A stretch of DNA of 63,376 nt from Acidobacteriota bacterium (GTDB lineage: Bacteria; Acidobacteriota; Thermoanaerobaculia; UBA5066): NCBI GenBank assembly GCA_039934255.1, contig JBDTML010000163.1:1-63376 (forward strand). The letters run 5' to 3'. The position numbers and the translations under genes were made by a program. This document shows positions 1-63,376 of this stretch, one piece after another (within the stretch, counting starts at the first letter, position 1; every line of letters begins with the position of its first letter). The notes beneath the pieces are model-generated. The model made no database searches and was not told the origin of the DNA. It saw only the letters and a program-made list of their open reading frames with translations.

Positions 1-392
1 TCATCGACAGCTTCCCCGCCGAGGAGCAGGAGCAGGTCCGCACCGTTCTGGCCGAAGTTCTGAAGGCCGTCGTCGCGCAGGTGCTGCTCAAGAAGAAGGG
101 CGGGGGGCGCGCGCCCGCGTTCGAGGTCCTCCGCGGCTCGTCCGCGCTCTCGAACAGCATCCGCGAAGGCAAGACGGGCATGATCTCGACGCTCATCCAG
201 ACCGGTCGGAACGCCGGGATGATCGGGATGGACCAGTACCTCGCGGATCTCGTCGCGGCGGCCACCGTCGAACCGGACGAGGCGCTCGAGAAGGCGCTCG
301 ACAAGGAGCAGTTCAAGAGCCTCGTCGAGAAGCGAAAGGCCGCGGCGACCCGCCCGGCGGGGCCCGTGGCGGGCGCTGCTCTCGAGCCCTGA
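1..392 (+). CDS. pilT: Type IV pilus retraction ATPase PilT/PilU family, C-terminal fragment (5' end lies outside the window)
   Basis: The frame is open from base 3. The translation IDSFPAEEQEQVRTVLAEVLKAVVAQVLLKKKGGGRAPAFEVL...NSIREGKTGMISTLIQTGRNAGMIGMDQYLADLV matches the conserved PilT C-terminal region (..NLIREgK..Qi.s.iQtG...GM.t.Dq.L). The stop is at 390-392. Confidence 0.85.
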   Translation, partial: IDSFPAEEQEQVRTVLAEVLKAVVAQVLLKKKGGGRAPAFEVLRGSSALSNSIREGKTGMISTLIQTGRNAGMIGMDQYLADLVAAATVEPDEALEKALDKEQFKSLVEKRKAAATRPAGPVAGAALEP

Positions 393-422
393 CGGCGCGC
401 CTCACGATCGAGACGGACGCCC

Positions 423-2195
423 TCACGGGGCAGCGGGCAGCGTGAGGACGAACCGCGCGCCCGACAGTTCGGGCGACCGTTCGACCGTCACGGCGCCGCC
501 GTGGAGGAGCGCGATCTTGGCGACGAGCGCCAGGCCGAGCCCCGTCCCCGTGTCCTTCGTGGAATAGAACGGGACGAAGAGCTTGCCGGCGGCCTCCGCG
601 GACACTCCGGGGCCGTCGTCCTCGACCGCGATTCGCGCGAATCCTCCCGTCGCACCCTCGCCGCGGACGACGACGCGGCCCGCCCGGCCTCCCGCGGCGG
701 CGGCCTCGCACGCGTTTTTCACCAGGTTCACGAGCGCGCGGCGCACGAGCGCCGGGTCGGCAATCGCGGGCGCGAACGTCCCCGTCGCTTCCACGCGGAC
801 GCCCGGCGTCAACACGCGCTGCTCCTCGGCGATCTCGAACGCGAGGGCGCGGAGATCGCACGGGCCGGCCTCGAGCTGCTCCGGTCTCGCGAAGAAGAGA
901 AAATCACCGGTCACGCGTGCCACGTGCTCGGCCTCGGCCTGGATCGCGTCGAGCTGGCGCCCGCGCGCGACCGGGTCTCCCGTCTTCGCGGCAAGGCGCG
1001 CCCAGCCGAGAATCGTGCCGGTCGCGTTGCGGAACTCGTGGGCGATGCCCGCCGACATCTCGCCGAGCGCCGCGAGCTCGCGGCGGGACGAGAGCTCCCT
1101 CTCCAGACGCCGCGTGCTCGTGCGGTCCTCGAGAAACAGGAGGACGCCCAGGATGGATTTTCCGGAGTCGAGGATCGGCACGGCCGTCAGCTCGACGAGT
1201 CGCGCGTCCGCGCCCTTTCCGATCGTCAGCTCGAGGGAGAGCGTCGGCGAGCCCGTTCGCGCCGCCTCCACCGCCGCGCGGAGAGCGGGCACCTTTTCGA
1301 TGGCCGCCTCCGCTCCCGCGGCGAGGCTCCCTTCGCCCAGGCTCAAGAGGTCGCGGGCGGGCGCGTTCGCCCGCGTCAGGCGGCCCGCGGCATCCACGAC
1401 GACGAGCCCGCCGGGGTGTGAACGCACGAGCGTCTCGGCGGTCACAGCGAGATCGTCCGCGCGCCGCTGCTCGGAGCGGCGAAGCCCCTCCAGCTCGCCC
1501 GTGCGCTTCTTGAGCTCCTCGACCGTGCGCTGGAAGGTGGCGATCGCCGTCTCGGCTTCGTCCCCGCCGGCCCGCGCCGCCGGCACGAGGCCCCCCGCTC
1601 CCTTTGCGGTCTCCGTGAGGGCGTCGATCGGCTCGGCGAGCCGCCGGAGGAACGGCACCACGAGAAGGACGAGGACGCCCGCGGCCGCGGGGACCGCGAC
1701 AGAAAGGATGCGGGCGTTGCGGCGGGCCTCCACGCTCGGCGTTCCGTCCCAGGCGACCCTCAGGATTCGCGTCGCCCCCGGGAGAGCGATGGTGATCGAC
1801 GGAGTTCCGCCGTCGGCCCCCGCCACGACAGGGTCGGGGGCGGGCCGCTCGCCCGGCGGCAACGCGCCGGGCGCGAGCCCCGCGTCCGGGAGAAACGAAG
1901 CCTCTGCGAGGCGATCTCCTCGCGCGTCGTAGAGCGCCGCGCCCCGGGCGTTCAGCTCGCGGAGAAGACGCGTGACGGGCGCATCCGAGACGAACGCGAG
2001 CGCGGGATCCGGCGACCCACCGAGGCGATCCGCGACGGCGCGCGTCTCGGCGGTCAGGCGCCTGAGATTCTCGCCCCCGCCCCACGCCGCGGTGTTGCGC
2101 AGCACCACGACGGCCGTCCCGGCAAGGAAGAGCAGCGTCGCGAGACCGCCCACGATCACGATGCGCACCTCACGCTCGAACGCGCGTTCCGTCAC
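423..2195 (-). CDS. Membrane-bound PAS-type sensor histidine kinase (possibly PilS-like, given its position)
   Basis: C-terminal half of ORF 423..2651. It has the H-box AHEFRNATGTILGW, the N-box LVNLVKNACEA, and the G-boxes DDGPGV and GTGLGLALV. One N-terminal TM is present (IVIVGGLATLLFLAGTAVVVL). I place the start at GTG 2195-2193, which overlaps the pilD stop as GTGA. The upstream 152 aa of the tracked ORF are Arg-rich and overlap pilD in another frame. Confidence 0.85.
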   Translation of the reverse strand: MTERAFEREVRIVIVGGLATLLFLAGTAVVVLRNTAAWGGGENLRRLTAETRAVADRLGGSPDPALAFVSDAPVTRLLRELNARGAALYDARGDRLAEASFLPDAGLAPGALPPGERPAPDPVVAGADGGTPSITIALPGATRILRVAWDGTPSVEARRNARILSVAVPAAAGVLVLLVVPFLRRLAEPIDALTETAKGAGGLVPAARAGGDEAETAIATFQRTVEELKKRTGELEGLRRSEQRRADDLAVTAETLVRSHPGGLVVVDAAGRLTRANAPARDLLSLGEGSLAAGAEAAIEKVPALRAAVEAARTGSPTLSLELTIGKGADARLVELTAVPILDSGKSILGVLLFLEDRTSTRRLERELSSRRELAALGEMSAGIAHEFRNATGTILGWARLAAKTGDPVARGRQLDAIQAEAEHVARVTGDFLFFARPEQLEAGPCDLRALAFEIAEEQRVLTPGVRVEATGTFAPAIADPALVRRALVNLVKNACEAAAAGGRAGRVVVRGEGATGGFARIAVEDDGPGVSAEAAGKLFVPFYSTKDTGTGLGLALVAKIALLHGGAVTVERSPELSGARFVLTLPAAP

Positions 2196-3370
2196 GGCAG
2201 AAGCCTCGGAACCCAGGGCAGCCCGCCGGCGATCGCGTCCCACGCCGAGCGCCCCGCCACGAAAGCCACGAGCGCGCCACAGGCAAGAAAGACGCCGAAC
2301 GGCACGTCGACTCGCGCGAGAAGCACGAGGAGCCCGGCCGGCGTCGCCTCGGCGCGCGCCGCGAGAACCCGGAAGAAGTCGGCGCCGTCGTCGAGCGCGA
2401 GGCGCCCGTGCGCGGCGGGCTCTCCGCGGCGGGCCCGCGTCCCGGCGAGCCGGACGAATGCGAGGAGACGGCCGGCGGTCGGAACGTCCGCGGTCAGGCG
2501 CATTCCGTCCGCCGCGGCCCCCGGAATCTCGCGGAAACGCGGCGAAGCCGAAAGGACGCGGCCGTCGTCCGCGACGAGGAGCCCGGCGCGGGCCGCCACG
2601 GCGAGCGCGGCAGAGGACGACGCACGAGCGCGCCGCGCCTCGAGGGACCAACGCAGAGCGCGGATCAGCGTCGCGCCGCCCGCGACCACCGTGCCCGCGA
2701 GGGAGGCGAAGAAGAGCGTGAGGAACACGCCCGCGGGTCCCGTGAACGCGCCCGCCATCGCGAGCATCTTCACGTCACCTTCCCCCATGCCTTCCTGTCC
2801 GCGCAGCCTTTTGTACACCCGGCGCACCCCTTCGAGAAAGAGCGCGCCGGCGAGCGCGCCCGCGAACGCCTCGAAGAGGTGGCTCCCGGCGAAGAACCTC
2901 ACGAGGCCGTGGTCCGAGACCGCGGCAGCCCGGTCGCGGAGCGCCGCGAGGACGAGACCGAGCACGAGAGTCCCGAGCGTCACCTCGTCGGGCAGGGTGC
3001 GCGCCTCGAGGTCCGTCGCCGCGAGGATCACCGAGGCCGCCGCGAGAAAAGCGGCCGAGGCCGCGACGAACGTCGGCCCGTAAAGAAATCCGGCGCCGAG
3101 AAAGAGAAACGCCACGAGTAATTCGACGAGCACGTAGCGTACGGGGATGGGCGCGCCGCAGCGGCGGCAACGGCCGCGGAGGAGGAGCCAGGACAAGACG
3201 GGCACGTTGTCGAAGAACGCGATCGGCGCACCGCAGGAGGGGCAGCTGGAGCGCGGGCGGACGACGGAGAGCCCGCGTGGCAAGCGGTGGATGCACACGT
3301 TTGCGAAGGAGCCCACGATCGCGCCCGTCGCGAAGAAGAGGCCCAGGAGGACGCCCTCCATGGCATTCAT
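2192..3370 (-). CDS. pilD: Prepilin peptidase / N-methyltransferase (A24 family, PilD) with a roughly 115-aa insertion before the last TM
   Basis: Zn-finger pairs CPSCGAPI and CRRCGAPI are present. The first catalytic Asp region is ATDLEARTLPDEV and the second is GMGEGDVKMLAMAG. The terminal PFG helix is VPFGVFLACGALVAF. The product is 392 aa, versus about 250-290 aa for typical PilD. Confidence 0.9.
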   Translation of the reverse strand: MNAMEGVLLGLFFATGAIVGSFANVCIHRLPRGLSVVRPRSSCPSCGAPIAFFDNVPVLSWLLLRGRCRRCGAPIPVRYVLVELLVAFLFLGAGFLYGPTFVAASAAFLAAASVILAATDLEARTLPDEVTLGTLVLGLVLAALRDRAAAVSDHGLVRFFAGSHLFEAFAGALAGALFLEGVRRVYKRLRGQEGMGEGDVKMLAMAGAFTGPAGVFLTLFFASLAGTVVAGGATLIRALRWSLEARRARASSSAALAVAARAGLLVADDGRVLSASPRFREIPGAAADGMRLTADVPTAGRLLAFVRLAGTRARRGEPAAHGRLALDDGADFFRVLAARAEATPAGLLVLLARVDVPFGVFLACGALVAFVAGRSAWDAIAGGLPWVPRLLP

Positions 3371-5655
3371 GGGCGCCTCTCCCCCGCGAGAGCGAGGCCG
3401 GCGAGCACGACCAGCGACGCCAGCGAAACCGCCGCGCCGGCGCGAAACGCGAGCGGACGGTAGACGAGCTCGAGATGGTGGGGGCCCGCCGGCAGGAGAA
3501 CCGCGGAAAGCGCGAGATCCGCGCGGCGCAGCGGGACCTCCGTGCCATCGAGGCGGGCCTCCCAGCCGCGAGCGTACGCGCGCGTGAGGACGAGGAAACC
3601 CGCCTCCGAAGCCTCCGTGTCGACCGTCAGGCGCTCCGGCGCGTCCACCACGACACGCGCGACGGAGAAGCTCCTCCCCGCGCGCGCCGGCGGAAGCGGT
3701 CCCGCGGGTGGAGCGAGGAGCACGACGGCCTCGGGATCGAAGTCCCGCGCGGAAAGAGCGCGGAACGCGGCGGCGTCGTCCGCTTCCCGCGACGCGCGCG
3801 CGAAGAAGACGCGCCCCGCCGAACGCGAGAGGCGGTAAAGGAAGACGCCGGCTCCCTGCCGCTCGAGCCGGACCCCGGGAATCGTCGTCGGAAACGGCGA
3901 CACGACGTGCCGCACGTCCGCCAGCGAGAAAATCGTCTCAGGGTTTCCTCCCGAAAGCGCGGCCCCGAGGAGGCGCCTCATCCAGGGGTTCCCGATGGGC
4001 GAGGGCGACGCCGCTGAGGAGAGGCCGAGGGGAAGGTTCGTGTAGCCCGAGAGCAACGCCCGCGCCCGCGCCGCGGCCATGCCTCCCCACTCGCCGCCCG
4101 TTTCGCGCGCGAGAATTCCTCCGTCCGACACGACGGGAAAAAACCGGCCGGGCTCTCCGGCGAATGCCGCCATGCCCGGCGCCGGATCCGCGAGGTTCGC
4201 CGTCGAGAAGAGGCCGGCCGTCGCGCCCAGGAGGGGAATTATCACGAGCGCGCCCAGGGCGGCGCCCGACCACTCGGGGCCCGGCCGCCCGGACATACGG
4301 AAGGATGCAAGCAGGATCCCGCCGGCCGCCGCCGCAAGAAGCGTGGCCCAGGCCGCAGCTCCCGTCGCGCGGCCGGCGAAGAGTCCCAGGCCCAGAAGCG
4401 CGAGCGTGGTCGCCCCGAGAACGAAGAGGGGGGCGAGCCGGGACAGGGCGGGCGCCGACATCCGGTCGCCGTCTTCCGGTTCGCGACCCTTCGGCCACGC
4501 AAACAGCCTACCGTGTCGCCACCCATCGAGTCCCGCGCCGGCGAGACCCGCGAGCGCGAACTGCGTGAGAACGAACCATCGCGCAGGGAACCGGAGGCCC
4601 CTCGCGATGCCAAGGTCCCAGAGGATCGGGAGAAGTCCGCCTCGCGCCCCCAGTGCGAGGATGAGCCCAAGCAGCGCCAGGACGGCGAGCCCGAGAAGCA
4701 GCCGTGGCCGCGCGGCGAGCCCCGCGCCAGCTCCCGCCGCGAGAACAAAGACGAGCGGAGACAGCGCGAGGGTCGCGAGGTAGCCGCCGCGCCCCGGCGC
4801 CGCATGGCGCGTCGACGCGTCGGTCGGCGGCAGGACGAGATCGAGAAGATCCGACGCGCCGACGGGACGCGCAAGCGCTTCGGCGCGCGTGGCTCCGGCG
4901 AGCCGGCCCGAGGAGGCGGCGTACTCGAAGAAAGGAAACGCGACGGCGGCGGTGAGCGCGGCTCCGAGGAGCAACCCGCCCGCGAGCCGCGCGAGCGGCC
5001 GGCCCCTGTCGATCCCCCCGGCCGGCTCCTCGTGCCGCGTGAACAGCGCGAGGAGGACGGCAGACGTCGCCCCCACGACCGCGAGCGCGGGTTCCCCCGC
5101 GAGGAACGAAAGGGCGACCGCAACTGCGAGCCCCGCGGGGGAGCCGCCGATCGCAACGAGACGGGCCGCGGCGAAAAGCCAGGGGAGAAACGCCGCGGTT
5201 TCGAAGTTGTTGTACACGAGCGCGAGCGACAAGAACGCTCCGCTCCCCGCATAAGCCGCCGCTCCAAGAAGCGCCCCGCCGCGCGAGGTGCCGAGGCCGA
5301 AGAGCCAGGCCGCAACTCCGGACGCGGCGATCGCGAGATGGAGAGCGATGCCGAGAAGGGGCCCGAGGGAGCCGGGGAGCAGGAACGGGAGGTCCCCCGG
5401 GTAGAAGACGCCGGTCTGGAGCTGGGCGAGCCACGGCTCCCCGCACCCGGACAGCGGATTCCACAGGGGCAGGCCCGTCGCCCAACGGAAAGCCGTGTAC
5501 GACTTCATCGGCCAGAAGAAATCGGCTAGGTCACCGCGCGCGGGCACGCCCCCGGAGAGCAGGCTCGGAGCCAGGAACACCGCCGCGAACGCAAGCCCAA
5601 GGGCGCCACCGAGGAGCGCCGTCCGTCCCGTCGTTCCGCGACCTTGCACCTTCAC
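3367..5655 (-). CDS. YfhO-like polytopic membrane protein (putative GT-C glycosyltransferase), copy 1
   Basis: The motif DLADFFWPMKSYTAFRWATGLPLWNPLSGCGEPWLAQLQTGVFYPGDLPFLLP is typical of the YfhO family. There are many TM helices. The C-terminal module reads ..YARGWEARLDGTEVPLRRADLALSAVLLPAGPHHLELVYRP. I chose the start at GTG 5655 (or 5649) because the upstream part of ORF 3367..5976 overlaps the pilin gene and is Ser/Thr/Arg junk. The gene has an ATGA overlap with pilD. Confidence 0.75.
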   Translation of the reverse strand: MKVQGRGTTGRTALLGGALGLAFAAVFLAPSLLSGGVPARGDLADFFWPMKSYTAFRWATGLPLWNPLSGCGEPWLAQLQTGVFYPGDLPFLLPGSLGPLLGIALHLAIAASGVAAWLFGLGTSRGGALLGAAAYAGSGAFLSLALVYNNFETAAFLPWLFAAARLVAIGGSPAGLAVAVALSFLAGEPALAVVGATSAVLLALFTRHEEPAGGIDRGRPLARLAGGLLLGAALTAAVAFPFFEYAASSGRLAGATRAEALARPVGASDLLDLVLPPTDASTRHAAPGRGGYLATLALSPLVFVLAAGAGAGLAARPRLLLGLAVLALLGLILALGARGGLLPILWDLGIARGLRFPARWFVLTQFALAGLAGAGLDGWRHGRLFAWPKGREPEDGDRMSAPALSRLAPLFVLGATTLALLGLGLFAGRATGAAAWATLLAAAAGGILLASFRMSGRPGPEWSGAALGALVIIPLLGATAGLFSTANLADPAPGMAAFAGEPGRFFPVVSDGGILARETGGEWGGMAAARARALLSGYTNLPLGLSSAASPSPIGNPWMRRLLGAALSGGNPETIFSLADVRHVVSPFPTTIPGVRLERQGAGVFLYRLSRSAGRVFFARASREADDAAAFRALSARDFDPEAVVLLAPPAGPLPPARAGRSFSVARVVVDAPERLTVDTEASEAGFLVLTRAYARGWEARLDGTEVPLRRADLALSAVLLPAGPHHLELVYRPLAFRAGAAVSLASLVVLAGLALAGERRP

Positions 5656-5677
5656 GATTCTAGGCCCGGAAAAGAAA

Positions 5678-5699
5678 AGAGCCCCCGTGAGGGGGCTCT
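5678..5699 (-). terminator. Intrinsic terminator downstream of pilin gene 1
   Basis: On the minus strand the sequence reads AGAGCCCCC-UCAC-GGGGGCUCU followed by UUUCUUUUCC. This is a 9-bp GC stem, a 4-nt loop and a U-rich tail, 26 nt after the pilin stop. Confidence 0.8.
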
Positions 5700-5725
5700 C
5701 GGATCGGGTCGGAGCGGGAGGACGA

Positions 5726-6229
5726 TTACCGCTGCGAGCCCGCGGGGTACTGGAGGAACTGGCCGTCGACGAAGACGATGTCCTCGTTGAAGTCCGTGGT
5801 CTCTCCGCCGGCTTTCGAGGTGGAGATTCCGTCTTTGCCGTAAGACACCATGCCGTAGTTCTGGTTGTTGGCGTCGACGGAGTACGTGAAGTACGACTGC
5901 CAACCGTCCACGATGGGCAGGAGGCGGATGTAAGTCGGCGCGACCTGCTTGTTGAAGCCGGATCCTGCCGCGCCAAATGTCGTGCTGCCGAGGGTCAGGG
6001 TCGAGGGGAGCACGATTCCAGCCGCCGCCGGATAGTGGTTGAAGTCCACGGCGTACGCCTCGGCGGCCGTGCCCGCGGAGCGAACGTCGGCCATCGTCCT
6101 CTTCTGCTTGGCGCGCTGAATGGCGTTGAGCAGGTTGGGGATGGCGATCGCGACGATGATGCCGATGATCGCGACGACGATCAGAAGCTCGATCAACGTA
6201 AAGCCCTTGTTGTTGTTCCTCTTCTTCAT
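5726..6229 (-). CDS. Type IV pilin / GspG-like pseudopilin with a prepilin N-terminal cleavage-methylation motif
   Basis: The N-terminus is MKKRNNNKG/FTLIELLIVVAIIGIIVAIAIPNLLNAIQRAKQKRTMADVRS.., with the class III signal peptide motif G-FTLIEL. An AGGAGG Shine-Dalgarno sits 8 nt upstream of the ATG. Confidence 0.92.
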   Translation of the reverse strand: MKKRNNNKGFTLIELLIVVAIIGIIVAIAIPNLLNAIQRAKQKRTMADVRSAGTAAEAYAVDFNHYPAAAGIVLPSTLTLGSTTFGAAGSGFNKQVAPTYIRLLPIVDGWQSYFTYSVDANNQNYGMVSYGKDGISTSKAGGETTDFNEDIVFVDGQFLQYPAGSQR

Positions 6230-6259
6230 GAGATGAACCTCCTAATCCCTGATCTGCTT

Positions 6260-6275
6260 TCAAGACCCGTGCCGT
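6260..6275 (-). promoter_or_regulatory. Possible sigma54 (-24/-12) type promoter for pilin gene 1
   Basis: The minus strand reads cGGCACGGGTCTTGAAAGC. GG and TTG are spaced as in TGGCACG-N4-TTGC, but the -12 dinucleotide is GA rather than GC. It lies about 30-45 nt upstream of the ATG. Confidence 0.35.
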
Positions 6276-6402
6276 GGGCTTCCGACGCTGAATCAGGCTC
6301 GTTCGGGCAAAAATTAGGCCGCGAGCACGGCGCCGTTACGAATTTTTGTCGGGGGTAGCGGGGACCGCCGGACACCGTTTGTCGGTGCCACACCGGCCGC
6401 GA

Positions 6403-6888
6403 TCAATGCTGCGCGCCGTCCGGAAACTGAACGAACGTCCCGTCCACGAGGATGATGTCGGCGTTGAAATTCGTGGTCGCGCCGCCCAGGGGACTCGCCT
6501 CCGGGGCGCCGTCCGCTCCCGCCGAGCGAAGGGCGAAATCGCCCCTCGACGAGCTCCCCCCATAGAGGAAAAAAGAGTTCCACCCGTCCACGAGCGGCAC
6601 CATCCGGATGTAGGTCGGGCCCAGAGTGCCGGAAATGACACCGACCGTGCTGGTGGGCAGCGAAAGCCCCGAGGGCAGGGAGATCGCCGCCGCCGCCGGA
6701 TAGAAGTTATGGTCCGTGGCGTAGGCGTCGAGGGCGGTCGCAATCGTCTTCATGTCGCCCATCGAACGCTTCTGCTTCGCGCGCTGGATCGCATTGATCA
6801 TGTTCACGATCGCGATCGCGGCGATGAGGCCGATGATCGTCACGACGATCAGAAGCTCGATGAGCGTGAATCCCCGGCGTCTCGGCAT
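6403..6888 (-). CDS. Type IV pilin / GspG-like pseudopilin, tandem paralogue
   Basis: The N-terminus is MPRRRG/FTLIELLIVVTIIGLIAAIAIVNMINAIQRAKQKRSMGDMKT.., and the fold-level pattern matches pilin 1 (..YA.D.N.YPAAA..). I prefer the ATG at 6888 over the tracked start at 6924. The leader is then a normal length, and the 6924 codon falls inside the putative promoter. Confidence 0.88.
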   Translation of the reverse strand: MPRRRGFTLIELLIVVTIIGLIAAIAIVNMINAIQRAKQKRSMGDMKTIATALDAYATDHNFYPAAAAISLPSGLSLPTSTVGVISGTLGPTYIRMVPLVDGWNSFFLYGGSSSRGDFALRSAGADGAPEASPLGGATTNFNADIILVDGTFVQFPDGAQH

Positions 6889-6920
6889 GCTCCCTCGTAA
6901 CCCGAATCCCCCCGTGCTAC

Positions 6921-6936
6921 TCAAGAAACGTGCCTC
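6921..6936 (-). promoter_or_regulatory. Possible sigma54 (-24/-12) type promoter for pilin gene 2
   Basis: The minus strand reads aGGCACGTTTCTTGAGTAG. This is the same GGCACG-N4-TTGA architecture seen upstream of pilin 1. Confidence 0.35.
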
Positions 6937-6976
6937 GAATCGGGGCCCCGGGGCCCGCCTTTAGAATGGATCCAAC

Positions 6977-8512
6977 GTGATCCCCCGCCCACCGTTCGCT
7001 TCCGGTCTGACGCTCGAGCAGGAGCTGGCTGAATTCGAGATCCTGAAACCGCGCCTGGCCGAGGTCTGGGATTCGATTTCCGGGCGGGACGATCAGCCGC
7101 ACACCTCGGTCGTAGTGCCGTCGCTGACGCTCGACCAGGCGGAGATGAGGAAGCTCGACGGTGCGAGCTTCTACGAGGAAAGGCTTCTCTTCCTCCTCAT
7201 TCGGCTACGCAACCCGCGGGCGCGCGTCGTCTTCGTGACCTCGCAGCCCGTTCACCCCCTCGTCCTCGAGTATTACTTCCAACTCCTCGTCGGAATTCCT
7301 GCGAGTCACGCCCGCGGCCGGCTGACGCTGCTCTGCGCCCACGACGCCTCACCCCGCTCGCTCACGGAGAAGATCCTGGAGCGGCCGCGCCTCATCGAGC
7401 GCATCCGGCAGGGGATTCCCGACCGCTCGCGCGCGTACCTGACCGTCTTCAACTCGACGCCTCTCGAGCGCAAGCTCGCCGTTCTCCTCGGCGTGCCGCT
7501 GAACGGCGTCGACCCCGCCCTGAACGCGTACGGAACGAAATCCGGCAGCCGAAAGGTCTTCCGGGAGGCCGGTGTGTCCGTGCCCGCCGGTTTCGAGGAC
7601 CTGAGGGACGCTGCCGACATCGAGGGAGCTCTCGTGGCGCTCAAGGAGCGGAATCCCGCCCTCCGCCGGGCGGTGGTGAAGCTGAACGACAGCTTCTCCG
7701 GTGAAGGCAATGCGGTCCTTCGTTACCCGGATTCAGGGCGTCTCACGGAGGCCGTACACGCGGCACTTCCAAACGTGGAGTTCTCGGTCCCCTGGGAGAC
7801 CTGGGAGGAGTACCACGGCAAGTTTCAGCGGATGGGCGGCATCGTCGAGGAGTTCGTCGAGGCCCCCTGCAAGATGTCACCGAGCGTGCAGCTTCGAAGC
7901 GACCCGCACGGCAGCGTGATCCCGATCTCGACCCACGATCAGATCCTCGGTGGTCCGAGCGGACAGGTCTTCCTCGGCTGCCTGTTCCCGGCCGCGGACG
8001 ACTACCGGATGCTCATCCACGACGAAGCCCTGCGGATCGGCAGGGTTCTCGCCGCGAAGGGCGTCGTGAGCCGGTTCGCCGTCGACTTCCTCGTGACCCG
8101 CGAGGACGACGCCGCGCCCTGGAAGGCCTGGGCTCTCGAGATCAACCTCCGCATGGGAGGGACGACGCACCCTTACCTCGCGCTCCAGTTCCTGACGGGC
8201 GGGCAGCTCGACGGAGAGACGGGCCTCTTCCATTCGCCACGAGGCTCGCCGAAGTTCTACCGCGCGACGGACAACCTCCGCTCGGACACGTTCCGCGGCC
8301 TCCTTCCCGAGGATCTCATCGAGATCGTCACGATCAACTCCCTCCACTACAGCCACAACTCCGAGTCCGGGGTGCTGTTTCACCTCGTCGGCGCGCTCTC
8401 GGAATACGGCAAACTCGGAATGACGGCCATCGGGAACTCGCGCGAAGAGGTCGAGGCGATCTACGGCAAGACCCTCCGGATTCTCGACCACGAAGCCGGC
8501 ATGGGCCGGTGA
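6977..8512 (+). CDS. ATP-grasp family protein, PGM1-like peptide/carboxylate-amine ligase type
   Basis: GTG start. The N-terminal pre-ATP-grasp pattern is present (..SVVVPSLTLDQAEMRKLDGASFYEERLLFLLIRLRNPRARVVFVTSQPV..), followed by an ATP-grasp core (..GTKSGSRKVFREAGVSVPAG...VVKLNDSFSGEGN...FAVDFLV...WKAWALEINLRMGGTTHP). Confidence 0.65.
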   Translation: MIPRPPFASGLTLEQELAEFEILKPRLAEVWDSISGRDDQPHTSVVVPSLTLDQAEMRKLDGASFYEERLLFLLIRLRNPRARVVFVTSQPVHPLVLEYYFQLLVGIPASHARGRLTLLCAHDASPRSLTEKILERPRLIERIRQGIPDRSRAYLTVFNSTPLERKLAVLLGVPLNGVDPALNAYGTKSGSRKVFREAGVSVPAGFEDLRDAADIEGALVALKERNPALRRAVVKLNDSFSGEGNAVLRYPDSGRLTEAVHAALPNVEFSVPWETWEEYHGKFQRMGGIVEEFVEAPCKMSPSVQLRSDPHGSVIPISTHDQILGGPSGQVFLGCLFPAADDYRMLIHDEALRIGRVLAAKGVVSRFAVDFLVTREDDAAPWKAWALEINLRMGGTTHPYLALQFLTGGQLDGETGLFHSPRGSPKFYRATDNLRSDTFRGLLPEDLIEIVTINSLHYSHNSESGVLFHLVGALSEYGKLGMTAIGNSREEVEAIYGKTLRILDHEAGMGR

Positions 8513-8558
8513 AATCGCGGACGCGCACGTGACCCATGGGGCGAGATAGCATCCGTCC

Positions 8559-10061
8559 ATGGTCCGCCTCACGCGCCAGGCCGGAGTCCTCCTGCACCCG
8601 ACATCCCTGCCGTCGCGCTTCGGCATGGGGGATCTGGGGCCGGCTGCCGACGCGTTCCTCGACTGGGCGTCCGAGGCGGGGCTGAAGCTCTGGCAGGTAC
8701 TGCCTCCGGGACCGACCGGTCCTCACCATTCCCCCTATGACGGCCTCTCGGCCTTCGCCGGCGATCCGCTTCTCGTCTCCCCCGAATGGCTCGTCGAGGA
8801 AGGTCTCCTGCCGGCCGGCGCCCTAGAGGGTGCCCCGGATTTCCCCGCGGGCCGCATCGACTGGGAGCGCGTCGTCCCGTTCCGCCGGCGCCTCCTCGAG
8901 GAGTCGTTTCGCCACGCGCGCTCCCTCGGCGGAAAGATCGAAGAAGAGATCGCGCGCTTCACGAGCGCCTCGTCGCAATCCGCATGGCTGGCCGATTGGG
9001 CGCTCTTCGCCGCTCTTCGCGAAAGGAACGAGGCGCGGCCCTGGACCGAATGGGATCCGGCCCTCCAGCACCGCGAAGAGGCCGCTCTCGCCGCGGCGCG
9101 TGCCGAGCTCGCCGCGGAAATCGGTTTCCACACCTACGCGCAATTCCTTTTCTTCCGGCAATGGCAACGGGTCAAGGCCGCCGCGAACGCGCGCGGCATC
9201 TCGATCCTCGGGGACATACCCATCTACGTCGCGGGGGACAGCGCCGACGTCTGGGCGCACCGCAGGCTTTTCGCCCTCGGAGACGACGGGCGGCCCGCCG
9301 CCGTGGCCGGCGTTCCTCCGGACGATTTCAGCGCGGACGGCCAGCTCTGGGGCCATCCCCTCTACCGGTGGAACGTCCTCGCCGACGAGGGGTACGACTG
9401 GTGGATCGAGCGGATTCGCCTGAATCTCCGGCTCGCTGATGCGGTGCGGCTCGACCACTTCCGGGGGTTCTCGGCCTACTGGGAAGTGCCCGCCGGCGCC
9501 GCGACCGCGCGCGAGGGACGCTGGGTGAACGGACCCGGCCTCATGCTCTTCATGGCCATCCAGCACGCGCTCGGTGACGTCGCTCTCGTGGCGGAAGACC
9601 TCGGCGTTCTCACGGACGAGGTGAGGCGGCTTCTCGAGGTCCTCGGCCTGCCGGGCATGAAGGTGCTCCAGTTCGCCTTCGGCGAGCTCGACAGCGAGCA
9701 CCTGCCGCACCATCACGTTTCCAACGGCGTCGTGTACACGGGCACGCACGACAACGACACGACGCGCGCCTGGTACGCGGCGCTCGACGACGACACGAAG
9801 ACGCGATTCCGCGACTACCTCGGCACGGACGGGAAGGACGCGGCCTGGGACCTCATCCGTGCCGCGTACGCTTCCGTCGCGGAGCGGGCGATCGTGCCCC
9901 TGCAGGACATCCTCGACCTCGGAGCGGAGGGCCGCATGAACGTTCCCGGGCGCACGGGCGAGAACTGGGACTGGCGGGCCGCGAAGGATGCGTTCTCGCC
10001 CGAGCGCGCCCGGCGCCTTCGTCGCCTCGCGGAGCTGACGGGGCGCGCCGGAGCCCTCTAG
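8559..10061 (+). CDS. malQ: 4-alpha-glucanotransferase (amylomaltase, GH77)
   Basis: The N-terminus RQAGVLLHPTSLPSRFGMGDLGPAADAFLDWASEAGLKLWQVLPPGPTG..SPYDGLSAFAGDPLLVSPE and the later motifs GDIPIYV and VVYTGTHDNDT are canonical MalQ motifs. Confidence 0.95.
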   Translation: MVRLTRQAGVLLHPTSLPSRFGMGDLGPAADAFLDWASEAGLKLWQVLPPGPTGPHHSPYDGLSAFAGDPLLVSPEWLVEEGLLPAGALEGAPDFPAGRIDWERVVPFRRRLLEESFRHARSLGGKIEEEIARFTSASSQSAWLADWALFAALRERNEARPWTEWDPALQHREEAALAAARAELAAEIGFHTYAQFLFFRQWQRVKAAANARGISILGDIPIYVAGDSADVWAHRRLFALGDDGRPAAVAGVPPDDFSADGQLWGHPLYRWNVLADEGYDWWIERIRLNLRLADAVRLDHFRGFSAYWEVPAGAATAREGRWVNGPGLMLFMAIQHALGDVALVAEDLGVLTDEVRRLLEVLGLPGMKVLQFAFGELDSEHLPHHHVSNGVVYTGTHDNDTTRAWYAALDDDTKTRFRDYLGTDGKDAAWDLIRAAYASVAERAIVPLQDILDLGAEGRMNVPGRTGENWDWRAAKDAFSPERARRLRRLAELTGRAGAL

Positions 10062-11374
10062 GTCCTCTCGCTTCCCGGAAAGCGGTCGGACGGGAGGAGG
10101 ATGACCGACTCCCCCAGCCCGCCCGCCGCGTTGCCCCCGCGATACGCCTCTTCCCCGTGCACCTGGCGGTCGAGGCCCTCCAGCTCGGCGCGAAGCTCGA
10201 CCCGCAGAGGCGTGACGGACTTGACGAGAAGGAGGACGGCGGCCGTGGCCACGGCCGTGTAGAGAAAGACGATCGCGACGGCGGCGATCTGGACACCGAG
10301 CAGCGCCGCGCCTCCCGCGAGGAGCCCGTTGCCGCCGTCCGGGTTCGCCGCCTTCGAGGCGAAGACGCCGGTCAGGATCGATCCCGTGATCCCGCCGATG
10401 CCGTGGCACGCGAAGACGTCGAGCGTGTCGTCGAGGGACGTGCGCCCCCGTAAGCGAAGGGCCGTGAAGCTCGCGAGCGCCGTGAGCGCCCCGATCGCGA
10501 TCGCCGAGAGCGGCGACACGAATCCGGCCCCCGGCGTGATGCCGACGAGCCCGACGACCGCGCCCGTCGCCGCGCCGACCGCCGTCGCATGGCCGCCGAA
10601 ATGGTTCTCGAGGAGGAGCCAGGTGAGAAGGGCTGCCGCCGCCCCGGCGTTCGTCGTGACGAACGCGAGCGACGCGACGCCGTTTGCCCCCAGCGCCGAT
10701 CCGGCGTTGAAACCGAACCACCCGAACCACAGCAGGCCCGAGCCGAGGAGCACGTACGGGACGTTGTGCGGGATCAGCGCGACACGCTTGTGGTCCTGGC
10801 GCGCGCCGAGCATGCGCGCGGCGACGAGCGCGGCCGTTCCGGCCGTCACGTGAACGACCGTGCCCCCGGCGAAGTCCAGCGCGCCCCACCCGCGCAGGAA
10901 TCCTCCCGTGCCCCAGACCCAGTGTGCGACGGGGGCGTACACGGCGAGACTCCAGAGACCGATGAAGAGAATGTACGCGCGAAAGCTCATCCGCTCGACG
11001 ATCGCGCCCGAGATCAGAGCGGGGGTGATCGTCGCGAACATGCCCTGGAAGACGAAAAATGCGAGGTGCGGAACCGTCGCGGCGTAGGCCGGCTCGGGGG
11101 CCGCGCCGACGCCGCCGAGTCCAAGCCACTTCAGCCCCCCGAGGAACGCCGAGCCCGGCGCGAACGCGAGCGAGTACCCGGCCAGCATCCAGAGGATTCC
11201 TCCGATGCCCATGGCCACGTACGTCATCATGAGCGTGTTGAGCGTGTTCTTCCGCCGCACGAGGCCGCTGTAGAAGAAGGCCAGCCCCGGGTTCATGACG
11301 AAAACGAGCGCGGCCGAGCCGAGAAGCCAGGCGGTATCGCCGGCGTTTATCGCGGGCAGAGCGGCGCCGTTCAC
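10058..11374 (-). CDS. amt: Ammonium transporter (Amt family)
   Basis: The sequence reads INAGDTAWLLGSAALVFVMNPGLAFFYSGLVRRKNTLNTLMM...FAGGTVVHVTAGTAALV...VFACHGIGGITGSILTGVF. GTG start with a GTGA overlap with glnK. Confidence 0.95.
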   Translation of the reverse strand: MNGAALPAINAGDTAWLLGSAALVFVMNPGLAFFYSGLVRRKNTLNTLMMTYVAMGIGGILWMLAGYSLAFAPGSAFLGGLKWLGLGGVGAAPEPAYAATVPHLAFFVFQGMFATITPALISGAIVERMSFRAYILFIGLWSLAVYAPVAHWVWGTGGFLRGWGALDFAGGTVVHVTAGTAALVAARMLGARQDHKRVALIPHNVPYVLLGSGLLWFGWFGFNAGSALGANGVASLAFVTTNAGAAAALLTWLLLENHFGGHATAVGAATGAVVGLVGITPGAGFVSPLSAIAIGALTALASFTALRLRGRTSLDDTLDVFACHGIGGITGSILTGVFASKAANPDGGNGLLAGGAALLGVQIAAVAIVFLYTAVATAAVLLLVKSVTPLRVELRAELEGLDRQVHGEEAYRGGNAAGGLGESVILLPSDRFPGSERT

Positions 11375-11772
11375 GAGGGGTCGCCCTTCGCGACACGGAT
11401 CGCGCGCGCCTGGACTTCGCCGGCCGAGACCGGCGTCAGCGCCTGGACGTCCTGCTCGCCGGTCCGGATCCGGATCACGCGGTCGAGCGGCTGGACGAAG
11501 ATCTTGCCGTCGCCGACCTCTCCCGTGCGGGCGCCCGCGATGATGGCCGCGATCGTGGCTTCGACAAAAGGCTCGGAGACGGCGATGTCGATGCGCACCT
11601 TCTCGACGAATTCGAAGACGATCGTCGTTCCGCGGTACTGCTCGACCGTTTCGTGCTCGCCGCCGTGCCCTTGCACGCGCGACAGGGAAATCCCCGTGAC
11701 ACCCATGCGGAACAGCTCAGCCTTCACGTCCGCGAGCTTTTCGGGGCGGATGATCGTCGTGATGAGTTTCAT
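11371..11772 (-). CDS. glnK: P-II nitrogen regulatory protein (GlnK/GlnB) with an extended C-terminus
   Basis: The sequence reads MKLITTIIRPEKLADVKAELFRMGVTGISLSRVQGHGGE..YRGTT...ARTGEVGDGKIFVQPLDRVIRIRTGE. It sits immediately upstream of amt. The product is 133 aa, versus about 112 aa typically. Confidence 0.92.
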   Translation of the reverse strand: MKLITTIIRPEKLADVKAELFRMGVTGISLSRVQGHGGEHETVEQYRGTTIVFEFVEKVRIDIAVSEPFVEATIAAIIAGARTGEVGDGKIFVQPLDRVIRIRTGEQDVQALTPVSAGEVQARAIRVAKGDPS

Positions 11773-11827
11773 GACGGCGCGTTGTATCGTCTTTCGAAGT
11801 CGAAGAGAAGGCTTGGTTGGAGGCTCG

Positions 11828-12409
11828 GTGGTTCGAACGATCCGGGTAGAACCGGGGGGCGGGATCGGCTCGATCGGGGCCTACCCGGCCGGGGACGAAG
11901 AGGACGTGGCCCTGAAGGACGGCACGGCGGTGCACCTGCGGCCGATCAGGGACACCGACGAGGCGGGTCTCCTCTCTCTCTACGACCGCCTCTCGCCCGA
12001 AAGCCTCTATTTCCGCTTCTTCGCGGTACCCGACAAGGACCTGGGGAAGATCGCGTACCTCACGCACGTCGACTACGATCGGCGCTACGCGATCGTCGCC
12101 GAGACGGCGGGCGATGTCGTGGGCATCGCGCGCTGGGAGAGCCTCGCCGACCGGCCGGGCCACGTGGAAGTCGCGTTCACCGTGGCCGACGCCTTTCAGG
12201 GTCGCGGACTGGGCAGCATCCTCTTCCGGCGTCTCGCCGAGCTGGCGCGGGCGCGGGGAATCGCGGTCTTCGAGGCCGAGGTTCTGAAGAACAACGAGCG
12301 CATGCTGCGCGTCTTCGAGCGCACGGATCTCCCGACGGCGACGCGCGACCAGGGGAGCATCCTGACGATCCTCATGGCGCTCGACCCGCTGGCGCCCCCG
12401 CCCGCCTGA
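11828..12409 (+). CDS. GNAT family N-acetyltransferase
   Basis: The last 193 aa of shadow ORF 10589..12409 read ..YFRFF..IVAETAGDVVGIARWE...VEVAFTVADAFQGRGLGSILFRRLAELARARGIAVFEAEVLKNNERMLRVFER (acetyl-CoA motif Q/RxxGxG). GTG at 11828 is preceded by GGAGG at 11819-11823. Confidence 0.8.
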   Translation: MVRTIRVEPGGGIGSIGAYPAGDEEDVALKDGTAVHLRPIRDTDEAGLLSLYDRLSPESLYFRFFAVPDKDLGKIAYLTHVDYDRRYAIVAETAGDVVGIARWESLADRPGHVEVAFTVADAFQGRGLGSILFRRLAELARARGIAVFEAEVLKNNERMLRVFERTDLPTATRDQGSILTILMALDPLAPPPA

Positions 12410-12440
12410 TCCGGCGCCGTATCCCTATACTTGCCGCGCG

Positions 12441-13583
12441 GTGGCCGCGGAACCACTTCCCAAGAGCATCGGCCGGTACGAGATTGTCCGTCTGCTCGGC
12501 CGGGGCGGCATGGGCGAGGTCTACCTCGCGACGGATTCCGCGCTGGGCCGCCAGGTCGCCATCAAGATTCTCCCGGCCGCCCTTCAGAGCGACGCGAAGA
12601 TGCGCGGGCGTTTCATGAATGAAGCACGCGCCGTCGCGGCACTGAACCATCCCAACGTGATCACGATCCACGACCTCGCGACGACGGACGCGCGCGACAC
12701 AGGAGTGCCTCCCGGAGCCCTCTATCTCGTCCTCGAGTACCTCGAAGGCGAGGGACTGGACGAGATCATGGACAGGAGGCGCCTCTCGGTCTCGGAGTGC
12801 CTCGACATCGCGATTCAGGCGCTCGAGGGCCTCAAGGTGGCGCATCAGAGCCGCATCCTGCATCGGGACGTCACCCCCTCGAACCTCATGCTCGCGCCCA
12901 ACGGCCACGTTAAGGTGCTCGACTTCGGGCTGAGCAAGATCCTCTCCGAGGGCGCCCGCGACGCGTCGCGGACTCACCTTCACACGGGAGAAGGGATGAT
13001 CGTCGGCACCCTCGACTACCTGTCGCCGGAACAGGCCCTCGGCAACCCCCTGGACGAGAGGTCCGACCTCTTCTCCCTGGGCATCGTCTTCTACCAGATG
13101 CTGTCCGGCGTGCACCCGTTCTCGGGCGCGAGCGTGACGCAGATGGTGGCCAAGATGATGACGAAGGAAGCCGATCCCTGGCCGGAGCCCGACCTCGTGC
13201 CCGAAAGCCTCAAGCAGATCGTCGCGCGCGCCCTCCGCAAAGACCCGGCCGAACGTTACGGCAGCGCGGGCCAGATGATTCTCGACCTCGTGGTTGCGCG
13301 GCGCGATCTGCACGCCCGGCCCGCGAGGGGAGCCGTCACGCGCGAAGTTCCCGCCCTCGCCCCCGTCTCCGCCTCCGTCGCCGACTCCACGGCGCCCCTC
13401 CGGAGGCCCCGCTCCACGGCCGCGGCCGTGACCAGCGAAATGCCCGTACCGCGGAAGGGGCCTCTGCTCCTCCTCCTCGGAGCGAGTCTCGTGTTGATCG
13501 CCGGGACCGCCGTTTTCGCGGCCCGGGGCTGCGGCCGATTCCGGACGCTCGCGCCCCGCGCCGGAGCTTCGATCTTGAGATAG
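12441..13583 (+). CDS. Serine/threonine protein kinase (Hanks type) with a C-terminal TM anchor
   Basis: Motifs present: GRGGMGEVYLA (P-loop), VAIKIL, HRDVTPSNLM (catalytic loop), DFGLSK, and GTLDYLSPEQ. The C-terminal hydrophobic segment is LLLLLGASLVLIAGTAVFAA. GTG start. Confidence 0.92.
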   Translation: MAAEPLPKSIGRYEIVRLLGRGGMGEVYLATDSALGRQVAIKILPAALQSDAKMRGRFMNEARAVAALNHPNVITIHDLATTDARDTGVPPGALYLVLEYLEGEGLDEIMDRRRLSVSECLDIAIQALEGLKVAHQSRILHRDVTPSNLMLAPNGHVKVLDFGLSKILSEGARDASRTHLHTGEGMIVGTLDYLSPEQALGNPLDERSDLFSLGIVFYQMLSGVHPFSGASVTQMVAKMMTKEADPWPEPDLVPESLKQIVARALRKDPAERYGSAGQMILDLVVARRDLHARPARGAVTREVPALAPVSASVADSTAPLRRPRSTAAAVTSEMPVPRKGPLLLLLGASLVLIAGTAVFAARGCGRFRTLAPRAGASILR

Positions 13584-13656
13584 GCTTCACGCCAGCTTCA
13601 CACATCCACTGCACCGAGTGGTGACGATCATGCCGTTGTTCGAAGGAGGGATTTCG

Positions 13657-16611
13657 ATGTCTCGAGTGATTCGTTCTATCGCCGTATTCACGGTTGCCCT
13701 GGCGCTCGCTCTCGTGTGGCCCCCCGCACCGCTCTTTGCGCAGAGCAGCGCGGGATCCATCTCGGGCACCGTGGCCGACGCCTCCGGCGGGCCCCTCCCG
13801 GGCGCGAGCGTGACCGCGAAGAACACGAAGACGGGGTCCACGCGGACGACCGTCTCCAACGCCGCGGGAGCGTTCAACTTTCCGCTTCTCTCCGTGGGCG
13901 TCTATGGCGTGACCGCGGACCTCTCCGGCTTCGGCTCGGCGACGAAAACCGGAATCGAAGTAAACGTCGGCGGCGACGTCACGCTCAAGTTCGTGCTCGC
14001 TCTCTCGAGCGTGAAGACGGCGGTGACCGTCACCGAGGAGGCGCCGCTCATCGAGACGACGCGCACGCAGCAAAGCGCCGTCGTGAACGAGAATTACATC
14101 GCGAACCTCCCGACGAACGGGCGTAACTTCATCGATTTCGTCCTCACGACGCCGGGCGTCACGAAGGACCCGCGCCTCGGCGACATCAGCTTCGCCGGCC
14201 AGCGCGGCACGCTGAACAGCCTCGTGATCGACGGCGCCGACAACAACAACACGTTCTTCGGCCAGGCCCTCGGCCGCACCGGCTCGGGCCGCGCGCCCTA
14301 CCAGTTCAGCCAGGACGCCGTGAAGGAGTTCCAGGTCAACCGGAACGCGTACACGGCCGAGTACGGACGGGCAGGCGGCGCGGTCATCAACGTCGTGACG
14401 AAGTCGGGCACGAACGAGTTCCACGGAAGCGCGTTCGAGTTCTTCCGCGACAAGGGCATGAACGCGAACGACTACGTCAACGTGATCAACGGCCGCGACA
14501 AGAGCAACTACCACTACAACCAGTTCGGTGCGAGCTTCGGCGGGCCGATCCTCAAGGACAGGCTCTTCTTCTTCGCGAACTACGACGGGCAGCGCAACAC
14601 GAACGGGCAGCCCGTCATCCTTTCCACCGGCGCCCTCCCAACGGACGCGAACACCACGGCCGGTCTCGCGAAGCTCACCGCCGTCGCGGGCCCGTACGAC
14701 CGCGGCCAGAACCAGGACGTCTATCTCGCGAAGGCCGACTACGACGCGGGCTCCTCGACGCACGTCTCCGTGCGTTACAACCGCCAGGAGTTCACGGGCG
14801 TGAACAACGAGAACGGCGGCACGACACAGTCCGTCACGCACTCGGGCAACTCGCTCGTCAAGACGGATACCGTCACCGCCTCCCTCACGAATTCCTTCGG
14901 GGCATCGCTTTTCAACGAACTGCGCGGCCAGTACGCGAGGGACTCCGAGCCCGGCCTCGCGAACAGCGCGGACCCCGAGGCGCTGATTCAGGACGTCGGA
15001 AACTTCGCCTTCACGATCGGGCGGAACAACTTCAGCCCACGCGAGACGACGATCACCCGCTATCAGGTCGCCGACGCCGTGACGCTCCTGTTCGGAAACC
15101 ACGCCGTGAAGGGCGGTTTCGACTTCAATCGCGACCTGATCCTGAACTGGTTCCCCGGAAACTTCTCCGGCAGCTATACCTTCAACTCGATCGCCTCTTA
15201 CAACCTCGGACAACCCATCCGGTTCGTCCAGGCGTTCGGGGGCCCCGGAACGAGCGGCCCCTTCACGAACCCCGATCTCTCGGAGATCGGACTCTTCCTG
15301 CAGGACGAGTGGCGGCCGACCCCGAGCCTCACCCTCAACCTCGGCCTCAGGTACGACAAGCAGGGCATCGCGCAACCCACGGTGAGGAACCCGGACGCGC
15401 AGCTCCTCGCGGCGGGCATCGACACGAGCGTCATCAAGGAGGACACGAACAACGTCGCCGTCCGCCTCGGGTTCGCGTGGTCGCCGAAGGGCCAGGACGC
15501 CACGGTCGTGCGGGGCGGATACGGCATGTTCTACGGCCGGACGCCCTCGATCATGATCGGCACCGCGATGTCGAATAACGGAGTCAACGTGCAGACGCTG
15601 ACGTTCACGGGCGCCCAGATGCCGACGTACCCGAACATCTTCCCCTCGATCCCGACGGGCGTCGCCCTGCCGAAGCCGACGATCTTCGTCTTCGACCCGA
15701 ACTTCGAGAACCCGCTCGTCCACCAGGCGAGCCTCGGCATCGAGCATGCGATGTCGAACGACTACTCGGTCGGCCTGTCCTATCTCTACGTGAAGGGCAC
15801 CAAGCTCCAGCGCTCGACGGACATCAACGTCGGATCCCCATCCGTCGTCAACTTCACGGACGCCGCCGGGAACGTCTATCCCATCACGCGCTACGGCGCC
15901 GACCGTCCCTTCACGAACTTCGCGCGCGTCGTCCAGTTCCAGAGCACGGCGGAATCCAACTACAACGGCGTCACGCTCGAGCTCAACAAGCGCTTCTCGA
16001 ACAACTGGCAGGCGCGCGTCGCGTACACGTTCGGCAAGGTGCTCGACACGAAGCCCGACGCGACCTCGGTCGTCCCGGGCGGCGGCGACGACGCCAAACA
16101 GGCCTCCGACCCGAAGAACTTCCAGGCGGACTACGCCCCGGGAGACGCCGACCAGCGCCATCGCATCGTTTTCTCGGCCTACTGGAGCCTTCCGTACTAC
16201 CGCAGCGCGGGCGGTCTCGGGCAGGCCCTGTTCGGAGGATGGTCGCTCTCGGGGATCGTCACGCTCGCGAGCGGCCAGCCGTATTCGCCGATCCTCTCGC
16301 CGCTCAACGACATCAACAACGACGGAAACAACCGCAACGACCGCGCCCCGGGCTTCTCGCGCAATTCGTTCAACTACCCGACGTTCTTCTCGATCGACCC
16401 GCGCATCACGAAGGACGTCCCGCTCGGAGGGGTGACGCTCCAGGTGATTCTCGAGGCCTTCAACGTGTTGAATCGGTCGAACATCGTGAGCGTGAACCAG
16501 GGCTACTACGGTGCGAACGGAACGGTGCTCACGCCGCTCGCGAGCTTCGGCGCGCCGACCGCTTCGTTCGGCCCCCGCATCCTCCAGCTCGCCGCAAAAT
16601 TGATCTTCTGA
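13657..16611 (+). CDS. TonB-dependent-receptor-like outer-membrane protein with an N-terminal carboxypeptidase-regulatory-like domain
   Basis: The ATG at 13657 is preceded by GAAGGAGGG. The signal peptide is MSRVIRSIAVFTVALALALVWPPAPLFA/QS, followed by ISGTVADASGGPLPGASVTAKNTKTGSTRTTVSNAAGAFNF (CarboxypepD_reg). A plug-like segment (LPTNGRNFIDF) and a long beta-rich region follow, ending in a terminal Phe (..AAKLIF). Confidence 0.85.
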   Translation: MSRVIRSIAVFTVALALALVWPPAPLFAQSSAGSISGTVADASGGPLPGASVTAKNTKTGSTRTTVSNAAGAFNFPLLSVGVYGVTADLSGFGSATKTGIEVNVGGDVTLKFVLALSSVKTAVTVTEEAPLIETTRTQQSAVVNENYIANLPTNGRNFIDFVLTTPGVTKDPRLGDISFAGQRGTLNSLVIDGADNNNTFFGQALGRTGSGRAPYQFSQDAVKEFQVNRNAYTAEYGRAGGAVINVVTKSGTNEFHGSAFEFFRDKGMNANDYVNVINGRDKSNYHYNQFGASFGGPILKDRLFFFANYDGQRNTNGQPVILSTGALPTDANTTAGLAKLTAVAGPYDRGQNQDVYLAKADYDAGSSTHVSVRYNRQEFTGVNNENGGTTQSVTHSGNSLVKTDTVTASLTNSFGASLFNELRGQYARDSEPGLANSADPEALIQDVGNFAFTIGRNNFSPRETTITRYQVADAVTLLFGNHAVKGGFDFNRDLILNWFPGNFSGSYTFNSIASYNLGQPIRFVQAFGGPGTSGPFTNPDLSEIGLFLQDEWRPTPSLTLNLGLRYDKQGIAQPTVRNPDAQLLAAGIDTSVIKEDTNNVAVRLGFAWSPKGQDATVVRGGYGMFYGRTPSIMIGTAMSNNGVNVQTLTFTGAQMPTYPNIFPSIPTGVALPKPTIFVFDPNFENPLVHQASLGIEHAMSNDYSVGLSYLYVKGTKLQRSTDINVGSPSVVNFTDAAGNVYPITRYGADRPFTNFARVVQFQSTAESNYNGVTLELNKRFSNNWQARVAYTFGKVLDTKPDATSVVPGGGDDAKQASDPKNFQADYAPGDADQRHRIVFSAYWSLPYYRSAGGLGQALFGGWSLSGIVTLASGQPYSPILSPLNDINNDGNNRNDRAPGFSRNSFNYPTFFSIDPRITKDVPLGGVTLQVILEAFNVLNRSNIVSVNQGYYGANGTVLTPLASFGAPTASFGPRILQLAAKLIF

Positions 16612-16636
16612 ATCGGACGTCTCGAATGGCCTGAAC

Positions 16637-16706
16637 GTGTTTTCCTGCTTAGAAGGGTGTGTGAGCCCATCGCTCATTCATCCTTCTAGGCAATCGAGAA
16701 TTCCCT
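16637..16706. repeat. Inverted pair of the AT-rich 'CTTAGAAGG' repeat family (arms F1 and F2)
   Basis: tgCTTAGAAGG (16646-16656) and CCTTCTAGGca (16682-16692) can pair over 11 bp including one G-U, with a 25-nt loop. The left arm resembles the copies at 29426-29448 and 42231-42262. The pair lies between convergent genes, and the right arm encodes the last residues of the RluA-like protein. Confidence 0.55.
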
Positions 16707-17367
16707 CGTAATCCGCCGGCAGAGGCGCCGTGACGTCGATTCCCAATTCCGCGACCTCGATCCGCCAGGCGTGGAGCAGCGGATGTGTGAGCCGCGAGAG
16801 CGCCTCGCGCAGGGCGCGGTCCCTCACGCCATGCCAGCGGCTGGCGCCCCCGTAGAAGTCGTCGCCCACGATCGGGTGGCCATTCGCGGAAAGATGGACG
16901 CGGATCTGGTGCGTGCGTCCGGTTTCGGGGTGGAGCTCGAGATCGGCGAGCGACGGGAATCTCCCGAGCGTTGCGTAGAGCGTGACGGACGGCTTCCCGT
17001 CGGCCCAGACGCGCATCTTGCGCCCGTCCTTCGGGTCGCGCGCGAGCGCGAGGTCGATCGTCCCCTTCGCGGGCACCGGGTGGCCCCAGACGAGCGCACG
17101 GTACGTCTTCCGGGCGCGGCGCTCCTGAAGCGAGAGGCTGAGCGCGCGATGCGCGGCGGGGGTTTTCGCGAAGAGGACGACGCCCGACGTTCCCGCGTCG
17201 AGGCGGTGCACGAGAAGCGGGAGAGGGTCCGGCAGAGCGACCCCGCAGGCCGCCAGCAGACGCCGGACCGCATCTTCCGCGGACTTGCCCTCCTTCGAAG
17301 ACGTCGCCATCGAGACGCCAGGAGGCTTGTCGAGAGCCAGGACGTCTTCGTTCGCGAAGAGGATCAC
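16678..17367 (-). CDS. RluA family pseudouridine synthase
   Basis: The sequence reads ..ILFANEDVLALDKPPGVSM...LLVHRLDAGTSGVVLFAKT...TYRALVWG...GRTHQIRVHL.. (HRLD catalytic motif). GTG at 17367 overlaps the upstream stop as GTGA. The longer tracked ORF (to 17787) is Arg-rich and overlaps the upstream gene. Confidence 0.88.
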   Translation of the reverse strand: MILFANEDVLALDKPPGVSMATSSKEGKSAEDAVRRLLAACGVALPDPLPLLVHRLDAGTSGVVLFAKTPAAHRALSLSLQERRARKTYRALVWGHPVPAKGTIDLALARDPKDGRKMRVWADGKPSVTLYATLGRFPSLADLELHPETGRTHQIRVHLSANGHPIVGDDFYGGASRWHGVRDRALREALSRLTHPLLHAWRIEVAELGIDVTAPLPADYEGILDCLEG

Positions 17368-17852
17368 CGCGCCGGAAGCTCGTCCACGTTCGTCATGACG
17401 ACGCGGGATTCCGCGTAGATGACGCGCGACGCGTAGCGGCGCTTCTTCACGACTTTCGTCTCGACGAGAACCATCCGTCCCGACGCCAGGTCTTCGGGAA
17501 CGGACGCGTCCCTCGCGAGGGGGTATTTCACGAGCTGTCCCGCGGGTGACGTCACCGTGATCGATCTTCCCGGCACGTATCCCGTCACGGTCGACGCGGC
17601 CGAGCGCCCGAGCATGACGGGCTTGCCCGGGGCGAGGCCCGACTTCAGCCGGACGCGGCCGGCCGCCGGGAACGCGACGAGCGGCGGCGCGGAAACGGTC
17701 GGTCCGCCCTCGGGCGTCGGGGCGGAAGCGGGTGCCGTCGTTTCCGGGACGGGTGTCGGGGCGGCCTCCTGCGCGGAGAGCCGCCAACCGGTTAGCGCCA
17801 TCAGTGAACCGAAAGCGACGCGGAAAATGGACGGGAACGCGCCGGCTTTCAA
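17364..17852 (-). CDS. Secreted hypothetical protein (signal peptide, Pro/Thr-rich linker, small beta-rich domain)
   Basis: The N-terminus is MKAGAFPSIFRVAFGSLMALTGWRLSAQEA, followed by a PT-rich linker. The C-terminal domain is related to the upstream paralogue (GRSITVTSP..LA.D..VPEDLASGRMVLVE). Confidence 0.6.
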   Translation of the reverse strand: MKAGAFPSIFRVAFGSLMALTGWRLSAQEAAPTPVPETTAPASAPTPEGGPTVSAPPLVAFPAAGRVRLKSGLAPGKPVMLGRSAASTVTGYVPGRSITVTSPAGQLVKYPLARDASVPEDLASGRMVLVETKVVKKRRYASRVIYAESRVVMTNVDELPAR

Positions 17853-18466
17853 CGGACCGGCGACTGCGCGGCGGAGAACTTGGACTTCGGCGGCGCCTTG
17901 GGCGGCGTCTGCCGCGACACGAGGTCTGCGGTCTTCCCGCTGCCGGGGCCCTCGAACGGAACGCGGACGACGACGCGGTCTCCGGTCGCGAGACCTTCGT
18001 ACACGCGCGCGCCCGGCGCGAGAGCCACGGTGCGCGTGCGCCCGTTCTTCTCGACGATCGTGATCGAGACGCCCTTCGCGTAGGCCTTGACGCGTCCCCG
18101 GAGCGATAGGAACGCCGCCTTGACCTCCGCCGGGCCGGTCGGGCCGGGAGGCGGAGCCGGAGCGGCGGCCGGCAGGGTGGTTCCCCCGCCCGTGACGCCG
18201 ACGACGCCCGTCGAGGGGGCCGGCGTCGCGGACGGATCCACCGCGCCGCGATTCGTCCGAACGTATCCCTCGGAGTCCGTCGGCATCGAGCCGCTCGGCC
18301 GCGCGACGCCTTCCTTGTTCGGCTGATCCGGGAGAGACGGCGCCACGACGTGCTGTTCGGCGGGCGTCGACGCCGGCGCCGGCGGGATGGGCGTCGGCGC
18401 TTGCGCGCGTGCCGAGCCGCCGGCGGCGGACGCGAGGGCGAGGACTGCGGCGAGGGCGACCTTCAT
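17849..18466 (-). CDS. Secreted hypothetical protein, paralogue of 17364..17852
   Basis: The signal peptide is MKVALAAVLALASAAGGSARA/QA, followed by a long Pro-rich linker. The C-terminal module is GVSITIVEKNGRTRTVALAPGARVYEGLATGDRVVVRV. ATGA overlap with the downstream gene. Confidence 0.6.
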   Translation of the reverse strand: MKVALAAVLALASAAGGSARAQAPTPIPPAPASTPAEQHVVAPSLPDQPNKEGVARPSGSMPTDSEGYVRTNRGAVDPSATPAPSTGVVGVTGGGTTLPAAAPAPPPGPTGPAEVKAAFLSLRGRVKAYAKGVSITIVEKNGRTRTVALAPGARVYEGLATGDRVVVRVPFEGPGSGKTADLVSRQTPPKAPPKSKFSAAQSPVR

Positions 18467-18508
18467 ATGCGAATTGTAGTCTTTGGGGTCACGGGTTCCG
18501 CAGCGTCC

Positions 18509-19984
18509 TCAGGCGGACTCCGGCGTGCGCGGTCGGACCCCTCGGTCGGGAAACCTCGAGGAAACGACGAGGTTGACGAGGGCGAGAGCGAGGAGCACGG
18601 CGAAAACCGGCAGGAGCGACTGCTCGAGCGCGAGACGCATCTCGCGGGGGACGTGCCCCTCCGTCAGGAGAGATCCGGCCGAATCGGCAGCCGCACCCAT
18701 CCGGCGCGTCAGGCCGGCCGCGAGAATCCCTCCCAGCGCCCCCACGCCCAGCGAGCCGCCCACCGTTCGGAAGAAAGGCACGAGGCTCGTCGCGACGCCC
18801 CGCCGATGCTCTGGGGCCACGTTCTGGATCGCGAGCACCTGGGCAAGAGACGAGGGGCCGAGCCCGGCTCCGATCAAGCCGCACGCCGCGCTGATCGCGG
18901 CCACCGGGGCGTCGAATCGAGCCGCCATGAGGAGCCCAACGAAACCGATCAGGATGAGAATCGCGCCGGCTTGCGCGGTCTTCCGAAATCCGAATCGGAC
19001 GATCACGCGCGCCGCAGCCGCCGCCGAGATCGCCCAGAAGAGGACGAGCGGCGTGATGACCGCGCCCGCCGCCCCCGCGGTGCCGCCGCGCGCTCCCTGC
19101 ACGAAGAGCGGCACGAACGTATCCACCCCGTAAATCGTTGTCCCGAGGAGGATGCCTCCCATGTAGGGGGCTGCCGTCTCCGCGTGCCGAAAGAGCTCCG
19201 GTGGGATGAGTGGGTGCCTGCGCCCGGCCTGGAGCCGCGCGAAAAGGACGAGCAGGGCGAGACCCAGGAACCCGAGAAAAAGGCGCACCCCCGTCCCGAG
19301 GGCCCCCGCTCCCGCTCTCTGAAGGACGGCGAAGAGTAGCGCCGCGATCCCGAGAGCCAGCGTGAGCGCGCCCGCGACGTCGAGCGGGTCGGACCCGGGT
19401 TTGCGCGACTCGATCATCTTCGTCGCGACGAGAAACAGGGCGACGAGCCCGAGCGGCACGTTGATCGTGAAGATGGACCGCCAACCGAACGTCAGCGTCA
19501 GGAAGGCGCCGAGAAGCGGGCCCACGAGGCTCGCGAATCCCCAGACGCCGCTGAAGAACGCCTGCACCCGCGCGCGTTCCTCGAGCGAATAAAGGTCGCC
19601 CGAGACCGTGAGCGCGATCGGGACGAGGCCGCCCGCGCCGAGGCCCTGGAGGCCGCGCGCGACGATGAGCTGCGGCATCGACCGGGCCAGCGCGCACGCC
19701 ACCGCCCCCGCCAGGAACACGAGAGTCGCGCTCATGAGGACGCGCCGCCTCCCGTAGACGTCGGCGAGCCGGCCGTAGATCGGCATCGTGATCGTGGAGG
19801 CGAGAAGGTAGATCGAGAAGACCCAGGAGTAGAGCGGCAGCCCGTGGAGCTCGCCGATGATCGTCGGCATCGCCGTCGACACGACCGTCGACTCGAACGA
19901 CGACAGGGCCGTCACGAGAAGCAGTGCGATCGTCACGGCCCGGCGCCGCGCGGGATCGAAGCGGGGCGCGACGGAGGCCGACAT
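18509..19984 (-). CDS. MFS transporter, DHA2 (EmrB/QacA-like, 14-TMS) family
   Basis: The sequence reads FESTVVSTAMPTIIGELHG...GRLADVYGRRRVL...ARGLQGLGAGGL. About 14 hydrophobic segments are visible by eye. Confidence 0.88.
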   Translation of the reverse strand: MSASVAPRFDPARRRAVTIALLLVTALSSFESTVVSTAMPTIIGELHGLPLYSWVFSIYLLASTITMPIYGRLADVYGRRRVLMSATLVFLAGAVACALARSMPQLIVARGLQGLGAGGLVPIALTVSGDLYSLEERARVQAFFSGVWGFASLVGPLLGAFLTLTFGWRSIFTINVPLGLVALFLVATKMIESRKPGSDPLDVAGALTLALGIAALLFAVLQRAGAGALGTGVRLFLGFLGLALLVLFARLQAGRRHPLIPPELFRHAETAAPYMGGILLGTTIYGVDTFVPLFVQGARGGTAGAAGAVITPLVLFWAISAAAAARVIVRFGFRKTAQAGAILILIGFVGLLMAARFDAPVAAISAACGLIGAGLGPSSLAQVLAIQNVAPEHRRGVATSLVPFFRTVGGSLGVGALGGILAAGLTRRMGAAADSAGSLLTEGHVPREMRLALEQSLLPVFAVLLALALVNLVVSSRFPDRGVRPRTPESA

Positions 19985-20040
19985 CGGCGGCAGAGAGTAG
20001 CAGGCGCAACCGCACTAGAATCCCGATCCGGAGGCGCGCG

Positions 20041-20751
20041 ATGAAGCTCGAGGGCCGGGTCGTTCTCATCACGGGCGCCGGGCGCGGGATCGGCCGCGCG
20101 CTGGCGCACGCCTTCGCGGCGGCGGGGGCGAAGGTGGCTCTTCTCGGAAAGACGAAGAAGAACCTGCTCGAGGTCCAGAAGGAGCTGAAGGACTCCGGCG
20201 CCGCGACCGTCGTCCTCGCGGCGGACGTCTCGGACGAGGGGGCGGTCTCGCGCGCCGTCGCCGCCGCCGAGCAGCAGCTCGGGCCGGTGGACGTCCTCGT
20301 GAACAACGCGGGCGTCTTCGCGCTGGCGCCCATCGAGAAGATGGACACGGTGGCCTTCGACCGCATGCTCGCCATCAACCTCCGCGGTCCCTTCCTGATG
20401 TCCCGCGCCGTGCTGCCGGGTATGAAATCCCGCAAGCGCGGGCACATCGTGAACATCTCGTCGACGGCGGGCCGACGGGGGTTCGCGGGAGGCGGCGCGT
20501 ACTGCGCGTCGAAATTCGGGCTCGCGGGCCTCACCGAGGCGATGCGTTACGAAGCCCGCGCCTCGAACGTGCGCGTGACGTGCGTCTTCCCGTCCACGGT
20601 GAACACCGACCTCGTCAAAAAGGCAGGAATGGACTTCGTGCCCGAACGCGCGATCCAGCCGGAGGACGTCGCGAACGCGATCGTGTCGCTCGTGGCGATG
20701 GACGACCGCGCGATGACGACGGCCCTCGAGATCTGGCAGACGAACCCGTGA
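20041..20751 (+). CDS. SDR family oxidoreductase
   Basis: The sequence reads MKLEGRVVLITGAGRGIGRALA (TGxxxGxG), NNAG, and SSTAG..YCASK (catalytic YxxxK). GGAGG lies 6 nt upstream of the ATG at 20041. Confidence 0.9.
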   Translation: MKLEGRVVLITGAGRGIGRALAHAFAAAGAKVALLGKTKKNLLEVQKELKDSGAATVVLAADVSDEGAVSRAVAAAEQQLGPVDVLVNNAGVFALAPIEKMDTVAFDRMLAINLRGPFLMSRAVLPGMKSRKRGHIVNISSTAGRRGFAGGGAYCASKFGLAGLTEAMRYEARASNVRVTCVFPSTVNTDLVKKAGMDFVPERAIQPEDVANAIVSLVAMDDRAMTTALEIWQTNP

Positions 20752-21521
20752 CGTCGAAACATGGAGTCCCCAAGCCCCACACGCCCGCGGCGCCCCCCCA
20801 CGCGAAGGGCACCTCCCGGCCCCTCCCCCGCCATCACCACGTGGAGGCCCACTTCTCGGGCTCGGAGACCGTGCGCGACGTCGTGCTCGGGATGTCCGAC
20901 GGCCTCACGGTCCCGTTCGCCCTCGCGGCCGGACTTTCCGGCGCGGTCGCGAGCTCGCGGGTCATCCTCGTGGCGGGCGTCGCCGAGCTGGCCGCGGGCG
21001 CGATCGCCATGGGCCTCGGCGGTTATCTGGCCGCGAAGAGCGAGGCCGACACGTGGCATAGCGAGCTGAAGCGCGAGTACGAGGAGGTGAAGGACGTTCC
21101 CGCGGAAGAGCAGGAAGAGGTCCGCAAGGTCTTCCGCGGCTGGGGCCTCGTGGGCGAAACGCTCGAGGCGGCCACGCACGCCGTTTGCTCGGATCACGAT
21201 CGCTGGGTGGACTTCATGATGCGCGAGGAGCTCAACCTCTCGGAGCCCGACCCGAAGCGGGCCCGCGTCTCGGCGCTCACGATCGGCGGCTCGTACGTGG
21301 CGGGCGGGGCGATTCCGCTGTCCCCCTATCTCCTCGGGGTCCCCGTGACCACGGCGCTCGCCACGTCGGTCGTCGTCACCCTTCTCGCGCTGGCCGTGTT
21401 CGGGGCGTTCAAGGGCAAGCTCACGGGCCGCCCGATCCTCAGCGAGGCGCTGCGCACCGTCTTCGTCGGGGCGCTCGCATCCGGAGCGGCGTATACGTTG
21501 GCCCGACTGATTTCCGGTTGA
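20748..21521 (+). CDS. VIT1/CCC1 family iron/manganese transporter
   Basis: The sequence reads ..VRDVVLGMSDGLTVPFALAAGLSGA...AGAIAMGLGGYLAAKSE...five TM pattern.. The in-frame GTG at 20748 overlaps the SDR stop as GTGA. Confidence 0.82.
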   Translation: MTSKHGVPKPHTPAAPPHAKGTSRPLPRHHHVEAHFSGSETVRDVVLGMSDGLTVPFALAAGLSGAVASSRVILVAGVAELAAGAIAMGLGGYLAAKSEADTWHSELKREYEEVKDVPAEEQEEVRKVFRGWGLVGETLEAATHAVCSDHDRWVDFMMREELNLSEPDPKRARVSALTIGGSYVAGGAIPLSPYLLGVPVTTALATSVVVTLLALAVFGAFKGKLTGRPILSEALRTVFVGALASGAAYTLARLISG

Positions 21522-21660
21522 CATGCCGGGGCGGAAGCCGGGGCTTGAGACGGGGACTCAACGGAGTGATCCGTTTGCACCATTGAGGAAGACCGGGTCC
21601 GCCCGCACTCTGACGCGCACCCGAAGGGTCCATTCCGGGAACCTTTCCTGATCATTTTCC

Positions 21661-23454
21661 ATGGGAGAAGGCGAGGCCGCTGTGCAAAACCGAACTATCA
21701 CGATCGCCATGGTCGGCGCAGGGGGCGACGGAATCGTCACGATGGCCGACGTCCTCTCGCAGGCCGCCGCGCGCGACGGCCTCAACGTCCTCAAGACAGA
21801 GGCTTACGGCCCGCAGATCCGGGGCGGCGAGTCCTCCAGCGTGGTCCGTCTCAGCGGGGACCCGATCTACGAATCCGGCGACGCCGCGGACGTCCTCGTC
21901 GTCTTCAGCTGGGCCGACTTCAGCCGTTTCAAGGGCGAGTGCACGCCCGCAAGGAACGCCGTCGTCCTCTCGGACGAAGCCGATCCCGTCGCCCGCACCC
22001 CCGAGGACCTTGGGCTCTCGGCGGACGCCGTCTGGATCAAGCTGCCGTTTGGAAAGCTGTCCACGGACTCGGGGGCGAAGGGATCGAAGAACCTCGTGGG
22101 CCTGGGCGTTCTCACGGCTCTCTTCGGCCTGCCCGAAGGCACGCTTCGCCGCGCGATCGTCTCCCGCTTCGGGCGGAAGAAAGCGGCCGTCGGCGAAATG
22201 GCCTTGAAGGCGTTCGAGGCCGGCCTCCTCCTCGGTGGGACGCTCCCCCCGATGCCGGAGCGCCGGCTCGCCTTCACGCCGGGACCCGCCAAGCTCATCA
22301 TGTCGGGCAACGAGGCGACGGCGATCGGCGCCCTGCACGCGGGCTGCCGCTACTTCGCGGGCTACCCCATCACGCCCTCCACGGAGATCCTCATGTTCCT
22401 CGACGAGTGGCTTCCGAAGATGGGCGGCTCGCTCGTCCAGACGGAAGACGAGCTCTCCGCGATCGGCGCCGTCCTCGGCGCCTCCTTCGCGGGCGAGAAG
22501 GCGATGACGGCGACCTCGGGCCCGGGCCTCTCGCTCATGACCGAAATGCTCGGGCTCGCGTCGATGGCCGAGCTCCCCTGTGTCGTCGTGAACGTGCAGC
22601 GCGGGGGTCCCTCGACCGGTCTCCCCACGAAGAGCGAGCAGTCGGACCTCTTCCAGGCGGTCTTCGCCGGGCACGGCGACATGCCGCGCGTCGTCCTCGC
22701 CTGCTCGGACGTGGAGGACTCTTTTCACACGACGGTCGATGCGTTCAACATCGCGGAGGAGTACCAGATTCCCGTCATCGTCCTCTCCGACCAGCTCGTC
22801 GCCGGACGGCGGGAGACGTTCGACCCGGCGTCCCTCGTCCACGAGGTCCGCGAGCGGCGGCTCCCCTCCGCCGACGAGCTGACCGACTACCACCGCTACC
22901 GGGAGACCGCCGACGGCGTTTCGCCGATGGCGCGTCCGGGCGTCAAAGGCGGGATCTACCAGACGAACGGCCTCGAGCACGACGCGGAAGGCAGCCCCGG
23001 CTCCGGGTTTCTCCTTCACGAGAGCATGAACGCCAAGCGCTACCGCAAGCTCGGCCCCATCCGGGACGCCTACACATTTCACCGGCGCTACGGCCCGGAG
23101 GCCGCGGACGTCGGGATCGTCTGCTGGGGCTCGTCGAAGGGAGCCGTGCGCGAGGCCGTCCGGCGCGCGAACGAGCGGGGTGAGAAAGTGGCCGCCTTCG
23201 TGCCACAGATGATCTACCCGTTCCCGACGAAGGAATTCGAAGCCTTCCAGAAAAGCGTCAAGAGTCTTCTCGTCGTCGAGCTCTCCTACGCGGCGCAGTT
23301 CTACAAGTACCTCCGCACATTCCTCGATCTTCCCCTCGATCGAACACGCGTCTACAAGAGGTCGGGCGGCAAGAACCTGACCGTCGCCGAGGTGGACGCG
23401 GAGATCGTCGCGCTCGTCGCGTCCCAGCGCGCCCAGGAAAAGGTGTCCGCATGA
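21661..23454 (+). CDS. korA: 2-oxoacid:ferredoxin oxidoreductase, fused gamma/alpha subunit (KorA-like)
   Basis: The N-terminal gamma-like segment is MVGAGGDGIVTMADVLSQAAARDGLNVLKTEAYGPQIRGGES. The alpha domain follows (GNEATAIGALHAGCRYFAGYPITPSTEI...TEDELSAIGAVLGASFAG.KAMTATSGPGLSLM). Confidence 0.92.
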   Translation: MGEGEAAVQNRTITIAMVGAGGDGIVTMADVLSQAAARDGLNVLKTEAYGPQIRGGESSSVVRLSGDPIYESGDAADVLVVFSWADFSRFKGECTPARNAVVLSDEADPVARTPEDLGLSADAVWIKLPFGKLSTDSGAKGSKNLVGLGVLTALFGLPEGTLRRAIVSRFGRKKAAVGEMALKAFEAGLLLGGTLPPMPERRLAFTPGPAKLIMSGNEATAIGALHAGCRYFAGYPITPSTEILMFLDEWLPKMGGSLVQTEDELSAIGAVLGASFAGEKAMTATSGPGLSLMTEMLGLASMAELPCVVVNVQRGGPSTGLPTKSEQSDLFQAVFAGHGDMPRVVLACSDVEDSFHTTVDAFNIAEEYQIPVIVLSDQLVAGRRETFDPASLVHEVRERRLPSADELTDYHRYRETADGVSPMARPGVKGGIYQTNGLEHDAEGSPGSGFLLHESMNAKRYRKLGPIRDAYTFHRRYGPEAADVGIVCWGSSKGAVREAVRRANERGEKVAAFVPQMIYPFPTKEFEAFQKSVKSLLVVELSYAAQFYKYLRTFLDLPLDRTRVYKRSGGKNLTVAEVDAEIVALVASQRAQEKVSA

Positions 23455-24344
23455 GCGAAGCCGTCGCGCTCCCTCCCGAGTCTCCCGCTCCGTTCAAGCC
23501 GGCCGATTACAAAACCGACCTGAAGCCCGTCTGGTGCGCCGGCTGCGGCGACTTCGGCGTCCTGACCGGCCTCTACCGCGCGCTCACCGAGCTGCAGGTG
23601 AAGCCCTGGGAGACGGTCGTCGTCTCGGGCATCGGCTGCTCGTCGCGCCTCCCCGGCTACGTCGACACGTTCGGCGTGAACAGCCTCCACGGCCGCGCCC
23701 TCCCGCTCGCGGCGGGAGTCAAGGTTGCGCGCCCGGACCTCACCGTCATCGCGGTGGGAGGCGACGGCGACGGCCTCGCGATCGGCGGCAACCACTTCCT
23801 GCACGCCGCGCGGCGGAACCTGGACGTCACCTACCTCATCATGGACAATGAGATCTACGGCCTCACGAAGGGCCAGGCCGCGCCCACGACTCCCGCCGGT
23901 GACAAAACGAAGTCCACTCACTACGGCAACCCCGAGCCCGCGGTCGATCCCTGCGAGCTCGCGATCTCGGTCGGCGCGACGTGGGTCGGGCGGGCCTTTT
24001 CGGGCGACCTCAAGGGCACCGTCGAGCTCATGGTCAAGGCCCTTCGCCACAAGGGCTTTGCGTTCCTGAACGTCATGTCTCCCTGTGTCACCTGGCGCGG
24101 CGACGACCAGTTCAAGACGCTCAAGGCGAAGCAGAGGCAGCTCCCCGAGAACCACGACGCCTCGTCGCGCGCGGCGGCGCTCCTTTACACGCGCGAGACC
24201 GAATTCGTGACGACCGGGGTCCTCTTCGACGTCTCGGAGCCCACGCTCCTCGACCGCCTCGCAACCGTCAAGGTGAACGCCCTCGCCGGCAAGCCGCAGT
24301 CGACCGTGCAGGACATCATCAAGAGCTTCCAGCCGTCGTTCTGA
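23451..24344 (+). CDS. korB: 2-oxoacid:ferredoxin oxidoreductase beta subunit (TPP-binding, KorB-like)
   Basis: The sequence reads WCAGCGDFGVL...GIGCSSRLPGY...GGDGDGLAIGGNHFLHAARRNLDVTYLIMDNEIYGLTKGQ. ATGA overlap with korA. Confidence 0.92.
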   Translation: MSEAVALPPESPAPFKPADYKTDLKPVWCAGCGDFGVLTGLYRALTELQVKPWETVVVSGIGCSSRLPGYVDTFGVNSLHGRALPLAAGVKVARPDLTVIAVGGDGDGLAIGGNHFLHAARRNLDVTYLIMDNEIYGLTKGQAAPTTPAGDKTKSTHYGNPEPAVDPCELAISVGATWVGRAFSGDLKGTVELMVKALRHKGFAFLNVMSPCVTWRGDDQFKTLKAKQRQLPENHDASSRAAALLYTRETEFVTTGVLFDVSEPTLLDRLATVKVNALAGKPQSTVQDIIKSFQPSF

Positions 24345-24366
24345 CGGCGCTTCGCCCCCGGGCTTC

Positions 24367-24395
24367 GGGCCGCGCTCGCGCGGCCCTTTTCTTTC
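24367..24395 (+). terminator. Intrinsic terminator after korB
   Basis: GGGCCGCG-CTCG-CGCGGCCC (8-bp stem, 4-nt loop) is followed by TTTTCTTTC. Confidence 0.8.
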
Positions 24396-24399
24396 GCCC

Positions 24400-25983
24400 T
24401 CAGCGCCCCCGCATCTCGTAGACGAAGCCCATGCCGGGCGTCTTCTTCTCCTCGAGCGTGGCGCGGTAGGCGCGGGCGGCGTCCACGTCCGGGAATTCGC
24501 CCACGACGACGCGATACCAGACGCCCTTGTCCCCGAGATCGACCTCGACGGCGCGCGCGGGCGACCCGAGCGCCGCGCCGAGCTTCGCGGCTTCCTTCGC
24601 CGCGCTCGCGCGGTCCTTCGTCGAGGAGAAGTGGATGACGTAAACGGCGGGCTTCCCGGTCCAGTCGGGCGTCACAAGAAGCGCGGCCTTGCCCCTCGGC
24701 AGCGCGGGCGCGGGTTTCGCAGCAGGGGCCGAGGGCTTCGCGGCCGCCGCCGGAGCGGCTGTCGGCGCCACGGCGGGCACGGAAACGGCGACGGGAGCGG
24801 CTGGCAATTCATCAGGCTTCTTGCGCACGAGCGGCGCGACCGGTTTCACGATCTCGTTCCTGAAAACGTATTCGCGCACGGCCCACGCGAGCCCCGCCCC
24901 GACCGCGAGAACGAGCGCGACGGCCACGATCCAGCCCCGCCGACCGGAACGTGGCGGTGCCGGCGGACGAGAATCAGGCGACTTGAAGTGGAATTCCTCC
25001 ATCGCCGGCTGTGTGTTGTCCTCCAGCAGGTCGTCGCTGATCGGGGGCACCTCGGACATGGACATGGCCCTGGCCGGCGGCTCGAGCGGCACGTAAGGCT
25101 CATCCGCCTCCCGGATCGCGGGCATGGCTGGGATCGACGGCGCGGTCGGCGCCCTGAGGAAGCGTTCGAACCCCGCCGCAGAACGGGCCGCCGGGAGCGG
25201 CTCGACGGGCAGCGACGGGGGCTCCGGCCCCCTGGGATGCTCGAGCGGAATCGACGGGGCGGCTACGACGGCCGGCCTCGACAGGGGTCTGGGCTTCGCC
25301 GGAGCCTCCGTGGGCAGCTCGCCGAAGAGATCGCCCATGGCAGAAGGCTGCAGCTCGCGCGGCGGCAGAGGCTCGCGCGGCGGCAGAGGCTCGCGCGGCG
25401 GCGACGGCTCGGTCTCCGCGGGCGCGGCCGCTTCGGGAGCGAACGTGATGGGCTCCGGTGCCGGCCTGGAGTCGCGCACAGGCTCGCTGGGCGCGGAGAT
25501 CCCGACCGGACCTCGCGACCTGTGCGGGATCGGCAGGATCGCCGACCGAAACGGCGCGTCCTCGGCCTGAATCGGCAGATCCTTCTCCCAGTTCAGATCC
25601 GAACGCGACGCCAGATCCTGGAAGGGATCGTCGGCCTGCACAGGCTTCGCCGGCGGCGGCGACGCCGGCGGCTCGCGCGCGGGCGCCGGCCGGGCGGGAA
25701 AAACGGGCATGGGCGGAGACGCAGGCTCCGCAACGGGCATTACCGACCCGTCCCGCTCGAGCTGGAGGCGCGCCCGCCTCACGAGGACGTCCAGCGGCGC
25801 GGCTTCGAATCCCTGCTTCACCTTCGCCAGCTCCTCGGCAACCACGCTGCGCGCCGCCTTGAACAGCACCGCCGGATCCGCCGAAACGGTCTTGGCGAGA
25901 TCGCGCACGACGTCCGTCACGGCCGGCAGCATCCTCTTCCGGGGCTCCGAATCTCGCGGGAATCCGGTGTCGAGCGGGCTCAT
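24400..25983 (-). CDS. Bitopic protein: long Pro-rich cytoplasmic region, one TM, periplasmic SPOR (septal peptidoglycan-binding) domain
   Basis: The ATG at 25983 overlaps the MamK-like stop as ATGA. The TM is GWIVAVALVLAVGAGLAWAV at about aa 365-385. The C-terminal SPOR-like fold reads AVYVIHFSSTKDRASAAKEAAKLGA...GVWYRVVVGEFPDVDAARAYRATLE. The portion of the tracked ORF upstream of 25983 overlaps the actin gene. Confidence 0.8.
   Translation of the reverse strand: MSPLDTGFPRDSEPRKRMLPAVTDVVRDLAKTVSADPAVLFKAARSVVAEELAKVKQGFEAAPLDVLVRRARLQLERDGSVMPVAEPASPPMPVFPARPAPAREPPASPPPAKPVQADDPFQDLASRSDLNWEKDLPIQAEDAPFRSAILPIPHRSRGPVGISAPSEPVRDSRPAPEPITFAPEAAAPAETEPSPPREPLPPREPLPPRELQPSAMGDLFGELPTEAPAKPRPLSRPAVVAAPSIPLEHPRGPEPPSLPVEPLPAARSAAGFERFLRAPTAPSIPAMPAIREADEPYVPLEPPARAMSMSEVPPISDDLLEDNTQPAMEEFHFKSPDSRPPAPPRSGRRGWIVAVALVLAVGAGLAWAVREYVFRNEIVKPVAPLVRKKPDELPAAPVAVSVPAVAPTAAPAAAAKPSAPAAKPAPALPRGKAALLVTPDWTGKPAVYVIHFSSTKDRASAAKEAAKLGAALGSPARAVEVDLGDKGVWYRVVVGEFPDVDAARAYRATLEEKKTPGMGFVYEMRGR
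25354..25407. repeat. Tandem 18-nt repeat (about 3 copies) encoding PPREPL repeats in the SPOR protein
   Basis: The plus strand reads ctcgcgcggcggcagagg twice, followed by a degenerate third copy ctcgcgcggcggcgacgg. The translated minus strand reads PPREPLPPREPLPPRE. Confidence 0.8.
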
Positions 25984-26999
25984 GCCGAGAGCGGCTCCCA
26001 GTCTCCTTCGGGCGCGTCGAGTGCGATGGCGAGGCCGCCATTCGAGCCCGCGAAAACCGGATCGTCCACGGCGCGCACGCGGCCGCCGCCGATCTCGGCG
26101 AGCGCCTTCTCGAGCGCCGCCTGGAGACCGGGCAGCTGCGAGCCGCCGCCCGCGAGAACGATGTTGCGCTGCACCTTTTCCTGGTATTCCGGCTCGACCT
26201 TCGAGAGGAGGTCGAGCATCGTCTCGGTGATGGGCCCGACGATGCTTTCGCAGGCCTTCTTCATCTCGGCCGTGATGTCGACGTCGGCCGGCTTCCCCTT
26301 CACGGGGAACCGCACGACGACCGGACCCGGCGGGCTCCCGACGAAGCTGTGCTTCTCTTTCCATTCGCGCACCATGTGAATCGAGAAACGGCCGTCCGGG
26401 TTCTTCGCCTTCACGAGCGTCATGAGCTGCTCGTCGATGGAGTCGCCCGCGTGTGTCAGCGTGCGCTGATCGTCTTCGGTCGGGTAGCGGCCGTTCATGA
26501 CACAGAAATCCGTCGTTCCCGCGCCGATGTCGATGACCATCGTGTGGAGCAGCGCGTCCATCCCGTACGCCACGGCGAACGGCTCGGACACGATGAGGAG
26601 GGCGTCCGCGACCCCCTTAACCGCCGTGCGCAGGTGCTGGCGGGAGACGCGCAGGGCCTCGGCGGGCACGCCGACGACGGCCTGTATCGACTGGCCCTCC
26701 TTTCGGCCGGCCAGACCGATGAGGTGCTTGAGGAGCTCGTGCACGGCCTCCTCGTCCTTCGTGGAACCCTGCTTGATGAGACCGCGCTCCAGAGGGCGAT
26801 GCAGGTCGAGCATGGGCCGGTTCTCGAGCGCCTCGGCGCCGAAGAGAATCGGCTTCTTCACGACCTTGCGGGCCACCATGTCCAGGGGCCAGCCCACGTA
26901 GCTCTCCACGACGTGGTGCGCGCCGTTCGAGGCCGTAATGGCGCTCCGCGACGTGCCGAGGTCGATCCCGACGTGGAGAACGTCCTTCTTCCCGCTCAT
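25980..26999 (-). CDS. Actin-like ATPase of the MreB/MamK superfamily, closest by motif pattern to MamK
   Basis: Motifs present: GIDLGTSRSAI (phosphate 1), VVGVPAEA, VSEPFAVAYG, VIDIGAGTTDFCV (phosphate 2), WKEKHSFVG, FPVKGKPADVDITAEMKKACE, EYQEKVQRNIVLAGGGSQLPGL (adenosine). These blocks parallel MamK as I recall it (IVDIGAGTTDICA, VKEQFSFVG, FRAAGKPVRADVTE, PEYQATVLQNIVFAGGGSRIRGL). The start at ATG 26999 (MSGKKDVLHVGIDLG) is preferred. Confidence 0.85.
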   Translation of the reverse strand: MSGKKDVLHVGIDLGTSRSAITASNGAHHVVESYVGWPLDMVARKVVKKPILFGAEALENRPMLDLHRPLERGLIKQGSTKDEEAVHELLKHLIGLAGRKEGQSIQAVVGVPAEALRVSRQHLRTAVKGVADALLIVSEPFAVAYGMDALLHTMVIDIGAGTTDFCVMNGRYPTEDDQRTLTHAGDSIDEQLMTLVKAKNPDGRFSIHMVREWKEKHSFVGSPPGPVVVRFPVKGKPADVDITAEMKKACESIVGPITETMLDLLSKVEPEYQEKVQRNIVLAGGGSQLPGLQAALEKALAEIGGGRVRAVDDPVFAGSNGGLAIALDAPEGDWEPLSA

Positions 27000-27000
27000 G

Positions 27001-27993
27001 TCAACTCCGTCTGGAGGGCGGATGGTTCCGCGCCTCCGCATACGCGAGGATTCCGTTCGAAAGGGCCTGTGCGATCTGCTGACGATAACCGGGATCCCTG
27101 AGATGCCGCGCCTCTTCGTCGTTCGAGACGGTCGCGACCTCCGCGAGGATGCCCGGCATCTCCGTGGCGATGAGGACGACGAACGGCGCGCTCCTCACGC
27201 CGCGATCCTGGAGCCGGGGAACGACGGGCCGGAGCGAGGTCACGAGGCCGCCCTGCACGGACTCGGCGAACTTCCGGGACTCGCCCTGGCGGGAGTCCGC
27301 GAGGACCCCTTCGAGAAGGCGCCGGAAGTCGGCCATCGTGTACCCCGAGGAGCGGTTCTCGTCCCCGGCCAGCTGCTGGACGTGCGGGTCGGTCGTGGTC
27401 CCGAGAAAGTACGTCTCGACGCCGCGCTTGTCCTTCACCGAGGGAAGAGAGTTCACGTGAATCGAGACGAAAAGATCGGACTTCCTCGCGTTCGCGAAGA
27501 CCACGCGGTCCTTCAGGGACAGGGTCGAGTCCGCCTCGCGTGTGAGGGACACGGTGATCTTCTGGGCGACGAGCAGGTCGCGAAGGCGGCGCGCCACGTC
27601 GAGCGTCACGTCCTTTTCCGCGATACCGGAAGCCGTCGCGCCCGGGTCCGTCCCGCCGTGCCCCGGGTCGATGACGACGGAGCGCACCTCGAGCCGGAAG
27701 AGCGAAGGCTCGAGGCCGTTCGGCGCGTTGACGACCGTCGCGGGCACGGCGGGCACCGCGGGCGGCGCCGAAACGACGAGGAAGTCCGTTCGCTCGCCCT
27801 TCCCCGTCGTCAGCGCGTTGATCGAGAGGAACAGCGCGAGCGGGACGACTACGAACACGGACGCGCGGAAGAGGCGCCGACGCACGCGGTCCGCGCGTCT
27901 GAGCCCGCGGGGCAGACGGCCCTCGATGACGTCCACGTTCTCGCGGATCGCGTCCTTGAGGATTGATTGCCGGAGTCGCTTCACGTCGGCCAT
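27001..27993 (-). CDS. N-acetylmuramoyl-L-alanine amidase (Amidase_3, AmiA/B/C type) with an N-terminal TM anchor
   Basis: The sequence reads VVIDPGHGGTDPGA...EKDVTLDVARRL...SLKDRVVFANARKSDLFVSIHVNS...GVETYF...VLIATEMPGILAEV. Confidence 0.9.
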   Translation of the reverse strand: MADVKRLRQSILKDAIRENVDVIEGRLPRGLRRADRVRRRLFRASVFVVVPLALFLSINALTTGKGERTDFLVVSAPPAVPAVPATVVNAPNGLEPSLFRLEVRSVVIDPGHGGTDPGATASGIAEKDVTLDVARRLRDLLVAQKITVSLTREADSTLSLKDRVVFANARKSDLFVSIHVNSLPSVKDKRGVETYFLGTTTDPHVQQLAGDENRSSGYTMADFRRLLEGVLADSRQGESRKFAESVQGGLVTSLRPVVPRLQDRGVRSAPFVVLIATEMPGILAEVATVSNDEEARHLRDPGYRQQIAQALSNGILAYAEARNHPPSRRS

Positions 27994-27995
27994 CG

Positions 27996-28769
27996 TTAAC
28001 CCAAAAAGGGTAACACCTGCGCGCCTTTCGACTGCAGGAGCCAGCGCGTCGCGGCGTGGCTCGGGTTCCCCAGAACCATCGCCGGCTCGCCCTCCTCGAC
28101 GACGACACCGTCCGCGAGAATCACGACGCGCGTGGCGAAATCGCGCACGAGATCGTCGTCGTGCGTCGCGACGACGAGCGTCCGGCCGTCCTCCTTCACG
28201 AGTCGGGCGAGGGCGCGCCCCAGCTCGTTGCGGCGCGCGGGATCGAGCGAGGCCGTCGGCTCGTCCATCAGGAGGAGCGGGGGCTCCATCGCGAGAGCCC
28301 GCGCAATGGCGACGCGCTGCGCCTCGCCGCCCGACAGCTCGCGGGGCAGCGCTTTCTCGAGGTGCCCGACGCCGAGCGTGCCGAAGAGCGCGCGGGCACG
28401 CGCCTCCGCGGTCTCTCGCCGCACCCTCGCGACGTGGACGGGCGCCAGCGTCACGTTATCGAGGACCGGGAGGTGCTCGAAGAGCCCGTGGTGCTGAAAG
28501 ACCATTCCGACGCGCGCGCGGAGGGCGCGGAGCGTCCCGCCCGCGGGCGGCGGGCCGGGCTCGAGCGCGACTCCGTCCAACGTGATCCTTCCGGCGTCGA
28601 AGCCCTCGAGGCCGGCGACGGCCCGGAGGACCGTCGTCTTCCCTCCTCCCGAGAGCCCCATGAGGGCCACGAACTCGCCGCGCGCGACGGAAAGCGTCAC
28701 GCCGTTCAGGACACCCGTGGATCCGCGCGAAAGCCTCAGGTCGTCGATCGCGAGGAAGGGAGCGCTCAC
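27996..28769 (-). CDS. Polar amino-acid ABC transporter ATP-binding protein
   Basis: Motifs present: Walker A GLSGGGKTT, Q-loop VFQHHGLF, signature LSGGEAQRVAIARAL, and Walker B LLLMDEPTASLD. GTG at 28769 overlaps the upstream stop as GTGA. Confidence 0.9.
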   Translation of the reverse strand: MSAPFLAIDDLRLSRGSTGVLNGVTLSVARGEFVALMGLSGGGKTTVLRAVAGLEGFDAGRITLDGVALEPGPPPAGGTLRALRARVGMVFQHHGLFEHLPVLDNVTLAPVHVARVRRETAEARARALFGTLGVGHLEKALPRELSGGEAQRVAIARALAMEPPLLLMDEPTASLDPARRNELGRALARLVKEDGRTLVVATHDDDLVRDFATRVVILADGVVVEEGEPAMVLGNPSHAATRWLLQSKGAQVLPFLG

Positions 28770-30367
28770 GCGGAGGCCGCCTTCCAGCGCCCCTCGAGCC
28801 GCCGCGCGAGACGCGAAAGCGGCAGGGACATGGCGAGGTAGAGCGCCGCGCAAAGAGCGCCCGGAATCGCCCAGCTCGCGATGTTCGTCGCGAAAATGGC
28901 CGTCTGCTTCGTGAGCTCGACGACCGTCACGACGGATACGAGCGAAGAATCCTTGAGGAGGGCGACGAAGTCGTTCGTCATCGGCGCGAGCGCGAGCCGG
29001 AAGGCCTGGGGGCCGCGTACGAGGCGGAGGACCTGCCCCTCGGTGAGCCCGAGCGTGCGCGCGGCCTCGAGCTGTCCCTTCGGCACTGCCTCGAGCGCGC
29101 CCCGGTAGATCTCGCTTTCGTACGCGGCGTAGTTGAGGCCGAGCCCGAGGAGCGCCGCGACGAATGCGGGCAGGCGCACGACGGACGAGAGCCCGTAGTA
29201 GAGGACGAAGAGCTGGAGGAGTACCGGCGTCCCGCGCGTGATCTCGACGTACGCCGTCAGCAAGAAGCGCACGGGCGTGTTCCCGTACACCCGGCCGCTC
29301 GCGATGGCCACGCCGAGCACGACGGCGAGCGCCATCGAAAGGCACGAAAGCACGATGGTGACAAGGGATGCTCTCAGGAGAGAGGGGAGATAAGAGATCA
29401 CGAGAGAAAGAGAGGAGGAAGAGAAGATTTTCTTAGAAGGTGAAGAGGAAGAGGGAGAAGAGGCGGGCTGCGCCAGGGCGCCCGCTCGCAGCGCTTCGGC
29501 GCCGCCCGGCGCCTCTTTGCCATTCGAGGAAATCCTCGTCCCCGTCCCCTCCGAAATCCGAAGCAAAGAATTTTCTATTTCCTTCTCCTGGAATTTCTCC
29601 TGTTCTCCATCCCACACGTTCCACTTCTCGAAGATCTTTCGCAGCGTCCCGTCCCGCATCTTTTCCCTCAGGATCGAGTCGATCCGGTCCCTGAGCCCCG
29701 CGTTCTCCTTCGCGAGAACGCCGACGTAGCGCCCCGTCGCGATCGTCGCGGGCTGGATGGCGAGGCCCGCGACGCGCCGCACCGAGCGCGCCGCCAGGAC
29801 GTGATCGAGGAGCACCGCGTCCAGCCTGCCCTTCGCGAGGTCCTCGTAGGGATGCACGTCGTCGTCGTAGGAGACGGGGACGATGCCGTCCGTCTTCTCC
29901 GAGGCGGCGAGAAGGTCCCACGCGATCGTGCCCGCGAGCGTCCCGACCCTTCGGCCGCGGAGGTCGGCAACCGAGCGGAAGCGGCCGGTGTCGGCGGCCC
30001 GGACCGCGAGCACTTCCCGGAACTCGAAGTACGGGATCGTCAAAGCGAGCGCCTCCCGGCGCTGGGGCGTGTCTTCGACGCCCGACATGCCGATCTCGAA
30101 ATCGCCCCGCGCGACGGACTGGTCGATCGTCTGGTACGCCACCTGCACGAACTGCGATCTCCGGCCGAGGCCTTCCGCGAGCGAGGACGCGATCTCGACG
30201 TCGAATCCGCGCAACTTCCCCGGATCCGCCGGGTCGGCCTCGACGAACGGCGCGCCCCCCTCCGCGTCGCCGCCCCACCGCAGGACGAGCGAATCGGGCC
30301 CCGCCGCGCGCGCCGCGCCCGCGGCGCCCGCGGACAGCAGGGCCGCGACGAGGACGGCCCGGATCAC
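28766..30367 (-). CDS. Fused periplasmic substrate-binding domain and permease of a polar amino-acid ABC transporter
   Basis: The signal peptide is VIRAVLVAALLSAGAAGAARA. The SBP_bac_3-like part reads GFDVEIASSLAEGLGR...VAYQTIDQSVARGDFEIGMSGV...YF. A low-GC Ser-rich linker follows. The permease carries the EAA-type loop (..YESEIYRGALEAVPKGQLEAARTLGL..). GTG at 30367 overlaps the psd stop as GTGA. Confidence 0.82.
   Translation of the reverse strand: MIRAVLVAALLSAGAAGAARAAGPDSLVLRWGGDAEGGAPFVEADPADPGKLRGFDVEIASSLAEGLGRRSQFVQVAYQTIDQSVARGDFEIGMSGVEDTPQRREALALTIPYFEFREVLAVRAADTGRFRSVADLRGRRVGTLAGTIAWDLLAASEKTDGIVPVSYDDDVHPYEDLAKGRLDAVLLDHVLAARSVRRVAGLAIQPATIATGRYVGVLAKENAGLRDRIDSILREKMRDGTLRKIFEKWNVWDGEQEKFQEKEIENSLLRISEGTGTRISSNGKEAPGGAEALRAGALAQPASSPSSSSPSKKIFSSSSLSLVISYLPSLLRASLVTIVLSCLSMALAVVLGVAIASGRVYGNTPVRFLLTAYVEITRGTPVLLQLFVLYYGLSSVVRLPAFVAALLGLGLNYAAYESEIYRGALEAVPKGQLEAARTLGLTEGQVLRLVRGPQAFRLALAPMTNDFVALLKDSSLVSVVTVVELTKQTAIFATNIASWAIPGALCAALYLAMSLPLSRLARRLEGRWKAASA
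29411..29610. repeat. AT-rich repeat pair (arms A1 29411-29463 and A2 29556-29610) inside the SBP-permease linker
   Basis: A1 contains gattttcttagaaggtgaagagg (29426-29448), which is 21/23 identical to 56982-57004. A2 (aagaattttctatttccttctcctggaatttctcctgttctcc) carries the same motif family in the opposite orientation. GC content here is far below the surrounding sequence, and rare codons (TCT, AAA, ATT, AGA) are used. Confidence 0.6.
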
Positions 30368-31206
30368 GTCTCGAAGCTCCCGAGCCGCTCTCCCACTTTC
30401 ACGGGCCCGAGTCCGCGGGCGGGAAGCCACTCCGCGGCCCTCGGCCCGCCGACGAGGAGGACGACCGTCGAGCCGAGCTCGAAGGCCCCGAGATCGTCGC
30501 CGGAGGAGCACGGAAGATTCGACACCTCGAGACGGCCGCGGCGCGGCAGGAATCGCCCCGCGAGCCAGCGCGGGTCCACCACGACCCCCCCCACGTGCGT
30601 CGCCGCGACCATGACAGCGGCGACGACGAGTCCCTCGTCCTCCCGCGCGCCCCGTGCGATCCAGTAGGCGCGCCGGTTTCTCACGTAGAGCCGCGGCGTC
30701 GCGGCCGTGGAGGCGGCGTTGACGGGCCAGAGCTCCCCTTCCACGCGCCCGACCGCGACGCACGCTCCCGAGAGCGGGACGTGAATGCGGTGATAGTCCT
30801 TCGGCGCGAGGTAAAGCGTGACGTAGTGCGCGCCCGACAACTCGGAGGCGACGGCGTCCCCGTCGAGAAGCTCGTCGAGGCGGTACGGCAGACCCTTGGC
30901 CTGGATGAGCGTGCCCTCCTCCACCCGCCCCGCGGCGATCACGACCCCGTCGACCGGCGAATTGACTCCGCCCGCCACCGCCGGCGCCTGCGGCCTCGAA
31001 CCAGGCTTCAGCCTTCGTGTGAAGAAGTCGAGAAATGACACATACGCGCCGATCTCCTTCTCCGCTTCGTCGAGATTCGCCCCGAATGCCGATGCGAAGC
31101 GCAAGAGAAGCGGGCGGCGCAGGCCTTCGAGGAGACGCAGCCGGGCGAGCGCTCCGACCGCGAGAGAGCCCGCCTTCTTGGGATAGAAACGCAGAAGGCG
31201 ATGCAT
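30364..31206 (-). CDS. psd: Phosphatidylserine decarboxylase proenzyme
   Basis: The sequence reads ..FFTRRLKPGSRP...SPVDGVV...YVTLYLAPKDYHRIHVPLSG...FELGSTVVLL (LGST self-cleavage motif). Confidence 0.9.
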   Translation of the reverse strand: MHRLLRFYPKKAGSLAVGALARLRLLEGLRRPLLLRFASAFGANLDEAEKEIGAYVSFLDFFTRRLKPGSRPQAPAVAGGVNSPVDGVVIAAGRVEEGTLIQAKGLPYRLDELLDGDAVASELSGAHYVTLYLAPKDYHRIHVPLSGACVAVGRVEGELWPVNAASTAATPRLYVRNRRAYWIARGAREDEGLVVAAVMVAATHVGGVVVDPRWLAGRFLPRRGRLEVSNLPCSSGDDLGAFELGSTVVLLVGGPRAAEWLPARGLGPVKVGERLGSFET

Positions 31207-31217
31207 GGCCCGCGCTC

Positions 31218-31595
31218 TTACCGTACCGCCGCGATCGCCTGGATCTCGACCTGCCAGCCGCCGCGGAATTCGTTGACGGGCACGATGGCGCGCGCGGGGC
31301 GATGCGCGCCCATGACGCGCGCGTAAACCTCGTTGACGCGGCTCCAGAACGCGGCGTCCGAGACGTAGACCGTCATCTGCAGGACGTGGCTGAGGTCGCT
31401 GCCCGCCGCCTCGACGACGGCCTTCACGTTCAGGAGCGCGCGCTCGGTCTGCTCTTCCAGGGTTCCAGGAGGCGCGTCCGGCCGGGCGGCGTCCTTGCCG
31501 AGCTGGCCCGCGACGTACACGAGGCCCCCGTAGATGATTCCTTGTGAATAATGCCCTGCGGGCGGGGGCGCATCCTTCGTGAAGACGGCCTCCAC
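31218..31595 (-). CDS. ridA: RidA/YjgF family reactive-intermediate deaminase
   Basis: The sequence reads APPPAGHYSQGIIYGGLVYVAGQLG...ALLNVKAVVEAAGSDLSHVLQMTVYV...PARAIVPV..LRGGWQVEIQAIA. GTG start 1 nt after the pip stop. Confidence 0.9.
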   Translation of the reverse strand: MEAVFTKDAPPPAGHYSQGIIYGGLVYVAGQLGKDAARPDAPPGTLEEQTERALLNVKAVVEAAGSDLSHVLQMTVYVSDAAFWSRVNEVYARVMGAHRPARAIVPVNEFRGGWQVEIQAIAAVR

Positions 31596-31596
31596 G

Positions 31597-32544
31597 TCAG
31601 ACCTTCTTCTTGAACTCTTCCGTCGCCTCGACGAGCGCGCTCGAGATCCCCGGCTCGTCCGCCGCGTGGCCGGCCGCGGGCACGACGACGAGCCGCGCCT
31701 CGGGCCAGGCCGCCGAGAGGTCCCAGGCCGACTGCATGGGGCAGACGAGGTCGTAACGGCCCTGCACGATGGTGCCCGGCAGCGTGCGGAGACGCCATGC
31801 GTCGCTCAGGAGCTGGCTGTCGCTTTCGAGGAACGTGCCGTTGATGAAATAGTGCGCTTCGATTCGCGCGAGCGCGATCTCGCGCTCGAGGTCCTCCGGA
31901 TCGGGAGATTTCGTGTCGGGTACGAGATGGCTGGCGGCCCCTTCGAACGCGTTCCACGCAAGAGCGGCCTCGCGGCGGAGCACGGCATCCTCGGACGTGA
32001 GCCGCCGGTGGTACGCGCGCACGATCGACCCGCGCTCGCGCGTCGACAGGGGCGCCAGGAATTCCTCCCAGGCGTCGGGCACGATGCGGCGCATGCCGTC
32101 CGTGAAGCTCCACTCGATCTCCCACTTCCGCGCGAGGAAGATTCCGCGGAGGATGAGACCGGTGACACGCTCCGGGTGCTTCTCGGCATAGGCGAGGCCC
32201 AGCGTCGACCCCCACGAACCTCCGAAGACGAGCCACTTCTCGATCCCGAGATGCTCACGGATCTTCTCGGTGTCCGCCACCAGATCCCACGTCGTGTTCT
32301 CGCGCAGCTCGCCGAGCGGCGTCGACTTCCCCGCGCCGCGCTGGTCGAAGAGGATGATCCGCCAGAACGTGGGGTCGAAGAACCGGCGGTGGATCGGGGA
32401 CAAGCCGGCGCCCGGGCCGCCGTGAAAGAAGACGACCGGACGGCCGGACGGATTGCCCGCTTCCTCGACGTGCAGCTCGTGAATGTCCGAAACACGCAGC
32501 CGGAGCGTGCGGGTCGGCTCGAGATCGGGAAAAAGGGACGGCAT
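31597..32544 (-). CDS. pip: Prolyl aminopeptidase (proline iminopeptidase, S33)
   Basis: The last 315 aa of ORF 31597..35205 read VVFFHGGPGAG..FDQRGAGKSTP...NTTWDLVADTEKIREHLGIEKWLVFGGSWGSTLGLAYA (GGSWG nucleophile elbow). The ATG is at 32544. Confidence 0.92.
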   Translation of the reverse strand: MPSLFPDLEPTRTLRLRVSDIHELHVEEAGNPSGRPVVFFHGGPGAGLSPIHRRFFDPTFWRIILFDQRGAGKSTPLGELRENTTWDLVADTEKIREHLGIEKWLVFGGSWGSTLGLAYAEKHPERVTGLILRGIFLARKWEIEWSFTDGMRRIVPDAWEEFLAPLSTRERGSIVRAYHRRLTSEDAVLRREAALAWNAFEGAASHLVPDTKSPDPEDLEREIALARIEAHYFINGTFLESDSQLLSDAWRLRTLPGTIVQGRYDLVCPMQSAWDLSAAWPEARLVVVPAAGHAADEPGISSALVEATEEFKKKV

Positions 32545-32585
32545 GAACGGATTATGAGCGAGGCGCGCCTCCGGGACGCCCCTCT

Positions 32586-35500
32586 TCAGAAGGCTCCGGC
32601 GATCGCGTCCCAGAAGTCGCAACGGGACGTTCGCACCCCGGCCCCCGGCGCAATCACGTTGTCGAACCCGAGAAATGTGTCGAGAGCCGCGTCGTAGCGG
32701 GGCCAGGGCGATGCGCCGGGAGCGTTCGGGTCTCCCTTCGCGGCGAACCGGGACCAGTACCCGTTCATCGCGTCCGAAAGCGCCCGCTCTCGCTCGGAGG
32801 GCGTGAAGCCCGGGAACTTGTCGAGGGTCCCGAAGACGAACGGGAGCTCCAGCGAGTGGTACGCGCCGTACGAAGCGGCAGACAACGAATCCAGAGCCTT
32901 GGTGAAGAAGTAACGAAACACGGGCTCGGTCTGGCTGGGCGCCGCCGCGCGCGCGATTCGCCGCGCCGGACACACGTAGATCTCGTCGGTCGTCGCCGCG
33001 ATCCAGGCCTTCTGCGGCGTCGCGAAGGCGCTCGAGGGGTACTCCGCGAGAACGCGCGAGCCGAGGAGGCCTCCGTAGAAAGAAAAGATCGCCGACCGAA
33101 AGGCCGCGTCCGTGGGGAGAGAAGGGGCGTCGAGAGAGGTCTCGTCGGCATTCGCGCCGACGAGAAGCGGGACATGGTGATGTCTGCCGGCCGAGAGCGC
33201 GTCCAGCGGCGACTCGGGGAGAACGAAGCCATCCACGTTGGGGCCGTACGCGACGGCATCGGGGCGTCCCGCCGACACGAGCGTCTCCGCGCTCACGGTT
33301 CTGAGACACGCGGCCACGTCGGACGCTCCGCGGCAACCCGCCGCCTCGACGATCGTCTCGCCGGCCGCCTCCGCCTCGCGGAGCGTCGGCTGGCTGCAAT
33401 GTCCGCTTTCGATGAGCGCGCGCGCGAAGAGCCCCTTCGCGAGCGGAGAGGCGAGAAGGGAGCAGACGTCCGCCCCTCCCGCCGACTCGCCGCCGACGAG
33501 CACCCCGTCCGGGTCGCCGCCGAATGCCGCGATGTTGCGCCGCACCCACTGTAGAGCGGCGATCTGGTCGAGAAGACCGCCGTTCCCCGAAACGCCCTCC
33601 GCGCTCTCGGAGTCGAGCGCGGGGTGTGCGAGAAAGCCAAGAGTGGAGAGCCGGTAGTTGATCGTCACGACGACGACTCCGCCCTTTTCCACGAAGGCCT
33701 CGCCGTCGTAAACCGGAAAACTCCCCGCGCCCTGCACGTTCCCGCCGCCGTGAATCCAGAACACGACCGGCGCGCGCAGGAGAGAAGGCGTGGCCGGCGC
33801 CCACACGTTGAGCACGAGGCAGTCCTCCGACCCGACGACCTGGCCCGAGCCCGTCGCCTGCGCGCAGATACTTCCGAACCCGGACGTATCGCGGACGGTC
33901 GTCCATGGGTCGGGAGGCACCGGAGGACGAAATCGGAGCGCCCCGAGCGGAGGCGCCGCGTAGGGAATTCCGCGGTAGACCAGCGCCTGGCCCATCCGAA
34001 AGCCCCGCACCGTTCCGCCGGACGTCGGCACGACGGCGGGAACGGAAGCGACGTCGAGGGTCAGCGCGGCGGTTCCCGTGCCGCAGGAGTTCGTCGAAGA
34101 CAGCCGATAGGTCGTCAGGGCCGCGGGAGTCAGCGTCAGCGTGTTGCCGGGCGTCGACGTGATCCCGCCCGGGTCGGTGCGCACGGCTGGCCCCCCCGCG
34201 AAAACGGAGACCGTCACCGGAGTTCCAGGCGCCGCCCGAAGGGGCACGACCGAGAGAATGTCGATCGAGGGCACCGCGCACGCGGAAGGCTTCGGCATCG
34301 CAGGCGCCACCACGGCGTCCCCCGTGACGTTGTCGACGACGCTCGCGTACGCATCGGCGGATCCCGTCGTCAACGTGACGTCGACGCGAGCTCCGAACGG
34401 CGCGCCTGCTGCCGCCCCGAACCATCCCTCGAGCCCCTGCTGCCGCCATTCGGTCGGCCCGAGGAGGAATGCCTTTCTCGCGGTCTCGGCGCCGGCGAGG
34501 TCCCGAAGCGTGAGAAAGCCGCTCGCACCCCCGGGTCCGCCCAGAACGGCGATGTTCGTGCGGAAGCCAGGCGATGCGCCGGAGTTGACGAGCCCGGGCA
34601 GTGTGGCCTCGCGCCCGGCGGCGGTCAGGCCAGCCGTCCAGGTAATGGCGCGAAGGCCCGCGCTGAACCCCCCGGGACGCGCACCGGCTGGATCCGCGTT
34701 GCGTGTGCGCCCAGCCGCGAGAAACGGACCCGACGCCCGGAGGAGGATCGCGCCGGCCACGCCCTCGCCCAGACCGAAGCCGCCCGGCCCGAGGACGTCG
34801 GCGATCTCGACGAGCGCGCGCGGCGCGAGCGTGCGTGTGAAGGACGCCGCGGAGGGGAAGCCAACCGGCGCCCCCGTCACGACGAGCGGGGCCAGGCCGG
34901 GATTGAAGATCCGAAGATCGGTCGTCCAGTGGGTTCCGTTCAGACCCCCGGCACGTGCCGCGCCGTCCAGGAGAACATCGCCATTCTCGAAAGGCACGCG
35001 CTCGGCGACGACCGCGATGCCGTCCCCCGTGACATTGTCGACGACGGCCGTGAATCCGATCGCCCGCCCGCGCGTGACCTCTATCGTGACCCGGCCCGTC
35101 ACCAGGCTCGGGAGGGCCGCGAGATCGCCGGTTGACGCCTGCCACGTGACCGGCGCCGCCGACGCGACCCGCGCCGAGCCGCGTGCGAAGCCCGATTCGT
35201 CCCACACCGTCACGATCGCCTCGCTATCGGGATCGAGGAGCGCGAGATTCACGTTCGTGCGGTAACCGCGGACGTAATCGGCGGAGCTCGAGAGCCAGAT
35301 CGCGTGGCCCGTCTCTCCCGGCAAGAGCGTTCCCTCGTCGCCCACTGCCGTGAGAGAGACGCCGTACGTAGCCGCGGGATCGGCCACGTTCACCGTCGAG
35401 CCGCGCACGATGAGGGGAACGTCACTCGAAATCGTGAGCGTGCCGAACGTGCCTTCGAGGCCGAAGAGATCCGAAAGAGCATTCGAGAAGGCCAGGGACG

Positions 35501-35762
35501 CGCCCGCCGGCAGGACCTTCGTGACAGCAGCCGGAGCGGAAAAACCTCCCGCAGGGACGAGCCCGATCGCCACCGTCGCCTCGAGCGGCCCCGGATTCAC
35601 GACGAACACGTTCGAATGGAAGACCGTCCCGTTCAGCCCGCGTGTATTCGCGACGCCCGGGAGAAAGAGCGTGGCGGCCGGCGCCTGGGAAGCGAGACCG
35701 AGGAGGCATGCCGCGCTCACGAGGCGGCTGACGATGGTGGGGGTGTCTCCCGGACGGATCAA
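32586..35762 (-). CDS. Secreted multidomain protein: two tandem unknown modules of about 230 aa, an Ig-like spacer, and a C-terminal type-B carboxylesterase
   Basis: The C-terminal part reads YRGIPYAAPPLGALRF...LVLNVWAP...VFWIHGGGN...GNGGLLDQIAALQWV..NIAAFGGDPDGVLVGGESAGG (GESAG). In the N-terminal part, both modules start ..GLNGT(V/H).. ..NPG.. and end ..VVDNVTGD... The TTG start at 35762 is uncertain. Confidence 0.8.
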   Translation of the reverse strand: MIRPGDTPTIVSRLVSAACLLGLASQAPAATLFLPGVANTRGLNGTVFHSNVFVVNPGPLEATVAIGLVPAGGFSAPAAVTKVLPAGASLAFSNALSDLFGLEGTFGTLTISSDVPLIVRGSTVNVADPAATYGVSLTAVGDEGTLLPGETGHAIWLSSSADYVRGYRTNVNLALLDPDSEAIVTVWDESGFARGSARVASAAPVTWQASTGDLAALPSLVTGRVTIEVTRGRAIGFTAVVDNVTGDGIAVVAERVPFENGDVLLDGAARAGGLNGTHWTTDLRIFNPGLAPLVVTGAPVGFPSAASFTRTLAPRALVEIADVLGPGGFGLGEGVAGAILLRASGPFLAAGRTRNADPAGARPGGFSAGLRAITWTAGLTAAGREATLPGLVNSGASPGFRTNIAVLGGPGGASGFLTLRDLAGAETARKAFLLGPTEWRQQGLEGWFGAAAGAPFGARVDVTLTTGSADAYASVVDNVTGDAVVAPAMPKPSACAVPSIDILSVVPLRAAPGTPVTVSVFAGGPAVRTDPGGITSTPGNTLTLTPAALTTYRLSSTNSCGTGTAALTLDVASVPAVVPTSGGTVRGFRMGQALVYRGIPYAAPPLGALRFRPPVPPDPWTTVRDTSGFGSICAQATGSGQVVGSEDCLVLNVWAPATPSLLRAPVVFWIHGGGNVQGAGSFPVYDGEAFVEKGGVVVVTINYRLSTLGFLAHPALDSESAEGVSGNGGLLDQIAALQWVRRNIAAFGGDPDGVLVGGESAGGADVCSLLASPLAKGLFARALIESGHCSQPTLREAEAAGETIVEAAGCRGASDVAACLRTVSAETLVSAGRPDAVAYGPNVDGFVLPESPLDALSAGRHHHVPLLVGANADETSLDAPSLPTDAAFRSAIFSFYGGLLGSRVLAEYPSSAFATPQKAWIAATTDEIYVCPARRIARAAAPSQTEPVFRYFFTKALDSLSAASYGAYHSLELPFVFGTLDKFPGFTPSERERALSDAMNGYWSRFAAKGDPNAPGASPWPRYDAALDTFLGFDNVIAPGAGVRTSRCDFWDAIAGAF

Positions 35763-35771
35763 GGGGAGAGC

Positions 35772-37290
35772 TTATTCGATCCCGAAGAACGCGCGAATCG
35801 CCGCGAGCGTGAGTGGCTGCGAGCGTTCGGCCCGCTGGCGCTGGGCCTCGGCGTTGAGCCCCTCGCGCACGGCCGCGAGCGCCGCGTCGCGCTCGGCCGC
35901 GAGCTTGGCGATCGCCTCGGCGACCGCGGGCCGCCTCTCGAGGATCTCCCTGAAGTGACCCTTTTCGACGCGCCACGCCTCGGCGTCCGTCAGGGCGACA
36001 ACCGACGCCTTGCGCGGCTGCCCCGTCAGGAGGCCCATCTCGCCGAAGAAATCGGGCGCCGAGAGAGTGGCGACGGGGCGCGGCGCGGAGCCGTCCACCG
36101 AGACACGCACCTCGACGCGCCCCTCCGTGAGGACGTAGAGGTGATGTCCTTCGGCCCCCTGGACCACGAGCGACTCCCCCGCGGCGAACGGTGTGAAGGC
36201 GACCGTCTCCGCCAGGAGAGCGCGCTCGTCCGGAGTGAGCGGCGCGAAAATGGACACGCGCTCGAGCAGTGCGCGCCGCGCGCCCTGCTCGGTCTCGAGC
36301 GCGCGGCCGCGGCTCTCCGCGTCGTCCGGCCTGACGACGACGTGGCGGACCGGGACGGAAAGAGCGAGAGAGGCCCGGCGCAGCGCAAACCAGACGCGCG
36401 CCCTCACGACGGAATCCGTCGCGTCCGCGCGGAACATGTCCGTGAGCCAGTAGCGCACCGCGAAGCGCGAGGAGTTCTCGGCGAAGTCGACGAAAATGCA
36501 CTCGGGCGCCGGCTCGCGCTCGACGTCCGGGATCGCGTCGCGCCGGAGGGCTTCCTCGACGCGCGCGATCACCTCGGTCGGCGCGGCGTCCGCGTCCACG
36601 TTGAACCACACCCAGCGGCGCTCCGTGTCGACGGCGCCCATCCCGCGGCCGCGCAGGACGACCGCATTCTTCATGAAGAGGGAGTTCGGCACGACGGCGA
36701 GATCGCGGTTGCGCGTCTCGATCGACGTCTGCCTCCAGCCGACCTCCCGCACGAGTCCGGTGAACTCGCCGTACGTGACCCAGTCGCCGGCCTTCACGGA
36801 CCCGTCGAGCTGGAGCGCGAGGCCGCCCATGACGTTGCCGAGCGTGTCCTGCAGGGCCCAGCCGACGACGGCCGTGAGGACGGCGGACGTCGCGACGATG
36901 CCGACGACCTCGACGCGCCCGGACGAAAGCACGGCGAGCGTGGCCGCGATGCTGCCTGCGGCGATCGCGAGGTCCCGGAGAATTCGCGGCGGACGCATCT
37001 TCGCGAGCGGCAAGAGGACGTCGAAGAGCAGCGTCCCGAAGAGCGCGACCGCGGCGACCGCGGCGATCGCGCGCCCCGTGAGGTCCAGCGCCGGGGCCGC
37101 CGCGGAGATGCCGATCTCGGGGGCGAGGTGGCCGGCCGCATGGACGGCGAAGCCGAGCACGCCGAGGAGTACGACCCGAAGGACGCGGCGCCGCTCGCGG
37201 CGGTCGGCGAGCGCGACGAAAAACGCGGCCGCGGCGAACGCGAGTGCGTCCCGGAGGACCGAGTGCGTCAGGAAAGGCTCGGACGGCAAG
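35772..37290 (-). CDS. Mechanosensitive (MscS-family) channel fused to a cyclic-nucleotide-binding domain
   Basis: The MscS core reads LQDTLGNVMGGLALQLDGSVKAGDWVTYGEFTGLVREVGWRQTSIETRNRDLAVVPNS. The C-terminal cNMP-binding part reads FFGEMGLLTGQPRKASVVA. The start is uncertain; I chose TTG at 37290. The upstream part of the tracked ORF is Arg/Ser-rich and overlaps the divergent sigma gene. Confidence 0.8.
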
Positions 37291-37347
37291 AGAGCCCGAT
37301 TATGCCCGGAGCGGTCACGAAACCGCCGCAGCCGACATATCCTCCGT

Positions 37348-37875
37348 GTGGCGAACGAAGTGAAAGCGCCCCAGGAGGCCATTGACGACGCGCTCCTCGT
37401 CGCGCGCAAACTCGAGGGCTTTTTTCGGCGAAGGGGCCACGGCGAGGACGCCCGAGACCTCGTCCAGGACCTCTTCGTCGTCTTGCTGTCCCGCCGGGAC
37501 CCGGTCAGCGTCGATCCCCCCGGGCGCTTCCGTTCTTTCCTGTACGCCATCGCGTATCGGCTCGGCGCAAATGCGAAGCGGCGTCGCCGACGAAATTCGG
37601 GCGAATCCCTCGACCGGCTCGAGACCGAACGGGCCACGTCTGCCCCGTCCCCCGAGCAGCTGACGCTTCTCAGGGGGAACGTCCATCGCGCTGCGGCGGC
37701 CCTCGAAGCGCTACCCGCGGAGGTTCGGCGCACCCTCCTCCTCGTCGCCGACGAAGGCCATTCGACCCGGAATGTCGCGGCCCTCATGAACGTCTCGGAA
37801 GAGGTGGTTCGCGCGCGGCTCAGCCGTGGACGGAAGCGTCTCGCCGCGGTCCTCGAAGGAAAGGAAGAACAATGA
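37348..37875 (+). CDS. ECF (group IV) sigma-70 family factor
   Basis: The last 175 aa of ORF 36496..37875 carry a region-2-like segment (DLVQDLFVVLL...FRSFLYAIAYRL) and a region-4 segment (ALEALPAEVRRTLLLVADEGHSTRNVAALMNVSEEVVRARLSRGRKRL). The proposed start is GTG at 37348. Confidence 0.8.
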   Translation: MANEVKAPQEAIDDALLVARKLEGFFRRRGHGEDARDLVQDLFVVLLSRRDPVSVDPPGRFRSFLYAIAYRLGANAKRRRRRNSGESLDRLETERATSAPSPEQLTLLRGNVHRAAAALEALPAEVRRTLLLVADEGHSTRNVAALMNVSEEVVRARLSRGRKRLAAVLEGKEEQ

Positions 37876-38153
37876 ACCCGAATGCCGAAGAGACCCGTCT
37901 CGCCGACGCGCTCGTCGTCGCGGCCATGAGCGCGGGCCGATTCGAGAGGCTGAGCCGCCTCGCCGGTCGCGCGCTCGTCGCCGGCTCCTTGCTCATGGCC
38001 GCCGTCTTCGGTCTGCGGTCCGCCACGCGGCCCGCGACGGTCTACGTGATTCAGGGCGATTCCACCGGCGTCGTCCTCACCGGGCCGGGCGTCGCGCGGC
38101 GTAGCGAGAGGGCATCGGTCCCGGTCGCCCCGAGAAAAGGAGATCGCACATGA
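37872..38153 (+). CDS. Putative single-pass anti-sigma factor
   Basis: 93 aa with an ATGA overlap with the sigma gene. There is one hydrophobic helix (ALVAGSLLMAAVFGL). The call rests on position only. Confidence 0.45.
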   Translation: MNPNAEETRLADALVVAAMSAGRFERLSRLAGRALVAGSLLMAAVFGLRSATRPATVYVIQGDSTGVVLTGPGVARRSERASVPVAPRKGDRT

Positions 38154-39313
38154 TCCCGTCGCTCGCCCTCGCTCTGACCCTCGCGCTCGCGTCGCCCGCC
38201 GCCGAACCGGAAGCCTCCGGCGCTCCCCCCGCGGCGTCGGGGGCTCGCGCGCACCTCGACGAGAGGGTCACTCTGAATCTGCACGAGGCCGACCTCGGTC
38301 AGGTGCTCGAGCGCCTCGCGACCCTCCTCGGCAGGACGCTGATCCTCCAGCCGGGAATCGAGGGGACCGTCACACTCGAAGCCCGGGAAAGTCGCGTGTC
38401 GGACGTGATCGCTGGGCTCGAGACGTCTCATGCACTTTCGATTCGTCTCGATGGAGCGCGCATGTACGTCACGAAGGCCGGCGAGAAAACACGAACAGCA
38501 CCGGGAAAGCCCGACGAAGAGGCTCTCGATCGCGCTTTTCTCTCCGATGGTTCGCTCTCCCGGCGGCCCGCGGCCGAGAAACCGAATCTCTTCGACGGTT
38601 CGTTCGAGTTCCGCGAGGAGGGATCGGGCACCTCGGCGGTGTGGGAGATCGGCGGGTCGCTCGCAACCGTGACCCTCCCCGGATGCTCCGTGCCTCTGCC
38701 GGTCATCCTTCTCCCGGGCGACACGTACGACCGCGTTCCGCGAGTCGTCTTCGGGCCCCCTCGCGGCACGGCCGCGCTTGCGAGGATCGTCGCTCCCGGT
38801 GCTCGTTTTCGGCTGCCCGAATGCTCCGCGCCTCTCACTCTCCAGGCACTCGGCTCGAGGGACGGCGCGTCGAAGGCGGTGCCCGCTTCGCAGACGGGAC
38901 AGTTCCTGCTCACCGTGCAGATCCTCGACGCCGGCGCGGGCGGCGACGAAGTGCTTTTCGCCCCCCGCATCCAGCTCGTTGCCGGGGCAGCAGGCACGCT
39001 TCAGTCCGGGTCGCACGAGACGGCGGCTGCCGGAGTGCTTCTGGATCGAAGCTTCTACACGAGCGTCGCCGTCCTCGACGCCGGAGACACAGACGCACTC
39101 GTGGTCTGCTCGATTTCCGTCACACGTGACGTAGAGCCCGGGCCCCGCCAGCCTCCGGTCACCATCCGGATCGCGCGAGCGGACGAATCGCTGCGGCTGT
39201 CTTACGGAAAGCCGGAGCGCATCACCGTGTCACCCACCTTCGGTCGGGGGCGCTCCGCCCTCGTCCTCGAGCTCACCCTCGAGCGCCCGGCGGAAAAGCG
39301 CAGAGGTCGCTAG
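38150..39313 (+). CDS. Secreted hypothetical protein with an N-terminal STN/secretin-N0-like module
   Basis: The signal peptide is MIPSLALALTLALASPAA. The next segment, VTLNLHEADLGQVLERLATLLGRTLILQPGIEGTVTLEARESRVSDVIAGL, resembles the short secretin/TonB N-terminal domain. I do not recognise the remainder. ATGA overlap with the upstream gene. Confidence 0.55.
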   Translation: MIPSLALALTLALASPAAEPEASGAPPAASGARAHLDERVTLNLHEADLGQVLERLATLLGRTLILQPGIEGTVTLEARESRVSDVIAGLETSHALSIRLDGARMYVTKAGEKTRTAPGKPDEEALDRAFLSDGSLSRRPAAEKPNLFDGSFEFREEGSGTSAVWEIGGSLATVTLPGCSVPLPVILLPGDTYDRVPRVVFGPPRGTAALARIVAPGARFRLPECSAPLTLQALGSRDGASKAVPASQTGQFLLTVQILDAGAGGDEVLFAPRIQLVAGAAGTLQSGSHETAAAGVLLDRSFYTSVAVLDAGDTDALVVCSISVTRDVEPGPRQPPVTIRIARADESLRLSYGKPERITVSPTFGRGRSALVLELTLERPAEKRRGR

Positions 39314-40461
39314 GCGCCCTCGCGCGCAAGGCTCACGACCGGCCGGCCGGAGAGGTCGATGGCCGGCAGGAGCGAGGAAGCGACGGCGACGAGGAGGGAG
39401 AGGCCGGCGACGGACGCGACCATCGTGGCGTCGGTGTTCAGCATCGCGCCGATCCCCGCCCACTGCGTCTCGATGAGCGCGTTTTCGATGAGCCGGGCGA
39501 ACAGGGCCATGAAGCCGACGGCGAGGACGGCGCCTCCCCCCCCGAAAAACGCGCTCTCGAGAACGAGCAGCCGGAGGACCGTCCCGCGCGAGAACCCGAG
39601 GATGAGAAGCAGCGCGGCCTCTCCCCGCCTCTCCCGCGCGGACATCGCGAGCGTGTTGCTCGTGATGAGAAAGAGCGTGAAGGCCGTCGCGAGGCCGATC
39701 CCGCCGAGGAGCAGCTGCACGTTCCCGATCATGTCCATGAACATGAGCTGCCACTGTTTCTCGCTCATCGCCCTGATCGGAACGGGCGCGCTGTCGAACC
39801 GGCGTTCGATCTCGGCCGTCACGCGCGCCACGTCGGAGCGCGACTTCGCGAGGATCCAGAACATCCCGACCCGGCCCGCGTCTCCCGTCGCGTTCTCGAA
39901 GTACTTGCGGTGGACGTAGAGCCCGTTGTCGAGCTTGTACGTCATGACGCCTCGGATCGTGGTTTCGATGACGCCACCCTGCACGGGCGCCTTGAGGACG
40001 ATCCGGTCGCCGATCTTCCAGCCGTGCTGCTTCGCGAGGATCGGGCCGATGACCGACCCTGTGGGGTCGGCCTTCCACGCGGCGATCTGGTCGGCCGGGA
40101 TCTTCGCCTCCTTGTAGACCTCGAGGAACGCGTCCGCGGGGGCCGACGAGAGCGGAACCTGGTTCTCGGGCCGGTCGTTCTGCCAGAAGGCCATCAGGAA
40201 ATCGAAAGGACAAACGCGCTGGATGCCGGACACGTCCTCGAGCTTCGCGAGATACGCCATCGGGAGCTTTTCGAACATCGACGTCTTCGCCATGACCATC
40301 GCGCGGCTGCCCATGTTCTCGGACCAATCGTTCTTGAGTGCCCCGTTCACGAGGTAGAGGAACCCCACGAGCCCGGCGGAGAGACCGATCGCGACGACCG
40401 TGAGCGCACTCCGGAGCGGCCGGCTCGTGACGTGGCGGACGGCCAGGCGGACCGGAGTCAT
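39310..40461 (-). CDS. FtsX/MacB-type ABC transporter permease (no cognate ATPase adjacent)
   Basis: The sequence reads MTPVRLAVRHVTSRPLRSALTVVAIGLSAGLV, then a large periplasmic region, then three C-terminal TMs with ..SARERRGEAALLLILGFSRGTVLRLLVLES.. (FtsX motif). ATGA overlap with the upstream gene. Confidence 0.82.
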   Translation of the reverse strand: MTPVRLAVRHVTSRPLRSALTVVAIGLSAGLVGFLYLVNGALKNDWSENMGSRAMVMAKTSMFEKLPMAYLAKLEDVSGIQRVCPFDFLMAFWQNDRPENQVPLSSAPADAFLEVYKEAKIPADQIAAWKADPTGSVIGPILAKQHGWKIGDRIVLKAPVQGGVIETTIRGVMTYKLDNGLYVHRKYFENATGDAGRVGMFWILAKSRSDVARVTAEIERRFDSAPVPIRAMSEKQWQLMFMDMIGNVQLLLGGIGLATAFTLFLITSNTLAMSARERRGEAALLLILGFSRGTVLRLLVLESAFFGGGGAVLAVGFMALFARLIENALIETQWAGIGAMLNTDATMVASVAGLSLLVAVASSLLPAIDLSGRPVVSLAREGA

Positions 40462-41504
40462 GCAGGCACGACGAGCCTGGTTCCCCGGATCGACTCGATG
40501 AAGCGCGCGCCGAACGCCTCCGAGGGCGTGTGGACGCCGGGAGCGACCTCGCCGGCGAGGACCCTTTTCGCGATCGCGATCGACGTCTCGGCCGTTAGCG
40601 CATAACCCTCCACCGTTTCGAGCGTGCCCGTCACGGAGCGTCCGTCCTTCGTGACGCGCCCCCAGAGGAACGAGCGCTCCCGCGCGCGCTCCTCCGCCGT
40701 GGGACCCTTCACGCTCCTGTCGATGCGCCTCATGAGAAAGCGCTGTACGAACGGCAGACCGAGGACCGGTGCGAGCCGGCGCATGCGCCGTGCATTGGCG
40801 ACGGCGGACGGGGGGACCGCCATGTAAACCTCGATGTTCGGTATCCCCGTCGAGCGCCATGCGGTCGCGAGGTCACCCCACGGAATCGTCATCGCGAGGC
40901 GCGGCTCGGGAAGCGGAGCCTCCATCGTCTTCCATGCCGACGGGACACCGACGAGCTTTCCGTCGACGCGCACGAGCCCGCCCTTGTGGGCGCCTTCGAC
41001 CATCGTCTTCATCGTTCCCGCGCTCGGCTTGAAGCCCCGGAAGGCGAGCGTGAGCGTCTCCGCCCCCGGCAGGGCTTCCGAGAGCGCTTTCGCGAGGCAG
41101 TCCGAAGGCACGACATCGAACCCCGTGCCCGGAAGGACGGGGATTCCCGCGTTCTTCGCGTCAGAGTCGCGCGCGAACGCGGCCTCGAATACCGCGACCT
41201 CGCCCGTGATGTCGAGATAGGCGGTCTTCGCAACGAGGCAGCCTTCGAGCACGGGGGCGCTCGTCTTCGAGAAAGGTCCTGCCGCGAGAAGCACCGCGGA
41301 GAAGGGCTCGAGGAGTCGCCCCACGGTCCCGGAATCCTCGAGTCCGAAGCAGAGGCTCTTGAGGCCGTGCGCCTTCGCGATCGACTCGACAGCCTCCGCG
41401 CGGCGGCCCGCGAGGGTGGGCCGGAGGCCCTCGCGAAGCGCCACCTCGAGGATGAGCTTCCCGGTATACCCGTTGGCGCCGTAGAGGAGCAGGCCCGACT
41501 TCAT
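40458..41504 (-). CDS. Saccharopine dehydrogenase-like NAD(P)-binding protein
   Basis: The sequence reads MKSGLLLYGANGYTGKLILEVALREGLRPTLAGRR (Rossmann GxxGxxG) ...YLDITGE... RBS GGAAGGAG. ATGA overlap with the upstream gene. Confidence 0.8.
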   Translation of the reverse strand: MKSGLLLYGANGYTGKLILEVALREGLRPTLAGRRAEAVESIAKAHGLKSLCFGLEDSGTVGRLLEPFSAVLLAAGPFSKTSAPVLEGCLVAKTAYLDITGEVAVFEAAFARDSDAKNAGIPVLPGTGFDVVPSDCLAKALSEALPGAETLTLAFRGFKPSAGTMKTMVEGAHKGGLVRVDGKLVGVPSAWKTMEAPLPEPRLAMTIPWGDLATAWRSTGIPNIEVYMAVPPSAVANARRMRRLAPVLGLPFVQRFLMRRIDRSVKGPTAEERARERSFLWGRVTKDGRSVTGTLETVEGYALTAETSIAIAKRVLAGEVAPGVHTPSEAFGARFIESIRGTRLVVPA

Positions 41505-42904
41505 GAAGGAACTCCTTCCGCCGCGCCGGGCGCATCTCCCAGACGGACGCCGCAGACGTTCGAGAGATCGCGGCACGCGTCGACTTCGTCCTCCGCGCCG
41601 CGTGCCGCCTCGTCGGACAGGACGTAACGAAACGCGCCGTCGCCGGGGAAGACGACGCCGTTCTCGAGGACGCGGCGCGGCCCGCCGACGCCGAAGAGGC
41701 CGGAGTCCATCACGATCCACATCCAGTCGGCCTCGCGGGCGAGGCCGGCATGGGCGAAAACGTCGCCTAGGCGGAAGGCGGGCGAGGCTTCGCAAGAAGA
41801 AGAAGGAGAAATTTGCTTAGAAAGGAAGACGGAGAGAGCTTCGAAGCCTCTTGGATCGAATGAGCGCATCGCGCCCTTCCCGTCTTCGAGCGTCAGGAGC
41901 GGGGCGCCCTCCGGAATAAGCGCGTCCGCCAGCACTTTCTCCCATTCAAAGAAATCTCCCTGTCCCTCTCCCCCCCCCGTGTCCGGGTCCTTCAAGATGA
42001 CGTCCACCCGGCTGTCGCGCCGCCAGGACGTCGGCTCGGTCGAGAGCCGGCCCCCCGCGATCTCGTGGACCCGCCAGCCCGCTGTCGTGTGAAAGAGGCC
42101 CTTCGCGCGCGCGACGCGGCCGCGTGTGATATTTCCGGACCGCAGCGCCTGGAGGGCGGTGAGAAGGCGGTCTGCGTCGAAGACTCTCTCCGGCGGGTAC
42201 GCAACGCCCTTCCCGACATGTCCTTCGGAGGAATTCGGATTTCCATGAAGGTGGTGTGACGCCCGCGCCTCGAGAAGGGTCGCGGCGGCAGCGGTCGCGG
42301 GGCGCTCGAGATCCCAGACCTCGTCGGGGAGGACGCCGTGCTTCGCCCGCACGATCAGCAGCTTCGGCGGCGCCAATGTGCGGAGGAACTCTTCACTTCT
42401 AAGAATCTCTTCTTCTCCGGCGACATCGCACCGATTTACGACGATCACGTCGGCGACGTCGATCTGGTCCCGGAACAGCCCGCTCCGCGCGTACTCGCCC
42501 GCCACGTCCTGCTGCGGATCCAGCAGCGTGATGACGGGGCGCACGTCGAAGCGCTGCGCCCAGCGCGGGCCGCGCAGGAGGTCGACGAGCTCGGACGGCC
42601 GCGCGAGCCCCGTGGGCTCGAGGACGAAGCGCGTCGGGGCCACGAGGTCCGAGACCTCTTCGAGCGACGCCTCGAGATCGGCCATCGCCGTACAGCACAC
42701 GCAGCCGCCCGGCACCTCCTTGAGAACGCAGCTCGCGCAGTCCGAGAGAAGCGCTCCGTCGACGCCGAGCGTGCCGAATTCGTTCACGATGACCGCGATC
42801 CGTTCGCGATCGGCCCGGCGCGCGAGAAGGTCCTTCACGGCGGTCGTCTTCCCGGCGCCCAGAAAACCCGAGAGGACGTGAAAGGGGACTCTCACGGACC
42901 TCAT
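41501..42904 (-). CDS. CobW/G3E-family GTPase (metallochaperone-like) with an extra C-terminal region of about 170 aa of unknown function
   Basis: Motifs present: P-loop LSGFLGAGKTT, the CxCC metal motif GGCVCCT, NRCD, and the His-rich linker HHLHGNPNSSEGH, followed by a CobW_C-like segment. I cannot assign the remainder (..FEWEKVLADA...DWMWIVMDSGLFGV..). The start at ATG 42904 is tentative. Confidence 0.8.
   Translation of the reverse strand: MRSVRVPFHVLSGFLGAGKTTAVKDLLARRADRERIAVIVNEFGTLGVDGALLSDCASCVLKEVPGGCVCCTAMADLEASLEEVSDLVAPTRFVLEPTGLARPSELVDLLRGPRWAQRFDVRPVITLLDPQQDVAGEYARSGLFRDQIDVADVIVVNRCDVAGEEEILRSEEFLRTLAPPKLLIVRAKHGVLPDEVWDLERPATAAAATLLEARASHHLHGNPNSSEGHVGKGVAYPPERVFDADRLLTALQALRSGNITRGRVARAKGLFHTTAGWRVHEIAGGRLSTEPTSWRRDSRVDVILKDPDTGGGEGQGDFFEWEKVLADALIPEGAPLLTLEDGKGAMRSFDPRGFEALSVFLSKQISPSSSCEASPAFRLGDVFAHAGLAREADWMWIVMDSGLFGVGGPRRVLENGVVFPGDGAFRYVLSDEAARGAEDEVDACRDLSNVCGVRLGDAPGAAEGVPS
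41794..41975. repeat. AT-rich repeat pair (arms 41794-41840 and 41932-41975) inside the CobW-like gene, at the CobW_C / extra-domain junction
   Basis: The left arm is aagaagaagaaggagaaatttgcttagaaaggaagacggagagag. Its reverse complement is 15/16 identical to 57123-57138 over cctttct[a/c]agcaaat. The right arm is ctttctcccattcaaagaaatctccctgtccctctcc, in the opposite orientation. A 9-nt inverted repeat (gaggcttcg / cgaagcctc) flanks the left arm. Confidence 0.55.
42228..42420. repeat. AT-rich repeat pair (arms 42228-42262 and 42383-42420) inside the CobW-like gene
   Basis: The left arm ggatttccatgaaggtggtgtgacgcc resembles 16640-16667 (ttttcctgcttagaagggtgtgtgagcc). The right arm ctcttcacttctaagaatctcttcttctcc is the reverse orientation of the 29426-29448 core. 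Confidence 0.5.
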
Positions 42905-42958
42905 CCTACCGCCGATATTTTCGACACGAACCCGCCCTGCGTGCGTAAGATTCGCGCG

Positions 42959-44914
42959 ATGTCCAGCAGCGCGGCCGCTTCCCGGAAAACCAAGACCCCG
43001 AAACCGTCCCGCGTCCGGGTCCCCGAAAAATTCGCGGACGCCGAGAAGCTCTACGGCATCGAGAACTGGGGCAAGGGTTTCTTCTCCGTCTCGGACGACG
43101 GAAACCTCCTCGTTCACCCCACCCGAGAGAGTCACCGCTTCGTGGACCTCAAGGGAGTCATCGACGACGTCGCCCTGCGCGGCATCTCGACGCCGGTCGT
43201 CGTGCGGTTTCCGCAGATCCTCGACGCCACCGTCAAGGAGCTCAACGAGGCCTTCCTGCGCGCGATCAAGGAGTACGAGTACGAGGGGGTCTTCCGGGGC
43301 GTGTTCCCGATCAAGGTGAACCAGAAGAAGGTCGTCGTGCGCGAAATCATCCAGTCGGGCCGCAAGTACGGCTACGGGCTGGAGGCCGGGAGCAAGCCCG
43401 AGCTCCTCGCGGCCCTCTCACAGGACCTCGGCCCGGACTGCCTCATCACGACGAACGGTTACAAGGACGAGGCGTTCATCAAGCTCGCGCTGAACGGGCT
43501 CCGGATGGGCAAGACGGTCGTTCTCATCCTCGAGAAGGTTTCCGAGCTCGAGCGGATTCTCGACGTCGCGAAGAAGCGCGGCGTGAGGCCCCTGATCGGC
43601 ATGCGCAGCAAGCTCTACGCGCGCGGCTCGGGCAAGTGGGCGAAGTCGGGCGGGGAGGCCGCGAAGTTCGGCCTTACGACGACCGAGATGCTCGACGCCG
43701 TCGAGATCCTCCGCCGGCGGAAGATGCTCGACTGCCTCGTCATGATCCACTTCCACATCGGCTCGCAGATCACGGACATCCGCAAGGTCAAGAACGCGAT
43801 CAAGGAAGCGGGCCGCGTCTACGCGAAGCTCTACCGCTCGGGCGTCGAGGTGCAGTTCCTGAACCTGGGCGGGGGGCTCGGCGTCGACTACGACGGCTCG
43901 AAGACGGCGTTCGACTCGTCGATGAACTACACGGTCCAGGAGTACGCGAACGACATCGTGTACACGATCAAGTCGATCTGCGACGAGGAGAAAGTGCCCG
44001 TCCCGACGCTCGTCACCGAGTCGGGCCGCGCGATCACGGCGTACCACTCGGTCCTCGTGACGAACGTCCTCGACGTGGCGGACCGCATCGAGCAGGGCCG
44101 CACCGTGAAGCTCGACGGCGACGAGAACCACGTCGTGCGCGAGCTCTACGACGTGTGGCAAGGGGTCACGGCGAAAACCATGCGCGAGAGCTACCACGAC
44201 GCGCTGCAATACAAGGAAGAGCTTTTCACGCTCTTCAACCTCGGCTACGTCTCGCTCGAAGACCGCAGCAAGGGCGAGATCCTCTACTGGAACATCTGCG
44301 AGCGCATCCGCCGGCACCTCCACACGCTCAAGGACATCCCCGAGGAGTTCGAGCAGCTCGAAGTGATGCTCGCCGACAAGTACGTCATGAACTTCTCCGT
44401 CTTCCAGTCGCTGCCCGACGTGTGGGCGATCGACCAGCTGTTCCCCATACTCCCGATCCACCGCCTGCGCGAGCGCCCCACCGAGCACGGCACGCTCGCG
44501 GACATCACGTGCGATTCGGACGGCAAGATCGAGAAGTTCATCGACCTCCGTGACATCAAGGAGGCGCTTCCTCTCCATCCGTTCCACAAGGGGACGCCGT
44601 ACTACATCGGCTTCTGCCTCGTCGGGGCGTACCAGGACGTCCTCGGCGACCTCCACAACCTCTTCGGCGAGGCGCACGAGGTGCTCGCGAGCGTGGACGA
44701 CGACGGCCGCACGCGCATCCAGGACGTCCTGCCCGGCGAGTCCTGCGAGCGGGTCCTCTCGTATATGAACTACGACCGCGACGAGATCCTCGACGGCATC
44801 TGGCGCCAGCTCCGCCGCGCCACCGAGCGCAAGAAGGTCAAGGAGCCCGAGGCGAAGGCCATCGCGAAGGATTTCGAGCAGGTCCTGTCGCAGTACACCT
44901 ACCTCGAGGACTAA
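42959..44914 (+). CDS. speA: Biosynthetic arginine decarboxylase
   Basis: The sequence reads ..YGIENWGKGFFSVSDDGNLLVHP...VVVRFPQIL...FPIKVNQ...GLEAGSKPEL...HFHIGSQI...LGGGLGVDYDGS... The ATG is at 42959. The upstream part of the tracked ORF is antisense shadow. Confidence 0.93.
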   Translation: MSSSAAASRKTKTPKPSRVRVPEKFADAEKLYGIENWGKGFFSVSDDGNLLVHPTRESHRFVDLKGVIDDVALRGISTPVVVRFPQILDATVKELNEAFLRAIKEYEYEGVFRGVFPIKVNQKKVVVREIIQSGRKYGYGLEAGSKPELLAALSQDLGPDCLITTNGYKDEAFIKLALNGLRMGKTVVLILEKVSELERILDVAKKRGVRPLIGMRSKLYARGSGKWAKSGGEAAKFGLTTTEMLDAVEILRRRKMLDCLVMIHFHIGSQITDIRKVKNAIKEAGRVYAKLYRSGVEVQFLNLGGGLGVDYDGSKTAFDSSMNYTVQEYANDIVYTIKSICDEEKVPVPTLVTESGRAITAYHSVLVTNVLDVADRIEQGRTVKLDGDENHVVRELYDVWQGVTAKTMRESYHDALQYKEELFTLFNLGYVSLEDRSKGEILYWNICERIRRHLHTLKDIPEEFEQLEVMLADKYVMNFSVFQSLPDVWAIDQLFPILPIHRLRERPTEHGTLADITCDSDGKIEKFIDLRDIKEALPLHPFHKGTPYYIGFCLVGAYQDVLGDLHNLFGEAHEVLASVDDDGRTRIQDVLPGESCERVLSYMNYDRDEILDGIWRQLRRATERKKVKEPEAKAIAKDFEQVLSQYTYLED

Positions 44915-44937
44915 GCTTCGAGGGGCCGGTCGTTCGC

Positions 44938-44978
44938 TTGTTCTTCTACCTTCTAGGAAAATCTTCCTCTTAGGAGGT
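44938..44978. repeat. Single copy of the AT-rich repeat in the speA / beta-lactamase spacer
   Basis: The reverse complement of 44944-44967 is ggaagattttcctagaaggtagaa, which is 18/19 identical to 29424-29442 over gaagattttc[c/t]tagaaggt. Its 3' end runs into the AGGAGG RBS of the beta-lactamase gene. Confidence 0.6.
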
Positions 44979-44983
44979 TCCCG

Positions 44984-45883
44984 TTGAACGTCGTTCTCCC
45001 CATCGCTCTCGCCGCCCTCGCGGCCGTTCCGTCGGCGGCCGCCCCGGACCCCGCGGCCGCCTCCATCGTCCGCGCCGGTGCGGACGCCGAAAAGGCCTCC
45101 GGCGCGGTGATCGGTTTTTCCGTTCTCCACATCGAGTCCGGCCGGCACGTTGCTCACCGCGGCGGCGACACATTTCAGATGGCGAGCGTCTTCAAGGTGC
45201 CCGTCGCAATCGCGATCCTCGACGCCGTCGAGAAAGGAAAGCTGCGGCTCGATCAGGAGGCCGAGATTCGGGAGTCGGACCGGATGGAGATCGGTCCGAT
45301 CTACGACGAGTGGAAACCCGGGATGCGCGTGACGGTCGAGCGAATGGTCGACGTCATGCTCGTCGACAGCGACAACACCTCCGCGGACGTCCTCATCGGC
45401 CTCCTCGGCGGGCCGCACGCCGTCGAGAAGGCGCTGACGGCGAAAGGCGTCTCCGGCATCCGGATCTCGCTCGACGAAAAGGGCCTCGGCGCCGCGATGA
45501 AGAAGGATCTCGCCGCGCTCGAGAGGGGCTCCGAGAACGGCGCGAGCCCCGACGCGATGGCGGGGCTGCTCGTGCGCCTCTTCAAGGGCGAGCTCCTTTC
45601 GCGTCCGTCCACGGACCGCATCCTCGACGCGATGCGCCGGTGCGCGACGGGCGGCCGCCGGCTCCGCGCGGGTCTTCCGAAAGGCACGGAGGTCTTCGAC
45701 AAGACAGGCACACTGCGCTCGTGCGCGAACGACTCCGGAATCGTGACTCTCAAGGACGGTTCGCACATCGTCCTCGCCGTCTTCGCCCGCGGCGGAAAGG
45801 ACGCCGCCGCACGCGAGAGCGCGATTGCCTCGGTCGCGAAGGCCGCGTGGGAGACGTTCGCGCCGGCTACGTCGGCTCGGTGA
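44984..45883 (+). CDS. Class A (serine) beta-lactamase family protein
   Basis: The signal peptide is present, along with the SxxK motif MASVFK, the SDN motif VDSDNTSAD, and the KTG motif FDKTGT. TTG start 6 nt after AGGAGG. Confidence 0.85.
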   Translation: MNVVLPIALAALAAVPSAAAPDPAAASIVRAGADAEKASGAVIGFSVLHIESGRHVAHRGGDTFQMASVFKVPVAIAILDAVEKGKLRLDQEAEIRESDRMEIGPIYDEWKPGMRVTVERMVDVMLVDSDNTSADVLIGLLGGPHAVEKALTAKGVSGIRISLDEKGLGAAMKKDLAALERGSENGASPDAMAGLLVRLFKGELLSRPSTDRILDAMRRCATGGRRLRAGLPKGTEVFDKTGTLRSCANDSGIVTLKDGSHIVLAVFARGGKDAAARESAIASVAKAAWETFAPATSAR

Positions 45884-46532
45884 AGCGAAGGTTGGGGAGA
45901 ACTTCCAGCATCGCCTTCGTCCCGGCTTCCGTGACCTTCGACTTGCCGACGAGGAGTACCTCGAGGCTCTTCATCTCCATGAGGTTCCGCATCCCGGCGT
46001 CGCCGACCTGAGTATCGAAGACACTGAGTTTGCGGAGGTGCGTGAGCCCCTTCACGCTGCGAAGTCCCTCGTCCGTCACCTTCGTCCCGCCGATCAAAAG
46101 GGTCTCGAGCTCGGAGAGGCCCCTCAGGGAGGCGAGACCGGCGTCGCCGATCCGGGTCCGGAAGAGATTCAGGAAGCGGAGATTCGTGAGCTCCTTCAGG
46201 TGCGGGGCACCCGCGTCGGAGATCTTCGTGAGGCGAAGGTCGAGCGTGCGGAGGTCTTTCAGGGACCCGAGGCTCACGAGGTCCTCGTCGGTCACCGCAG
46301 AGCCGTGGAGGTCGATATTCACAACGGGACGGTCGGGCCGCTCCGCGTCGCGTTCGAAGGTTCCTCCGAGCCTTTCGACGGCGGCCAGCGCCCGTTCGTC
46401 CCCGGCGGCTTGAACGGGACGCGCGCACGCGCCGAGAACGGACGCCGCAACGAGCAAGCGGAAGAACGGTTTCATGAGTTCCCTCCGACGCCTCATACGA
46501 GACGCCGTCGCGACGGGTTTCCGCGGCGTCAC
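45867..46532 (-). CDS. Secreted leucine-rich-repeat protein
   Basis: About 24-aa LRR units are present (LKDLRTLDLRLTKISDAGAPHLKELTNLRFLNLFRTRIGDAGLASLRGLSELETLLIGGTKVTDEGL..). The signal peptide MKPFFRLLVAASVLGACA begins at the alternative ATG 46475. The 46532 ATG would form an ATGA overlap with the upstream small ORF. The start is unresolved. Confidence 0.8.
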   Translation of the reverse strand: MTPRKPVATASRMRRRRELMKPFFRLLVAASVLGACARPVQAAGDERALAAVERLGGTFERDAERPDRPVVNIDLHGSAVTDEDLVSLGSLKDLRTLDLRLTKISDAGAPHLKELTNLRFLNLFRTRIGDAGLASLRGLSELETLLIGGTKVTDEGLRSVKGLTHLRKLSVFDTQVGDAGMRNLMEMKSLEVLLVGKSKVTEAGTKAMLEVLPNLRFTEPT

Positions 46533-46792
46533 GGGCGCCGCGGTCCGCCCGCCTCGTCGTGCTCGGTCTCGGCGCTCTCGTCCCGTTGCAGCTCGACGAG
46601 CGTCTCGACCCGCCGGTCCGCCTGCAGGTGCTTCTGGAGCTCGAGCATTCCGACGCCCTGGAGGTTCGGCCGGCCCGAGGGTTTCCCGTAGATGCGCCGC
46701 TGGCGCCAGCCCTCGAGGACAATCACGAGGACGACGGCGGCCGCGACGCCGAAGAGCACGAGGCCGTCGCCCGAAACGTTCATCACCATCAT
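46529..46792 (-). CDS. Small hypothetical membrane protein
   Basis: 87 aa with one N-terminal TM (LVLFGVAAAVVLVIVL) and an acidic C-terminus. No recognisable motif. The coding call rests on ORF context only. Confidence 0.4.
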   Translation of the reverse strand: MMVMNVSGDGLVLFGVAAAVVLVIVLEGWRQRRIYGKPSGRPNLQGVGMLELQKHLQADRRVETLVELQRDESAETEHDEAGGPRRP

Positions 46793-46833
46793 CCTACTCG
46801 GGCAGCGGGCCTGTGTTGCGATAGATTCCAGCC

Positions 46834-47394
46834 ATGGTCGAGTCCCTGACGACGCCCTATCTGCTCCTGGCCGCGCCCGTGATGCTCGACCCGAACTTCT
46901 CGAAGACCGTCGTGGTCATGGGCCATCACACGCGCGAGGGCGCGCTGGGCTGGATCGTGAACCGCCTGCTCGGCGAGCCGGCCATCAAGCTCCTCGCGCC
47001 GCCGCTCGACACGGCCGTTCACCCGGAGACCCCGCTCCGGGTCGGCGGGCCCGTCCTGACGAACGGGCTCGTTGCGCTGTTTCCCGACGAGGTGCAGGAC
47101 GTCGATTCGATCGAGATGGCGCCGGGGCTCCGCGTGTCGGCCGCCGCCGAAATTCTCCCCAGGCTCTTCACGGCTCCCCCGTCCGCGGGCACGCCCGGGC
47201 TCCTCGTCATGGGGTATTCCGGCTGGGCGGCCGACCAGCTCGAGAGCGAGATGGAGGAGGGCGCCTGGCTCGTCCTTCCGTGGAACCCCGGGCTTGTCTT
47301 CACGAACGACGTCGACCGGCTCTGGGAGCGCGCGCTCGCGCGCCTCGGCGTCGATCCGGCGTCCGTGTCCTCGTCCTCCACCGGCGTGAGCTGA
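46834..47394 (+). CDS. yqgE: YqgE/AlgH family protein (UPF0301)
   Basis: The sequence reads LLLAAPVMLDPNFSKTVVVMGHHTREGALGWIVNR...GGPV...GYSGWAADQLESEMEEGAWLV. Confidence 0.88.
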   Translation: MVESLTTPYLLLAAPVMLDPNFSKTVVVMGHHTREGALGWIVNRLLGEPAIKLLAPPLDTAVHPETPLRVGGPVLTNGLVALFPDEVQDVDSIEMAPGLRVSAAAEILPRLFTAPPSAGTPGLLVMGYSGWAADQLESEMEEGAWLVLPWNPGLVFTNDVDRLWERALARLGVDPASVSSSSTGVS

Positions 47395-47395
47395 C

Positions 47396-48376
47396 GTGAA
47401 CGAGCTTTCCGCTCTCGTGCTCCGGAACGGCGTTGGTTTCGTCTTTCTGAACGTCCTCCTCCAGCAGCTCGGCGTTCCGGTCCCCGCGGTCCCGACCCTT
47501 CTCGTCGCGGGCGCTCTCGCGGCCGACGGAAGGCTGCCTTTCGGAAGCCTGCTTGCCGCCGCATTCCTCGCTACGGTCGCGGCCGACACGGCCTGGTTCC
47601 TGCTCGGCCGGCGCTACGGGCAGAGGGTCCTCAAGGCGCTCTGCAAGCTGTCGCTCTCTCCCGATTCCTGCGTCAGGCAAACCGAGGGCCTCTTCGATTC
47701 GTATGGCCTCCGGTCGCTGCTCTTCGCGAAATTCGTTCCCGGTTACTCCACCGTGGCGCCGCCCCTCGCCGGCGCGGCGGGCGCGACGCTGCCCCGCTTC
47801 CTCGTATTCACGTCGGGTGGAACTCTGCTCTGGGCGGGAACCGCGCTCGGTCTCGGCCTCGTCTTCCATGGCGCGATCGACCGGGTTCTGGCCTTTCTCT
47901 CGAGTCTCGGCAGCGGCGCGTTCGCTCTGCTGGCGGGAGGCCTCGTTCTCTACGTCGCCGTCAAATGGACCCAGCGGCGCCGCTTCTACAGGTTTCTCCG
48001 AATGGCCCGCATCGGCGTCCACGACCTTCGGCGGCTCATGGACGACGGACAGACGCCCTTGATCGTCGACGTCCGCTCCAACAACGCCCGAAACCGCGAT
48101 CCCCGAAGGATTCCCGGAGCGATCGTCGTCAACATCCTCGAGCTGGACGAGAAGATCGGCCACCTGCCGACGGACCGGGAGATCGTTCTCTACTGCACGT
48201 GACCCAACGAAGCCTCGGCGGCCCGTGTGGCACGCCTCCTCATGGACCGCGGGTTCGCCCTCGTCCGCCCGCTCGAAGGCGGGCTCGACGCGTGGGAAGA
48301 GGCCGGTTACCAGGTCGAGATCGAGGCCGAGCGGATTCCCATGAGCCCGACGGGCTCATTCTCGCCAGCGCCCTGA
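47396..48376 (+). CDS. DedA (SNARE-associated) membrane domain fused to a rhodanese domain, interrupted by in-frame TGA at 48200-48202 (candidate selenocysteine; alternatively a nonsense-disrupted gene)
   Basis: The DedA part reads LQQLGVPVPAVPTLLVAGALA...FAKFVPGYSTVAPPLAG. The rhodanese part reads LIVDVRS...IPGAI...REIVLYCT-TGA-PNEASAARVARLLMDRGFALVRPLEGGLDAWEEAGYQVE. The same frame continues for 58 codons past the TGA, to the stop at 48374-48376. Confidence 0.7.
48217..48236 (+). promoter_or_regulatory. SECIS-like hairpin 15 nt downstream of the in-frame UGA
   Basis: GGCGGCC-CGUGU-GGC(A)CGCC forms 7 GC-rich base pairs with one bulged A. The 5-nt apical loop contains G/U. Confidence 0.4.
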
Positions 48377-48380
48377 ACCT

Positions 48381-48791
48381 TCACGCCCGCTCCCAGGTTT
48401 CCTCCACCACGACGTCCGGGTGGAGCGAAAGCCTCACGGGACAGGTCTTGCCCGCGTGGACCAGCTTCTGGAAGTCCGCCTCGTCGCAGGGCGACGAAAC
48501 GCGGTAGCGCGCCACGAGCTTCGCGATGCGCCGCGGGGGCGCGGGCGTCATGTGCTTCTCGATGTCGAACGTCACGCCCGTCAGGGGAATCCCGTTCCGC
48601 GTGGCGTACAGACTCAGCGTCGTCGTCGCGCATACCGCGAGGGACGCCGCACAGAGATCCGTCGGCGAAAAGCGACTCCCGTCGCCGCCGTTGTCCTTCG
48701 GCGCCGTCGTTTCGAGAACCGCTCCGGAAGGGCCGTGTCGGAGCTCGGTGCCGGTGGGAGAGGTGAGCCTGCCTGAAATCGAAACGCTCAT
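48381..48791 (-). CDS. OsmC/Ohr family peroxiredoxin-like protein
   Basis: The sequence reads ..GGDGSRFSPTDLCAASLAVCATTTL... and ..HAGKTCPVRLSL.. (two conserved Cys regions of OsmC). Confidence 0.85.
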   Translation of the reverse strand: MSVSISGRLTSPTGTELRHGPSGAVLETTAPKDNGGDGSRFSPTDLCAASLAVCATTTLSLYATRNGIPLTGVTFDIEKHMTPAPPRRIAKLVARYRVSSPCDEADFQKLVHAGKTCPVRLSLHPDVVVEETWERA

Positions 48792-48806
48792 GGAGGCGAG
48801 TCTAGT

Positions 48807-49649
48807 TCAGGGTGTGTCGTGCGTGCCGGACAGAGGCCAGACCGGGAGCAGGAGGAATGCCTCGGGATTCACGCGGGCGCCATTCAACCTCGCGGCCCAG
48901 TGCAGGTGAGGGCCCGTCACGCGTCCGGTGGCGCCGACGAGGCCGAGGATCGCTCCTTTGGCGACGATGTCCCCGTCCTTCACGTCCACGCGCGAGAGGT
49001 GCATGTATTGCGTGAAGAGCCCCCCGCCGTGATCGAGGAGAACGGTGCCGCCCGAGAAGTAGAGGTCGCCGGCGAGGGCCACCCGGCCCGCCGCGGCGGC
49101 GGCGACCGGCGTGCCTTTCGGCGCGGGCATGTCGAGGCCCCCGTGGAAGCTCTGCGTCTTTCCGTTGTAAACGCGCCGCGCGCCGAAGTTCGCGCCTTCG
49201 AACGCGACCGGCCGCGCAAAGGACGACCAGCGGCGCGACGCCTCCGCGCTCCGGTAAGCGGCGTTCACCCGCGCGCCGTCCGCCTTTACCCGCTCCTGCT
49301 CCGCCGGAGGGACTTCGACGTACTTCGGGTCCACCGACAGCTTCTGGATGCGGAAGGCGCCGCGGATAACCTTGAGCGGGAGAGCGAGACGCGCCGCGCC
49401 GTCCGGCGACTCGACGACCACCTCCCGCGTCCCGACCTTCGCGTCGAGGTCGAGGCCGAAGAGGCCGCGGAAGCTCCGGCCGGAAGGGTCCCGCTCGAGG
49501 GGAATGCGCCGCTCGCCGTCCACGAGGACGAGGCCCGTGAGCGCCGCGTCGCTCGTGACGCGGATCCCGGCGACACCGCCCTGCGGCAGCGTCCTCGGAG
49601 CCGCCGTCGCCGTGAGGACGGCCGCGAGAAGAATGGAAGAAGCGCTCAC
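48807..49649 (-). CDS. M23 family metallopeptidase (LytM/lysostaphin-like)
   Basis: The sequence reads FHGGLDMPAPKGTPVAAAAAGRV...LLDHGGGLFTQYMHLS...GATGRVTGPHLHW. GTG at 49649 overlaps the acylase stop as GTGA. Confidence 0.9.
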   Translation of the reverse strand: MSASSILLAAVLTATAAPRTLPQGGVAGIRVTSDAALTGLVLVDGERRIPLERDPSGRSFRGLFGLDLDAKVGTREVVVESPDGAARLALPLKVIRGAFRIQKLSVDPKYVEVPPAEQERVKADGARVNAAYRSAEASRRWSSFARPVAFEGANFGARRVYNGKTQSFHGGLDMPAPKGTPVAAAAAGRVALAGDLYFSGGTVLLDHGGGLFTQYMHLSRVDVKDGDIVAKGAILGLVGATGRVTGPHLHWAARLNGARVNPEAFLLLPVWPLSGTHDTP

Positions 49650-51934
49650 GGGACGAACCCCGCCTCTTCCCGCGCGGGCCTCGCGAGACGGGTCGCCCCG
49701 CCCGACGGATCCCCGTCCCGCCAGAACGGAAGCTGATCGAGGCGATGCCGCGAGCCCGTGTGCCCGGAGACGCCGAATGGGACGACGAGCGTGGTCTCGT
49801 CCGGCGCGCCCCAGTCCACGATGAGACGCATGGACTGTCCGAACGCCCCCGACGCGACGCGCACGACGCCCGTCGCTCCCTGTTGCGGAAAGGAGGGCGG
49901 ATTGAAGAGCCAGGAAAGGCCGGGTACCCGTCCGAGCGGATGGCGAACGGCGAGCCGGTTCGCTTCGCCCCAGGTCCAGCGAGACGCGTTCTTCCCATTC
50001 CTCGCCTCCAGATCGGCGCGCGCGTCCTCCCACGCGCCTTTCACGAAGGCGGCCTTCGCGCCGAGACCGGCGCCCCTGAACGCCGCGTCGTCCGCGCGCG
50101 CGAGATCCAGGACGCGGTACTCGGCGAGGCCGAAGTCCGGAGCGACGCGCCACGCCTTCAAGGCCCGCTCCGCGAACCTCCGGCGAAAAACGCGCGCGAC
50201 GAGAAAGCGCGAGGACGCCGCTTCGGCGCGCCCGTCCCAGCTGGTGAAGCGCTCGCGAAAATCCGGCGGCAGAAGCGGCGCGACCGCCTCCATCGTGGCG
50301 GCGAGAACGGCCGACACCGTGTCGAGCTGGATGGCCTCGACGGCGGCACGATCGAGCTTCTGTCCTGCGCGCCCCGCCCCTTCGAGGAGGGTCGCGATCC
50401 GCCGCGCGCGGGCGGGCGAGGGCCAGTCGGTCCCGAGAACCCCGGGCCAGCTCGTGCCCGCGACGCGCTGGTTCGCAGTCGCGAGAAAGCCTTCCTTCGG
50501 ATTCAAGACCCGCGGCATCTCGGACTGGGGAACGAACCCGCGCCAGTCGTTTCGGGCGTCCGAGCCGTCATAGGGAATGCTGCCGTCCGTTCCCGGGCGC
50601 CGGACCGGCACGAGGCCCGTCGCCCGCCAGCCGATGTTCCCTGCCGCATCCGCCCACACGACGTTCTGCCCGGGCGCGAGGAACCCGCTGAGAGCTGTCT
50701 CGACGCTCTCCGCGTCCCCCGCCCGCATCACGCTCGACGAAGGGAGCCTCAGATTCGCGGGGTCGAGAGCGACCCACTTCAGCGCGAGATTTCCCGTGAC
50801 GAGGGGACCGTGCGACGTCGAACGGACGACGAGCCGTTCGGCGGCGCCGCCTCGGACCGAAATCGTCTCCTCGCGCCCGGCGACTTTCTCCCACTCCGTG
50901 CCGCGCCTGGCCCGTCCGCCGACGATCGACTCGCGGTACAGATCCTCGACGTCGGAACACAGGTTCGTGAAACCCCACGCGACACGCTCGTTCCGCCCGA
51001 GCGTCACGCCGGGCAGGCCGGGCAGAGTGACACCCTCGACGAGATGCCCGCTGATGACGAATCGCATCGGCAGCCAGATTCCCGGCGCGCCGAGTCCGAG
51101 GTGAGGATCGTTCGCGAGGATCGGCTTGCCGCTCTTGGTGAGCGCGCCGGAAACGGCCCAGCTGTTCGACCCCGGGACTTCGTCAGGATCTCCCCGCTCT
51201 CTGAAGCCGAGGGCCGAAAGAGCCGGACGCGACGCCGCGTCGCCCGCGAGAGGTAGCGGCGGTAACTCGGGCTTCCCGGCGTCCGGAACGAGCACGAGAT
51301 CGTCGGAAGTGAAGCCGGAGGTGAGGAAGCGTCGCACCGAGGCCGGCCGCGAGAGGAGGCGCTCCACGGCGATCTCCTTCCTCCACGTGGAGGACAGCTC
51401 CTCGCACATCATGAGGAGGACGCGCAGCGCATCTGCAGGCGTGTACCGTCGCGGCGTCAGGCGCAGGAGGGTGAACTCGAGACCCCATCGCCGCAGGTGC
51501 GAATCCACGAAAGCATTGATGCCGTCGGTCAGCGCGACGACGTCCGCGCTCTCGTCCGCCGGCAGAAGCGGGACGGCCGCTTCTGCCACTCTCGAGAAGC
51601 CGTAGATGCGATGCAGCCGGTCGGACGGGAGCGCGACGGGGCCGAAAATCTCGGCGAGCTCGCCGCCCGCCAGCCGGCGCTGCAGCTCCATCTGGAAGAG
51701 TCTCTCGCGTGCCGTCAGGTAACCCTGGGCGCGATACGCGTCCCCGGCATCGGAGGCCGTCACGGTGGCGACGCCCCGGTCGTCGAACGCGACGCTCACG
51801 TTCGCGCGCAGTCCGGGGATCTTCGGAAACGAGAGGTCCGGAAGGTTCCGAGTGACGAGAATACCGAGGGTGGCCCCGGCGAGCACGGCCGCGGCGCCGG
51901 CCGCCGCCGCGATCCCCGCGAGCACGCGCTTCAT
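49646..51934 (-). CDS. Penicillin acylase family (S45 Ntn-hydrolase; penicillin/AHL acylase-like)
   Basis: The sequence reads ..DAYRAQGYLTARERLFQMEL...GSNSWAVSGALTKSGKPILANDPHLGL.. (self-processing SNS nucleophile region). The signal/TM is at the N-terminus. Confidence 0.9.
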   Translation of the reverse strand: MKRVLAGIAAAAGAAAVLAGATLGILVTRNLPDLSFPKIPGLRANVSVAFDDRGVATVTASDAGDAYRAQGYLTARERLFQMELQRRLAGGELAEIFGPVALPSDRLHRIYGFSRVAEAAVPLLPADESADVVALTDGINAFVDSHLRRWGLEFTLLRLTPRRYTPADALRVLLMMCEELSSTWRKEIAVERLLSRPASVRRFLTSGFTSDDLVLVPDAGKPELPPLPLAGDAASRPALSALGFRERGDPDEVPGSNSWAVSGALTKSGKPILANDPHLGLGAPGIWLPMRFVISGHLVEGVTLPGLPGVTLGRNERVAWGFTNLCSDVEDLYRESIVGGRARRGTEWEKVAGREETISVRGGAAERLVVRSTSHGPLVTGNLALKWVALDPANLRLPSSSVMRAGDAESVETALSGFLAPGQNVVWADAAGNIGWRATGLVPVRRPGTDGSIPYDGSDARNDWRGFVPQSEMPRVLNPKEGFLATANQRVAGTSWPGVLGTDWPSPARARRIATLLEGAGRAGQKLDRAAVEAIQLDTVSAVLAATMEAVAPLLPPDFRERFTSWDGRAEAASSRFLVARVFRRRFAERALKAWRVAPDFGLAEYRVLDLARADDAAFRGAGLGAKAAFVKGAWEDARADLEARNGKNASRWTWGEANRLAVRHPLGRVPGLSWLFNPPSFPQQGATGVVRVASGAFGQSMRLIVDWGAPDETTLVVPFGVSGHTGSRHRLDQLPFWRDGDPSGGATRLARPAREEAGFVP

Positions 51935-51946
51935 GGACCCCCGAAC

Positions 51947-52519
51947 TCAGCCCTTCTTCTTCGTGGGCGCCAGCTTCGCGAGAGGCTCGACCCACATCTC
52001 CTCCACGCGGCGCTGCTTGTCGGACATGCCCATCCGATAGCGCAGGCGCACCCGGCACTCCGGGACCGCCCAGGACGACACACCCGGGTCGGAGGCGACG
52101 GGCGTTCCCTTGCCGTAGCGCTCGAGGATTCCTTCGTAAAGTCCGGAAGGCGGGTCGAGGAGGTAGTGCAGTGCCACGACGGTCGCGTCGGCCGCGTCGG
52201 ACGAATAGGTCACGTCCACGATCCATGGCCGCTTCTCTGGGGTGTGCAGGACCTTCACGTCCCGAACGACCGTCTTCTTCGCCGGCTCGTGCAGGGCCAT
52301 CCGCTCGAAAGAAAACGCGCGGGTCTGCCCGATTTCGAGGCCTGCCATTCCGGGGCAGGGGGGCGGCGTCGGGTGGGCCACGGGGGTGCCCGTCGACGGG
52401 GCCGCCGAGCCCGTCTGGGGACCCGTCTGCTGCGTTTGGACCTGAATCTGCGCGTTCGCGGGAAGGGTGGCGAGACCCGCCAGAAAAAGGGCCGTGCAAA
52501 GGAAAAGGAAAGGTTTCAT
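51947..52519 (-). CDS. Secreted hypothetical protein
   Basis: The signal peptide is MKPFLFLCTALFLAGLATLPANA/QI. RBS CAGGAG. No recognisable domain. Confidence 0.6.
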   Translation of the reverse strand: MKPFLFLCTALFLAGLATLPANAQIQVQTQQTGPQTGSAAPSTGTPVAHPTPPPCPGMAGLEIGQTRAFSFERMALHEPAKKTVVRDVKVLHTPEKRPWIVDVTYSSDAADATVVALHYLLDPPSGLYEGILERYGKGTPVASDPGVSSWAVPECRVRLRYRMGMSDKQRRVEEMWVEPLAKLAPTKKKG

Positions 52520-52572
52520 CCAAACTCCTGAATGGGATGCCCGGCCGCGCCGGCACGAGGTCTTTCCTTAAC

Positions 52573-52587
52573 GCGAGGAGCGTGCCA
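52573..52587 (-). promoter_or_regulatory. Possible sigma54 promoter upstream of the 51947..52519 gene
   Basis: The minus strand reads TGGCACGCTCCTCGC. GG and GC are spaced exactly as in TGGCACG-N4-TTGC (the -12 element is TCGC). It lies 54 nt upstream of the ATG. Confidence 0.35.
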
Positions 52588-52619
52588 GACCCGGCCTTCG
52601 AAGTGTAACAGCCGCTTCA

Positions 52620-54050
52620 TCAGGGCGCGGTCGCGAACTCGAGGAGAACCCGCCTCGTCCGCCCGATCCCATCGATGAAAAGTGGAAGCGAAATGCGTTC
52701 GTTCGGGTGATGGATCGTCGCCGCATCGTAGATGTTCACGGCGAAGGGGGACACGCCGTAAACGCGGAGGCCGCGGGCGCGAATGGCGGCCGCCGACGTG
52801 GCCTGCCCGCTCAGGATATAGGGCCCGACGGGTGCCTTCTCCGGGTCCAGACCGTAAACGTTCTCGATTGCGCGCCAGGCGTTCCCCTCGGTGGGGCTCG
52901 ATACGGAGTCACGGGTCTCGAAAAAGCGGCGGAGGCCGAAGCCCCGGCTCCGAACCCAGCTCTCGAGCTCGGCGCGCGCGGACGCGACCGGGCTTCCCGG
53001 CAGCAGCGTTCTGACGACGCGCATGGAAAAGCCGTCGGATTCCTTTTCGACCCTGCCCGTATAGATGCTGTCCTTGAGAAGTGAACGGTAGACTTCCGGA
53101 ACGTCCTTCCAGAGCTCCGCCTCCGGAACGAGCTTCTCGGCTCCATCCATCATGTAGCGGCCCCAGACATCCGATCGCGAGGGCGCGATGAACCGCAGGA
53201 ACTCCCTCACGGCGGGGACTACGCGGACGGGTTGCTGCTGATCCCGGGCCTTCAGGAATTCGCGGAAATCCTCGAGCGGCTTCGCGGCAGACGACAGGGC
53301 GGCCACGGAGAGAACCGCCTTCTCCATCGTCTCGATGCCGAAGCGCTCGACCTGCTGGGTCTTGACCTCGTTGACTCCTCCCTCGTTGAAGACGTCCGTC
53401 ACGCCCGCGAGGAGGTCCGGCCGGTTGTCGAAGAGCCAGCCCATGCCGAGGTCTTCGCGAAATGTCTCTTCTCCGGACTCGACGACGAAGACGATGTCGC
53501 GGAGCGGCACGAGGCCCGCGCGCGTGAGCGAAACCACGGCGAGGAGGTTTGCGATCGTCTGCCCCTTCATGTCGAGCGTCCCGCGCCCGTAGAGGCGATC
53601 GCGCTCGAGCCCGGCGCCTCGCGCGGCCGCGAACGGCGGACTGACCCACGCGCCGAGATCCCCCGCGGGCACCACGTCCGCATGGTTGAGAAGGGCGAGC
53701 GCGCCCTCCTGGCTTCGGCCCTTGATGCGTGCGACGAGGATCGGGCGCTCCGGATCGGCGCCGGTGATCGCCGACGGAATCCCATCGCACGCGAGAACCC
53801 GGGCGAGAAAGTCGATCGCGGGGCGGGTGATTCCGGGCGGATTCGTCGTGTCGATGCGCACGTATTCCACGAGGAGCTTCACGGCCTCGGTCTCCATGGC
53901 CGCGTCCGCCTCGACGTACACCTGGCGAATCGCGATGGGCGCCGCGAGCCGCGACACAATCGCCGGAACAGCCCAGAGAGCGAGCACGGCGAAAGCGGCA
54001 GCGCCCCCGTACAAGGCGAGGCGCCGCTTCGCGCGAGGCCCCAGCGTCAT
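52620..54050 (-). CDS. M20 family metallopeptidase/deacylase with an N-terminal TM anchor
   Basis: The sequence reads ..LLNHADVVPAGDLGAWVSPPFAA...LYGRGTLDMKGQ...FVVESGEE.. The ATG at 54050 overlaps the upstream stop as ATGA. Confidence 0.85.
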   Translation of the reverse strand: MTLGPRAKRRLALYGGAAAFAVLALWAVPAIVSRLAAPIAIRQVYVEADAAMETEAVKLLVEYVRIDTTNPPGITRPAIDFLARVLACDGIPSAITGADPERPILVARIKGRSQEGALALLNHADVVPAGDLGAWVSPPFAAARGAGLERDRLYGRGTLDMKGQTIANLLAVVSLTRAGLVPLRDIVFVVESGEETFREDLGMGWLFDNRPDLLAGVTDVFNEGGVNEVKTQQVERFGIETMEKAVLSVAALSSAAKPLEDFREFLKARDQQQPVRVVPAVREFLRFIAPSRSDVWGRYMMDGAEKLVPEAELWKDVPEVYRSLLKDSIYTGRVEKESDGFSMRVVRTLLPGSPVASARAELESWVRSRGFGLRRFFETRDSVSSPTEGNAWRAIENVYGLDPEKAPVGPYILSGQATSAAAIRARGLRVYGVSPFAVNIYDAATIHHPNERISLPLFIDGIGRTRRVLLEFATAP

Positions 54051-56170
54051 GTTTTTCCAAACGCGGAGGGGCGCAGCGAAACGAGCAGGCTGACGGCGAG
54101 CGCCAGCGCGGTGACCACGGAAATCATGAACCCGATCTTCACCCACCGCGTGTCCGGCCGCAAACGCAGGTGATGACGTCCTTCCGGAACCGCCAGGCCC
54201 GCGAACCCGAACGCGACGCGCGAGACGCGGGCAGGGCTGCCGTCGAGCGTGGCCTCTTCCGCGGCATCCCACAACCGGTACAGCATGAGAAAGCCCGGGC
54301 CCGGCCCCGCAACCTCGACGTCGAGAAAGAGCCCGGAAGGCCGATCGTCGACGGCCAGGATGCGGCCAGCCGCCGGAGCGGGAGAAACTCCCGGGACCGC
54401 TTCGTCGACGTACGCGGTGTCGACGCCGAAGCCGTCCTCGAGAAGTCGCCCGAAGACGGCGCGAGCGTCGGGGGAGGCCGCGAGCTTCGCCGCGAACCGG
54501 TAAGGCGGAACCGGGTCGCGAATCGGCTCGAGACGCGGCCGGTAGCGCCCGTCCTCTTCTCGCTCGCTCCGGACGATCGCCGAGACGCCCGTGCCACGCA
54601 CGATGCGGATGGCGAGCGCCGGCGTTTCCCGGACGGCGCGATTGAGGAGGCGCGTCCACTCGAACGTTTCCGCCGGAAGCGACAGGTCGTAGTCAACCTC
54701 GAATTGATAGGCGACGCCGAAGAGCGACCCGTAGGCCGGGAGCAGCGATTCCCGACCGACGCGGCCCGAGGCCCTGAGGTCGCGCGAGTCGTACACCGGA
54801 ACGGGGGCGTAGAGGTCCCGGAAGAAGAGGCGCGGCGGTGGGGCGGCGCCTGGGGGCGCGGGAAATCCGGCCAGAAGCGTGGGAGCGCGCGTGATGACCG
54901 ACGCATCCTCGAGAGGCATGAGGCGCCGCGCGATTCCCTCCCGATCGATGAAGATCGCGAAAGCGAGGAGTGGCAAGGCGATGCGAAGAGCCCGGGGCGA
55001 CAGGGCGCCCGCGAGGCTCGACAGCCCCAGCGCGGCGAGCCAGGCGAGCCCGAATCCGAGGAGAACCATGTACTTCTCCGGGTACCGGATCCAGCCGAGA
55101 GGCGGCAGCAGCCGCGCGGCGAGCCCGAAGACCGGCGTGGCGCCGCCGAGGGCGAGGAGGAAGCCTGTGGCCGCGAGGAGCACAGCCGCGACCCGTCCCG
55201 GCCCTTTCCGGACGAGTCCGACGACGACGAGAATCCACGCGACTCGCCCCGGCGTCACGGAGGGAAGGTAGGGATAGTCCGGAATTCCGGGAGCCGACGC
55301 GACGACCGCCCAGTCCGCGACCAGCCCGTCCGTGAAGAGGTCTTTGAGGCGCGACAGCACGAATGGGTTCAACGCGGCGGCAGCCGGGCCCATGCCTCCT
55401 CCCGGCGACCGGATACTGCGTGCGGCTGTGGCCGCCCCCGGCAGGATCGCGATCGCGCCGAGCCCGGCGGCGAGAAACGCGCTCGCCACGAGGAGAGCCA
55501 GCGGACGCGCCTCCTGTCGCCACGTCCCGCCTTCACCGCGTGCCGCGAAGAGAACCGCGACGGCGACACACAACGCGAAAATCACGAATTCGGGCGCCGT
55601 CGCGAGAAGAATAAGGGCCGCCGCGATTCCCACCTTCGCCACCTTCGCCACCTCCGCTACCTCGCGCGTACGCGACGCTTTCACGAGGTCGTAGACGAAT
55701 GCGGCAAACCACGGAAGGATCGAGAGCGCGGACATCGTGGGCGGAAACGTGGCGACGGACACCGCCGCCGCGCCGAGCGCGAAGGCGAGTCCCGCGAGGG
55801 CCGCCGGCCCGCGCAAAAGGCCGAGGCGCCTTCCGAAAGCGGCGAATCCGGCGACGGCCACTCCGAGATGCAGAACGATCCACGCCTTCATCGCGGCCCC
55901 GAGGGGCAGCACGAGGAAGAGGATGTTCGCGGGGTCGAACGGCGCCGCCGAGGGAGCGCCGAGAAGCGGCGCCCCTCCCCATCGAAAGCGATCCACCCAG
56001 GGCAGTTCTCCACGAAGGACCGCTTCGACGAGATGAGCCTTCAGCGGAAAGAAATAAAACAGGAGGTCCCGCCCCACCGGAACGCCGGATCCGAAAAGCC
56101 CGCGAAACGGCAGGAGCACGAGAAGGATCGCCCCGACGAGAGGAAGCGATTCGCGCAGACGTGCCTTCAC
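54047..56170 (-). CDS. YfhO-like polytopic membrane protein (putative GT-C glycosyltransferase), copy 2
   Basis: The sequence reads VPVGRDLLFYFFPLKAHLVEAVLRGELPWVDRFRWGGAPLLGAPSAAPFDPANILFLVLP. It has many TMs and a C-terminal module ..VSRVAFGFAGLAVPEGRHHLRLRP.. GTG at 56170 overlaps the upstream stop as GTGA. Confidence 0.72.
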   Translation of the reverse strand: MKARLRESLPLVGAILLVLLPFRGLFGSGVPVGRDLLFYFFPLKAHLVEAVLRGELPWVDRFRWGGAPLLGAPSAAPFDPANILFLVLPLGAAMKAWIVLHLGVAVAGFAAFGRRLGLLRGPAALAGLAFALGAAAVSVATFPPTMSALSILPWFAAFVYDLVKASRTREVAEVAKVAKVGIAAALILLATAPEFVIFALCVAVAVLFAARGEGGTWRQEARPLALLVASAFLAAGLGAIAILPGAATAARSIRSPGGGMGPAAAALNPFVLSRLKDLFTDGLVADWAVVASAPGIPDYPYLPSVTPGRVAWILVVVGLVRKGPGRVAAVLLAATGFLLALGGATPVFGLAARLLPPLGWIRYPEKYMVLLGFGLAWLAALGLSSLAGALSPRALRIALPLLAFAIFIDREGIARRLMPLEDASVITRAPTLLAGFPAPPGAAPPPRLFFRDLYAPVPVYDSRDLRASGRVGRESLLPAYGSLFGVAYQFEVDYDLSLPAETFEWTRLLNRAVRETPALAIRIVRGTGVSAIVRSEREEDGRYRPRLEPIRDPVPPYRFAAKLAASPDARAVFGRLLEDGFGVDTAYVDEAVPGVSPAPAAGRILAVDDRPSGLFLDVEVAGPGPGFLMLYRLWDAAEEATLDGSPARVSRVAFGFAGLAVPEGRHHLRLRPDTRWVKIGFMISVVTALALAVSLLVSLRPSAFGKT

Positions 56171-58398
56171 GGGCGCGCCCCTCGCCGGGCGACAAGAGCG
56201 ACGGCCAGAAGCGACGCGACGGAGAGCGCCCCCCCGGCGAAGAAGGCGGGGTTCTCGTATGCGAGCGCGATCTCGTGGTCTCCGCCCGGAACGTCCACGG
56301 CCATCATGTATCCGTCCGAGGGGCGGATCGCGAGATCCGCCCCGTCCACCCGAGCATGCCAGTTCGGGTCGAACGTCCGCGCGACGAAAAGCACCGCCAC
56401 AGGAAGGCCCACCCGTACCCGGAGGCGGGCCCGGCCCGGCCGGCTCTCCTCCACCGAAACCGTCCCGCCGCCCGCCGGGAGAAAGCAGAACTCCGCGCGC
56501 GCGCCTTCGACGCGCAGGATCCGGTCCTCTCCGAAGCGGCCGATCTCGACGACTCCGGGCGGATCGGGCGGCACCGCCGCCGTCCTCACGAGAGTCACGC
56601 CGAGAGTGCGCAGGCGCGCGACCTTTTCCGCTCCCCATTGGAGTCCCGCGAGTGCGCGGGCGAAGCGCGCCGAGGGAGCTGCCGTCATGCGGTCCACGTC
56701 GTTCTCCCCGGCGTATCGGATCCCGAAGGCGACACCCGCCGCGGGGAGCAGCGGGTCGAATCCGCCGGCCTCGCGCGTCCGGCGCGCGACCGTCGACGCG
56801 GCGCCGGCGCCGTCGTCGTAGAAGCGCCCGGCCCCGATCCGCGCGCGCACGAGCGCGACCTCGGGTGTCTCGCGGCGGTAAAGATCCGGCGGCCCCGCGG
56901 GGCACGTCCCCGCCACGCGCCGCGCCGCGTCGGCCAGAAACAACACGGCAATGATGCTGGCGAGAAGCATCGTGTCACGGCGCTTTTCTTTGAAGGTGAA
57001 GAGGGAGAACGCGACCGCGCACAGGAGAAGGGTCGCGGTGGCCATGAGAAGCGGCGCTCGAAGGACTCCCGCGACGGCGGCACCAGAGGTATCGCCCACA
57101 CCAAGCCCCATCGCCCATATTCCCTTTCTCAGCAAATCTTCCGCGCCGACCGCCAAAGCGAGGAGCGCGCCGCAAACGAGAGCGAGCCCGGTCGCTCCCC
57201 TCCGAAGCAAATCGACGGCTTTTCTTCTCGTCTCCCCCACCTCATCGGAAAACACAGCATCGACGCCGACCGCCGCCGCCCCCGCGAGCGCGAACGTCAC
57301 GAGGAGCCACCATTTCTCCGGATAGCGAAGGACTGAAACGGCCGCCGCGAGGAACGAGGCCCCGGGCAGGAACCGCCCGAACGAGAGCACGGCTCCGCCG
57401 AGCGCGAGAAGAAGCGCGGCTCGTCCCCGCCTGTCGCGCCACGCGGCCGCGGCGAAAAGGAGCGGAACAAGCCCGAGCGCGAGATCCTCGAAGTAGGGGC
57501 TGCCCGCGTCGAACGTGCCCCTGCCCCAATCGAGGGACGTGTCGCCTTGGGGATCGCCCGTGAGCCGCGGTTCGAGAAGCGTGAGGACGCGCGACGGCCT
57601 CACGGACCGGAAGAGGGCTCCGTGTTCGGGCCGCATCTCGATACCCCGCGCGGAGCGGGAAAGCTCGAGGACCGCCGGACAGATCTGGACCGCCGCAAGA
57701 CCCGCGCCGAGACCCAGCGCGAGAAGCGCGCCGGCAATGGCGCGCCCGCGCGCCTGCCCCGCGCCGAACGCCGCAACCGCGAAGAATGCCGCCGCGCCCA
57801 TCAGCGTCACGGCCGGTTCGCCGCCGAGCGCCGCGAGGCCGACGGCGAGCGCCGCGACGGCGCGGGCGCGACCGCGGGCAGCCGCGTCTCCCGAGGCGAG
57901 GCGGGGCGCCTCGGCGAGCGCGAAGGCAAGCGGCAGGACGGCCGCGCACGTCGTCGCGTAGACCGGAAGCGACTGTGCGACGCCCGAAAAGAGGAGAACG
58001 AGCGTCCCCGCGGCACAGGCCTGAGGCGAGAGGCCGATGCGCCGCAGGGAAAAAAAGAAGACCGCGAGGACGAGAAAGATGGCGACGAAAGCGAGAGCCG
58101 TCGGCGAGAGAACGAGGAGGAGCGGCGAGAGCGGCCAGAACGCGGCGGCATTCGGGTCCGCGGCGAAGGGTCTTCCCGCGGACATCCACTCGTTCCAGAC
58201 GGGCATCTCGCCCGCCCCGAAGAGCCGCCCGAGGGCGAGCCTCCAGGGGACGAAGAAGAAGCCCGCGTCGCGCCGATACAGCGTGCCGCCGACCAGGAAA
58301 GGAGCAAACCGGATCGCGGCGGCAGTGAGAACGGCGGCGAGCGCCCATGCAGTGAAACGGGCGCGGAGGCGAGGGGACTCCTCCGGTGCGCGCGTCAC
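56167..58398 (-). CDS. YfhO-like polytopic membrane protein (putative GT-C glycosyltransferase), copy 3
   Basis: The sequence reads GGTLYRRDAGFFFVPWRLALGRLFGAGEMPVWNEWMSAGRPFAADPNAAAFWPLSPLLLVL. It has many TMs and a C-terminal module ..FDPNWHARVDGADLAIRPSDGYMMAVDVPGGDHEIALAYENP. GTG at 58398 lies 5 nt after the upstream stop. Confidence 0.72.
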   Translation of the reverse strand: MTRAPEESPRLRARFTAWALAAVLTAAAIRFAPFLVGGTLYRRDAGFFFVPWRLALGRLFGAGEMPVWNEWMSAGRPFAADPNAAAFWPLSPLLLVLSPTALAFVAIFLVLAVFFFSLRRIGLSPQACAAGTLVLLFSGVAQSLPVYATTCAAVLPLAFALAEAPRLASGDAAARGRARAVAALAVGLAALGGEPAVTLMGAAAFFAVAAFGAGQARGRAIAGALLALGLGAGLAAVQICPAVLELSRSARGIEMRPEHGALFRSVRPSRVLTLLEPRLTGDPQGDTSLDWGRGTFDAGSPYFEDLALGLVPLLFAAAAWRDRRGRAALLLALGGAVLSFGRFLPGASFLAAAVSVLRYPEKWWLLVTFALAGAAAVGVDAVFSDEVGETRRKAVDLLRRGATGLALVCGALLALAVGAEDLLRKGIWAMGLGVGDTSGAAVAGVLRAPLLMATATLLLCAVAFSLFTFKEKRRDTMLLASIIAVLFLADAARRVAGTCPAGPPDLYRRETPEVALVRARIGAGRFYDDGAGAASTVARRTREAGGFDPLLPAAGVAFGIRYAGENDVDRMTAAPSARFARALAGLQWGAEKVARLRTLGVTLVRTAAVPPDPPGVVEIGRFGEDRILRVEGARAEFCFLPAGGGTVSVEESRPGRARLRVRVGLPVAVLFVARTFDPNWHARVDGADLAIRPSDGYMMAVDVPGGDHEIALAYENPAFFAGGALSVASLLAVALVARRGARP
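56981..57145. repeat. AT-rich repeat pair (arms 56981-57010 and 57115-57145) inside YfhO-like copy 3
   Basis: 56982-57004 (gcttttctttgaaggtgaagagg) is 21/23 identical to 29426-29448. 57123-57138 (cctttctcagcaaatc) matches the reverse complement of 41811-41826. A weaker third piece lies at about 57200-57240 (ccgaagcaaatcgacggcttttcttctcgtctccc). Confidence 0.6.
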
Positions 58399-58403
58399 GT
58401 GCC

Positions 58404-59807
58404 TCAGGGCTTCCGCGCGAGAACCAGAAGCGACATCCCGAACGACGGCTCCGTCTTCTCCTCCGCCCGGAGGAGGGGCATCAGCCACTTGAAGGCGCCG
58501 AGCTGCCTCTTCGGCAGGACGCGGCGCTTCAAAAGGCGGGAATTGACCCACCAGCCGAGGACGCCGGGCCGATTCAGGTATCGGACGGATTCCACGGCGA
58601 AGCCCGCGCGCGCGACGAGCGTCGCGAGGGCGCCCTTTTCGTAGCGACGGTAGTGGCGGAGATTCTCGTCGAGCGTGCCGTAAAGCGCCGGCAGGGCGGG
58701 CACGAGAAGCGCGAGGTGCCCTCCGGGTTGTAGAACGCGCAGGAAGTCGGCGAGCGTTCCGGCGTCGTCCTCGATGTGCTCGAGCACGTTCAGGCAGACG
58801 ATCGAGTCGATGCGCTCGCGGCCGAGGTCGGCGCGATCTCCCTCCGTGAGCGGAAACCGGAACGAGGCGACGCGCACGTTGCCCTGCTTCTCGAACCGGT
58901 TGAGGAGCTCGCGCACGTAGTGCGGTTCGATGTCCGACGCGACGACGCGCTCGCGGTCCGCGAAAAACCGCGTCTGGTTGCCCACGCCCGATCCGACCTC
59001 GAGAACGCGCGACCCGAGCCACGCCTCGAACCGCTCGTGAATCCAGCGGTTGTAGACCGACAGCTCGCTCATACGGCGGAGCGTGATCGCGCCCACGTCG
59101 CTTTCGGGCGCTTCCCACCGGAAGTACTTGAGGATCGTCCAGACCGCCTGAAACGCGTCCTTGAGGCCGATCTTCTTGCCTTCCTCGTAGGTCCGCCCGT
59201 TGTACGAGATGGGGACTTCGTAGATCCGGACGCGCATGCGCGCCACCTTGCACGTGATCTCGGGCTCGACGCCGAACCGCTGCGACCTGAGATCCAGCCG
59301 GTCCACGACTCCGCGGGTCATGACCTTGTAGCAGGTCTCCATGTCCGACAGGTTCAGGTCCGTGAACACGTTCGACATGAGCGTGAGGAGGCGGTTGCCG
59401 ACCGTGTGCCAGAAGTAGAGGACACGGTGCCCGTGCGGACTGCCCAGAAAGCGGGATCCGTACACGACCTCGGCCTTGCCCGCGAGGATGGGGCCGAGAA
59501 GAACCGGATATTCCTCGGGGTCGTACTCGAGATCGGCGTCCTGGATCACGACGAGGTCGCCCGTGGAGGCGCGCATGCCGGCCCACACGGCGGCGCCCTT
59601 CCCCATGTTGCGCGTCTGGAGGATCACGCGCACGCCGTTCTTGCCGTCGAGCTCACGGAGAATGTCGCGGGTTCCGTCCGTCGAGCCGTCGTCGACGATC
59701 ACGATCTCGCGTTCGAGATCCCCGAGGTCCACCGCCAGAACCTGCGCGAGAATCTCGCGGATCGTCTGGCGCTCGTTGTACGCCGGCATCACGATCGACA
59801 ACTTCAT
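58404..59807 (-). CDS. Fusion of a GT2 polyprenyl-phosphate-sugar-synthase-like glycosyltransferase and a class I SAM-dependent methyltransferase
   Basis: The GT2 part reads LSIVMPAYNE...VIVDDGSTDGT...GKGAAV...VIQDADLEYDP (DxD)...SDMETCYK. The methyltransferase part reads VLEVGSGVGNQT...CLNVLEHIED...LQPGGHLALLVP. ATGA overlap with the upstream gene. Confidence 0.88.
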   Translation of the reverse strand: MKLSIVMPAYNERQTIREILAQVLAVDLGDLEREIVIVDDGSTDGTRDILRELDGKNGVRVILQTRNMGKGAAVWAGMRASTGDLVVIQDADLEYDPEEYPVLLGPILAGKAEVVYGSRFLGSPHGHRVLYFWHTVGNRLLTLMSNVFTDLNLSDMETCYKVMTRGVVDRLDLRSQRFGVEPEITCKVARMRVRIYEVPISYNGRTYEEGKKIGLKDAFQAVWTILKYFRWEAPESDVGAITLRRMSELSVYNRWIHERFEAWLGSRVLEVGSGVGNQTRFFADRERVVASDIEPHYVRELLNRFEKQGNVRVASFRFPLTEGDRADLGRERIDSIVCLNVLEHIEDDAGTLADFLRVLQPGGHLALLVPALPALYGTLDENLRHYRRYEKGALATLVARAGFAVESVRYLNRPGVLGWWVNSRLLKRRVLPKRQLGAFKWLMPLLRAEEKTEPSFGMSLLVLARKP

Positions 59808-61534
59808 GGGCTCTGCTCTTTCACGTCGTAAAGAACGATGGAGTATCCCACGCGATCGACCGGAGTTCCCCGCGCCGAGACCGTCTGGCGGAGCCGGCCG
59901 AAGCCCGCGGCGCCCACGGGATCACCGTGAAAGGCGGTCGCCTCCGGACCGCAGCACATCAGGAACGAGGAGACCGCCCAGAGGCCCGGACGGACCGGCG
60001 TCACGGCGGGAGCGAACACGGTCGCCCGCGGCGCGTAATACGGCACGTCGCCGCCGCCGAAGTACGCGATCGTCGCGCGCGCCTCGTCCCCCCGCTCCCG
60101 GAGCCGGCGCGCGAGACGCCCGAGGTCCTGCCCCCAGTCGAGATTCGAGTCGTTGAGCCAGGCCGCGCCGTTCGCCGGGCCTCCGGCCGCCTCGTTGAAG
60201 AACGAAAGCTCGTGCGGATGGATTCGAAGGGTCTCGCCGAGCTGCACCACGGCCCCGGCGAGGAGCACCGCCGCCGCCGAGCGCGCGGGAAGGGCCCGGA
60301 AGAGGACGAGGACCGCCGCCGCGAGGAGGAGCGGATACACCGGCAGCATGTGCCGGATGCCGATGTTGTAGGACGTCGCCATGCCGGTGACGAACAAATA
60401 GGCCGGCGGGAGAACGAGCGTGAGGAGCACGAGGTCGGGCAGCACGCGCCGCGCCACCCCCACGACACAGGCGGCGATCAGGATCGCGAGAAAACCGAGT
60501 GAACTCTTCACCGCGAACGCGACGAAGAAGTACTCCCAGAATCCGTCCACGGAGAGCCTGCCGTGCAGGTAATTCACGCCGCCTCCCGTCCGGTTCTGGA
60601 CGGCGATCCCGGCGAGCCCGGCGGCGTAGTGACCCGCCTCCTTCGACAGACGTGAGACCGCGAGAATCCGGTCGATCGTCTCCTGCGGGGCCTGCCGCGA
60701 GACGAGGAAGATCCGCACGGCTTTTCCGGCCTCGGACCCGCTCATGTGGCGCATCGCGACCGCGTAGCTTCCGAGCAGCACGGCCGCCGACGCCACGCCC
60801 GCGAGGAGAAGGCCGCCGAGCGGGAGGAGATCGGGGGGACGGCCCGCGCGCGCGGCGTCGCGGCGCTCCCGGAGGAGGCCCACGAGGGCGAGAATCGCGA
60901 CCATCGGAACGAGAAGCACGCACGAGAACTTCGCGGCGAGGCTCGCGCCCAGCGCCGCGCCCGTGGCGGTCCAGAGCCAGAGAGACCGGCGCTCGAGCGC
61001 GCGCGTGGCGAGGACGAGCGTGGCGAAGAAACCGAGGGCGGCCGCGAGATCGGTGTGGACGACGCCCGCGTGCGCCAGAAGGTTCGGCTCGAAGGCCAGG
61101 ACCGCGGCCGTGAGGACTCCGGCGAGATCGCCCGCCCACGCCCTTACGGCCGAGGCGGCCACGACGACGAGAAGAAAGAAGAGCACGGCGACCGGCGCGC
61201 GCGCGACGCCGAAGAGCTTCTCCGGTGGGAGCGGCGAGTGAAAGCTGAAGGGCCGGGGTTGCTCGGCCGATCCCATGGAAAAAGGGACGTCCATCTTCGG
61301 CGCGCGCCCGCCCGCCGCACGCAGCGCGAAGCCGGACAGGAGCTTCACGAGCGGCGGATGCTCGAGGTTCGCGTAGTACGTCCCCGAGATCGCGTACTCC
61401 GCCCCCGCCAGCGTGTGAAAGGGCTCGTCCATCGTCGGGCTGTCGAGGCGCGTGTGGTCGAAGACCAGTGCGACGCCGCACGTGGCCAGGACGAGCACGG
61501 CAACACGGAACCTCACGCGGGGAGCGTCGGACAC
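59804..61534 (-). CDS. ArnT/PMT-like (GT39/GT83-type) polyprenyl-phosphate-dependent glycosyltransferase
   Basis: The sequence reads SPTMDEPFHTLAGAEYAISGTYYANLEHPPLVKLL (DE..H and HPPL motifs). It has about 10-12 TMs and a C-terminal soluble region. Confidence 0.8.
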   Translation of the reverse strand: MSDAPRVRFRVAVLVLATCGVALVFDHTRLDSPTMDEPFHTLAGAEYAISGTYYANLEHPPLVKLLSGFALRAAGGRAPKMDVPFSMGSAEQPRPFSFHSPLPPEKLFGVARAPVAVLFFLLVVVAASAVRAWAGDLAGVLTAAVLAFEPNLLAHAGVVHTDLAAALGFFATLVLATRALERRSLWLWTATGAALGASLAAKFSCVLLVPMVAILALVGLLRERRDAARAGRPPDLLPLGGLLLAGVASAAVLLGSYAVAMRHMSGSEAGKAVRIFLVSRQAPQETIDRILAVSRLSKEAGHYAAGLAGIAVQNRTGGGVNYLHGRLSVDGFWEYFFVAFAVKSSLGFLAILIAACVVGVARRVLPDLVLLTLVLPPAYLFVTGMATSYNIGIRHMLPVYPLLLAAAVLVLFRALPARSAAAVLLAGAVVQLGETLRIHPHELSFFNEAAGGPANGAAWLNDSNLDWGQDLGRLARRLRERGDEARATIAYFGGGDVPYYAPRATVFAPAVTPVRPGLWAVSSFLMCCGPEATAFHGDPVGAAGFGRLRQTVSARGTPVDRVGYSIVLYDVKEQSP

Positions 61535-61584
61535 CGGGGGGATTGTAGGGGGAGTGACTCCTCGCCCCTGTTACGCTCGCGCCC

Positions 61585-63376
61585 GTGAGCGCGCGCTCCT
61601 CGGGCCTCTCGCGAGACGGGCAGTTCGTCCTCCTGATCTTCCTCGCGGCCCTGGCCTTGCGCCTCGCGTCCTTCCCCGACGCCACGGCCAGAGGATGGCG
61701 GCTCCTGTCGCCGGACTGCTACGGCCACCTCCGGCGCACGGTCTCGGTCGCCCGCAATTTCCCGCGCGTTCCCGTCCGCGATGCGTACCTCAACCATCCC
61801 GACGGCGGCGTCTTCATCTGGCCGCCCGCGTTCGACCTCCTCGCGGGCGGCATTTCGCGCACCCTTTACGGGCGCGCGGCGACGACGGAGCAGGTCCTGA
61901 GGGTCGCGGCCCTCCTCCCCGCATTCCTCGGCGCGCTCCACGTCCTCCCTCTCTTTGCGGTTGCCCGCCGGGTCCTGGGCCGCCGTCGCGCCCGGATCGC
62001 CGTCGTTGCCTACGCCGCGATTCCGGCCGCCGTCCTCTGGGGAGGTTTCGGGCACTTCGACCATCACGTGGCCGAGGCGCTCAACCTGCTCCTCGTTCTC
62101 GCGGCGGGCGCGTGGACCGTTTCCGCGCAGGGGGAAGCTCGATTCGCGCGCGCCGCCGTTTTCGGCGCCGCGATCGCCCTCGCCGTCCTCACGTGGCAGG
62201 GGGCCGTTTTCGTGGCAGGCCTCGCATTCCTCTGGGCGGCGTTCGCGGTCGGCGAAGCCGCGGCTGTGACGGCGCTCGTCGCGACGACCCTCGTCGCCCT
62301 CGCCACGTTGTTCGTCCTTCCTGCCGCGCCCGTCCCCTTTTCGTTCGTCTCCTTCGGCTGGTTCCAGACGCTGCTCCTCGCCGGTGCAAGCGTGCCGATC
62401 CTCGCGCTCGCCGCGTGGCGGGCCGAGAAACCGCGACGCCGGCTCATTTGGGGGGTGCTCGCGGCCGCGGGCCTGGCCGTCGCCCTGCCGAACGCCCACC
62501 GTGTCCTCGCCGCCGCTTTCCACGGAGGCGCTTACGTCTTCAAGGAGGGTGCGGGGGCGAGCGGGCCCGATTTCGCGGACGGAGGTTTTCTCTCTTATCC
62601 GCAGGAGTTCCTGCGCCTCGTCGCCGAGTGCCAGCCTCTCGTCAGCAGCTGGAAATCGCTCGAACGTGCCCTCCGCGAGCTTTCGCCGGGTTTCCTCCTC
62701 GTGCCCCTCGCGGCCGTTCTCTGGGTGACGATCGCGCTCCGTCAGCCGCGCCTGCCACGCTCGCTCGGCCGGATCCTCCTCGCGCTCTTCGCCGCCGCGG
62801 TGTTCGCGATGGCCCTCTTTCAGCAGCGCAACGTGTACTACCTCGCGATCTTCAGCGCCCTCGCGCTCGCCGAGGCTTGCGCGCGCGTGGCCCCCCGCCC
62901 GCGCGGCTTTCCGAGGACGGCTTTCGTGTACCTGCTTGCCGCCGGTCTCGTGATCGTGCCGGGCTGGCCCTATCTTCAGAGAGCCCGCGCCTTCGCAAGC
63001 GGACCCGGTTATGACGTTCTCGAGCTCTTCACGAGGCTGCGCGCCCTCGACCCGCCTCCCGTGGATCCGGCGGCCGTCCCGCAACAGGCTCCGGGAACGA
63101 TTCCCGGCGTGATGCCGCCGTGGTCCGCGGGTCACTTCGTCACCGCGCTCGCGGAGCGGCCGGCCGCGGCGGACCCGTTCGTCTACGGATGGCGCCGGCA
63201 ATGCCGGCTGTTCACGGCGACCGACGATGCCGAGGCGTTCGCGATTTTGAAGGCCGCGAAGTGCCGGTATCTCGTCACGACGGAGCTCACGTCGCTCCTG
63301 GCCGCCTACGCGGCCGCCGCGGGCCGCGCGCCTGCGCCCACGAGCGCGATGTTCGCGCGGCGCGTGCACGAGTCCG
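61585..63376 (+). CDS. STT3/AglB-like oligosaccharyltransferase homologue, 3' end outside the window (ORF not listed in the track because it has no stop here)
   Basis: I translated frame 1 by hand from GTG 61585 and found no stop through 63376 (597 codons). The recognisable blocks are LLSPDCYGHLRRT (first DxD-type motif), HFDHHVAEALN, LRLVAECQPL (SVSE/TIXE-type motif) and MPPWSAGHFVTALAERPAAADPF (at the position of WWDYG). There are many TMs. Confidence 0.7.
   Translation, partial: MSARSSGLSRDGQFVLLIFLAALALRLASFPDATARGWRLLSPDCYGHLRRTVSVARNFPRVPVRDAYLNHPDGGVFIWPPAFDLLAGGISRTLYGRAATTEQVLRVAALLPAFLGALHVLPLFAVARRVLGRRRARIAVVAYAAIPAAVLWGGFGHFDHHVAEALNLLLVLAAGAWTVSAQGEARFARAAVFGAAIALAVLTWQGAVFVAGLAFLWAAFAVGEAAAVTALVATTLVALATLFVLPAAPVPFSFVSFGWFQTLLLAGASVPILALAAWRAEKPRRRLIWGVLAAAGLAVALPNAHRVLAAAFHGGAYVFKEGAGASGPDFADGGFLSYPQEFLRLVAECQPLVSSWKSLERALRELSPGFLLVPLAAVLWVTIALRQPRLPRSLGRILLALFAAAVFAMALFQQRNVYYLAIFSALALAEACARVAPRPRGFPRTAFVYLLAAGLVIVPGWPYLQRARAFASGPGYDVLELFTRLRALDPPPVDPAAVPQQAPGTIPGVMPPWSAGHFVTALAERPAAADPFVYGWRRQCRLFTATDDAEAFAILKAAKCRYLVTTELTSLLAAYAAAAGRAPAPTSAMFARRVHES

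Follow-up and report, generated by a model that had tools for sequence, protein, structure and literature searches.

A YfhO-family GT-C protein encoded between type IV pilin genes and pilD in Acidobacteriota: a candidate pilin glycosyltransferase

Glycosylation of type IV pilins influences pilus bundling, adhesion, phage resistance and immune recognition. The accessory gene tfpO lies directly after pilA, and its product glycosylates the pilin in the periplasm. TfpO/PilO and PglL are proteins of the Wzy_C (O-antigen-ligase-like) family, which take an oligosaccharide assembled beforehand on Und-PP and transfer it en bloc. To our knowledge, enzymes of the TfpO/PglL type and TfpW are the only ones established for the glycosylation of bacterial type IV pilins. 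TfpW, a GT-C enzyme encoded downstream of pilA, transfers sugar from a polyprenyl-phosphate donor to Ser/Thr residues of the pilin (bioRxiv 10.1101/2020.04.19.049825), and is the pilin D-arabinofuranosyltransferase of the Pseudomonas aeruginosa group IV strains Pa5196/PA7 (Kus et al. 2008; bioRxiv 10.1101/2020.04.19.049825).

Members of the YfhO family are known to act on two kinds of acceptor. PgfM1 of S. mutans and PgtC2 of S. pyogenes/S. pneumoniae are YfhO-type protein O-glycosyltransferases with the GT2 partners PgfS/GtrB (PMC5856776; bioRxiv 10.1101/2024.05.05.592596), which transfer a monosaccharide from Und-P-sugar, extracytoplasmically, onto Ser/Thr-rich segments of membrane-associated proteins (bioRxiv 10.1101/2024.05.05.592596). 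The Bacillus and Listeria proteins (the B. subtilis YfhO/CsbB and Listeria GtlA/GtlB systems) modify lipoteichoic or wall teichoic acid rather than proteins (PMC5836110). The original prediction for the locus described here, that a YfhO-type enzyme acting on type IV pilins would be a new pairing, stands insofar as the literature searched contained no description of one; a GT-C enzyme beside pilA (TfpW) and YfhO-type protein O-glycosylation (PgfM1, PgtC2) were each known already.

The locus lies in a window of 63,376 nt, the whole stretch of DNA analysed, from an uncultured soil-type Acidobacteriota bacterium. In minus-strand order it comprises two paralogous GspG-like prepilin genes, a strong terminator, a gene for a 762-aa YfhO-family protein, pilD and a sensor kinase gene (Table 1). 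All of these elements had been predicted and were found at the same or nearby coordinates; the interval originally delimited, 3367–6924, covers the pilins and the YfhO-like gene, with pilD and the kinase gene just beyond it. The ATGA overlap proposed between the YfhO-like gene and pilD reads directly as CGC CCA TGA / ATG AAT, and the GTGA overlap between pilD and the kinase gene as CTG CCG TGA / GTG ACG. Because of these 4-nt overlaps, the three genes are likely to form one translation unit. PilD carries an insert of ∼115 aa ahead of its last helix. The kinase, whose position is conserved in related loci, consists of two TM helices followed by PAS, HisKA and HATPase domains. The divergent ATP-grasp ligase gene, whose product scores 168 bits against NCBIfam BesA (under the cut-off), still adjoins the pilin genes in loci where these are split from the GT-C–pilD block.

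Table 1. Positions of the features discussed, counted from the first nucleotide of the window.
Feature	Position	Strand	Evidence
Sensor histidine kinase, NtrB/AtoS-like	423..2195	-	Pfam and NCBIfam matches
Prepilin peptidase PilD, 392 aa	2192..3370	-	Pfam A24_N_bact 114.8 bits, Peptidase_A24 66.2 bits
YfhO-family GT-C membrane glycosyltransferase (predicted), 762 aa	3367..5655	-	Pfam YfhO, AF2, Foldseek
Intrinsic terminator between pilin B and GT-C gene, GAGAGCCCCC-TCAC-GGGGGCTCTT then T-run	5667..5700	-	Terminator scan
Prepilin B, 167 aa, paralogue of A, directly upstream of GT-C gene	5726..6229	-	Pfam N_methyl and T2SSG
Sigma54-type -24/-12-like element, CGGCACG-N4-TTGA, preceding the pilin B gene	6260..6274	-	Sequence reading
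Prepilin A, 161 aa from ATG, GspG-like head domain	6403..6888	-	Pfam N_methyl 37.9 bits, T2SSG 37 bits
Sigma54-type -24/-12-like element, AGGCACG-N4-TTGA, preceding the pilin A gene	6921..6935	-	Sequence reading
Context: ATP-grasp ligase, PGM1/BesA-like, divergent from pilin genes	6977..8512	+	Pfam ATP-grasp_IQCH, PGM1_C
Context: M20 peptidase gene, downstream of YfhO-like paralogues	52620-54659	-	
Context: two tandem YfhO-like paralogues	~54047-56170 and 56167-58400	-	Sequence matches
Context: GT2 domain (polyprenyl-phosphate sugar synthase type) fused to methyltransferase domain	58404..59807	-	Pfam Glycos_transf_2 118.5 bits

The two prepilins share ∼53% sequence identity. Both contain the predicted G/FTLIELLIVV motif and match Pfam N_methyl and T2SSG; in prepilin A, whose listed ORF reaches position 6924 with a TTG start and whose orthologues are found in related loci, the mature N-terminus is FTLIELLIVV. 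Assignment as the major T2SS pseudopilin GspG (TIGR01710) was rejected, the scores of 74.5 and 73.6 bits lying below the equivalog cut-off of 88.85. The genes occur with pilD and near pilT, outside any gsp cluster, and their products are best read, from sequence and setting, as type IV pilins whose head is GspG-like. The closest solved structures to prepilin B by sequence profile are those of PulG/GspG, M. xanthus PilA, Geobacter PilA-N and Thermus PilA4. Its AF2 model (pLDDT 85.7) contains a helix (residues 3–53), a loop (54–105) and a β-sheet. Within the αβ loop, mature residues ∼64–90 are rich in Ser/Thr, and the Ser/Thr-rich columns 64, 67, 70, 73, 75, 88 and 90 are conserved in an alignment of 120 pilins. 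The αβ loop is the O-glycosylated region of Thermus PilA4/PilA5 and of Neisseria pilin (PMC7203116), which together with these columns makes the pilin a plausible acceptor.

The 762-aa protein, whose ORF starts with GTG at 5655 (a GTG two codons downstream is equally possible), scores 36.5 bits against Pfam YfhO (PF09586; cut-off 28.5) over residues 676–744 only. All 17 aligned orthologues also match this family, as do nearly all of the 120 relatives listed in precomputed Pfam annotation, and for a class-level homologue the match also extends over profile positions 83–446. The AF2 model (pLDDT 72, pTM 0.75) contains ∼13 TM helices; it is helical up to residue 482, followed by a β-rich domain (483–733) and a final helix (735–759). 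This arrangement agrees with the topology described for YfhO proteins, ∼13 TM helices with a large extracytoplasmic domain before a single last TM helix (PMC5836110). A Foldseek search of the PDB returned, at E≤0.001, only the GT-C enzymes AftD (6wby, 6w98, 6wbx) and ArnT (5ezm, 5f15) as its five top matches, with probability 1.00 and modest TM-scores of 0.35–0.45; weaker matches include EmbC, Pmt4, AftB and ALG3, mixed with unrelated membrane proteins. The protein is thus modelled as a GT-C glycosyltransferase of YfhO architecture, in agreement with the class originally proposed for it.

The first loop contains the motif D42-x-x-D45-F-F-x-P...LWNPxSGxGEPW and is predicted to be periplasmic, since it follows TM1 and a positively charged N-terminus. 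Both D42 and D45 are invariant among the 17 orthologues. D42 is kept in all 103 homologues aligned, including distant paralogues down to ∼25–30% identity, and R251 and R355 are likewise kept. Residues 42–46, in the putative active-site loop, are modelled with pLDDT<50. We infer that the enzyme is catalytically active, judging from residue conservation.

A sigma54-type element precedes each pilin gene in the window. Among the 120 pilin genes from related loci, 63 have the same element upstream at constant spacing, and all 63 fall within the window's own family-level clade; the background rate is 0.014 per 230 nt. The terminator predicted at 5678–5699, between the pilin gene and the YfhO-like gene, is real and conserved. 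The hairpin spans 5700–5677 on the minus strand, with 10 pairs (7 G-C) followed by TTCTTTTCC, has a calculated energy of −20.4 kcal/mol (RNAfold), and is the top-ranked site in a scan that yielded 12 sites versus 4.9±2.3 in shuffled sequences. Across the window's clade, almost every locus has a hairpin after its last pilin gene (−17 to −28 kcal/mol), and the stem sequences vary.

To assess the linkage of these genes, as the original prediction had proposed, we compared related genomes. Members of the genus and of the order retain the gene succession pilin–YfhO-like–pilD, which occurs in rearranged form in other Acidobacteriota families, so that adjacency to pilins is clearly not a peculiarity of one genome, the outcome named beforehand as counting against a functional link. 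The within-order set consists of 80 loci from Thermoanaerobaculia MAGs (31–94% identity). There, the GT-C gene is immediately followed by pilD in 67/68 loci; a pilin gene lies ≤400 nt upstream in 57/69, and some pilin upstream in 63/69. The tightest partner within the order is therefore pilD, not the pilin. In one subclade an rRNA operon replaces the pilin genes and the YfhO-like–pilD–kinase block is kept; the pilins of this subclade are located elsewhere, with no GT-C gene beside them. It is the exception to the linkage with a pilin gene found across the relatives.

Outside the order, 13 of the 20 best homologues in other Acidobacteriota families are encoded ≤7 kb from a gene of the same pilin family, versus a chance expectation of <∼1% per genome. 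The arrangements there are divergent transcription, pilin–M20–GT-C with an ATGA overlap, and GT-C followed by pilins. All 17 genomes with full-length matches of ≥150 bits have a pilin (background, 145/301 genomes): in 16 it is of the same family at the search threshold, and in the 17th a divergent pilin gene adjoins the GT-C gene. In a phylogenetic tree, the genes in the pilin–YfhO-like–pilD arrangement form one clade (support 98), and pilin-linked genes are found on several deeper branches. All loci are from one phylum and share ancestry, so the locus counts do not represent independent events; MAG-derived contigs can be chimeric, and one locus is labelled Acidithiobacillales.

Elsewhere in the window, two further YfhO-like genes adjoin a gene for a DPMS/ArnC/GtrB-like GT2. 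The best PDB relatives of this GT2 are dolichol-phosphate mannose synthase (5MLZ, E=2.5e-23), ArnC and GtrB (sll0501), which makes it a candidate for the synthase of a lipid-linked sugar donor. No GT2 or flippase gene was found inside the pilin operon itself. In sister families, the YfhO-like paralogues and the M20 gene adjoin pilin genes.

Taken together, the class-wide gene arrangement suggests, without proving it, a pilus-glycosylating enzyme that has not been described so far. We favour, with a probability of roughly 55%, the reading that the 762-aa protein is a periplasmic O-glycosyltransferase which uses a polyprenyl-phosphate sugar and acts on the pilins encoded just upstream. The pilin genes would be strongly transcribed from their own sigma54-type promoters, with most transcription ending at the terminator after pilin B; the translationally coupled GT-C, PilD and sensor kinase genes would be covered by fewer transcripts, arising by read-through or at a weak internal start. 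Prepilins would enter the inner membrane and be cleaved and methylated by PilD at its cytoplasmic face. A DPMS/GtrB-like GT2, for instance that of the window, would make the polyprenyl-phosphate-sugar donor. At the periplasmic face, the GT-C enzyme, via the invariant Asp42 of its first periplasmic loop, would transfer the sugar of this donor to Ser/Thr residues of the exposed pilin αβ loop, ahead of filament assembly. We infer the pilin to be the acceptor; the modified residues, the sugar and the lipid carrier are likewise part of the proposal.

The enzyme might instead modify another envelope molecule, such as exopolysaccharide, lipopolysaccharide or another lipid, peptidoglycan, a different PilD substrate or a periplasmic protein, its gene being kept in the pilD–kinase unit since pilus function requires the product or is regulated jointly with it. 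The characterised YfhO proteins of Bacillus and Listeria, which act on teichoic acids (PMC5836110), offer a precedent. Since pilD is the near-invariant neighbour (67/68 loci versus 57/69 for the pilin) and the rRNA-operon subclade holds the GT-C–pilD–kinase block away from the pilins, such a general envelope role retains some weight, and the terminator between the pilin and GT-C genes points in the same direction. Adjacency to pilins could also partly reflect a general glycosylation island, because related genomes encode at least five YfhO-like paralogues together with PMT-like and AglB-like GT-Cs, and the many GT-C paralogues in the window itself resemble a general glycosylation cluster. However, homologues from outside the order, which lack pilD as a neighbour, still adjoin pilins in varied arrangements, and this is difficult to account for unless the enzyme has a role connected with pilins. 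Strong homologues are confined to genomes with the same pilin family or, in one case, with a divergent pilin gene alongside; and in one family (f2) the last pilin gene is co-oriented with the GT-C gene and runs into it with no terminator between. On balance we regard a target other than the pilin as unlikely, but as the alternative that deserves to be taken seriously.

It is very improbable that the protein is inactive and, while keeping the GT-C fold, assists pilin biogenesis in a structural or chaperone-like way, for example as a membrane platform handling prepilin with PilD. Translational coupling to pilD, the restriction of the Pfam match to the C-terminal 70 residues and the low model confidence in the active-site loop would fit such a role, but D42, further residues of loop 1 and two arginines are strictly conserved in 103 homologues, as expected of a working GT-C active site, and we found no precedent for a catalytically dead YfhO protein. 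Least probable, and disfavoured, is that the adjacency carries no functional meaning and represents synteny inherited in one MAG lineage, or a crowded genome. The single phylum with its shared ancestry, the possibly chimeric contigs and the Acidithiobacillales label are compatible with this, whereas the linkage survives repeated rearrangement (of orientation, M20 insertion, and presence or absence of pilD) across >10 families and at identities down to ∼27%, exceeds the chance level in the 13/20 homologues outside the order, and is accompanied in the window by 4-nt overlaps indicative of one translation unit.

If the favoured reading of the 762-aa protein as a pilin glycosyltransferase is true, protein O-glycosylation by the YfhO family extends from Firmicutes to diderm soil bacteria, the many Acidobacteriota YfhO-like paralogues gain a first functional handle, and glycosyltransferase and peptidase form a compact pilin-maturation unit. 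This case also shows that conserved gene linkage can be used to propose an acceptor for an uncharacterised GT-C enzyme. More tentatively, and at somewhat less than even odds, YfhO-type GT-Cs may constitute a third, hitherto undescribed class of enzymes dedicated to type IV pilin glycosylation, in addition to TfpW and the Wzy_C-type TfpO/PglL, that is ancient in Acidobacteriota and that in Thermoanaerobaculia shares one translation unit with the prepilin peptidase, combining cleavage, methylation and glycosylation in a single inner-membrane maturation module.

Among the known systems, of which TfpW and the streptococcal PgfM1/PgtC2 come closest, TfpO/PilO/PglL resembles the proposed one in the location of tfpO directly after pilA and in the action of its product on pilin in the periplasm, but belongs to another protein family and uses Und-PP as the carrier of a glycan transferred en bloc; a Pfam search of the locus proteins gave no match to Wzy_C. 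The YfhO/CsbB and GtlA/GtlB systems share the family, the layout of ∼13 TM helices with a large extracytoplasmic domain before the last one, and the division of labour among three components (GT2 synthase, flippase and GT-C), but have no pilin or pilD linkage. We know of no teichoic acid from Acidobacteriota. PgfM1 and PgtC2 are likewise of Pfam family YfhO, and the window, too, encodes a DPMS/GtrB-like GT2. The 762-aa protein is not a PgfM1 or PgfM2 orthologue, since its weak C-terminal matches to PgfM1 (NF047589, 20.8 bits) and PgfM2 (NF047590, 27.7 bits) are far under the equivalog cut-offs of 1400 and 1500. The host here is a diderm, the GT2 lies outside the operon, and a type IV pilin loop takes the place of the disordered tail as putative acceptor. 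TfpW is similar in being a polytopic GT-C-type membrane enzyme encoded directly downstream of a pilin gene, in its case that of the major pilin. It is set apart here, by description, through its DDx motif, Emb-like proline motif (YX6PFX7P) and C-terminal TPR, whereas the 762-aa protein falls in Pfam YfhO and has the D-x-x-D-F-F motif, a β-rich periplasmic domain and a final TM helix. The modelled C-terminal domain, β-rich rather than a helical TPR, argues against membership of the TfpW family, and the gene, unlike tfpW, is coupled to pilD.

The arrangement described in the original prediction, tandem pilin genes followed by a terminator, the gene for a 762-residue YfhO-like protein (hereafter the GT-C gene), pilD and a sensor kinase gene, is present on the minus strand of the window, a 63-kb contig from an uncultured member of the class Thermoanaerobaculia (Acidobacteriota) with a G+C content of ~70%. 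Both the Pfam matches and a hairpin scan agree with this layout, and transcription runs in the order prepilin A, prepilin B, hairpin, YfhO-like ORF, pilD and kinase. The junction sequences bear out both proposed gene overlaps, ATGA between the GT-C gene and pilD (CCA TGA / ATG AAT) and GTGA between pilD and the kinase gene (CCG TGA / GTG ACG).

Coordinates of the pilin locus and of the GT-C-rich cluster in the same window
Feature	Position	Strand	Remarks
ATP-grasp ligase, PGM1/BesA-like	6977-8512	+	Divergent from the pilin genes
GGCACG-N4-TTGA, 5' of prepilin A	6921-6935	-	Fixed distance to gene
Prepilin A	6403-6888	-	G/FTLIELLIVV; Pfam N_methyl and T2SSG
GGCACG-N4-TTGA, 5' of prepilin B	6260-6274	-	Fixed distance to gene
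Prepilin B	5726-6229	-	G/FTLIELLIVV; Pfam N_methyl and T2SSG
Terminator hairpin, followed by T-run	5700-5677	-	Best terminator-like site of the region; predicted -20.4 kcal/mol
YfhO-like GT-C gene, 762 aa	3367-5655	-	Pfam YfhO above cut-off, last 70 residues only
pilD	2192-3370	-	
Sensor kinase	423-2195	-	PAS/HisKA/HATPase
GT-C-rich cluster	52620-63375		~47 kb from the pilin operon

Pfam YfhO is matched by all 17 sequences in our orthologue alignment (33-83% identity). An AlphaFold2 model built from this alignment (mean pLDDT 72, pTM 0.75) contains ~13 membrane helices, a β-rich soluble domain (residues ~483-733) and one final membrane helix, the same topology as published for B. subtilis YfhO (PMC5836110). 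At E≤0.001, a Foldseek search of the PDB returned GT-C glycosyltransferases only, mycobacterial AftD and ArnT (probability 1.00), with modest TM-scores of 0.35-0.45 among the matches; EmbC, Pmt4, AftB and ALG3 appear lower in the list, mixed with unrelated membrane proteins. A search of the PDB with the orthologue sequence profile gave no match at E≤1, so the link to solved GT-C enzymes is one of fold alone.

The orthologues share an invariant N-terminal block, D42-x-x-D45-F-F-x-P-x-K-x-Y-T ... L-W-N-P-x-S-G-x-G-E-P-W. The catalytic acid of GT-C enzymes sits in the loop after TM1. Since the N-terminus of the 762-residue protein is positively charged, a periplasmic location is predicted for the equivalent loop, which bears D42 and D45. 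D42 is retained in 103/103 full-length homologues, distant paralogues included, while P49, W65, G72, R251 and R355 are each kept in ≥95% of the orthogroup and ≥97% of the distant set. Based on the fold, the position of the loop-1 acid and the residue conservation, we take the protein to be a YfhO-family GT-C enzyme and infer that it is active.

The original prediction allowed that the gene might adjoin pilins only in this genome, which is not the case. Throughout the window's genus (24 genomes), the pilins and pilD flank an orthologue with 60-94% identity wherever the contig is long enough to show it, and a second family of the order has the same placement at 35-39% identity. Scanning a single genome per species gave 80 loci, and all but one of them carry the label Acidobacteriota, Thermoanaerobaculia or Holophagales. 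This exception (L059, JBLMYG010000036.1), a 3.6-kb contig labelled Acidithiobacillales that carries YfhO-like, pilD and kinase genes, nests in the Thermoanaerobaculia clade and is probably misbinned. The tightest partner of the GT-C gene inside the order is pilD, which lies immediately 3' in 67/68 loci that extend far enough to judge. Within 400 nt upstream, 57/69 loci have a pilin gene, and 63/69 have some pilin within 6 kb upstream.

In one subclade, the expected pilin position upstream of the GT-C gene is occupied by a complete rRNA operon. The 16S - tRNA - tRNA - 23S - 5S operon is directly 5' of the YfhO-like - pilD - kinase genes (loci L063, L071, L074 and L077; positions 630-5811), with the 5S gene ending ~100-200 nt before the YfhO-like gene. 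In these genomes the ATP-grasp - pilin A - pilin B block is found at another site, where it has no adjacent YfhO-like gene. The two parts are separated precisely at the terminator, as would fit a pair of transcription units.

The PilD of the window (392 aa) has a predicted soluble insert of ~115 residues (~240-355) before the last helix, which is specific to the window's clade, because PilDs from another family (f2) align only with residues ~16-237. The ATP-grasp ligase gene is still beside the pilins where the pilin block is split from the GT-C gene and pilD (L177-L179), and is absent from the f2 loci; a role tied to the pilins is conceivable.

Outside the order, an orthologue-profile search over 301 Acidobacteriota genomes found matches in 55, and ~7 kb on each side was retrieved for the 20 best. 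A pilin of the same family is nearby in 13 of these 20. Among the 13, the GT-C gene may follow a pilin immediately, diverge from the pilins, overlap (ATGA) an M20 peptidase gene that separates it from a pilin (pilin - M20 peptidase - GT-C), or precede one to three pilins. Three more linked cases emerged from matching coordinates with a pilin-profile search. All 17 genomes with a full-length match of at least 150 bits encode a pilin: in 16 it belongs to this family at the threshold of the search, and in the remaining one a divergent pilin adjoins the gene; the background frequency of the family is 145/301 sampled genomes. In a maximum-likelihood tree, genes from the pilin - GT-C - pilD arrangement form one clade (69 sequences, SH-aLRT 98), with the pilin - M20 - GT-C genes of family f5, from the same class, as sister group and other pilin-linked genes on deeper branches. 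The counts are not independent, since the loci share ancestry, but the proximity has survived one rearrangement after another in over ten families, and gene order therefore argues for linkage under selection. Chance or single-genome adjacency is rejected on the counts over the 80 loci together with the pilin-linked homologues outside the order.

The pattern GGCACG-N4-TTGA, found at a fixed distance 5' of both pilin genes, resembles a σ54 -24/-12 promoter. It occurs upstream of 63/120 related pilins, all within the window's own clade (background 0.014 per 230 nt), and is absent from the f2 pilins. The NtrB/AtoS-like kinase of the unit would suit σ54-type control. The terminator 3' of the GT-C-adjacent pilin is conserved, with stem sequences that differ yet stay mutually complementary. 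From the promoter-like elements and this terminator, pilin transcripts would be abundant and those of the GT-C - PilD - kinase unit less so, as originally proposed. In family f2, the strong terminator is found after the first pilin, with none between the last pilin and the GT-C gene; these two are probably co-transcribed.

The genome (82% complete) has no GspG-like major-pilin-type genes other than prepilins A and B. These two lie next to pilD, near a pilT fragment, with no gsp operon around them. Assignment as GspG of a type II secretion system was rejected, as both score below the GspG equivalog cut-off and lack gsp context. Their closest solved relatives by sequence profile are PulG, M. xanthus PilA, Geobacter PilA-N and Thermus PilA4. 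The AlphaFold2 model of pilin B (pLDDT 85.7) has a long N-terminal helix, an extended αβ-loop (54-105) and a β-sheet. Across 120 aligned pilins, Ser or Thr occupies columns 64, 67, 70, 73, 75 and 88 in 66-88% of sequences and column 90 in every sequence; each of these columns is inside the modelled αβ-loop. In Thermus PilA4/PilA5 and Neisseria pilin, serines of the corresponding region carry O-linked glycans (PMC7203116), and by analogy the pilin is a plausible acceptor of the GT-C enzyme. We also considered six long open frames of 460-893 aa ending in pilin from other Acidobacteriota (L181-L186) as candidate GT-C-pilin fusions. No YfhO-like or other Pfam domain is found upstream of the pilin part in any of the six, so these frames are probably spurious products of high-GC DNA.

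The pilin operon itself lacks a GT2 or flippase gene. Within the GT-C-rich cluster are genes for an M20 peptidase, a tandem pair of YfhO-like paralogues, a GT2 with a fused methyltransferase domain and a PMT/ArnT-like GT-C and, divergent from these, a gene for an AglB/STT3-like oligosaccharyltransferase that is cut off by the contig end. Among solved structures the GT2 is closest to dolichol-phosphate mannose synthase, ArnC and GtrB, a type of enzyme that supplies GT-C enzymes with polyprenyl-phosphate monosaccharides. Parts of this cluster (YfhO paralogue, M20, GT2) abut the pilin genes directly in families f2 and f5. The pairing of M20 and YfhO is recurrent: in f5 the pilin is separated from the YfhO-like gene by an M20/M28-type peptidase gene (L147:5797-7203; L159:about 5650-6978), its stop overlapping the YfhO-like start (ATGA), and in the window too an M20 gene follows YfhO paralogues.

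The locus feature is real and strongly conserved. Its most likely function, with a probability of about 0.55, is pilin O-glycosylation, in which a YfhO-type GT-C enzyme, co-translated with PilD, would modify the pilins in the periplasm. The main alternative, that the enzyme acts on another envelope substrate and is co-regulated with pilD, is less likely but keeps weight through the linkage inside the order, which centres on pilD, and through teichoic-acid precedents.

In the literature searched, with partial journal coverage, we found neither a YfhO-type enzyme tied to type IV pilins nor any account of glycosylated pilins in Acidobacteria. In gene organisation and proposed role, the putative pilin-modifying enzyme most resembles TfpW, the GT-C arabinofuranosyltransferase whose gene follows pilA in P. 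aeruginosa group IV strains and certain other Proteobacteria (bioRxiv 10.1101/2020.04.19.049825). The window protein is probably not a TfpW orthologue, as its modelled periplasmic domain is β-rich rather than TPR. Its closest protein-family relatives with a protein acceptor are streptococcal PgfM1 and PgtC2, YfhO-type enzymes that O-glycosylate Ser/Thr-rich segments using Und-P sugars supplied via PgfS/GtrB (bioRxiv 10.1101/2024.05.05.592596; PMC5856776), although NCBIfam PgfM scores far under the cut-offs set it apart from PgfM orthologues.

What the first reader, a model, noticed from the sequence alone, without database searches (positions are those of the whole stretch)
16637..57145. Family of short AT-rich repeats (core GATTTTCTTAGAAGGTGAAGAGG), often as inverted pairs, embedded in-frame in ORFs and in spacers of an approximately 70% GC sequence
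At least eleven arms share a purine-rich/AT-rich core that is very improbable by chance at this base composition.

Pairwise similarities:
- 29426-29448 versus 56982-57004: 21/23 identical
- 29424-29442 versus the reverse complement of 44949-44967: 18/19
- 57123-57138 versus the reverse complement of 41811-41826: 15/16
- 42386-42417 is the same core in reverse orientation
- 16640-16667 resembles 42231-42262

Five loci have a left purine-orientation arm and a right pyrimidine-orientation arm, 25 to about 150 nt apart: 16646/16682, 29411/29556, 41794/41932, 42228/42383 and 56981/57115.

The same nucleotide core is translated in different frames in different hosts (SLFTFKEK, SSSPSKKIF, EEEILRSEEF). 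The similarity is therefore at the DNA/RNA level, not the protein level, and it introduces clusters of codons that are rare here (TCT, AGA, ATT, AAA, CTT).

Possible explanations:
- a MITE-like or Rickettsia-palindromic-element-like insertion that stays in frame
- a binding site or uptake-type signal under selection
- an RNA-level structure

I could not find target-site duplications by eye.
Basis: seen in the sequence. Interest (0 to 1): 0.7.

Follow-up and report, generated by a model that had tools for sequence, protein, structure and literature searches.

The report
Paired AT-rich signal motif, Thermoanaerobaculia
A roughly 25-base AT-rich DNA word recurs as pairs of copies facing each other, between genes and written into genes through rare codons, across a whole class of GC-rich soil bacteria (Thermoanaerobaculia); it fits no described repeat family, so some unknown factor probably reads it.

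Summary
The window is from a Thermoanaerobaculia (Acidobacteriota) genome with 69% GC. It holds 8 strong and about 5 weak copies ("arms") of an asymmetric motif, (GAR)n-GAT-TTTCTTAGAAGG-TGAAGAGGG. A matrix trained only on unrelated metagenome copies finds 8 sites in the window against 0.1 expected.

About 95 copies lay in 63-74% GC contigs with unrelated flanks.

- **Arrangement.** Arms come as convergent pairs 26-279 nt apart (median 129): 63 convergent against 0 divergent.
- **Interiors.** The DNA between the arms is unique local sequence, including conserved coding sequence.
- **Not an insertion.** Arms are overprinted by rare codons. Examples are four patches in a CobW gene conserved in 20 species, and the universal GYVLRK motif of alaS. 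One nested relative (L018) has no arms, and no indels at P1 and P3.
- **No pairing signal.** Partner arms do not covary, and wobble changes show no strand bias.

MITE/RPE-like and REPIN-like readings fail their defining tests, and an RNA hairpin is unsupported. The best reading is a DNA word read by a trans-acting factor that needs two facing copies. Its function is unknown.

The parts
16638..16665 (+). Weak arm, purine orientation, in the spacer between convergent genes (TonB-dependent receptor 13618-16611 on + and pseudouridine synthase 16678-17367 on -).
   Evidence: 10.6 bits with the independent matrix; contains CTTAGAAGG.
16673..16700 (-). Weak partner arm, 38 nt from 16650, overlapping the 3' end of the pseudouridine synthase gene.
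   Evidence: 10.2 bits; CCTTCTAGG on the + strand.
29422..29449 (+). Strongest arm in the window. It lies in the linker of the fused SBP_bac_3 + BPD_transp_1 ORF (28766-30367, - strand) and reads SSSPSKKIFS in the gene frame.
   Evidence: 40.8 bits; Pfam; arms at the same relative position (0.52 to 0.60) of a similar-sized ORF, taken as the orthologue, in L002, L006, L007, L012, L019 and L022.
29512..29539 (-). Partner arm of 29434 (spacing 93), reading GTRISSNGKE.
   Evidence: 22.2 bits; spacing in the presumed orthologues is 69, 90, 90, 90 and 117, all multiples of 3.
33064..33091 (+). Weak solo arm inside the 1058-aa ORF 32586-35762 (-).
   Evidence: 14.9-16.1 bits; no partner found.
41806..41833 (+). 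Arm P4 in the CobW/COG0523 gene (41501-42904, -), reading SVFLSKQISP; a poly-Ser (TCT)n tract of variable length lies on its outer side.
   Evidence: 29.3 bits; CTT TCT AAG AAA ATC TTC TCT is conserved in about 20 species with GC3 of 10-25%.
41934..41961 (-). Arm P3 in CobW, partner of P4 (spacing 131, the commonest value across orthologues, 130-134 in all), reading GDFFEWEK just after the CobW_C domain.
   Evidence: 30.1 bits; GAT TTC TTx GAA TGG GAA is conserved; spacing.
42213..42260 (.). Two overlapping weak arms, P2b (centre 42228, -) and P2a (centre 42245, +), in the His-rich linker of CobW (SHHLHGNPNSSEGH). P2a pairs with P1.
   Evidence: 10.7 and 12.1 bits in the window. The same site scores 24-37 bits in orthologues, e.g. 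GATTTCTTAGAAGGGTATGTG in L009, L010, L017 and L019.
42386..42413 (-). Arm P1 in CobW, inside the Pfam cobW nucleotide-binding domain, reading EEEILRSEEF.
   Evidence: 24.1 bits; ATT CTT CGA/AGA ... GAA is conserved with GC3 of 5-20%; domain limits.
44940..44967 (-). Arm in the speA-to-bla spacer. On the sense (+) strand it reads ACCTTCTAGGAAAATC.
   Evidence: 31.6 bits. It is conserved in 11 other species. The spacer is only 6 nt and lacks the arm in L010 and L001.
44959..44986 (+). Arm-like sequence CTCTTAGGAGGT that contains the bla Shine-Dalgarno (AGGAGG, 44972-44977) and ends at the TTG start codon (44984). It forms a 12-bp hairpin with the preceding arm.
   Evidence: 14.5 bits with the first matrix, not listed at >=8 bits by the independent one; 92.3% of cells paired in 12 species against 49-71% for slid controls.
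56978..57005 (+). Arm in the YfhO-like membrane protein gene (56167-58398, -), reading SLFTFKEKRR.
   Evidence: 27.9 bits; 21/23 identical to 29426-29448.
57115..57142 (-). Partner arm in the YfhO-like gene (spacing 140), reading AEDLLRKGIW.
   Evidence: 30.4 bits.

Best explanation
What it is (shown). It is a lineage-wide genomic 'word' of Thermoanaerobaculia. The word is an asymmetric motif of about 22-28 bp. Its core is TTTCTTAGAAGG, a purine run (GAR)n-GAT lies on the outer side, and TGAAGAGGG lies on the inner side.
- Layout: it mostly occurs as two copies facing each other with the GGG ends inward, 26-279 bp apart. Whatever local DNA lies between the copies stays unchanged.
- Density and location: about one arm per 4 kb. 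About two thirds of the pairs are at gene boundaries and about one third lie inside ORFs in frame.
- Origin: the arms are not inserted. They are written into existing sequence by point substitutions that are synonymous or conservative inside genes.
- Maintenance: the arms are held against the strong GC pressure of the genome, and they are absent from a nested relative that seems to have lost the system.

How it works (inferred). Each arm is read on its own, as duplex DNA, by a sequence-specific trans-acting protein. The protein's action needs two arms in a fixed mutual polarity, as with the two ends bound by a transposase or recombinase, or the two halves of a bidirectional polar signal. AT-richness makes the site nearly impossible by chance in a 70% GC genome.

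Which cellular process uses it cannot be told from sequence. Chromosome structuring or barrier function, recombination, and DNA uptake all remain open.
For: Reality and spread:
- An independent matrix finds 8 sites against 0.10 expected in the window.
- The top-enriched 9-mers in 535 kb of related loci are ATTTCTTAG, TTTCTTAGA and TTCTTAGAA, the last with 36 copies against 0.4 expected.
About 95 are in 63-74% GC contigs with unrelated flanks.

Fixed polarity:
- Nearest-neighbour pairs are 63 convergent within 300 nt against 0 divergent within 360 nt.
- An inverted partner of >=6 bits lies downstream of 65% of seeds, against 6-8% in the three control positions.

Not a copied unit: interiors are similar only where the flanks are orthologous, and the four window interiors cannot be aligned.

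Overprinting, not insertion:
- The CobW codon alignment shows it.
- alaS carries GGA TAT GTT CTT AGA AAG GTG on the GYVLRK motif, and its Pfam domain spans 12-575 against profile positions 2-550.

Trans-factor dependence: L018 has 0 arms in 21 kb at 68.9% GC. Its CobW is 79-85% identical and nested in the tree, and it has GC-rich codons at all four arm sites, aligned without indels at P1 and P3.

Each arm is read separately:
- Partner arms are no more alike than non-partners (core 0.751 against 0.747, flanks 0.386 against 0.405).
- Sense and antisense wobble-compatible changes are 170 against 173.
- Solo arms in ORFs are 5 purine-sense against 4 pyrimidine-sense.
- Arms occur in codirectional, convergent and divergent spacers at 29, 10 and 9.
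Against: - No candidate reader protein was identified.
- Spacing shows no 10.5-bp periodicity. This argues against direct protein-protein looping over such short distances.
- Inverted repeats can always fold, and minimum-energy folds of the independent elements do pair the arms.
- The bla hairpin behaves like an RNA element.
- 35-40% of exact-consensus arms have no recognisable partner.
- The L018 inference rests on one 21-kb locus and a single-gene tree.
- My gene calls come from a home-made GC3/codon scorer.
Confidence: 0.4

Rival explanations
1. Hairpin element. The two arms pair in RNA (on either strand's transcript) or in single-stranded DNA, forming a stem that closes the interior. A structure-specific factor such as RNase III, an HUH enzyme or a stabilising or terminating activity recognises that stem, as for REP, REPIN or ERIC elements.
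For: - Arms are inverted repeats and pair in the minimum-energy folds of 63 independent elements.
- Variable spacing without helical phasing suits a stem closing a loop.
- A fixed polarity of the stem would explain why only convergent pairs occur.
- The bla hairpin keeps 92% of its pairs in 12 species, and its changes at internal pairs mostly keep pairing through G-U on the sense strand.
Against: - Partner arms do not covary (0.751 against 0.747 in the core, 0.386 against 0.405 in the flanks). Core identity between partners is only about 75%, so stems carry many uncompensated mismatches.
- There is no sense/antisense wobble bias (170 against 173).
- Window elements fold no better than shuffles (z -1.6 to +1.2).
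- In REPINs compensatory changes are common (PMC3116915).
- No Rfam family matches in 63 kb plus 125 kb.
Confidence: 0.2
2. Uptake-signal-like word. The motif accumulates because the DNA-uptake machinery prefers fragments that carry it, followed by recombination. This is the molecular drive proposed for USS in Pasteurellaceae and DUS in Neisseriaceae.
For: - There are many copies of a long word in both orientations, both intergenic and in ORFs, in several frames and at tolerant or compatible peptides. USS behave the same way: 34.5-65% lie in ORFs, preferentially at poorly conserved residues (PMC2817400).
- The motif is lineage-specific and absent from a relative.
- Type IV pilus/T2SS-like genes are present: PilD-like and pseudopilins in the window and a PilB/T-like ATPase in L119.
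Against: - The strict convergent pairing at 26-279 nt (63 against 0) has no counterpart in what I recall of USS/DUS biology. There, single sites suffice and paired sites are tight terminator hairpins; I did not check this in the papers fetched.
- Density is about 1 per 4 kb, against about 1 per kb as I recall for USS/DUS.
- Competence is untested, and pilus genes are not specific evidence.
Confidence: 0.15
3. Invertons. The arms are recombination sites of a global invertase that flips the interior, including inside genes, as in phase-variable and intragenic invertons.
For: - Inverted orientation is obligatory for inversion, and close direct pairs (which would delete) are rare.
- Sizes of 70-280 bp overlap the size range I recall for known invertons.
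Against: - No interior is found flipped among 711 aligned pairs of orthologous or same-site elements.
- A simple recombinase would accept divergent as well as convergent inverted pairs, yet 0 divergent pairs were seen.
- Interiors keep normal coding bias in one orientation only.
- Spacings down to 26-41 nt are too short to invert.
Confidence: 0.05
4. MITE-like or Rickettsia-palindromic-element-like mobile insertion that stays in frame.
For: - Terminal-inverted-repeat-like layout.
- Presence/absence difference in the speA-bla spacer: 6 nt against 69-153 nt.
- About 7-fold enrichment outside ORFs.
Against: - Interiors are never shared between loci.
- Arms overlie conserved protein segments without added length.
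- The arm-free orthologue has no indels at P1 and P3.
- The outer ends are not sharply defined, and no target duplication is visible.
- No transposase-sized element is bounded by arms.
- Nothing matches in plasmid, phage or viral collections.
Confidence: 0.04
5. No element at all: chance resemblance among AT-rich, low-complexity or Lys/Ser/Glu-coding patches.
For: - Some reader arms are weak (16650, 29556, 42245).
- The exact 18-mer also occurs by chance in AT-rich genomes as EF-G-like coding sequence.
Against: - 8 sites against 0.10 expected under a null that preserves local composition, using an independent matrix.
- About 95 exact 18-mers in GC-rich contigs.
- 63:0 orientation bias.
- Synonymous-site conservation in 20 species.
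Confidence: 0.01

Closest known systems
DNA uptake signal sequences (USS of Pasteurellaceae, DUS of Neisseriaceae)
   Same: A lineage-specific word in many copies and both orientations. It is overprinted on coding sequence in several frames at compatible or tolerant peptides and enriched between genes. Its extended motif is about 30 bp around a core of 9-12 bp (PMC2817400).
   Different: This motif comes in obligatory convergent pairs 26-279 nt apart around arbitrary DNA. It is AT-rich in a GC-rich genome and about 4-fold sparser. No link to competence has been shown.
REPINs (REP doublets mobilised by RAYT transposases)
   Same: Two inverted copies of a short conserved sequence form the unit. 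The units persist for a long time at orthologous sites, and singlets also occur (PMC3116915).
   Different: - REPINs are extragenic.
- Their spacing is specific to each family (71 or 110 bp).
- They have related spacers and show common compensatory changes.
- They lie near a RAYT gene.
None of this holds here: one third of the pairs are in ORFs, spacing is 26-279 nt, interiors are unrelated, there is no covariation, and no RAYT was seen.
Rickettsia palindromic elements and other prokaryotic MITEs
   Same: Inverted-repeat layout, and copies found in frame inside protein-coding genes and conserved between species (review PMC10969869).
   Different: RPEs and MITEs are inserted units that add length to the host protein and share their interior between copies. 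Here no length is added at conserved sites and interiors are unique.
HIP1 (highly iterated palindrome GCGATCGC of cyanobacteria) and polar words such as Chi or KOPS
   Same: Genome-wide over-represented words kept at orthologous positions inside genes by selection at the DNA level. This comparison rests on my own knowledge, not on a test made here.
   Different: Those words are 5-8 bp and act singly. This one is 22-28 bp, asymmetric and works in facing pairs.
Transposon ends or recombination sites bound as a paired-end complex
   Same: Asymmetric protein-binding sites of about 25 bp with fixed inside and outside, in strictly convergent orientation, with any interior length and no covariation between the two ends.
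   Different: There is no evidence of movement, cleavage termini, target duplications or a cognate transposase or recombinase. The sites arise in place by substitution.

Membership tests
MITE / Rickettsia palindromic element | Copies share a homologous interior between the inverted repeats because the unit is copied as a whole. | tested here: not met
   Among 86 elements, 245 pairs have similar interiors and only 2 of these lack similar flanks. The window interiors cannot be aligned.
MITE / Rickettsia palindromic element | The element is an insertion relative to homologues that lack it. | tested here: not met
   - CobW arm P1 lies inside the Pfam cobW domain.
- L018 aligns without indels at P1 and P3.
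- The alaS domain spans 12-575 against profile positions 2-550 although it contains arms.
- Only the speA-bla spacer shows a length difference.
MITE / Rickettsia palindromic element | Sharp termini with target-site duplications and a related autonomous element. | tested here: not met
   Conservation fades gradually on the outer side. Distant arm pairs enclose no recognised transposase; the one enclosed gene scanned is an aminotransferase. A systematic search for target duplications was not possible because the ends are undefined.
REPIN / REP | Restricted to extragenic space. | tested here: not met
   18 of 54 independent elements are read through in one coding frame. The window elements lie in the CobW, YfhO-like and SBP-permease ORFs.
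REPIN / REP | Family-specific fixed spacing and a hairpin maintained by compensatory changes. | tested here: not met
   Spacing is 26-279 nt with a broad distribution. Partner identity equals non-partner identity. PMC3116915 reports 71 and 110 bp peaks and common compensatory changes.
REPIN / REP | An associated RAYT (HUH tyrosine transposase) gene. | not tested
   No whole genome was available. None was seen among the roughly 37 proteins scanned with Pfam.
Uptake signal sequence (USS/DUS) | Strong genome-wide over-representation in both orientations, including in ORFs in several frames. | tested here: met
Uptake signal sequence (USS/DUS) | Preferential uptake of motif-bearing DNA by competent cells. 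| not testable with these tools
   This needs uptake or transformation assays in a cultured member.
Uptake signal sequence (USS/DUS) | Single sites act alone, with no required partner at a distance. | tested here: not met
   About 60% of arms have a convergent partner at 26-279 nt, and 0 divergent pairs occur.
Described RNA families (Rfam 15) | A match to a curated covariance model at its gathering score. | tested here: not met
   0 matches in the window and 0 in 20 element-rich loci totalling 125 kb.
Inverton (invertible segment) | Both orientations of the interior are observed. | tested here: inconclusive
   No flipped interior was found among 711 aligned element pairs from assemblies. Assemblies show only the major orientation, so reads are needed.

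The most novel reading that the evidence does not exclude
Thermoanaerobaculia carry a previously unknown genome-wide 'punctuation' system. It consists of hundreds of facing pairs of a 25-bp polar site read by a dedicated DNA-binding or DNA-translocating factor. That factor could be a domesticated transposase or recombinase, or a bidirectional barrier or loader for SMC-type or repair machines. The selective value would be high enough that the sites are written by rare codons even into universally conserved motifs of essential genes such as alaS. This would be a kind of chromosomal signal distinct from USS, Chi, KOPS, parS, REP and MITEs.
Probability: 0.3. Interest if true: 0.9.

Novelty: new variant of a known kind. 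Interest (0 to 1): 0.8.

Why it matters
It would add a new type to the short list of genome-wide DNA words (USS/DUS, Chi, KOPS, HIP1, REP). This one acts in facing pairs and is imposed on coding sequence against strong GC pressure.

- **Codon usage.** It shows how strongly a non-coding signal can shape codon use in essential genes.
- **A testable question.** Comparing arm-bearing genomes with arm-free relatives should nominate the reader protein.
- **Annotation.** The motif marks Thermoanaerobaculia DNA in metagenomes. It also explains local GC3 drops that can mislead gene callers into splitting fused ORFs.

Tried and rejected
- **General repeat finder.** It returned only GC-rich chance matches, so the family had to be found with a matrix.
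- **RNA folding of the four window pairs.** No better than shuffles.
- **Interior alignment and interior-against-flank BLAST.** No shared interiors.
- **Flipped interiors.** The only 'inverted' hits were whole loci in opposite orientation, or arms aligning to themselves.
- **Helical (9-12.5 bp) and codon (mod 3) periodicity of spacing.** None.
- **16S rRNA 3'-end or anti-Shine-Dalgarno mimicry.** The pyrimidine arm CACCTTCTAAG resembles CACCTCCTTTCTAAG. However, the GGTGA part is the least conserved part of the arm. Ordinary ribosome-binding sites here have GC-rich upstream context. No rRNA gene was available in any locus. I dropped this as a general explanation and kept it only for the bla hairpin.
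- **Promoter or intrinsic-terminator readings.** By eye there is no plausible -35/-10 spacing in either orientation. The stem base is AU-rich and lacks a U tract. There is no bias among convergent, divergent and codirectional spacers.
- **CodY box (AATTTTCWGAAAATT) and STAT-type TTCnnnGAA resemblance.** Recalled from memory; the spacing, phylum and layout differ.
- **Full-length IS bounded by arms.** None found.
- **Viral, plasmid and phage collections.** Only chance hits.
- **Literature searches.** Nothing on this motif.
- **Apparent 12-15 kb regular spacing in the window.** Too few points, and L119 has 11 arms in 13.7 kb.

Full report
**Source and setting.** The window is 69% GC. A search with its CobW-family protein found 28 syntenic loci. 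All are from Thermoanaerobaculia or Acidobacteriota metagenome-assembled genomes at 58-88% protein identity, so the window comes from that class.

Gene content is ordinary. It includes a TonB-dependent receptor, a pseudouridine synthase, a fused SBP_bac_3 + permease ABC transporter, a COG0523 GTPase, arginine decarboxylase, a class A beta-lactamase, YfhO-like membrane proteins and pilin-like genes.

- The stated core is exact at 29426-29448 and 21/23 at 56982-57004, with no match in 100 shuffles.
- The other two pairwise claims are right after shifts of 1-2 nt: 16/17 and 14/15 by reading. At the literal coordinates they fail.
- I avoided circularity with a position matrix built only from 125 arms in unrelated metagenome contigs. 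It finds 8 window sites at >=16 bits, against 0.10 expected from shuffles that keep composition in 40-nt blocks. At >=8 bits it finds 17 against 2.55.
- The true partner of the 29434 arm is at 29527 (22 bits, 93 nt away), not at 29556.

**The arms lie inside real, translated ORFs.**
- GC3 frame plots show the same coding frame on both sides of the patches.
- The 467-aa CobW ORF is conserved end to end in more than 20 species.
- In the SBP-permease linker of the window and the presumed orthologues (a similar-sized ORF with arms at the same relative position), the distance between arms is 69, 90, 90, 90, 93 and 117 nt, always a multiple of 3.

*Key result.* In a codon alignment of 20 CobW orthologues, GC3 is 0.85-0.97 along the gene. 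It falls to 0.38-0.63 at the same four places in all species. There, AT-ending rare codons are conserved:
- ATT CTT CGA/AGA .. GAA
- CTT CAT GGA AAT
- GAT TTC TTA GAA
- CTT TCT AAG AAA ATC TTC TCT

At these columns GC3 is 0-25%. In the window, TTA, AGT, AGA and TCT occur at 0.2-2.8 per 1000 codons. The same nucleotide word is read in different frames and on both strands. The constraint is therefore on the nucleotides.

**A dispersed family.**
- Across the window and the 28 loci, the most over-represented 9-mers are ATTTCTTAG, TTTCTTAGA and TTCTTAGAA, the last with 36 copies against 0.4 expected.
About 95 are from 63-74% GC contigs with unrelated flanks. The rest are AT-rich genomes, many of them with an EF-G-like coding match.
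- Arms not selected by the exact match give the consensus ..GAAGAATTTCTTAGAAGGtGAA..GGG. A mild purine bias extends about 25 nt on the outer side, and no sharp outer end is visible.
- Density of non-seed arms is 0.24 per kb.

**Architecture.**
- With seeds oriented purine-strand up, an inverted partner lies downstream of 46% (>=14 bits) or 65% (>=6 bits) of them. The three control positions give 0-8%.
- Among nearest neighbours there are 63 convergent pairs within 300 nt and no divergent pair within 360 nt.
- Spacing runs from 26 to 279 nt with a median of 129, and shows no 9-12.5-bp or 3-nt periodicity.
- The DNA between the arms is unique. Of 245 interior-similar pairs, all but 2 also share flanks and so are the same orthologous site.
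- Of 54 independent elements, 18 are read through in one coding frame. The rest sit at gene boundaries or in spacers, while only about 9% of the DNA is non-coding.
- Spacers of all three kinds are used: 29 codirectional, 10 convergent and 9 divergent.

**Not an insertion.**
- CobW arm P1 lies inside the Pfam nucleotide-binding domain.
- In locus L119 the alanyl-tRNA synthetase gene carries five arms. One is laid over the universally conserved GYVLRK motif as GGA TAT GTT CTT AGA AAG GTG. The Pfam catalytic domain still matches almost end to end, 12-575 against profile positions 2-550.
- One relative, L018, has no arm in 21 kb at 68.9% GC. Its CobW is 79-85% identical outside the arms and nests within the arm-bearing sequences in a neighbour-joining tree. 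It has GC-rich codons at all four arm sites, aligned without indels at P1 and P3.
- That pattern is expected if the arms are kept by a factor that this lineage has lost.
- In spacers the element can be present or absent. The speA-bla spacer is 6 nt in L010 and L001, and 69-153 nt with an arm in the others.

**Is pairing the selected trait?** The evidence says no.
- Partner arms are no more alike than arms from different elements (core 0.751 against 0.747; flanks 0.386 against 0.405).
- Transition differences that would give G-U on the sense transcript equal those that would give G-U on the antisense (170 against 173).
- Window elements fold no better than shuffles.
- Solo arms in ORFs show no strand preference (5 against 4).
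- No Rfam family matches.
- REPINs, by contrast, show common compensatory changes, fixed spacings of 71 or 110 bp and extragenic restriction (PMC3116915).

There is one local exception. Upstream of bla, an arm and an arm-like sequence containing the Shine-Dalgarno form a 12-bp hairpin. It keeps 92% of its pairs in 12 species against 49-71% for slid controls, and its changes at internal pairs mostly keep pairing through G-U, with no compensatory double change. This looks like a translational control hairpin built from the same word.

**Interpretation.**
- *Shown:* a class-wide, AT-rich, asymmetric word of about 25 bp, in convergent pairs around arbitrary DNA. It is created in place by substitutions, conserved at synonymous sites, and missing in one nested relative.
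- *Inferred:* each arm is read separately as duplex DNA by a trans-acting protein whose action needs two arms of fixed polarity. The formal likeness is to transposon ends or recombination sites in a paired-end complex, or to a bidirectional polar signal.

I put 0.4 on this mechanism; the descriptive part is far more secure. The rivals are:
- a hairpin element in RNA or single-stranded DNA (0.2)
- an uptake-signal-like drive (0.15; it shares the overprinting behaviour described for USS in PMC2817400 but does not explain obligatory pairs)
- invertons (0.05; no flipped interior among 711 aligned pairs)
- a MITE or RPE-type insertion (0.04)
- chance (0.01)

**Comparison with known systems and novelty.**
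- The family fails the defining tests of MITEs/RPEs and of REPINs.
- It meets only the descriptive test of uptake sequences and matches no Rfam model.
- Nothing similar is present in the plasmid, phage or viral collections, nor in the literature searched.
- I file it as a new variant of the known kind 'genome-wide signal words'. I give a 0.3 chance that it is a new kind of chromosomal signal with its own reader.

**Limits.**
- No complete genome could be scanned.
- Gene calls come from my own GC3/codon scorer.
- The metagenome set was seeded with the exact consensus, so seeds are biased even though partners are not.
- The L018 inference rests on one locus and a single-gene tree.

Noticed in passing
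window 5726-6229 (-) and 6403-6888 (-); also 2192-3370 (-): Two tandem paralogous pseudopilin genes (N_methyl + T2SSG) share a 121-nt stretch at 82% identity. A prepilin peptidase (A24) gene lies next to them. Together they look like a type IV pilus or T2SS-like cluster.
   Followed up: partly
window 41501-41790 (-), the C-terminal roughly 80 aa of the CobW ORF: The COG0523 GTPase is fused to a conserved C-terminal module (AFRLGDV..DWMWIVMDSGLFGVGGPR..DACRDLxNVCGV) that has no Pfam hit. The module is present in more than 20 Thermoanaerobaculia species.
   Followed up: no
window 28766-30367 (-): A single ORF fuses an amino-acid-binding SBP_bac_3 domain to a BPD_transp_1 permease through a Ser-rich linker of about 60 aa. 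In the presumed orthologues the linker length varies in multiples of 3 nt.
   Followed up: partly
window 44915-44986 and orthologous spacers (alignment A2): The bla gene is preceded by a conserved 12-bp hairpin that sequesters its Shine-Dalgarno. In L010 and L001 the spacer is only 6 nt, and bla is probably translationally coupled to speA.
   Followed up: yes
L021, L023 and L028 (CobW region): The CobW reading frame is broken in these three loci. This could be either assembly error or pseudogenisation.
   Followed up: no
L119 3351-6092 (-): An alanyl-tRNA synthetase gene carries five arms, including one over the conserved GYVLRK motif. The locus has 11 arms in 13.7 kb, the highest density seen.
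   Followed up: partly
L032, L037, L046, L053, L068, L085 and other AT-rich loci: The exact 18-mer also occurs in 26-43% GC genomes, where it encodes ..FLEGEE.. in an EF-G-like protein. This is a chance protein-level match unrelated to the family.
   Followed up: partly
window 16.65, 29.5, 41.9 and 57.05 kb: The elements in the window are spaced about 12-15 kb apart, which looks regular. There are too few points to test, and other loci are much denser.
   Followed up: partly
outer side of arms, e.g. window 41794-41812 and orthologues: (GAA)n/(TTC)n-like tracts next to the arms vary in length between species. In ORFs they read as poly-Ser or poly-Glu runs, which suggests slippage seeded by the arm.
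   Followed up: no

What the first reader, a model, noticed from the sequence alone, without database searches (positions are those of the whole stretch)
24400..27993. MamK-family actin flanked by an Amidase_3 cell-wall hydrolase and a bitopic Pro-rich SPOR protein, all translationally coupled
The 339-aa actin-like ATPase (25980..26999) matches MamK block for block rather than canonical MreB:
- YVGWPLDM versus VVGYPKDV
- VIDIGAGTTDFCV
- WKEKHSFVG
- FPVKGKPADVDIT
- PEYQEKVQRNIVLAGGGSQLPGL

Nothing else in the window looks magnetosome-related. The amidase stop lies 1 nt upstream of the actin start. The actin stop overlaps (ATGA) the start of a 527-aa protein. That protein has about 360 aa of proline-rich, probably disordered cytoplasmic sequence, one TM, and a periplasmic SPOR domain.

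SPOR domains bind the denuded glycan produced by amidases. The arrangement therefore suggests a cytoskeletal filament connected across the membrane to sites of amidase action, comparable to a RodZ/FtsN-like adaptor for a MamK-type actin. I know of no characterised module like this.
Basis: partly seen in the sequence, partly recalled or inferred. Interest (0 to 1): 0.72.

Follow-up and report, generated by a model that had tools for sequence, protein, structure and literature searches.

The report
Actin-like filament gene paired with wall-cutting amidase
A relative of the magnetosome actin MamK, in bacteria with no magnetosome genes nearby, is almost always encoded directly after a membrane-anchored cell-wall amidase that carries a conserved cytoplasmic tail. 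This suggests an undescribed way for an internal filament to direct where the cell wall is trimmed.

Summary
On the minus strand lie an Amidase_3 gene (27001-27993), a 339-aa actin (25980-26999) and a 527-aa SPOR protein (24400-25983). They are separated by 1 nt and by an ATGA overlap.

The actin belongs to the MamK family, not MreB. It scores 376 bits on NCBIfam MamK against 73 on MreB, and 257 bits to MamK structure 5LJW.

- In 152 of 153 related loci with enough upstream sequence, an AmiA-like amidase sits immediately upstream of the actin.
- These loci come from Acidobacteriota, Methylomirabilota/Rokubacteria, Binatia, Nitrospirota and Thermodesulfobacteriota.
- The pair forms two actin clades, each with 100% bootstrap support.
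- Three other MamK-family lineages sampled outside known magnetotactic bacteria have no amidase.

The amidase is bitopic. Its N-terminal cytoplasmic helix has a conserved motif (…L-x-x-A-V-x-E-N-L/V…), and the Asn is invariant.

The SPOR protein is an add-on found in some lineages. It was recruited at least twice, with different cytoplasmic domains: a three-helix bundle here, and a receiver domain in some Thermodesulfobacteriota-type loci.

Best reading: a cytoplasmic filament positions or clusters an autoinhibited periplasmic amidase through that tail, and SPOR proteins read the product. Physical binding and cellular role are inferred, not shown. I found no published description.

The parts
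27001..27993 (-). Bitopic AmiA/B/C-type N-acetylmuramoyl-L-alanine amidase, 330 aa
   Evidence: Pfam Amidase_3 6e-50. It aligns over its full length with AmiA 8C2O, AmiB 3NE8 and AmiC 4BIN, including the inserted regulatory helix. The AF2 model's best fold match is AmiA 8C2O, TM 0.81. Immediately upstream of the actin in 152/153 loci.
27919..27981 (-). Conserved cytoplasmic N-terminal tail helix of the amidase (residues ~5-25, KRLRQSILKDAIRENVDVIEG); candidate actin-binding peptide
   Evidence: A motif regex matches 124 of 128 amidases not cut by a contig end. N19 is invariant, and R17, E18 and G25 are at least 90% conserved in 45 homologues. Predicted helix 2-23. Amphipathic. Binding to the actin is inferred, not shown.
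27808..27873 (-). Arg-rich stretch plus single TM anchor of the amidase (residues ~41-62); a disordered periplasmic linker (61-98) follows
   Evidence: Hydropathy peak at 40-64. AF2 helix 33-62, then pLDDT below 50 for 61-98.
27031..27684 (-). Periplasmic catalytic domain with an AmiA-like regulatory (autoinhibitory) helix insertion (residues ~203-229)
   Evidence: H112, E126, H179 and E285 are invariant in 45 homologues. 'DENRS' aligns with AmiA 'RENRA', AmiB 'SENKV' and AmiC 'TQNAS'. AF2 helices at 203-216 and 220-229.
25980..26999 (-). MamK-family actin-like ATPase, 339 aa, member of an amidase-linked subclade
   Evidence: NCBIfam MamK 376 bits, BeeR 220, MreB 73. PDB MamK 257 bits. The residues aligned with MamK E143 and D161 are kept (SEPF, IDIGAGTTD; alignment). 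Clade A has 100% bootstrap support. Same 339-aa product as the public annotation P0001.
24400..25983 (-). Bitopic SPOR-domain protein, 527 aa (lineage-specific third gene)
   Evidence: ATGA overlap with the actin stop. 105 homologues, all with SPOR or unnamed. Follows the actin in 51 genome loci of Thermoanaerobaculia/Holophagales type.
25750..25932 (-). Conserved cytoplasmic N-terminal three-helix bundle of the SPOR protein (residues ~18-78)
   Evidence: Many positions are at least 90% conserved. AF2 pLDDT 90-95, helices 22-32, 37-56 and 64-78. No Pfam match and no significant PDB fold match.
24949..25731 (-). Proline-rich, probably disordered cytoplasmic linker (residues ~85-345)
   Evidence: 23% Pro. 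Poorly conserved and length-variable in alignment A1.
24877..24936 (-). Single TM helix of the SPOR protein (residues ~350-369)
   Evidence: Hydropathy window maximum at 348-371.
24445..24648 (-). Periplasmic SPOR domain (residues 446-513)
   Evidence: Pfam PF05036 1.6e-08. Strongly conserved C-terminal block.
24367..24386 (.). GC-rich hairpin between the convergent SPOR gene and the 2-oxoacid:ferredoxin oxidoreductase beta gene; likely 3' end of the operon
   Evidence: Terminator-like site with 8 GC pairs. A consensus match only.

Best explanation
The locus encodes a conserved two-gene module plus a lineage-specific third gene.

**Components**
- A MamK-family actin that is predicted to polymerise in the cytoplasm.
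- An AmiA/B/C-like peptidoglycan amidase anchored in the inner membrane by one TM helix. Its catalytic domain, which carries an autoinhibitory helix, is in the periplasm. Its conserved ~25-residue amphipathic N-terminal helix is in the cytoplasm.

**Most likely mechanism**
1. The filament binds this tail.
2. Binding positions or clusters the amidase along the membrane, so stem-peptide removal from peptidoglycan is restricted to sites set by the filament.
3. In Thermoanaerobaculia/Holophagales, a bitopic SPOR protein binds the denuded glycan made there through its periplasmic SPOR domain.
4. Its cytoplasmic three-helix domain, on a long Pro-rich tether, probably contacts the same filament. That would stabilise the site in an FtsN-like feedback.

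**Shown:** gene order, family assignments, predicted topology, intact catalytic residues, conservation of the tail, and co-occurrence.

**Inferred:** polymerisation, tail-filament binding, SPOR feedback, and the cellular process served (daughter-cell separation or local wall remodelling).
For: **Pairing**
- The amidase is directly upstream of the actin in 79/79 genome loci and 73/74 metagenome loci with room. Actin identity is 50-99%.
- Named hosts are Acidobacteriota/Thermoanaerobaculia/Holophagales, Rokubacteria/Methylomirabilota, Binatia, Nitrospira and Thermodesulfobacteriota/Desulfobulbus.
- In a Nitrospira-type locus the pair stands alone between unrelated genes on the other strand.
- In the clustering of the 80 metagenome loci, nothing beyond the pair is shared by more than 16 loci.
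- The ABC-transporter neighbour is conserved only in the closest genome-collection relatives.
- Stop/start spacing is mostly -32 to +8 nt, and 140 of 149 loci have an SD-like site.

**Specificity**
- MamK-family actins from Gemmatimonadota, from Verrucomicrobiota and from one lineage of unknown taxon have no amidase nearby.

**Amidase tail**
- The motif matches 124/128 amidases not cut by a contig end.
- N19 is as invariant as the Zn ligands.
- The tail is predicted helical, followed by an Arg-rich stretch and a TM helix.
- The actin has no N-terminal amphipathic helix of its own (sequence), so it would need a membrane adaptor.

**Amidase type**
- The best sequence and fold matches are autoinhibited AmiA, AmiB and AmiC, and the catalytic residues are intact.

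**SPOR**
- It was recruited downstream twice with unrelated cytoplasmic domains: a three-helix bundle and Response_reg.
- Established knowledge: SPOR domains bind amidase-denuded glycan (abstracts of PMC6895207 and 10.1101/2022.07.01.498525).
Against: - No direct test of binding was possible. The tools here predict single chains only.
- The A+B sister grouping has only 55% bootstrap support in a distance tree.
- One locus (L129) has the actin without an adjacent amidase.
- The SPOR gene is absent next to most pairs, so any feedback loop is not general, unless SPOR proteins are encoded elsewhere.
- Filament formation by this clade is untested.
- The amidase's 40-residue disordered linker makes allosteric control across the membrane unlikely. 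Only positioning or clustering is plausible.
- The cellular process is unknown. No division or elongation genes are conserved nearby.
Confidence: 0.6

Rival explanations
1. Co-expressed but not physically coupled. The two genes share an operon because both serve one process, such as division. The conserved tail acts in amidase self-association, membrane insertion or regulation by another cytoplasmic factor. The filament has a separate job.
For: Operon linkage alone does not prove contact. No interaction test could be run. The tail is amphipathic and could lie on the membrane. L129 shows the actin can occur without an adjacent amidase.
Against: The pairing survives across five phyla in otherwise unrelated contexts, usually with overlapping or abutting reading frames. 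The invariant polar E-N in the tail fits specific recognition better than lipid binding. The tail was seen only on the actin-linked amidases examined.
Confidence: 0.22
2. The logic runs the other way. The amidase, and the SPOR protein where present, mainly serve as wall-attached membrane anchors or nucleators for the filament. The filament's real task is to position a cytoplasmic cargo or mark a pole or septum, in the way MamK organises magnetosomes.
For: The characterised function of MamK is cargo positioning (paper texts). SPOR and amidase domains both bind peptidoglycan. The long Pro-rich cytoplasmic tether of the SPOR protein resembles a flexible anchor.
Against: The catalytic residues and the regulatory helix of the amidase are strictly conserved, which argues that enzyme activity matters. 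No conserved cargo gene is found near the pair.
Confidence: 0.12
3. It is an ordinary MreB rod-shape protein, as the public annotations say ('rod shape-determining protein').
For: Source names. A weak Pfam MreB_Mbl match of 79 bits.
Against: MreB models score 58-73 bits against cut-offs of 293-366, while MamK scores 376. PDB MamK gives 257 bits against about 49 for MreB. The protein sits in a MamK-family tree clade with 100% support. No mreC/mreD follow it.
Confidence: 0.03
4. It is a true magnetosome MamK from an unrecognised magnetotactic bacterium.
For: MamK is the closest characterised relative. A VIT1-type iron transporter lies four genes away.
Against: No magnetosome gene families appear among the Pfam-annotated neighbours in L170, L164-166 or L103. 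The clustering of the 80 metagenome loci found no other conserved neighbour. The clade is separate from alphaproteobacterial MamK. VIT1 was seen only in the window and in a close relative.
Confidence: 0.02

Closest known systems
MamK (magnetosome actin of magnetotactic bacteria; PDB 5LJW/5JYG; NCBIfam NF040964)
   Same: Same sequence family, with 257 bits to 5LJW. It aligns end to end without large indels. The residues aligned with MamK E143 and D161 are conserved.
   Different: - It is not in a magnetosome gene cluster.
- It forms a separate clade.
- It is paired with a peptidoglycan amidase rather than with MamJ, MamY or other mam genes.
- The window protein scores just under the NCBIfam cut-off (376 against 400).
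FtsA - FtsN - AmiA/B/C septal loop of E. coli
   Same: An actin-fold protein in the cytoplasm, a bitopic protein with a C-terminal periplasmic SPOR domain, and autoinhibited Amidase_3 enzymes whose denuded-glycan product recruits SPOR. This is established knowledge; see the abstracts of PMC6895207 and PMC7822825.
   Different: - The actin is MamK-type, not FtsA.
- The amidase itself is membrane-anchored with a cytoplasmic tail, instead of being a soluble exported enzyme with or without an AMIN domain.
- The long linker of the SPOR protein is cytoplasmic, not periplasmic.
- SPOR is optional.
MreB-RodZ elongasome and MreBH-LytE of Bacillus subtilis
   Same: Actin homologues that direct cell-wall enzymes through the membrane. 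RodZ is a bitopic adaptor that binds MreB in the cytoplasm. MreBH is reported to govern localisation of the hydrolase LytE. Both points are from my own knowledge and were not checked here.
   Different: A different actin family. No RodZ-like HTH. The hydrolase carries its own cytoplasmic tail and is encoded in the same operon.
FtsEX-EnvC control of AmiA/AmiB; LytH-ActH and CwlD-GerS
   Same: Amidase_3 enzymes that are inactive alone and are switched on by a partner. FtsEX links a cytoplasmic ATPase to periplasmic amidase activity. LytH and CwlD are membrane-anchored (PMC9245657 and PMC8496864 abstracts; structures 8C0J, 7TJ4 and 7RAG among the fold hits).
   Different: The partner here is an actin-like filament, not an ABC-type or LytM-type activator. 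The enzyme is closest to AmiA and has the regulatory helix. No LytM activator gene is seen in the operon.
BeeR (Verrucomicrobiota) and Bbp ('big bacteria protein')
   Same: Relatives of MamK found mostly in non-magnetotactic bacteria, with unknown cellular roles (PMC11929497; PMC10580974).
   Different: - BeeR has a disordered N-terminal extension, forms a three-stranded tube, and scores 220 bits here against a cut-off of 530.
- Bbp lies in a three-gene cluster with a hypothetical protein and a Kelch-domain protein.
- No amidase is mentioned in the main text of either paper.

Membership tests
MamK family (NCBIfam NF040964) | Score at or above the curated cut-off (400 bits) | tested here: not met
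   The window protein scores 376 bits, E 1.5e-112. That is marginally below the cut-off and far above any other model. The clade-B relative P0124 scores 425 and is named 'MamK family actin-like protein' by NCBI.
MamK family (NCBIfam NF040964) | Actin fold with conserved nucleotide-binding and ATPase residues (aligned with MamK E143, D161) | tested here: met
   Alignment to 5LJW covers residues 5-337. SEPF and IDIGAGTTD are conserved. G11, D13, G15, D157, G159 and G284 are universally conserved.
MamK in the functional sense (magnetosome chain organiser) | Encoded within or with a magnetosome (mam) gene cluster | tested here: not met
   Pfam-annotated neighbours in L170, L164-166 and L103 are metabolic or transport genes. 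In the 80 metagenome loci the only broadly conserved neighbour is the amidase. Whole genomes were not searched.
MamK in the functional sense (magnetosome chain organiser) | Forms ATP-dependent two-stranded filaments that bind magnetosome adaptors (MamJ/MamY) | not testable with these tools
   Needs biochemistry or microscopy.
MreB | Score above MreB model cut-offs (TIGR00904 366 bits; NF010539 293 bits) | tested here: not met
   58 and 73 bits.
MreB | mreB-mreC-mreD gene context | tested here: not met
   The flanking genes are an amidase and a SPOR protein.
AmiA/AmiB/AmiC-type division amidases | Amidase_3 catalytic domain with Zn ligands and catalytic Glu | tested here: met
   Pfam 6e-50. H112, E126, H179 and E285 are invariant.
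AmiA/AmiB/AmiC-type division amidases | Inserted regulatory (autoinhibitory) helix over the active site | tested here: met
   The ~40-residue insertion aligns with that of AmiA, AmiB and AmiC, with the E-N kept. AF2 helices at 203-229. AmiA 8C2O is the best fold match over its full length. That the helix actually occludes the site in the model was not measured.
AmiA/AmiB/AmiC-type division amidases | Exported soluble periplasmic enzyme (signal peptide; AMIN domain in AmiB/C); equivalog score | tested here: not met
   It has an N-terminal cytoplasmic helix plus an uncleaved-looking TM anchor, and no AMIN domain. NCBIfam AmiA scores 118 bits against a cut-off of 400.
AmiA/AmiB/AmiC-type division amidases | Activation by a LytM-domain factor (EnvC/NlpD) | not testable with these tools
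   No such gene is in the operon. The rest of the genome is not available.
FtsN/DamX-like SPOR proteins | Bitopic, N-in, with a C-terminal periplasmic SPOR domain | tested here: met
   SPOR at 446-513. One TM at ~350-369. Topology is inferred from the periplasmic role of SPOR.
FtsN/DamX-like SPOR proteins | Sequence membership in the FtsN or DamX families | tested here: not met
   No NCBIfam family at E below 0.01. The N-domain has no Pfam match and no significant fold match.

The most novel reading that the evidence does not exclude
The amidase-linked actins are a cell-envelope branch of the MamK family that works as a self-organising wall-remodelling system. ATP-driven filaments gather tail-bearing amidases. 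The denuded glycan they make captures SPOR proteins, whose cytoplasmic domains feed back on the filament. In some lineages this is gated by phosphorylation of a receiver domain. The result would be a stable, spatially defined patch or track of wall cleavage that does not depend on FtsA/FtsN or MreB/RodZ. If this branch is ancestral, the magnetosome role of MamK would be a later re-use of an envelope-associated cytoskeleton.
Probability: 0.25. Interest if true: 0.85.

Novelty: new variant of a known kind. Interest (0 to 1): 0.72.

Why it matters
Bacterial actins are known to guide wall synthesis (MreB), division (FtsA), DNA (ParM) and magnetosomes (MamK). A conserved, operon-level marriage of an actin to a wall-cutting enzyme would add a new principle, in which the hydrolase carries its own cytoplasmic handle. 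That principle is direct cytoskeletal control of peptidoglycan hydrolysis.

It would also give the first functional lead for the many MamK-family proteins found outside magnetotactic bacteria. These are currently mislabelled as MreB or left without a function.

The hypothesis is directly testable with a 25-residue peptide and one purified protein. At least one named, non-MAG strain carries the pair: Thermodesulfobacteriota bacterium B35.

Tried and rejected
1. **Actin-tail complex prediction.** Not possible: structure prediction takes one chain and only window or homologue sequences. The two genes are in different frames, so no natural read-through construct exists.
2. **Identity of the SPOR-protein N-domain.** Pfam at E up to 10 gives nothing. 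Foldseek against PDB gives nothing significant. The best-probability hit is the SelA N-terminal domain 3WCN at E 1.1, which I treat as a weak lead only.
3. **First neighbour-clustering run over all 160 loci.** It timed out on spurious high-GC ORFs. I repeated it on the 80 metagenome loci only.
4. **First tail-motif regex.** It had the wrong spacing and matched one sequence. I corrected it.
5. **Downstream-gene picking by 'longest ORF'.** It failed for overlapping genes. I replaced it with a jackhmmer SPOR scan of six-frame translations.
6. **Clade-specific actin residues.** Only seven scattered, mostly buried-type substitutions turned up (Y34, G78, V86, V109, L134, F165, F205). This is no clear surface patch, so I did not use it as evidence.
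7. **Look-up of the window's own actin in the contig index.** Not on record. I used the 94%-identical P0017 instead.
8. **Phage or mobile origin.** One 36%-identical hit in 2.9 million viral contigs. Rejected.
9. **ABC transporter as part of the module.** It is conserved only among the closest relatives. Rejected.

Full report
**What is in the window**

Three genes lie head to tail on the minus strand:
- an amidase at 27001-27993 (330 aa)
- an actin at 25980-26999 (339 aa)
- a SPOR protein at 24400-25983 (527 aa)

The amidase stop and the actin start are separated by one base, with GGAG 6 nt upstream of the ATG. The actin stop overlaps the SPOR-protein start as ATGA.

Pfam gives Amidase_3 (6e-50), a weak MreB_Mbl match for the actin (79 bits) and SPOR (1.6e-08).

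The window is a 69% G+C contig. It matches MAGs named Acidobacteriota or Thermoanaerobaculia.

An amino-acid ABC-transporter ATPase gene stops 2 nt before the amidase start. That neighbour is kept only in the nearest relatives. A GC-rich hairpin follows the SPOR gene.

**The actin is MamK-family, not MreB**

| Model or structure | Score (bits) | Cut-off (bits) |
|---|---|---|
| NCBIfam MamK | 376 | 400 |
| NCBIfam BeeR | 220 | 530 |
| NCBIfam MreB models | 58-73 | 293-366 |
| PDB MamK 5LJW/5JYG | 257 | - |
| PDB BeeR 8R2N | 158 | - |
| PDB MreB | about 49 | - |

The residues that align with MamK E143 and D161 are conserved.

An exhaustive profile-free scan of 1.8 billion cluster representatives found only 191 representatives at E ≤ 1e-30, so this is a small family.

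In a distance tree:
- The window protein and its genome-collection relatives form clade A, with 100% bootstrap support.
- A second group around P0124 forms clade B, also with 100% support.
- A and B are sisters in the full-data tree, but with only 55% support.
- Alphaproteobacterial MamK (77%) and BeeR-like proteins (98%) are separate.

**The conserved unit is amidase plus actin**

The genome collection gave 80 loci with 65-99% actin identity. A metagenome scan seeded with P0124 gave 80 more, at 50-56% identity to the window actin.

An Amidase_3 gene lies directly upstream of the actin in 79/79 and 73/74 loci that have at least 200 nt of upstream sequence. The single exception is the short contig L129.

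Spacing is mostly -8 to +8 nt in clade A and -32 to -17 nt in clade B. 140 of 149 loci have an SD-like site.

Named hosts:
- Thermoanaerobaculia, Holophagales, Rokubacteria/Methylomirabilota, Binatia and a 'Deltaproteobacteria' MAG
- Nitrospira sp.
- Thermodesulfobacteriota bacterium B35, Desulfobulbus sp. and Desulfobacterales

In the Nitrospira-type locus the pair is an isolated two-gene unit between genes on the other strand. Clustering all ORFs of the 80 metagenome loci found nothing beyond the pair that is shared by more than 16 loci.

Three other MamK-family lineages, not known to be magnetotactic, have no amidase. They come from Gemmatimonadota, Verrucomicrobiota and an unassigned lineage next to bactofilin and ParAB.

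Only one distant hit was found in viral contigs.

**The amidase has a cytoplasmic handle**

Its catalytic domain aligns over its whole length with E. coli AmiA (8C2O), Bartonella AmiB (3NE8) and AmiC (4BIN). The alignment includes the ~40-residue insertion that forms the autoinhibitory helix in those enzymes. 'DENRS' aligns with 'RENRA', 'SENKV' and 'TQNAS'.

H112, E126, H179 and E285 are invariant in 45 homologues. The AF2 model's best fold match is AmiA, with TM 0.81 over all 228 residues.

Unlike AmiA, AmiB and AmiC, the protein has no signal peptide or AMIN domain. It begins with the following parts:
- a helix at residues 2-23
- an Arg-rich stretch
- one TM helix, at about 41-62
- a disordered linker at 61-98

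The first helix carries a motif, roughly [RK]-[LIV]-K-x-x-[ILMV]-L-[RKQ]-x-[AV]-[VIY]-x-E-N-[LV]. It is recognisable in both clades, although their amidase domains are only 33-44% identical. A regex for it hits 124 of 128 amidases not cut by a contig end. N19 is invariant, and R17, E18 and G25 are at least 90% conserved.

The actin has no amphipathic N-terminus of its own. The tail is therefore the obvious candidate for the filament-membrane link. This step is an inference.

**The SPOR protein is a lineage-specific addition, acquired twice**

A SPOR domain is found within 3 kb downstream of the actin in 51 clade-A loci, all of Thermoanaerobaculia/Holophagales type. It is not found in 20 others, including the Rokubacteria and Binatia loci.

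The window protein has these parts:
- a conserved N-terminal domain (residues 18-78) predicted as a three-helix bundle with pLDDT 90-95; it has no Pfam or significant PDB fold match
- a 23%-proline linker
- one TM helix at about 350-369
- a Pro/Ala linker and the SPOR domain

In seven clade-B loci the gene after the actin instead encodes Response_reg + TM + SPOR.

Two independent fusions of SPOR to different cytoplasmic domains, both placed right after the pair, argue that the amidase is active in vivo and that its product is read. They also show that SPOR is not the core adaptor.

**Mechanism and its limits**

The best-supported model has three elements:
1. A cytoplasmic MamK-type filament binds the amidase tail.
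2. This positions or clusters an otherwise autoinhibited periplasmic amidase.
3. Where present, SPOR proteins couple the denuded-glycan product back to the cytoplasm.

The 40-residue disordered periplasmic linker makes allosteric activation through the membrane unlikely.

These points are unknown:
- which process is served, for example cell separation, local wall remodelling or a landmark
- whether the actin polymerises
- whether the host genomes also have MreB, FtsA or FtsN
- what relieves autoinhibition

**Comparison with the literature**

Six full-text searches found no paper linking a MamK-family actin to an amidase or to SPOR.

Other MamK relatives outside magnetotactic bacteria have been described:
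- BeeR (PMC11929497)
- Bbp, with a Kelch-gene cluster (PMC10580974)
- mamK-like genes in Beggiatoaceae and Thiomargarita

None of the three main texts mentions an amidase. Public annotations call the present proteins 'rod shape-determining protein MreB' or, for clade B, 'MamK family actin-like protein'.

**Verdict**

The module is built from known families in a new and widely conserved arrangement.

Noticed in passing
P0130, P0135, P0138, P0141-P0147, P0149, P0151, P0163: A well-populated clade of 500-1232-aa proteins with a C-terminal MamK-family actin domain. In front of it are a conserved N-terminal coiled-coil-like segment and very long acidic or low-complexity regions. Host and function are unknown.
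   Followed up: no
P0201: A 768-aa protein that looks like an FtsZ-type GTPase domain fused to a MamK-family actin. It groups with alphaproteobacterial-type MamK in the tree.
   Followed up: no
L161-L163, 5001-8841: A Gemmatimonadota MamK-family actin (P0289, seen on at least 24 contigs) is followed by the same unannotated 178-aa and 301-aa genes in the three loci shown, and has no amidase. This may be a different actin module.
   Followed up: partly
L168, 4001-8606: Another MamK-family actin (P0131) lies about 1.4 kb from a bactofilin gene, which is followed by parB and parA on the opposite strand.
   Followed up: no
L169 (IMGVR_UViG_3300022539_000610, 114 kb): The only viral-collection hit: a 36%-identical MamK-family actin on a large putative viral contig.
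   Followed up: no
window 20580-21521 (+); L170 16225-16998: A VIT1/CCC1-type iron transporter gene lies four genes from the MamK-like actin in the window and in a close relative. It was not seen in the other annotated loci, so I take it as coincidence rather than a magnetosome link.
   Followed up: partly
window 25750-25932 (-): The three-helix N-domain of the SPOR protein (LPAVTDVV...AEELAKVKQG...) has its highest-probability fold match in the N-terminal domain of selenocysteine synthase SelA (3WCN, prob 0.51, E 1.1). This is not significant.
   Followed up: partly
L129, 1-351: The single exception: a clade-B actin preceded by about 330 nt of AT-rich non-coding sequence instead of an amidase, on a 1.7-kb contig.
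   Followed up: yes
window 5726-6924 (-): Two adjacent genes whose products have N-termini typical of type IV pilins or pseudopilins (GFTLIELLIVV...).
   Followed up: no
L095 5169-8945 and 15 other clade-B loci: A large protein of about 1250 aa recurs near the amidase-actin pair in 16 metagenome loci, in mixed orientation. From its sequence I guess it is a membrane sensor protein. It was not annotated.
   Followed up: no
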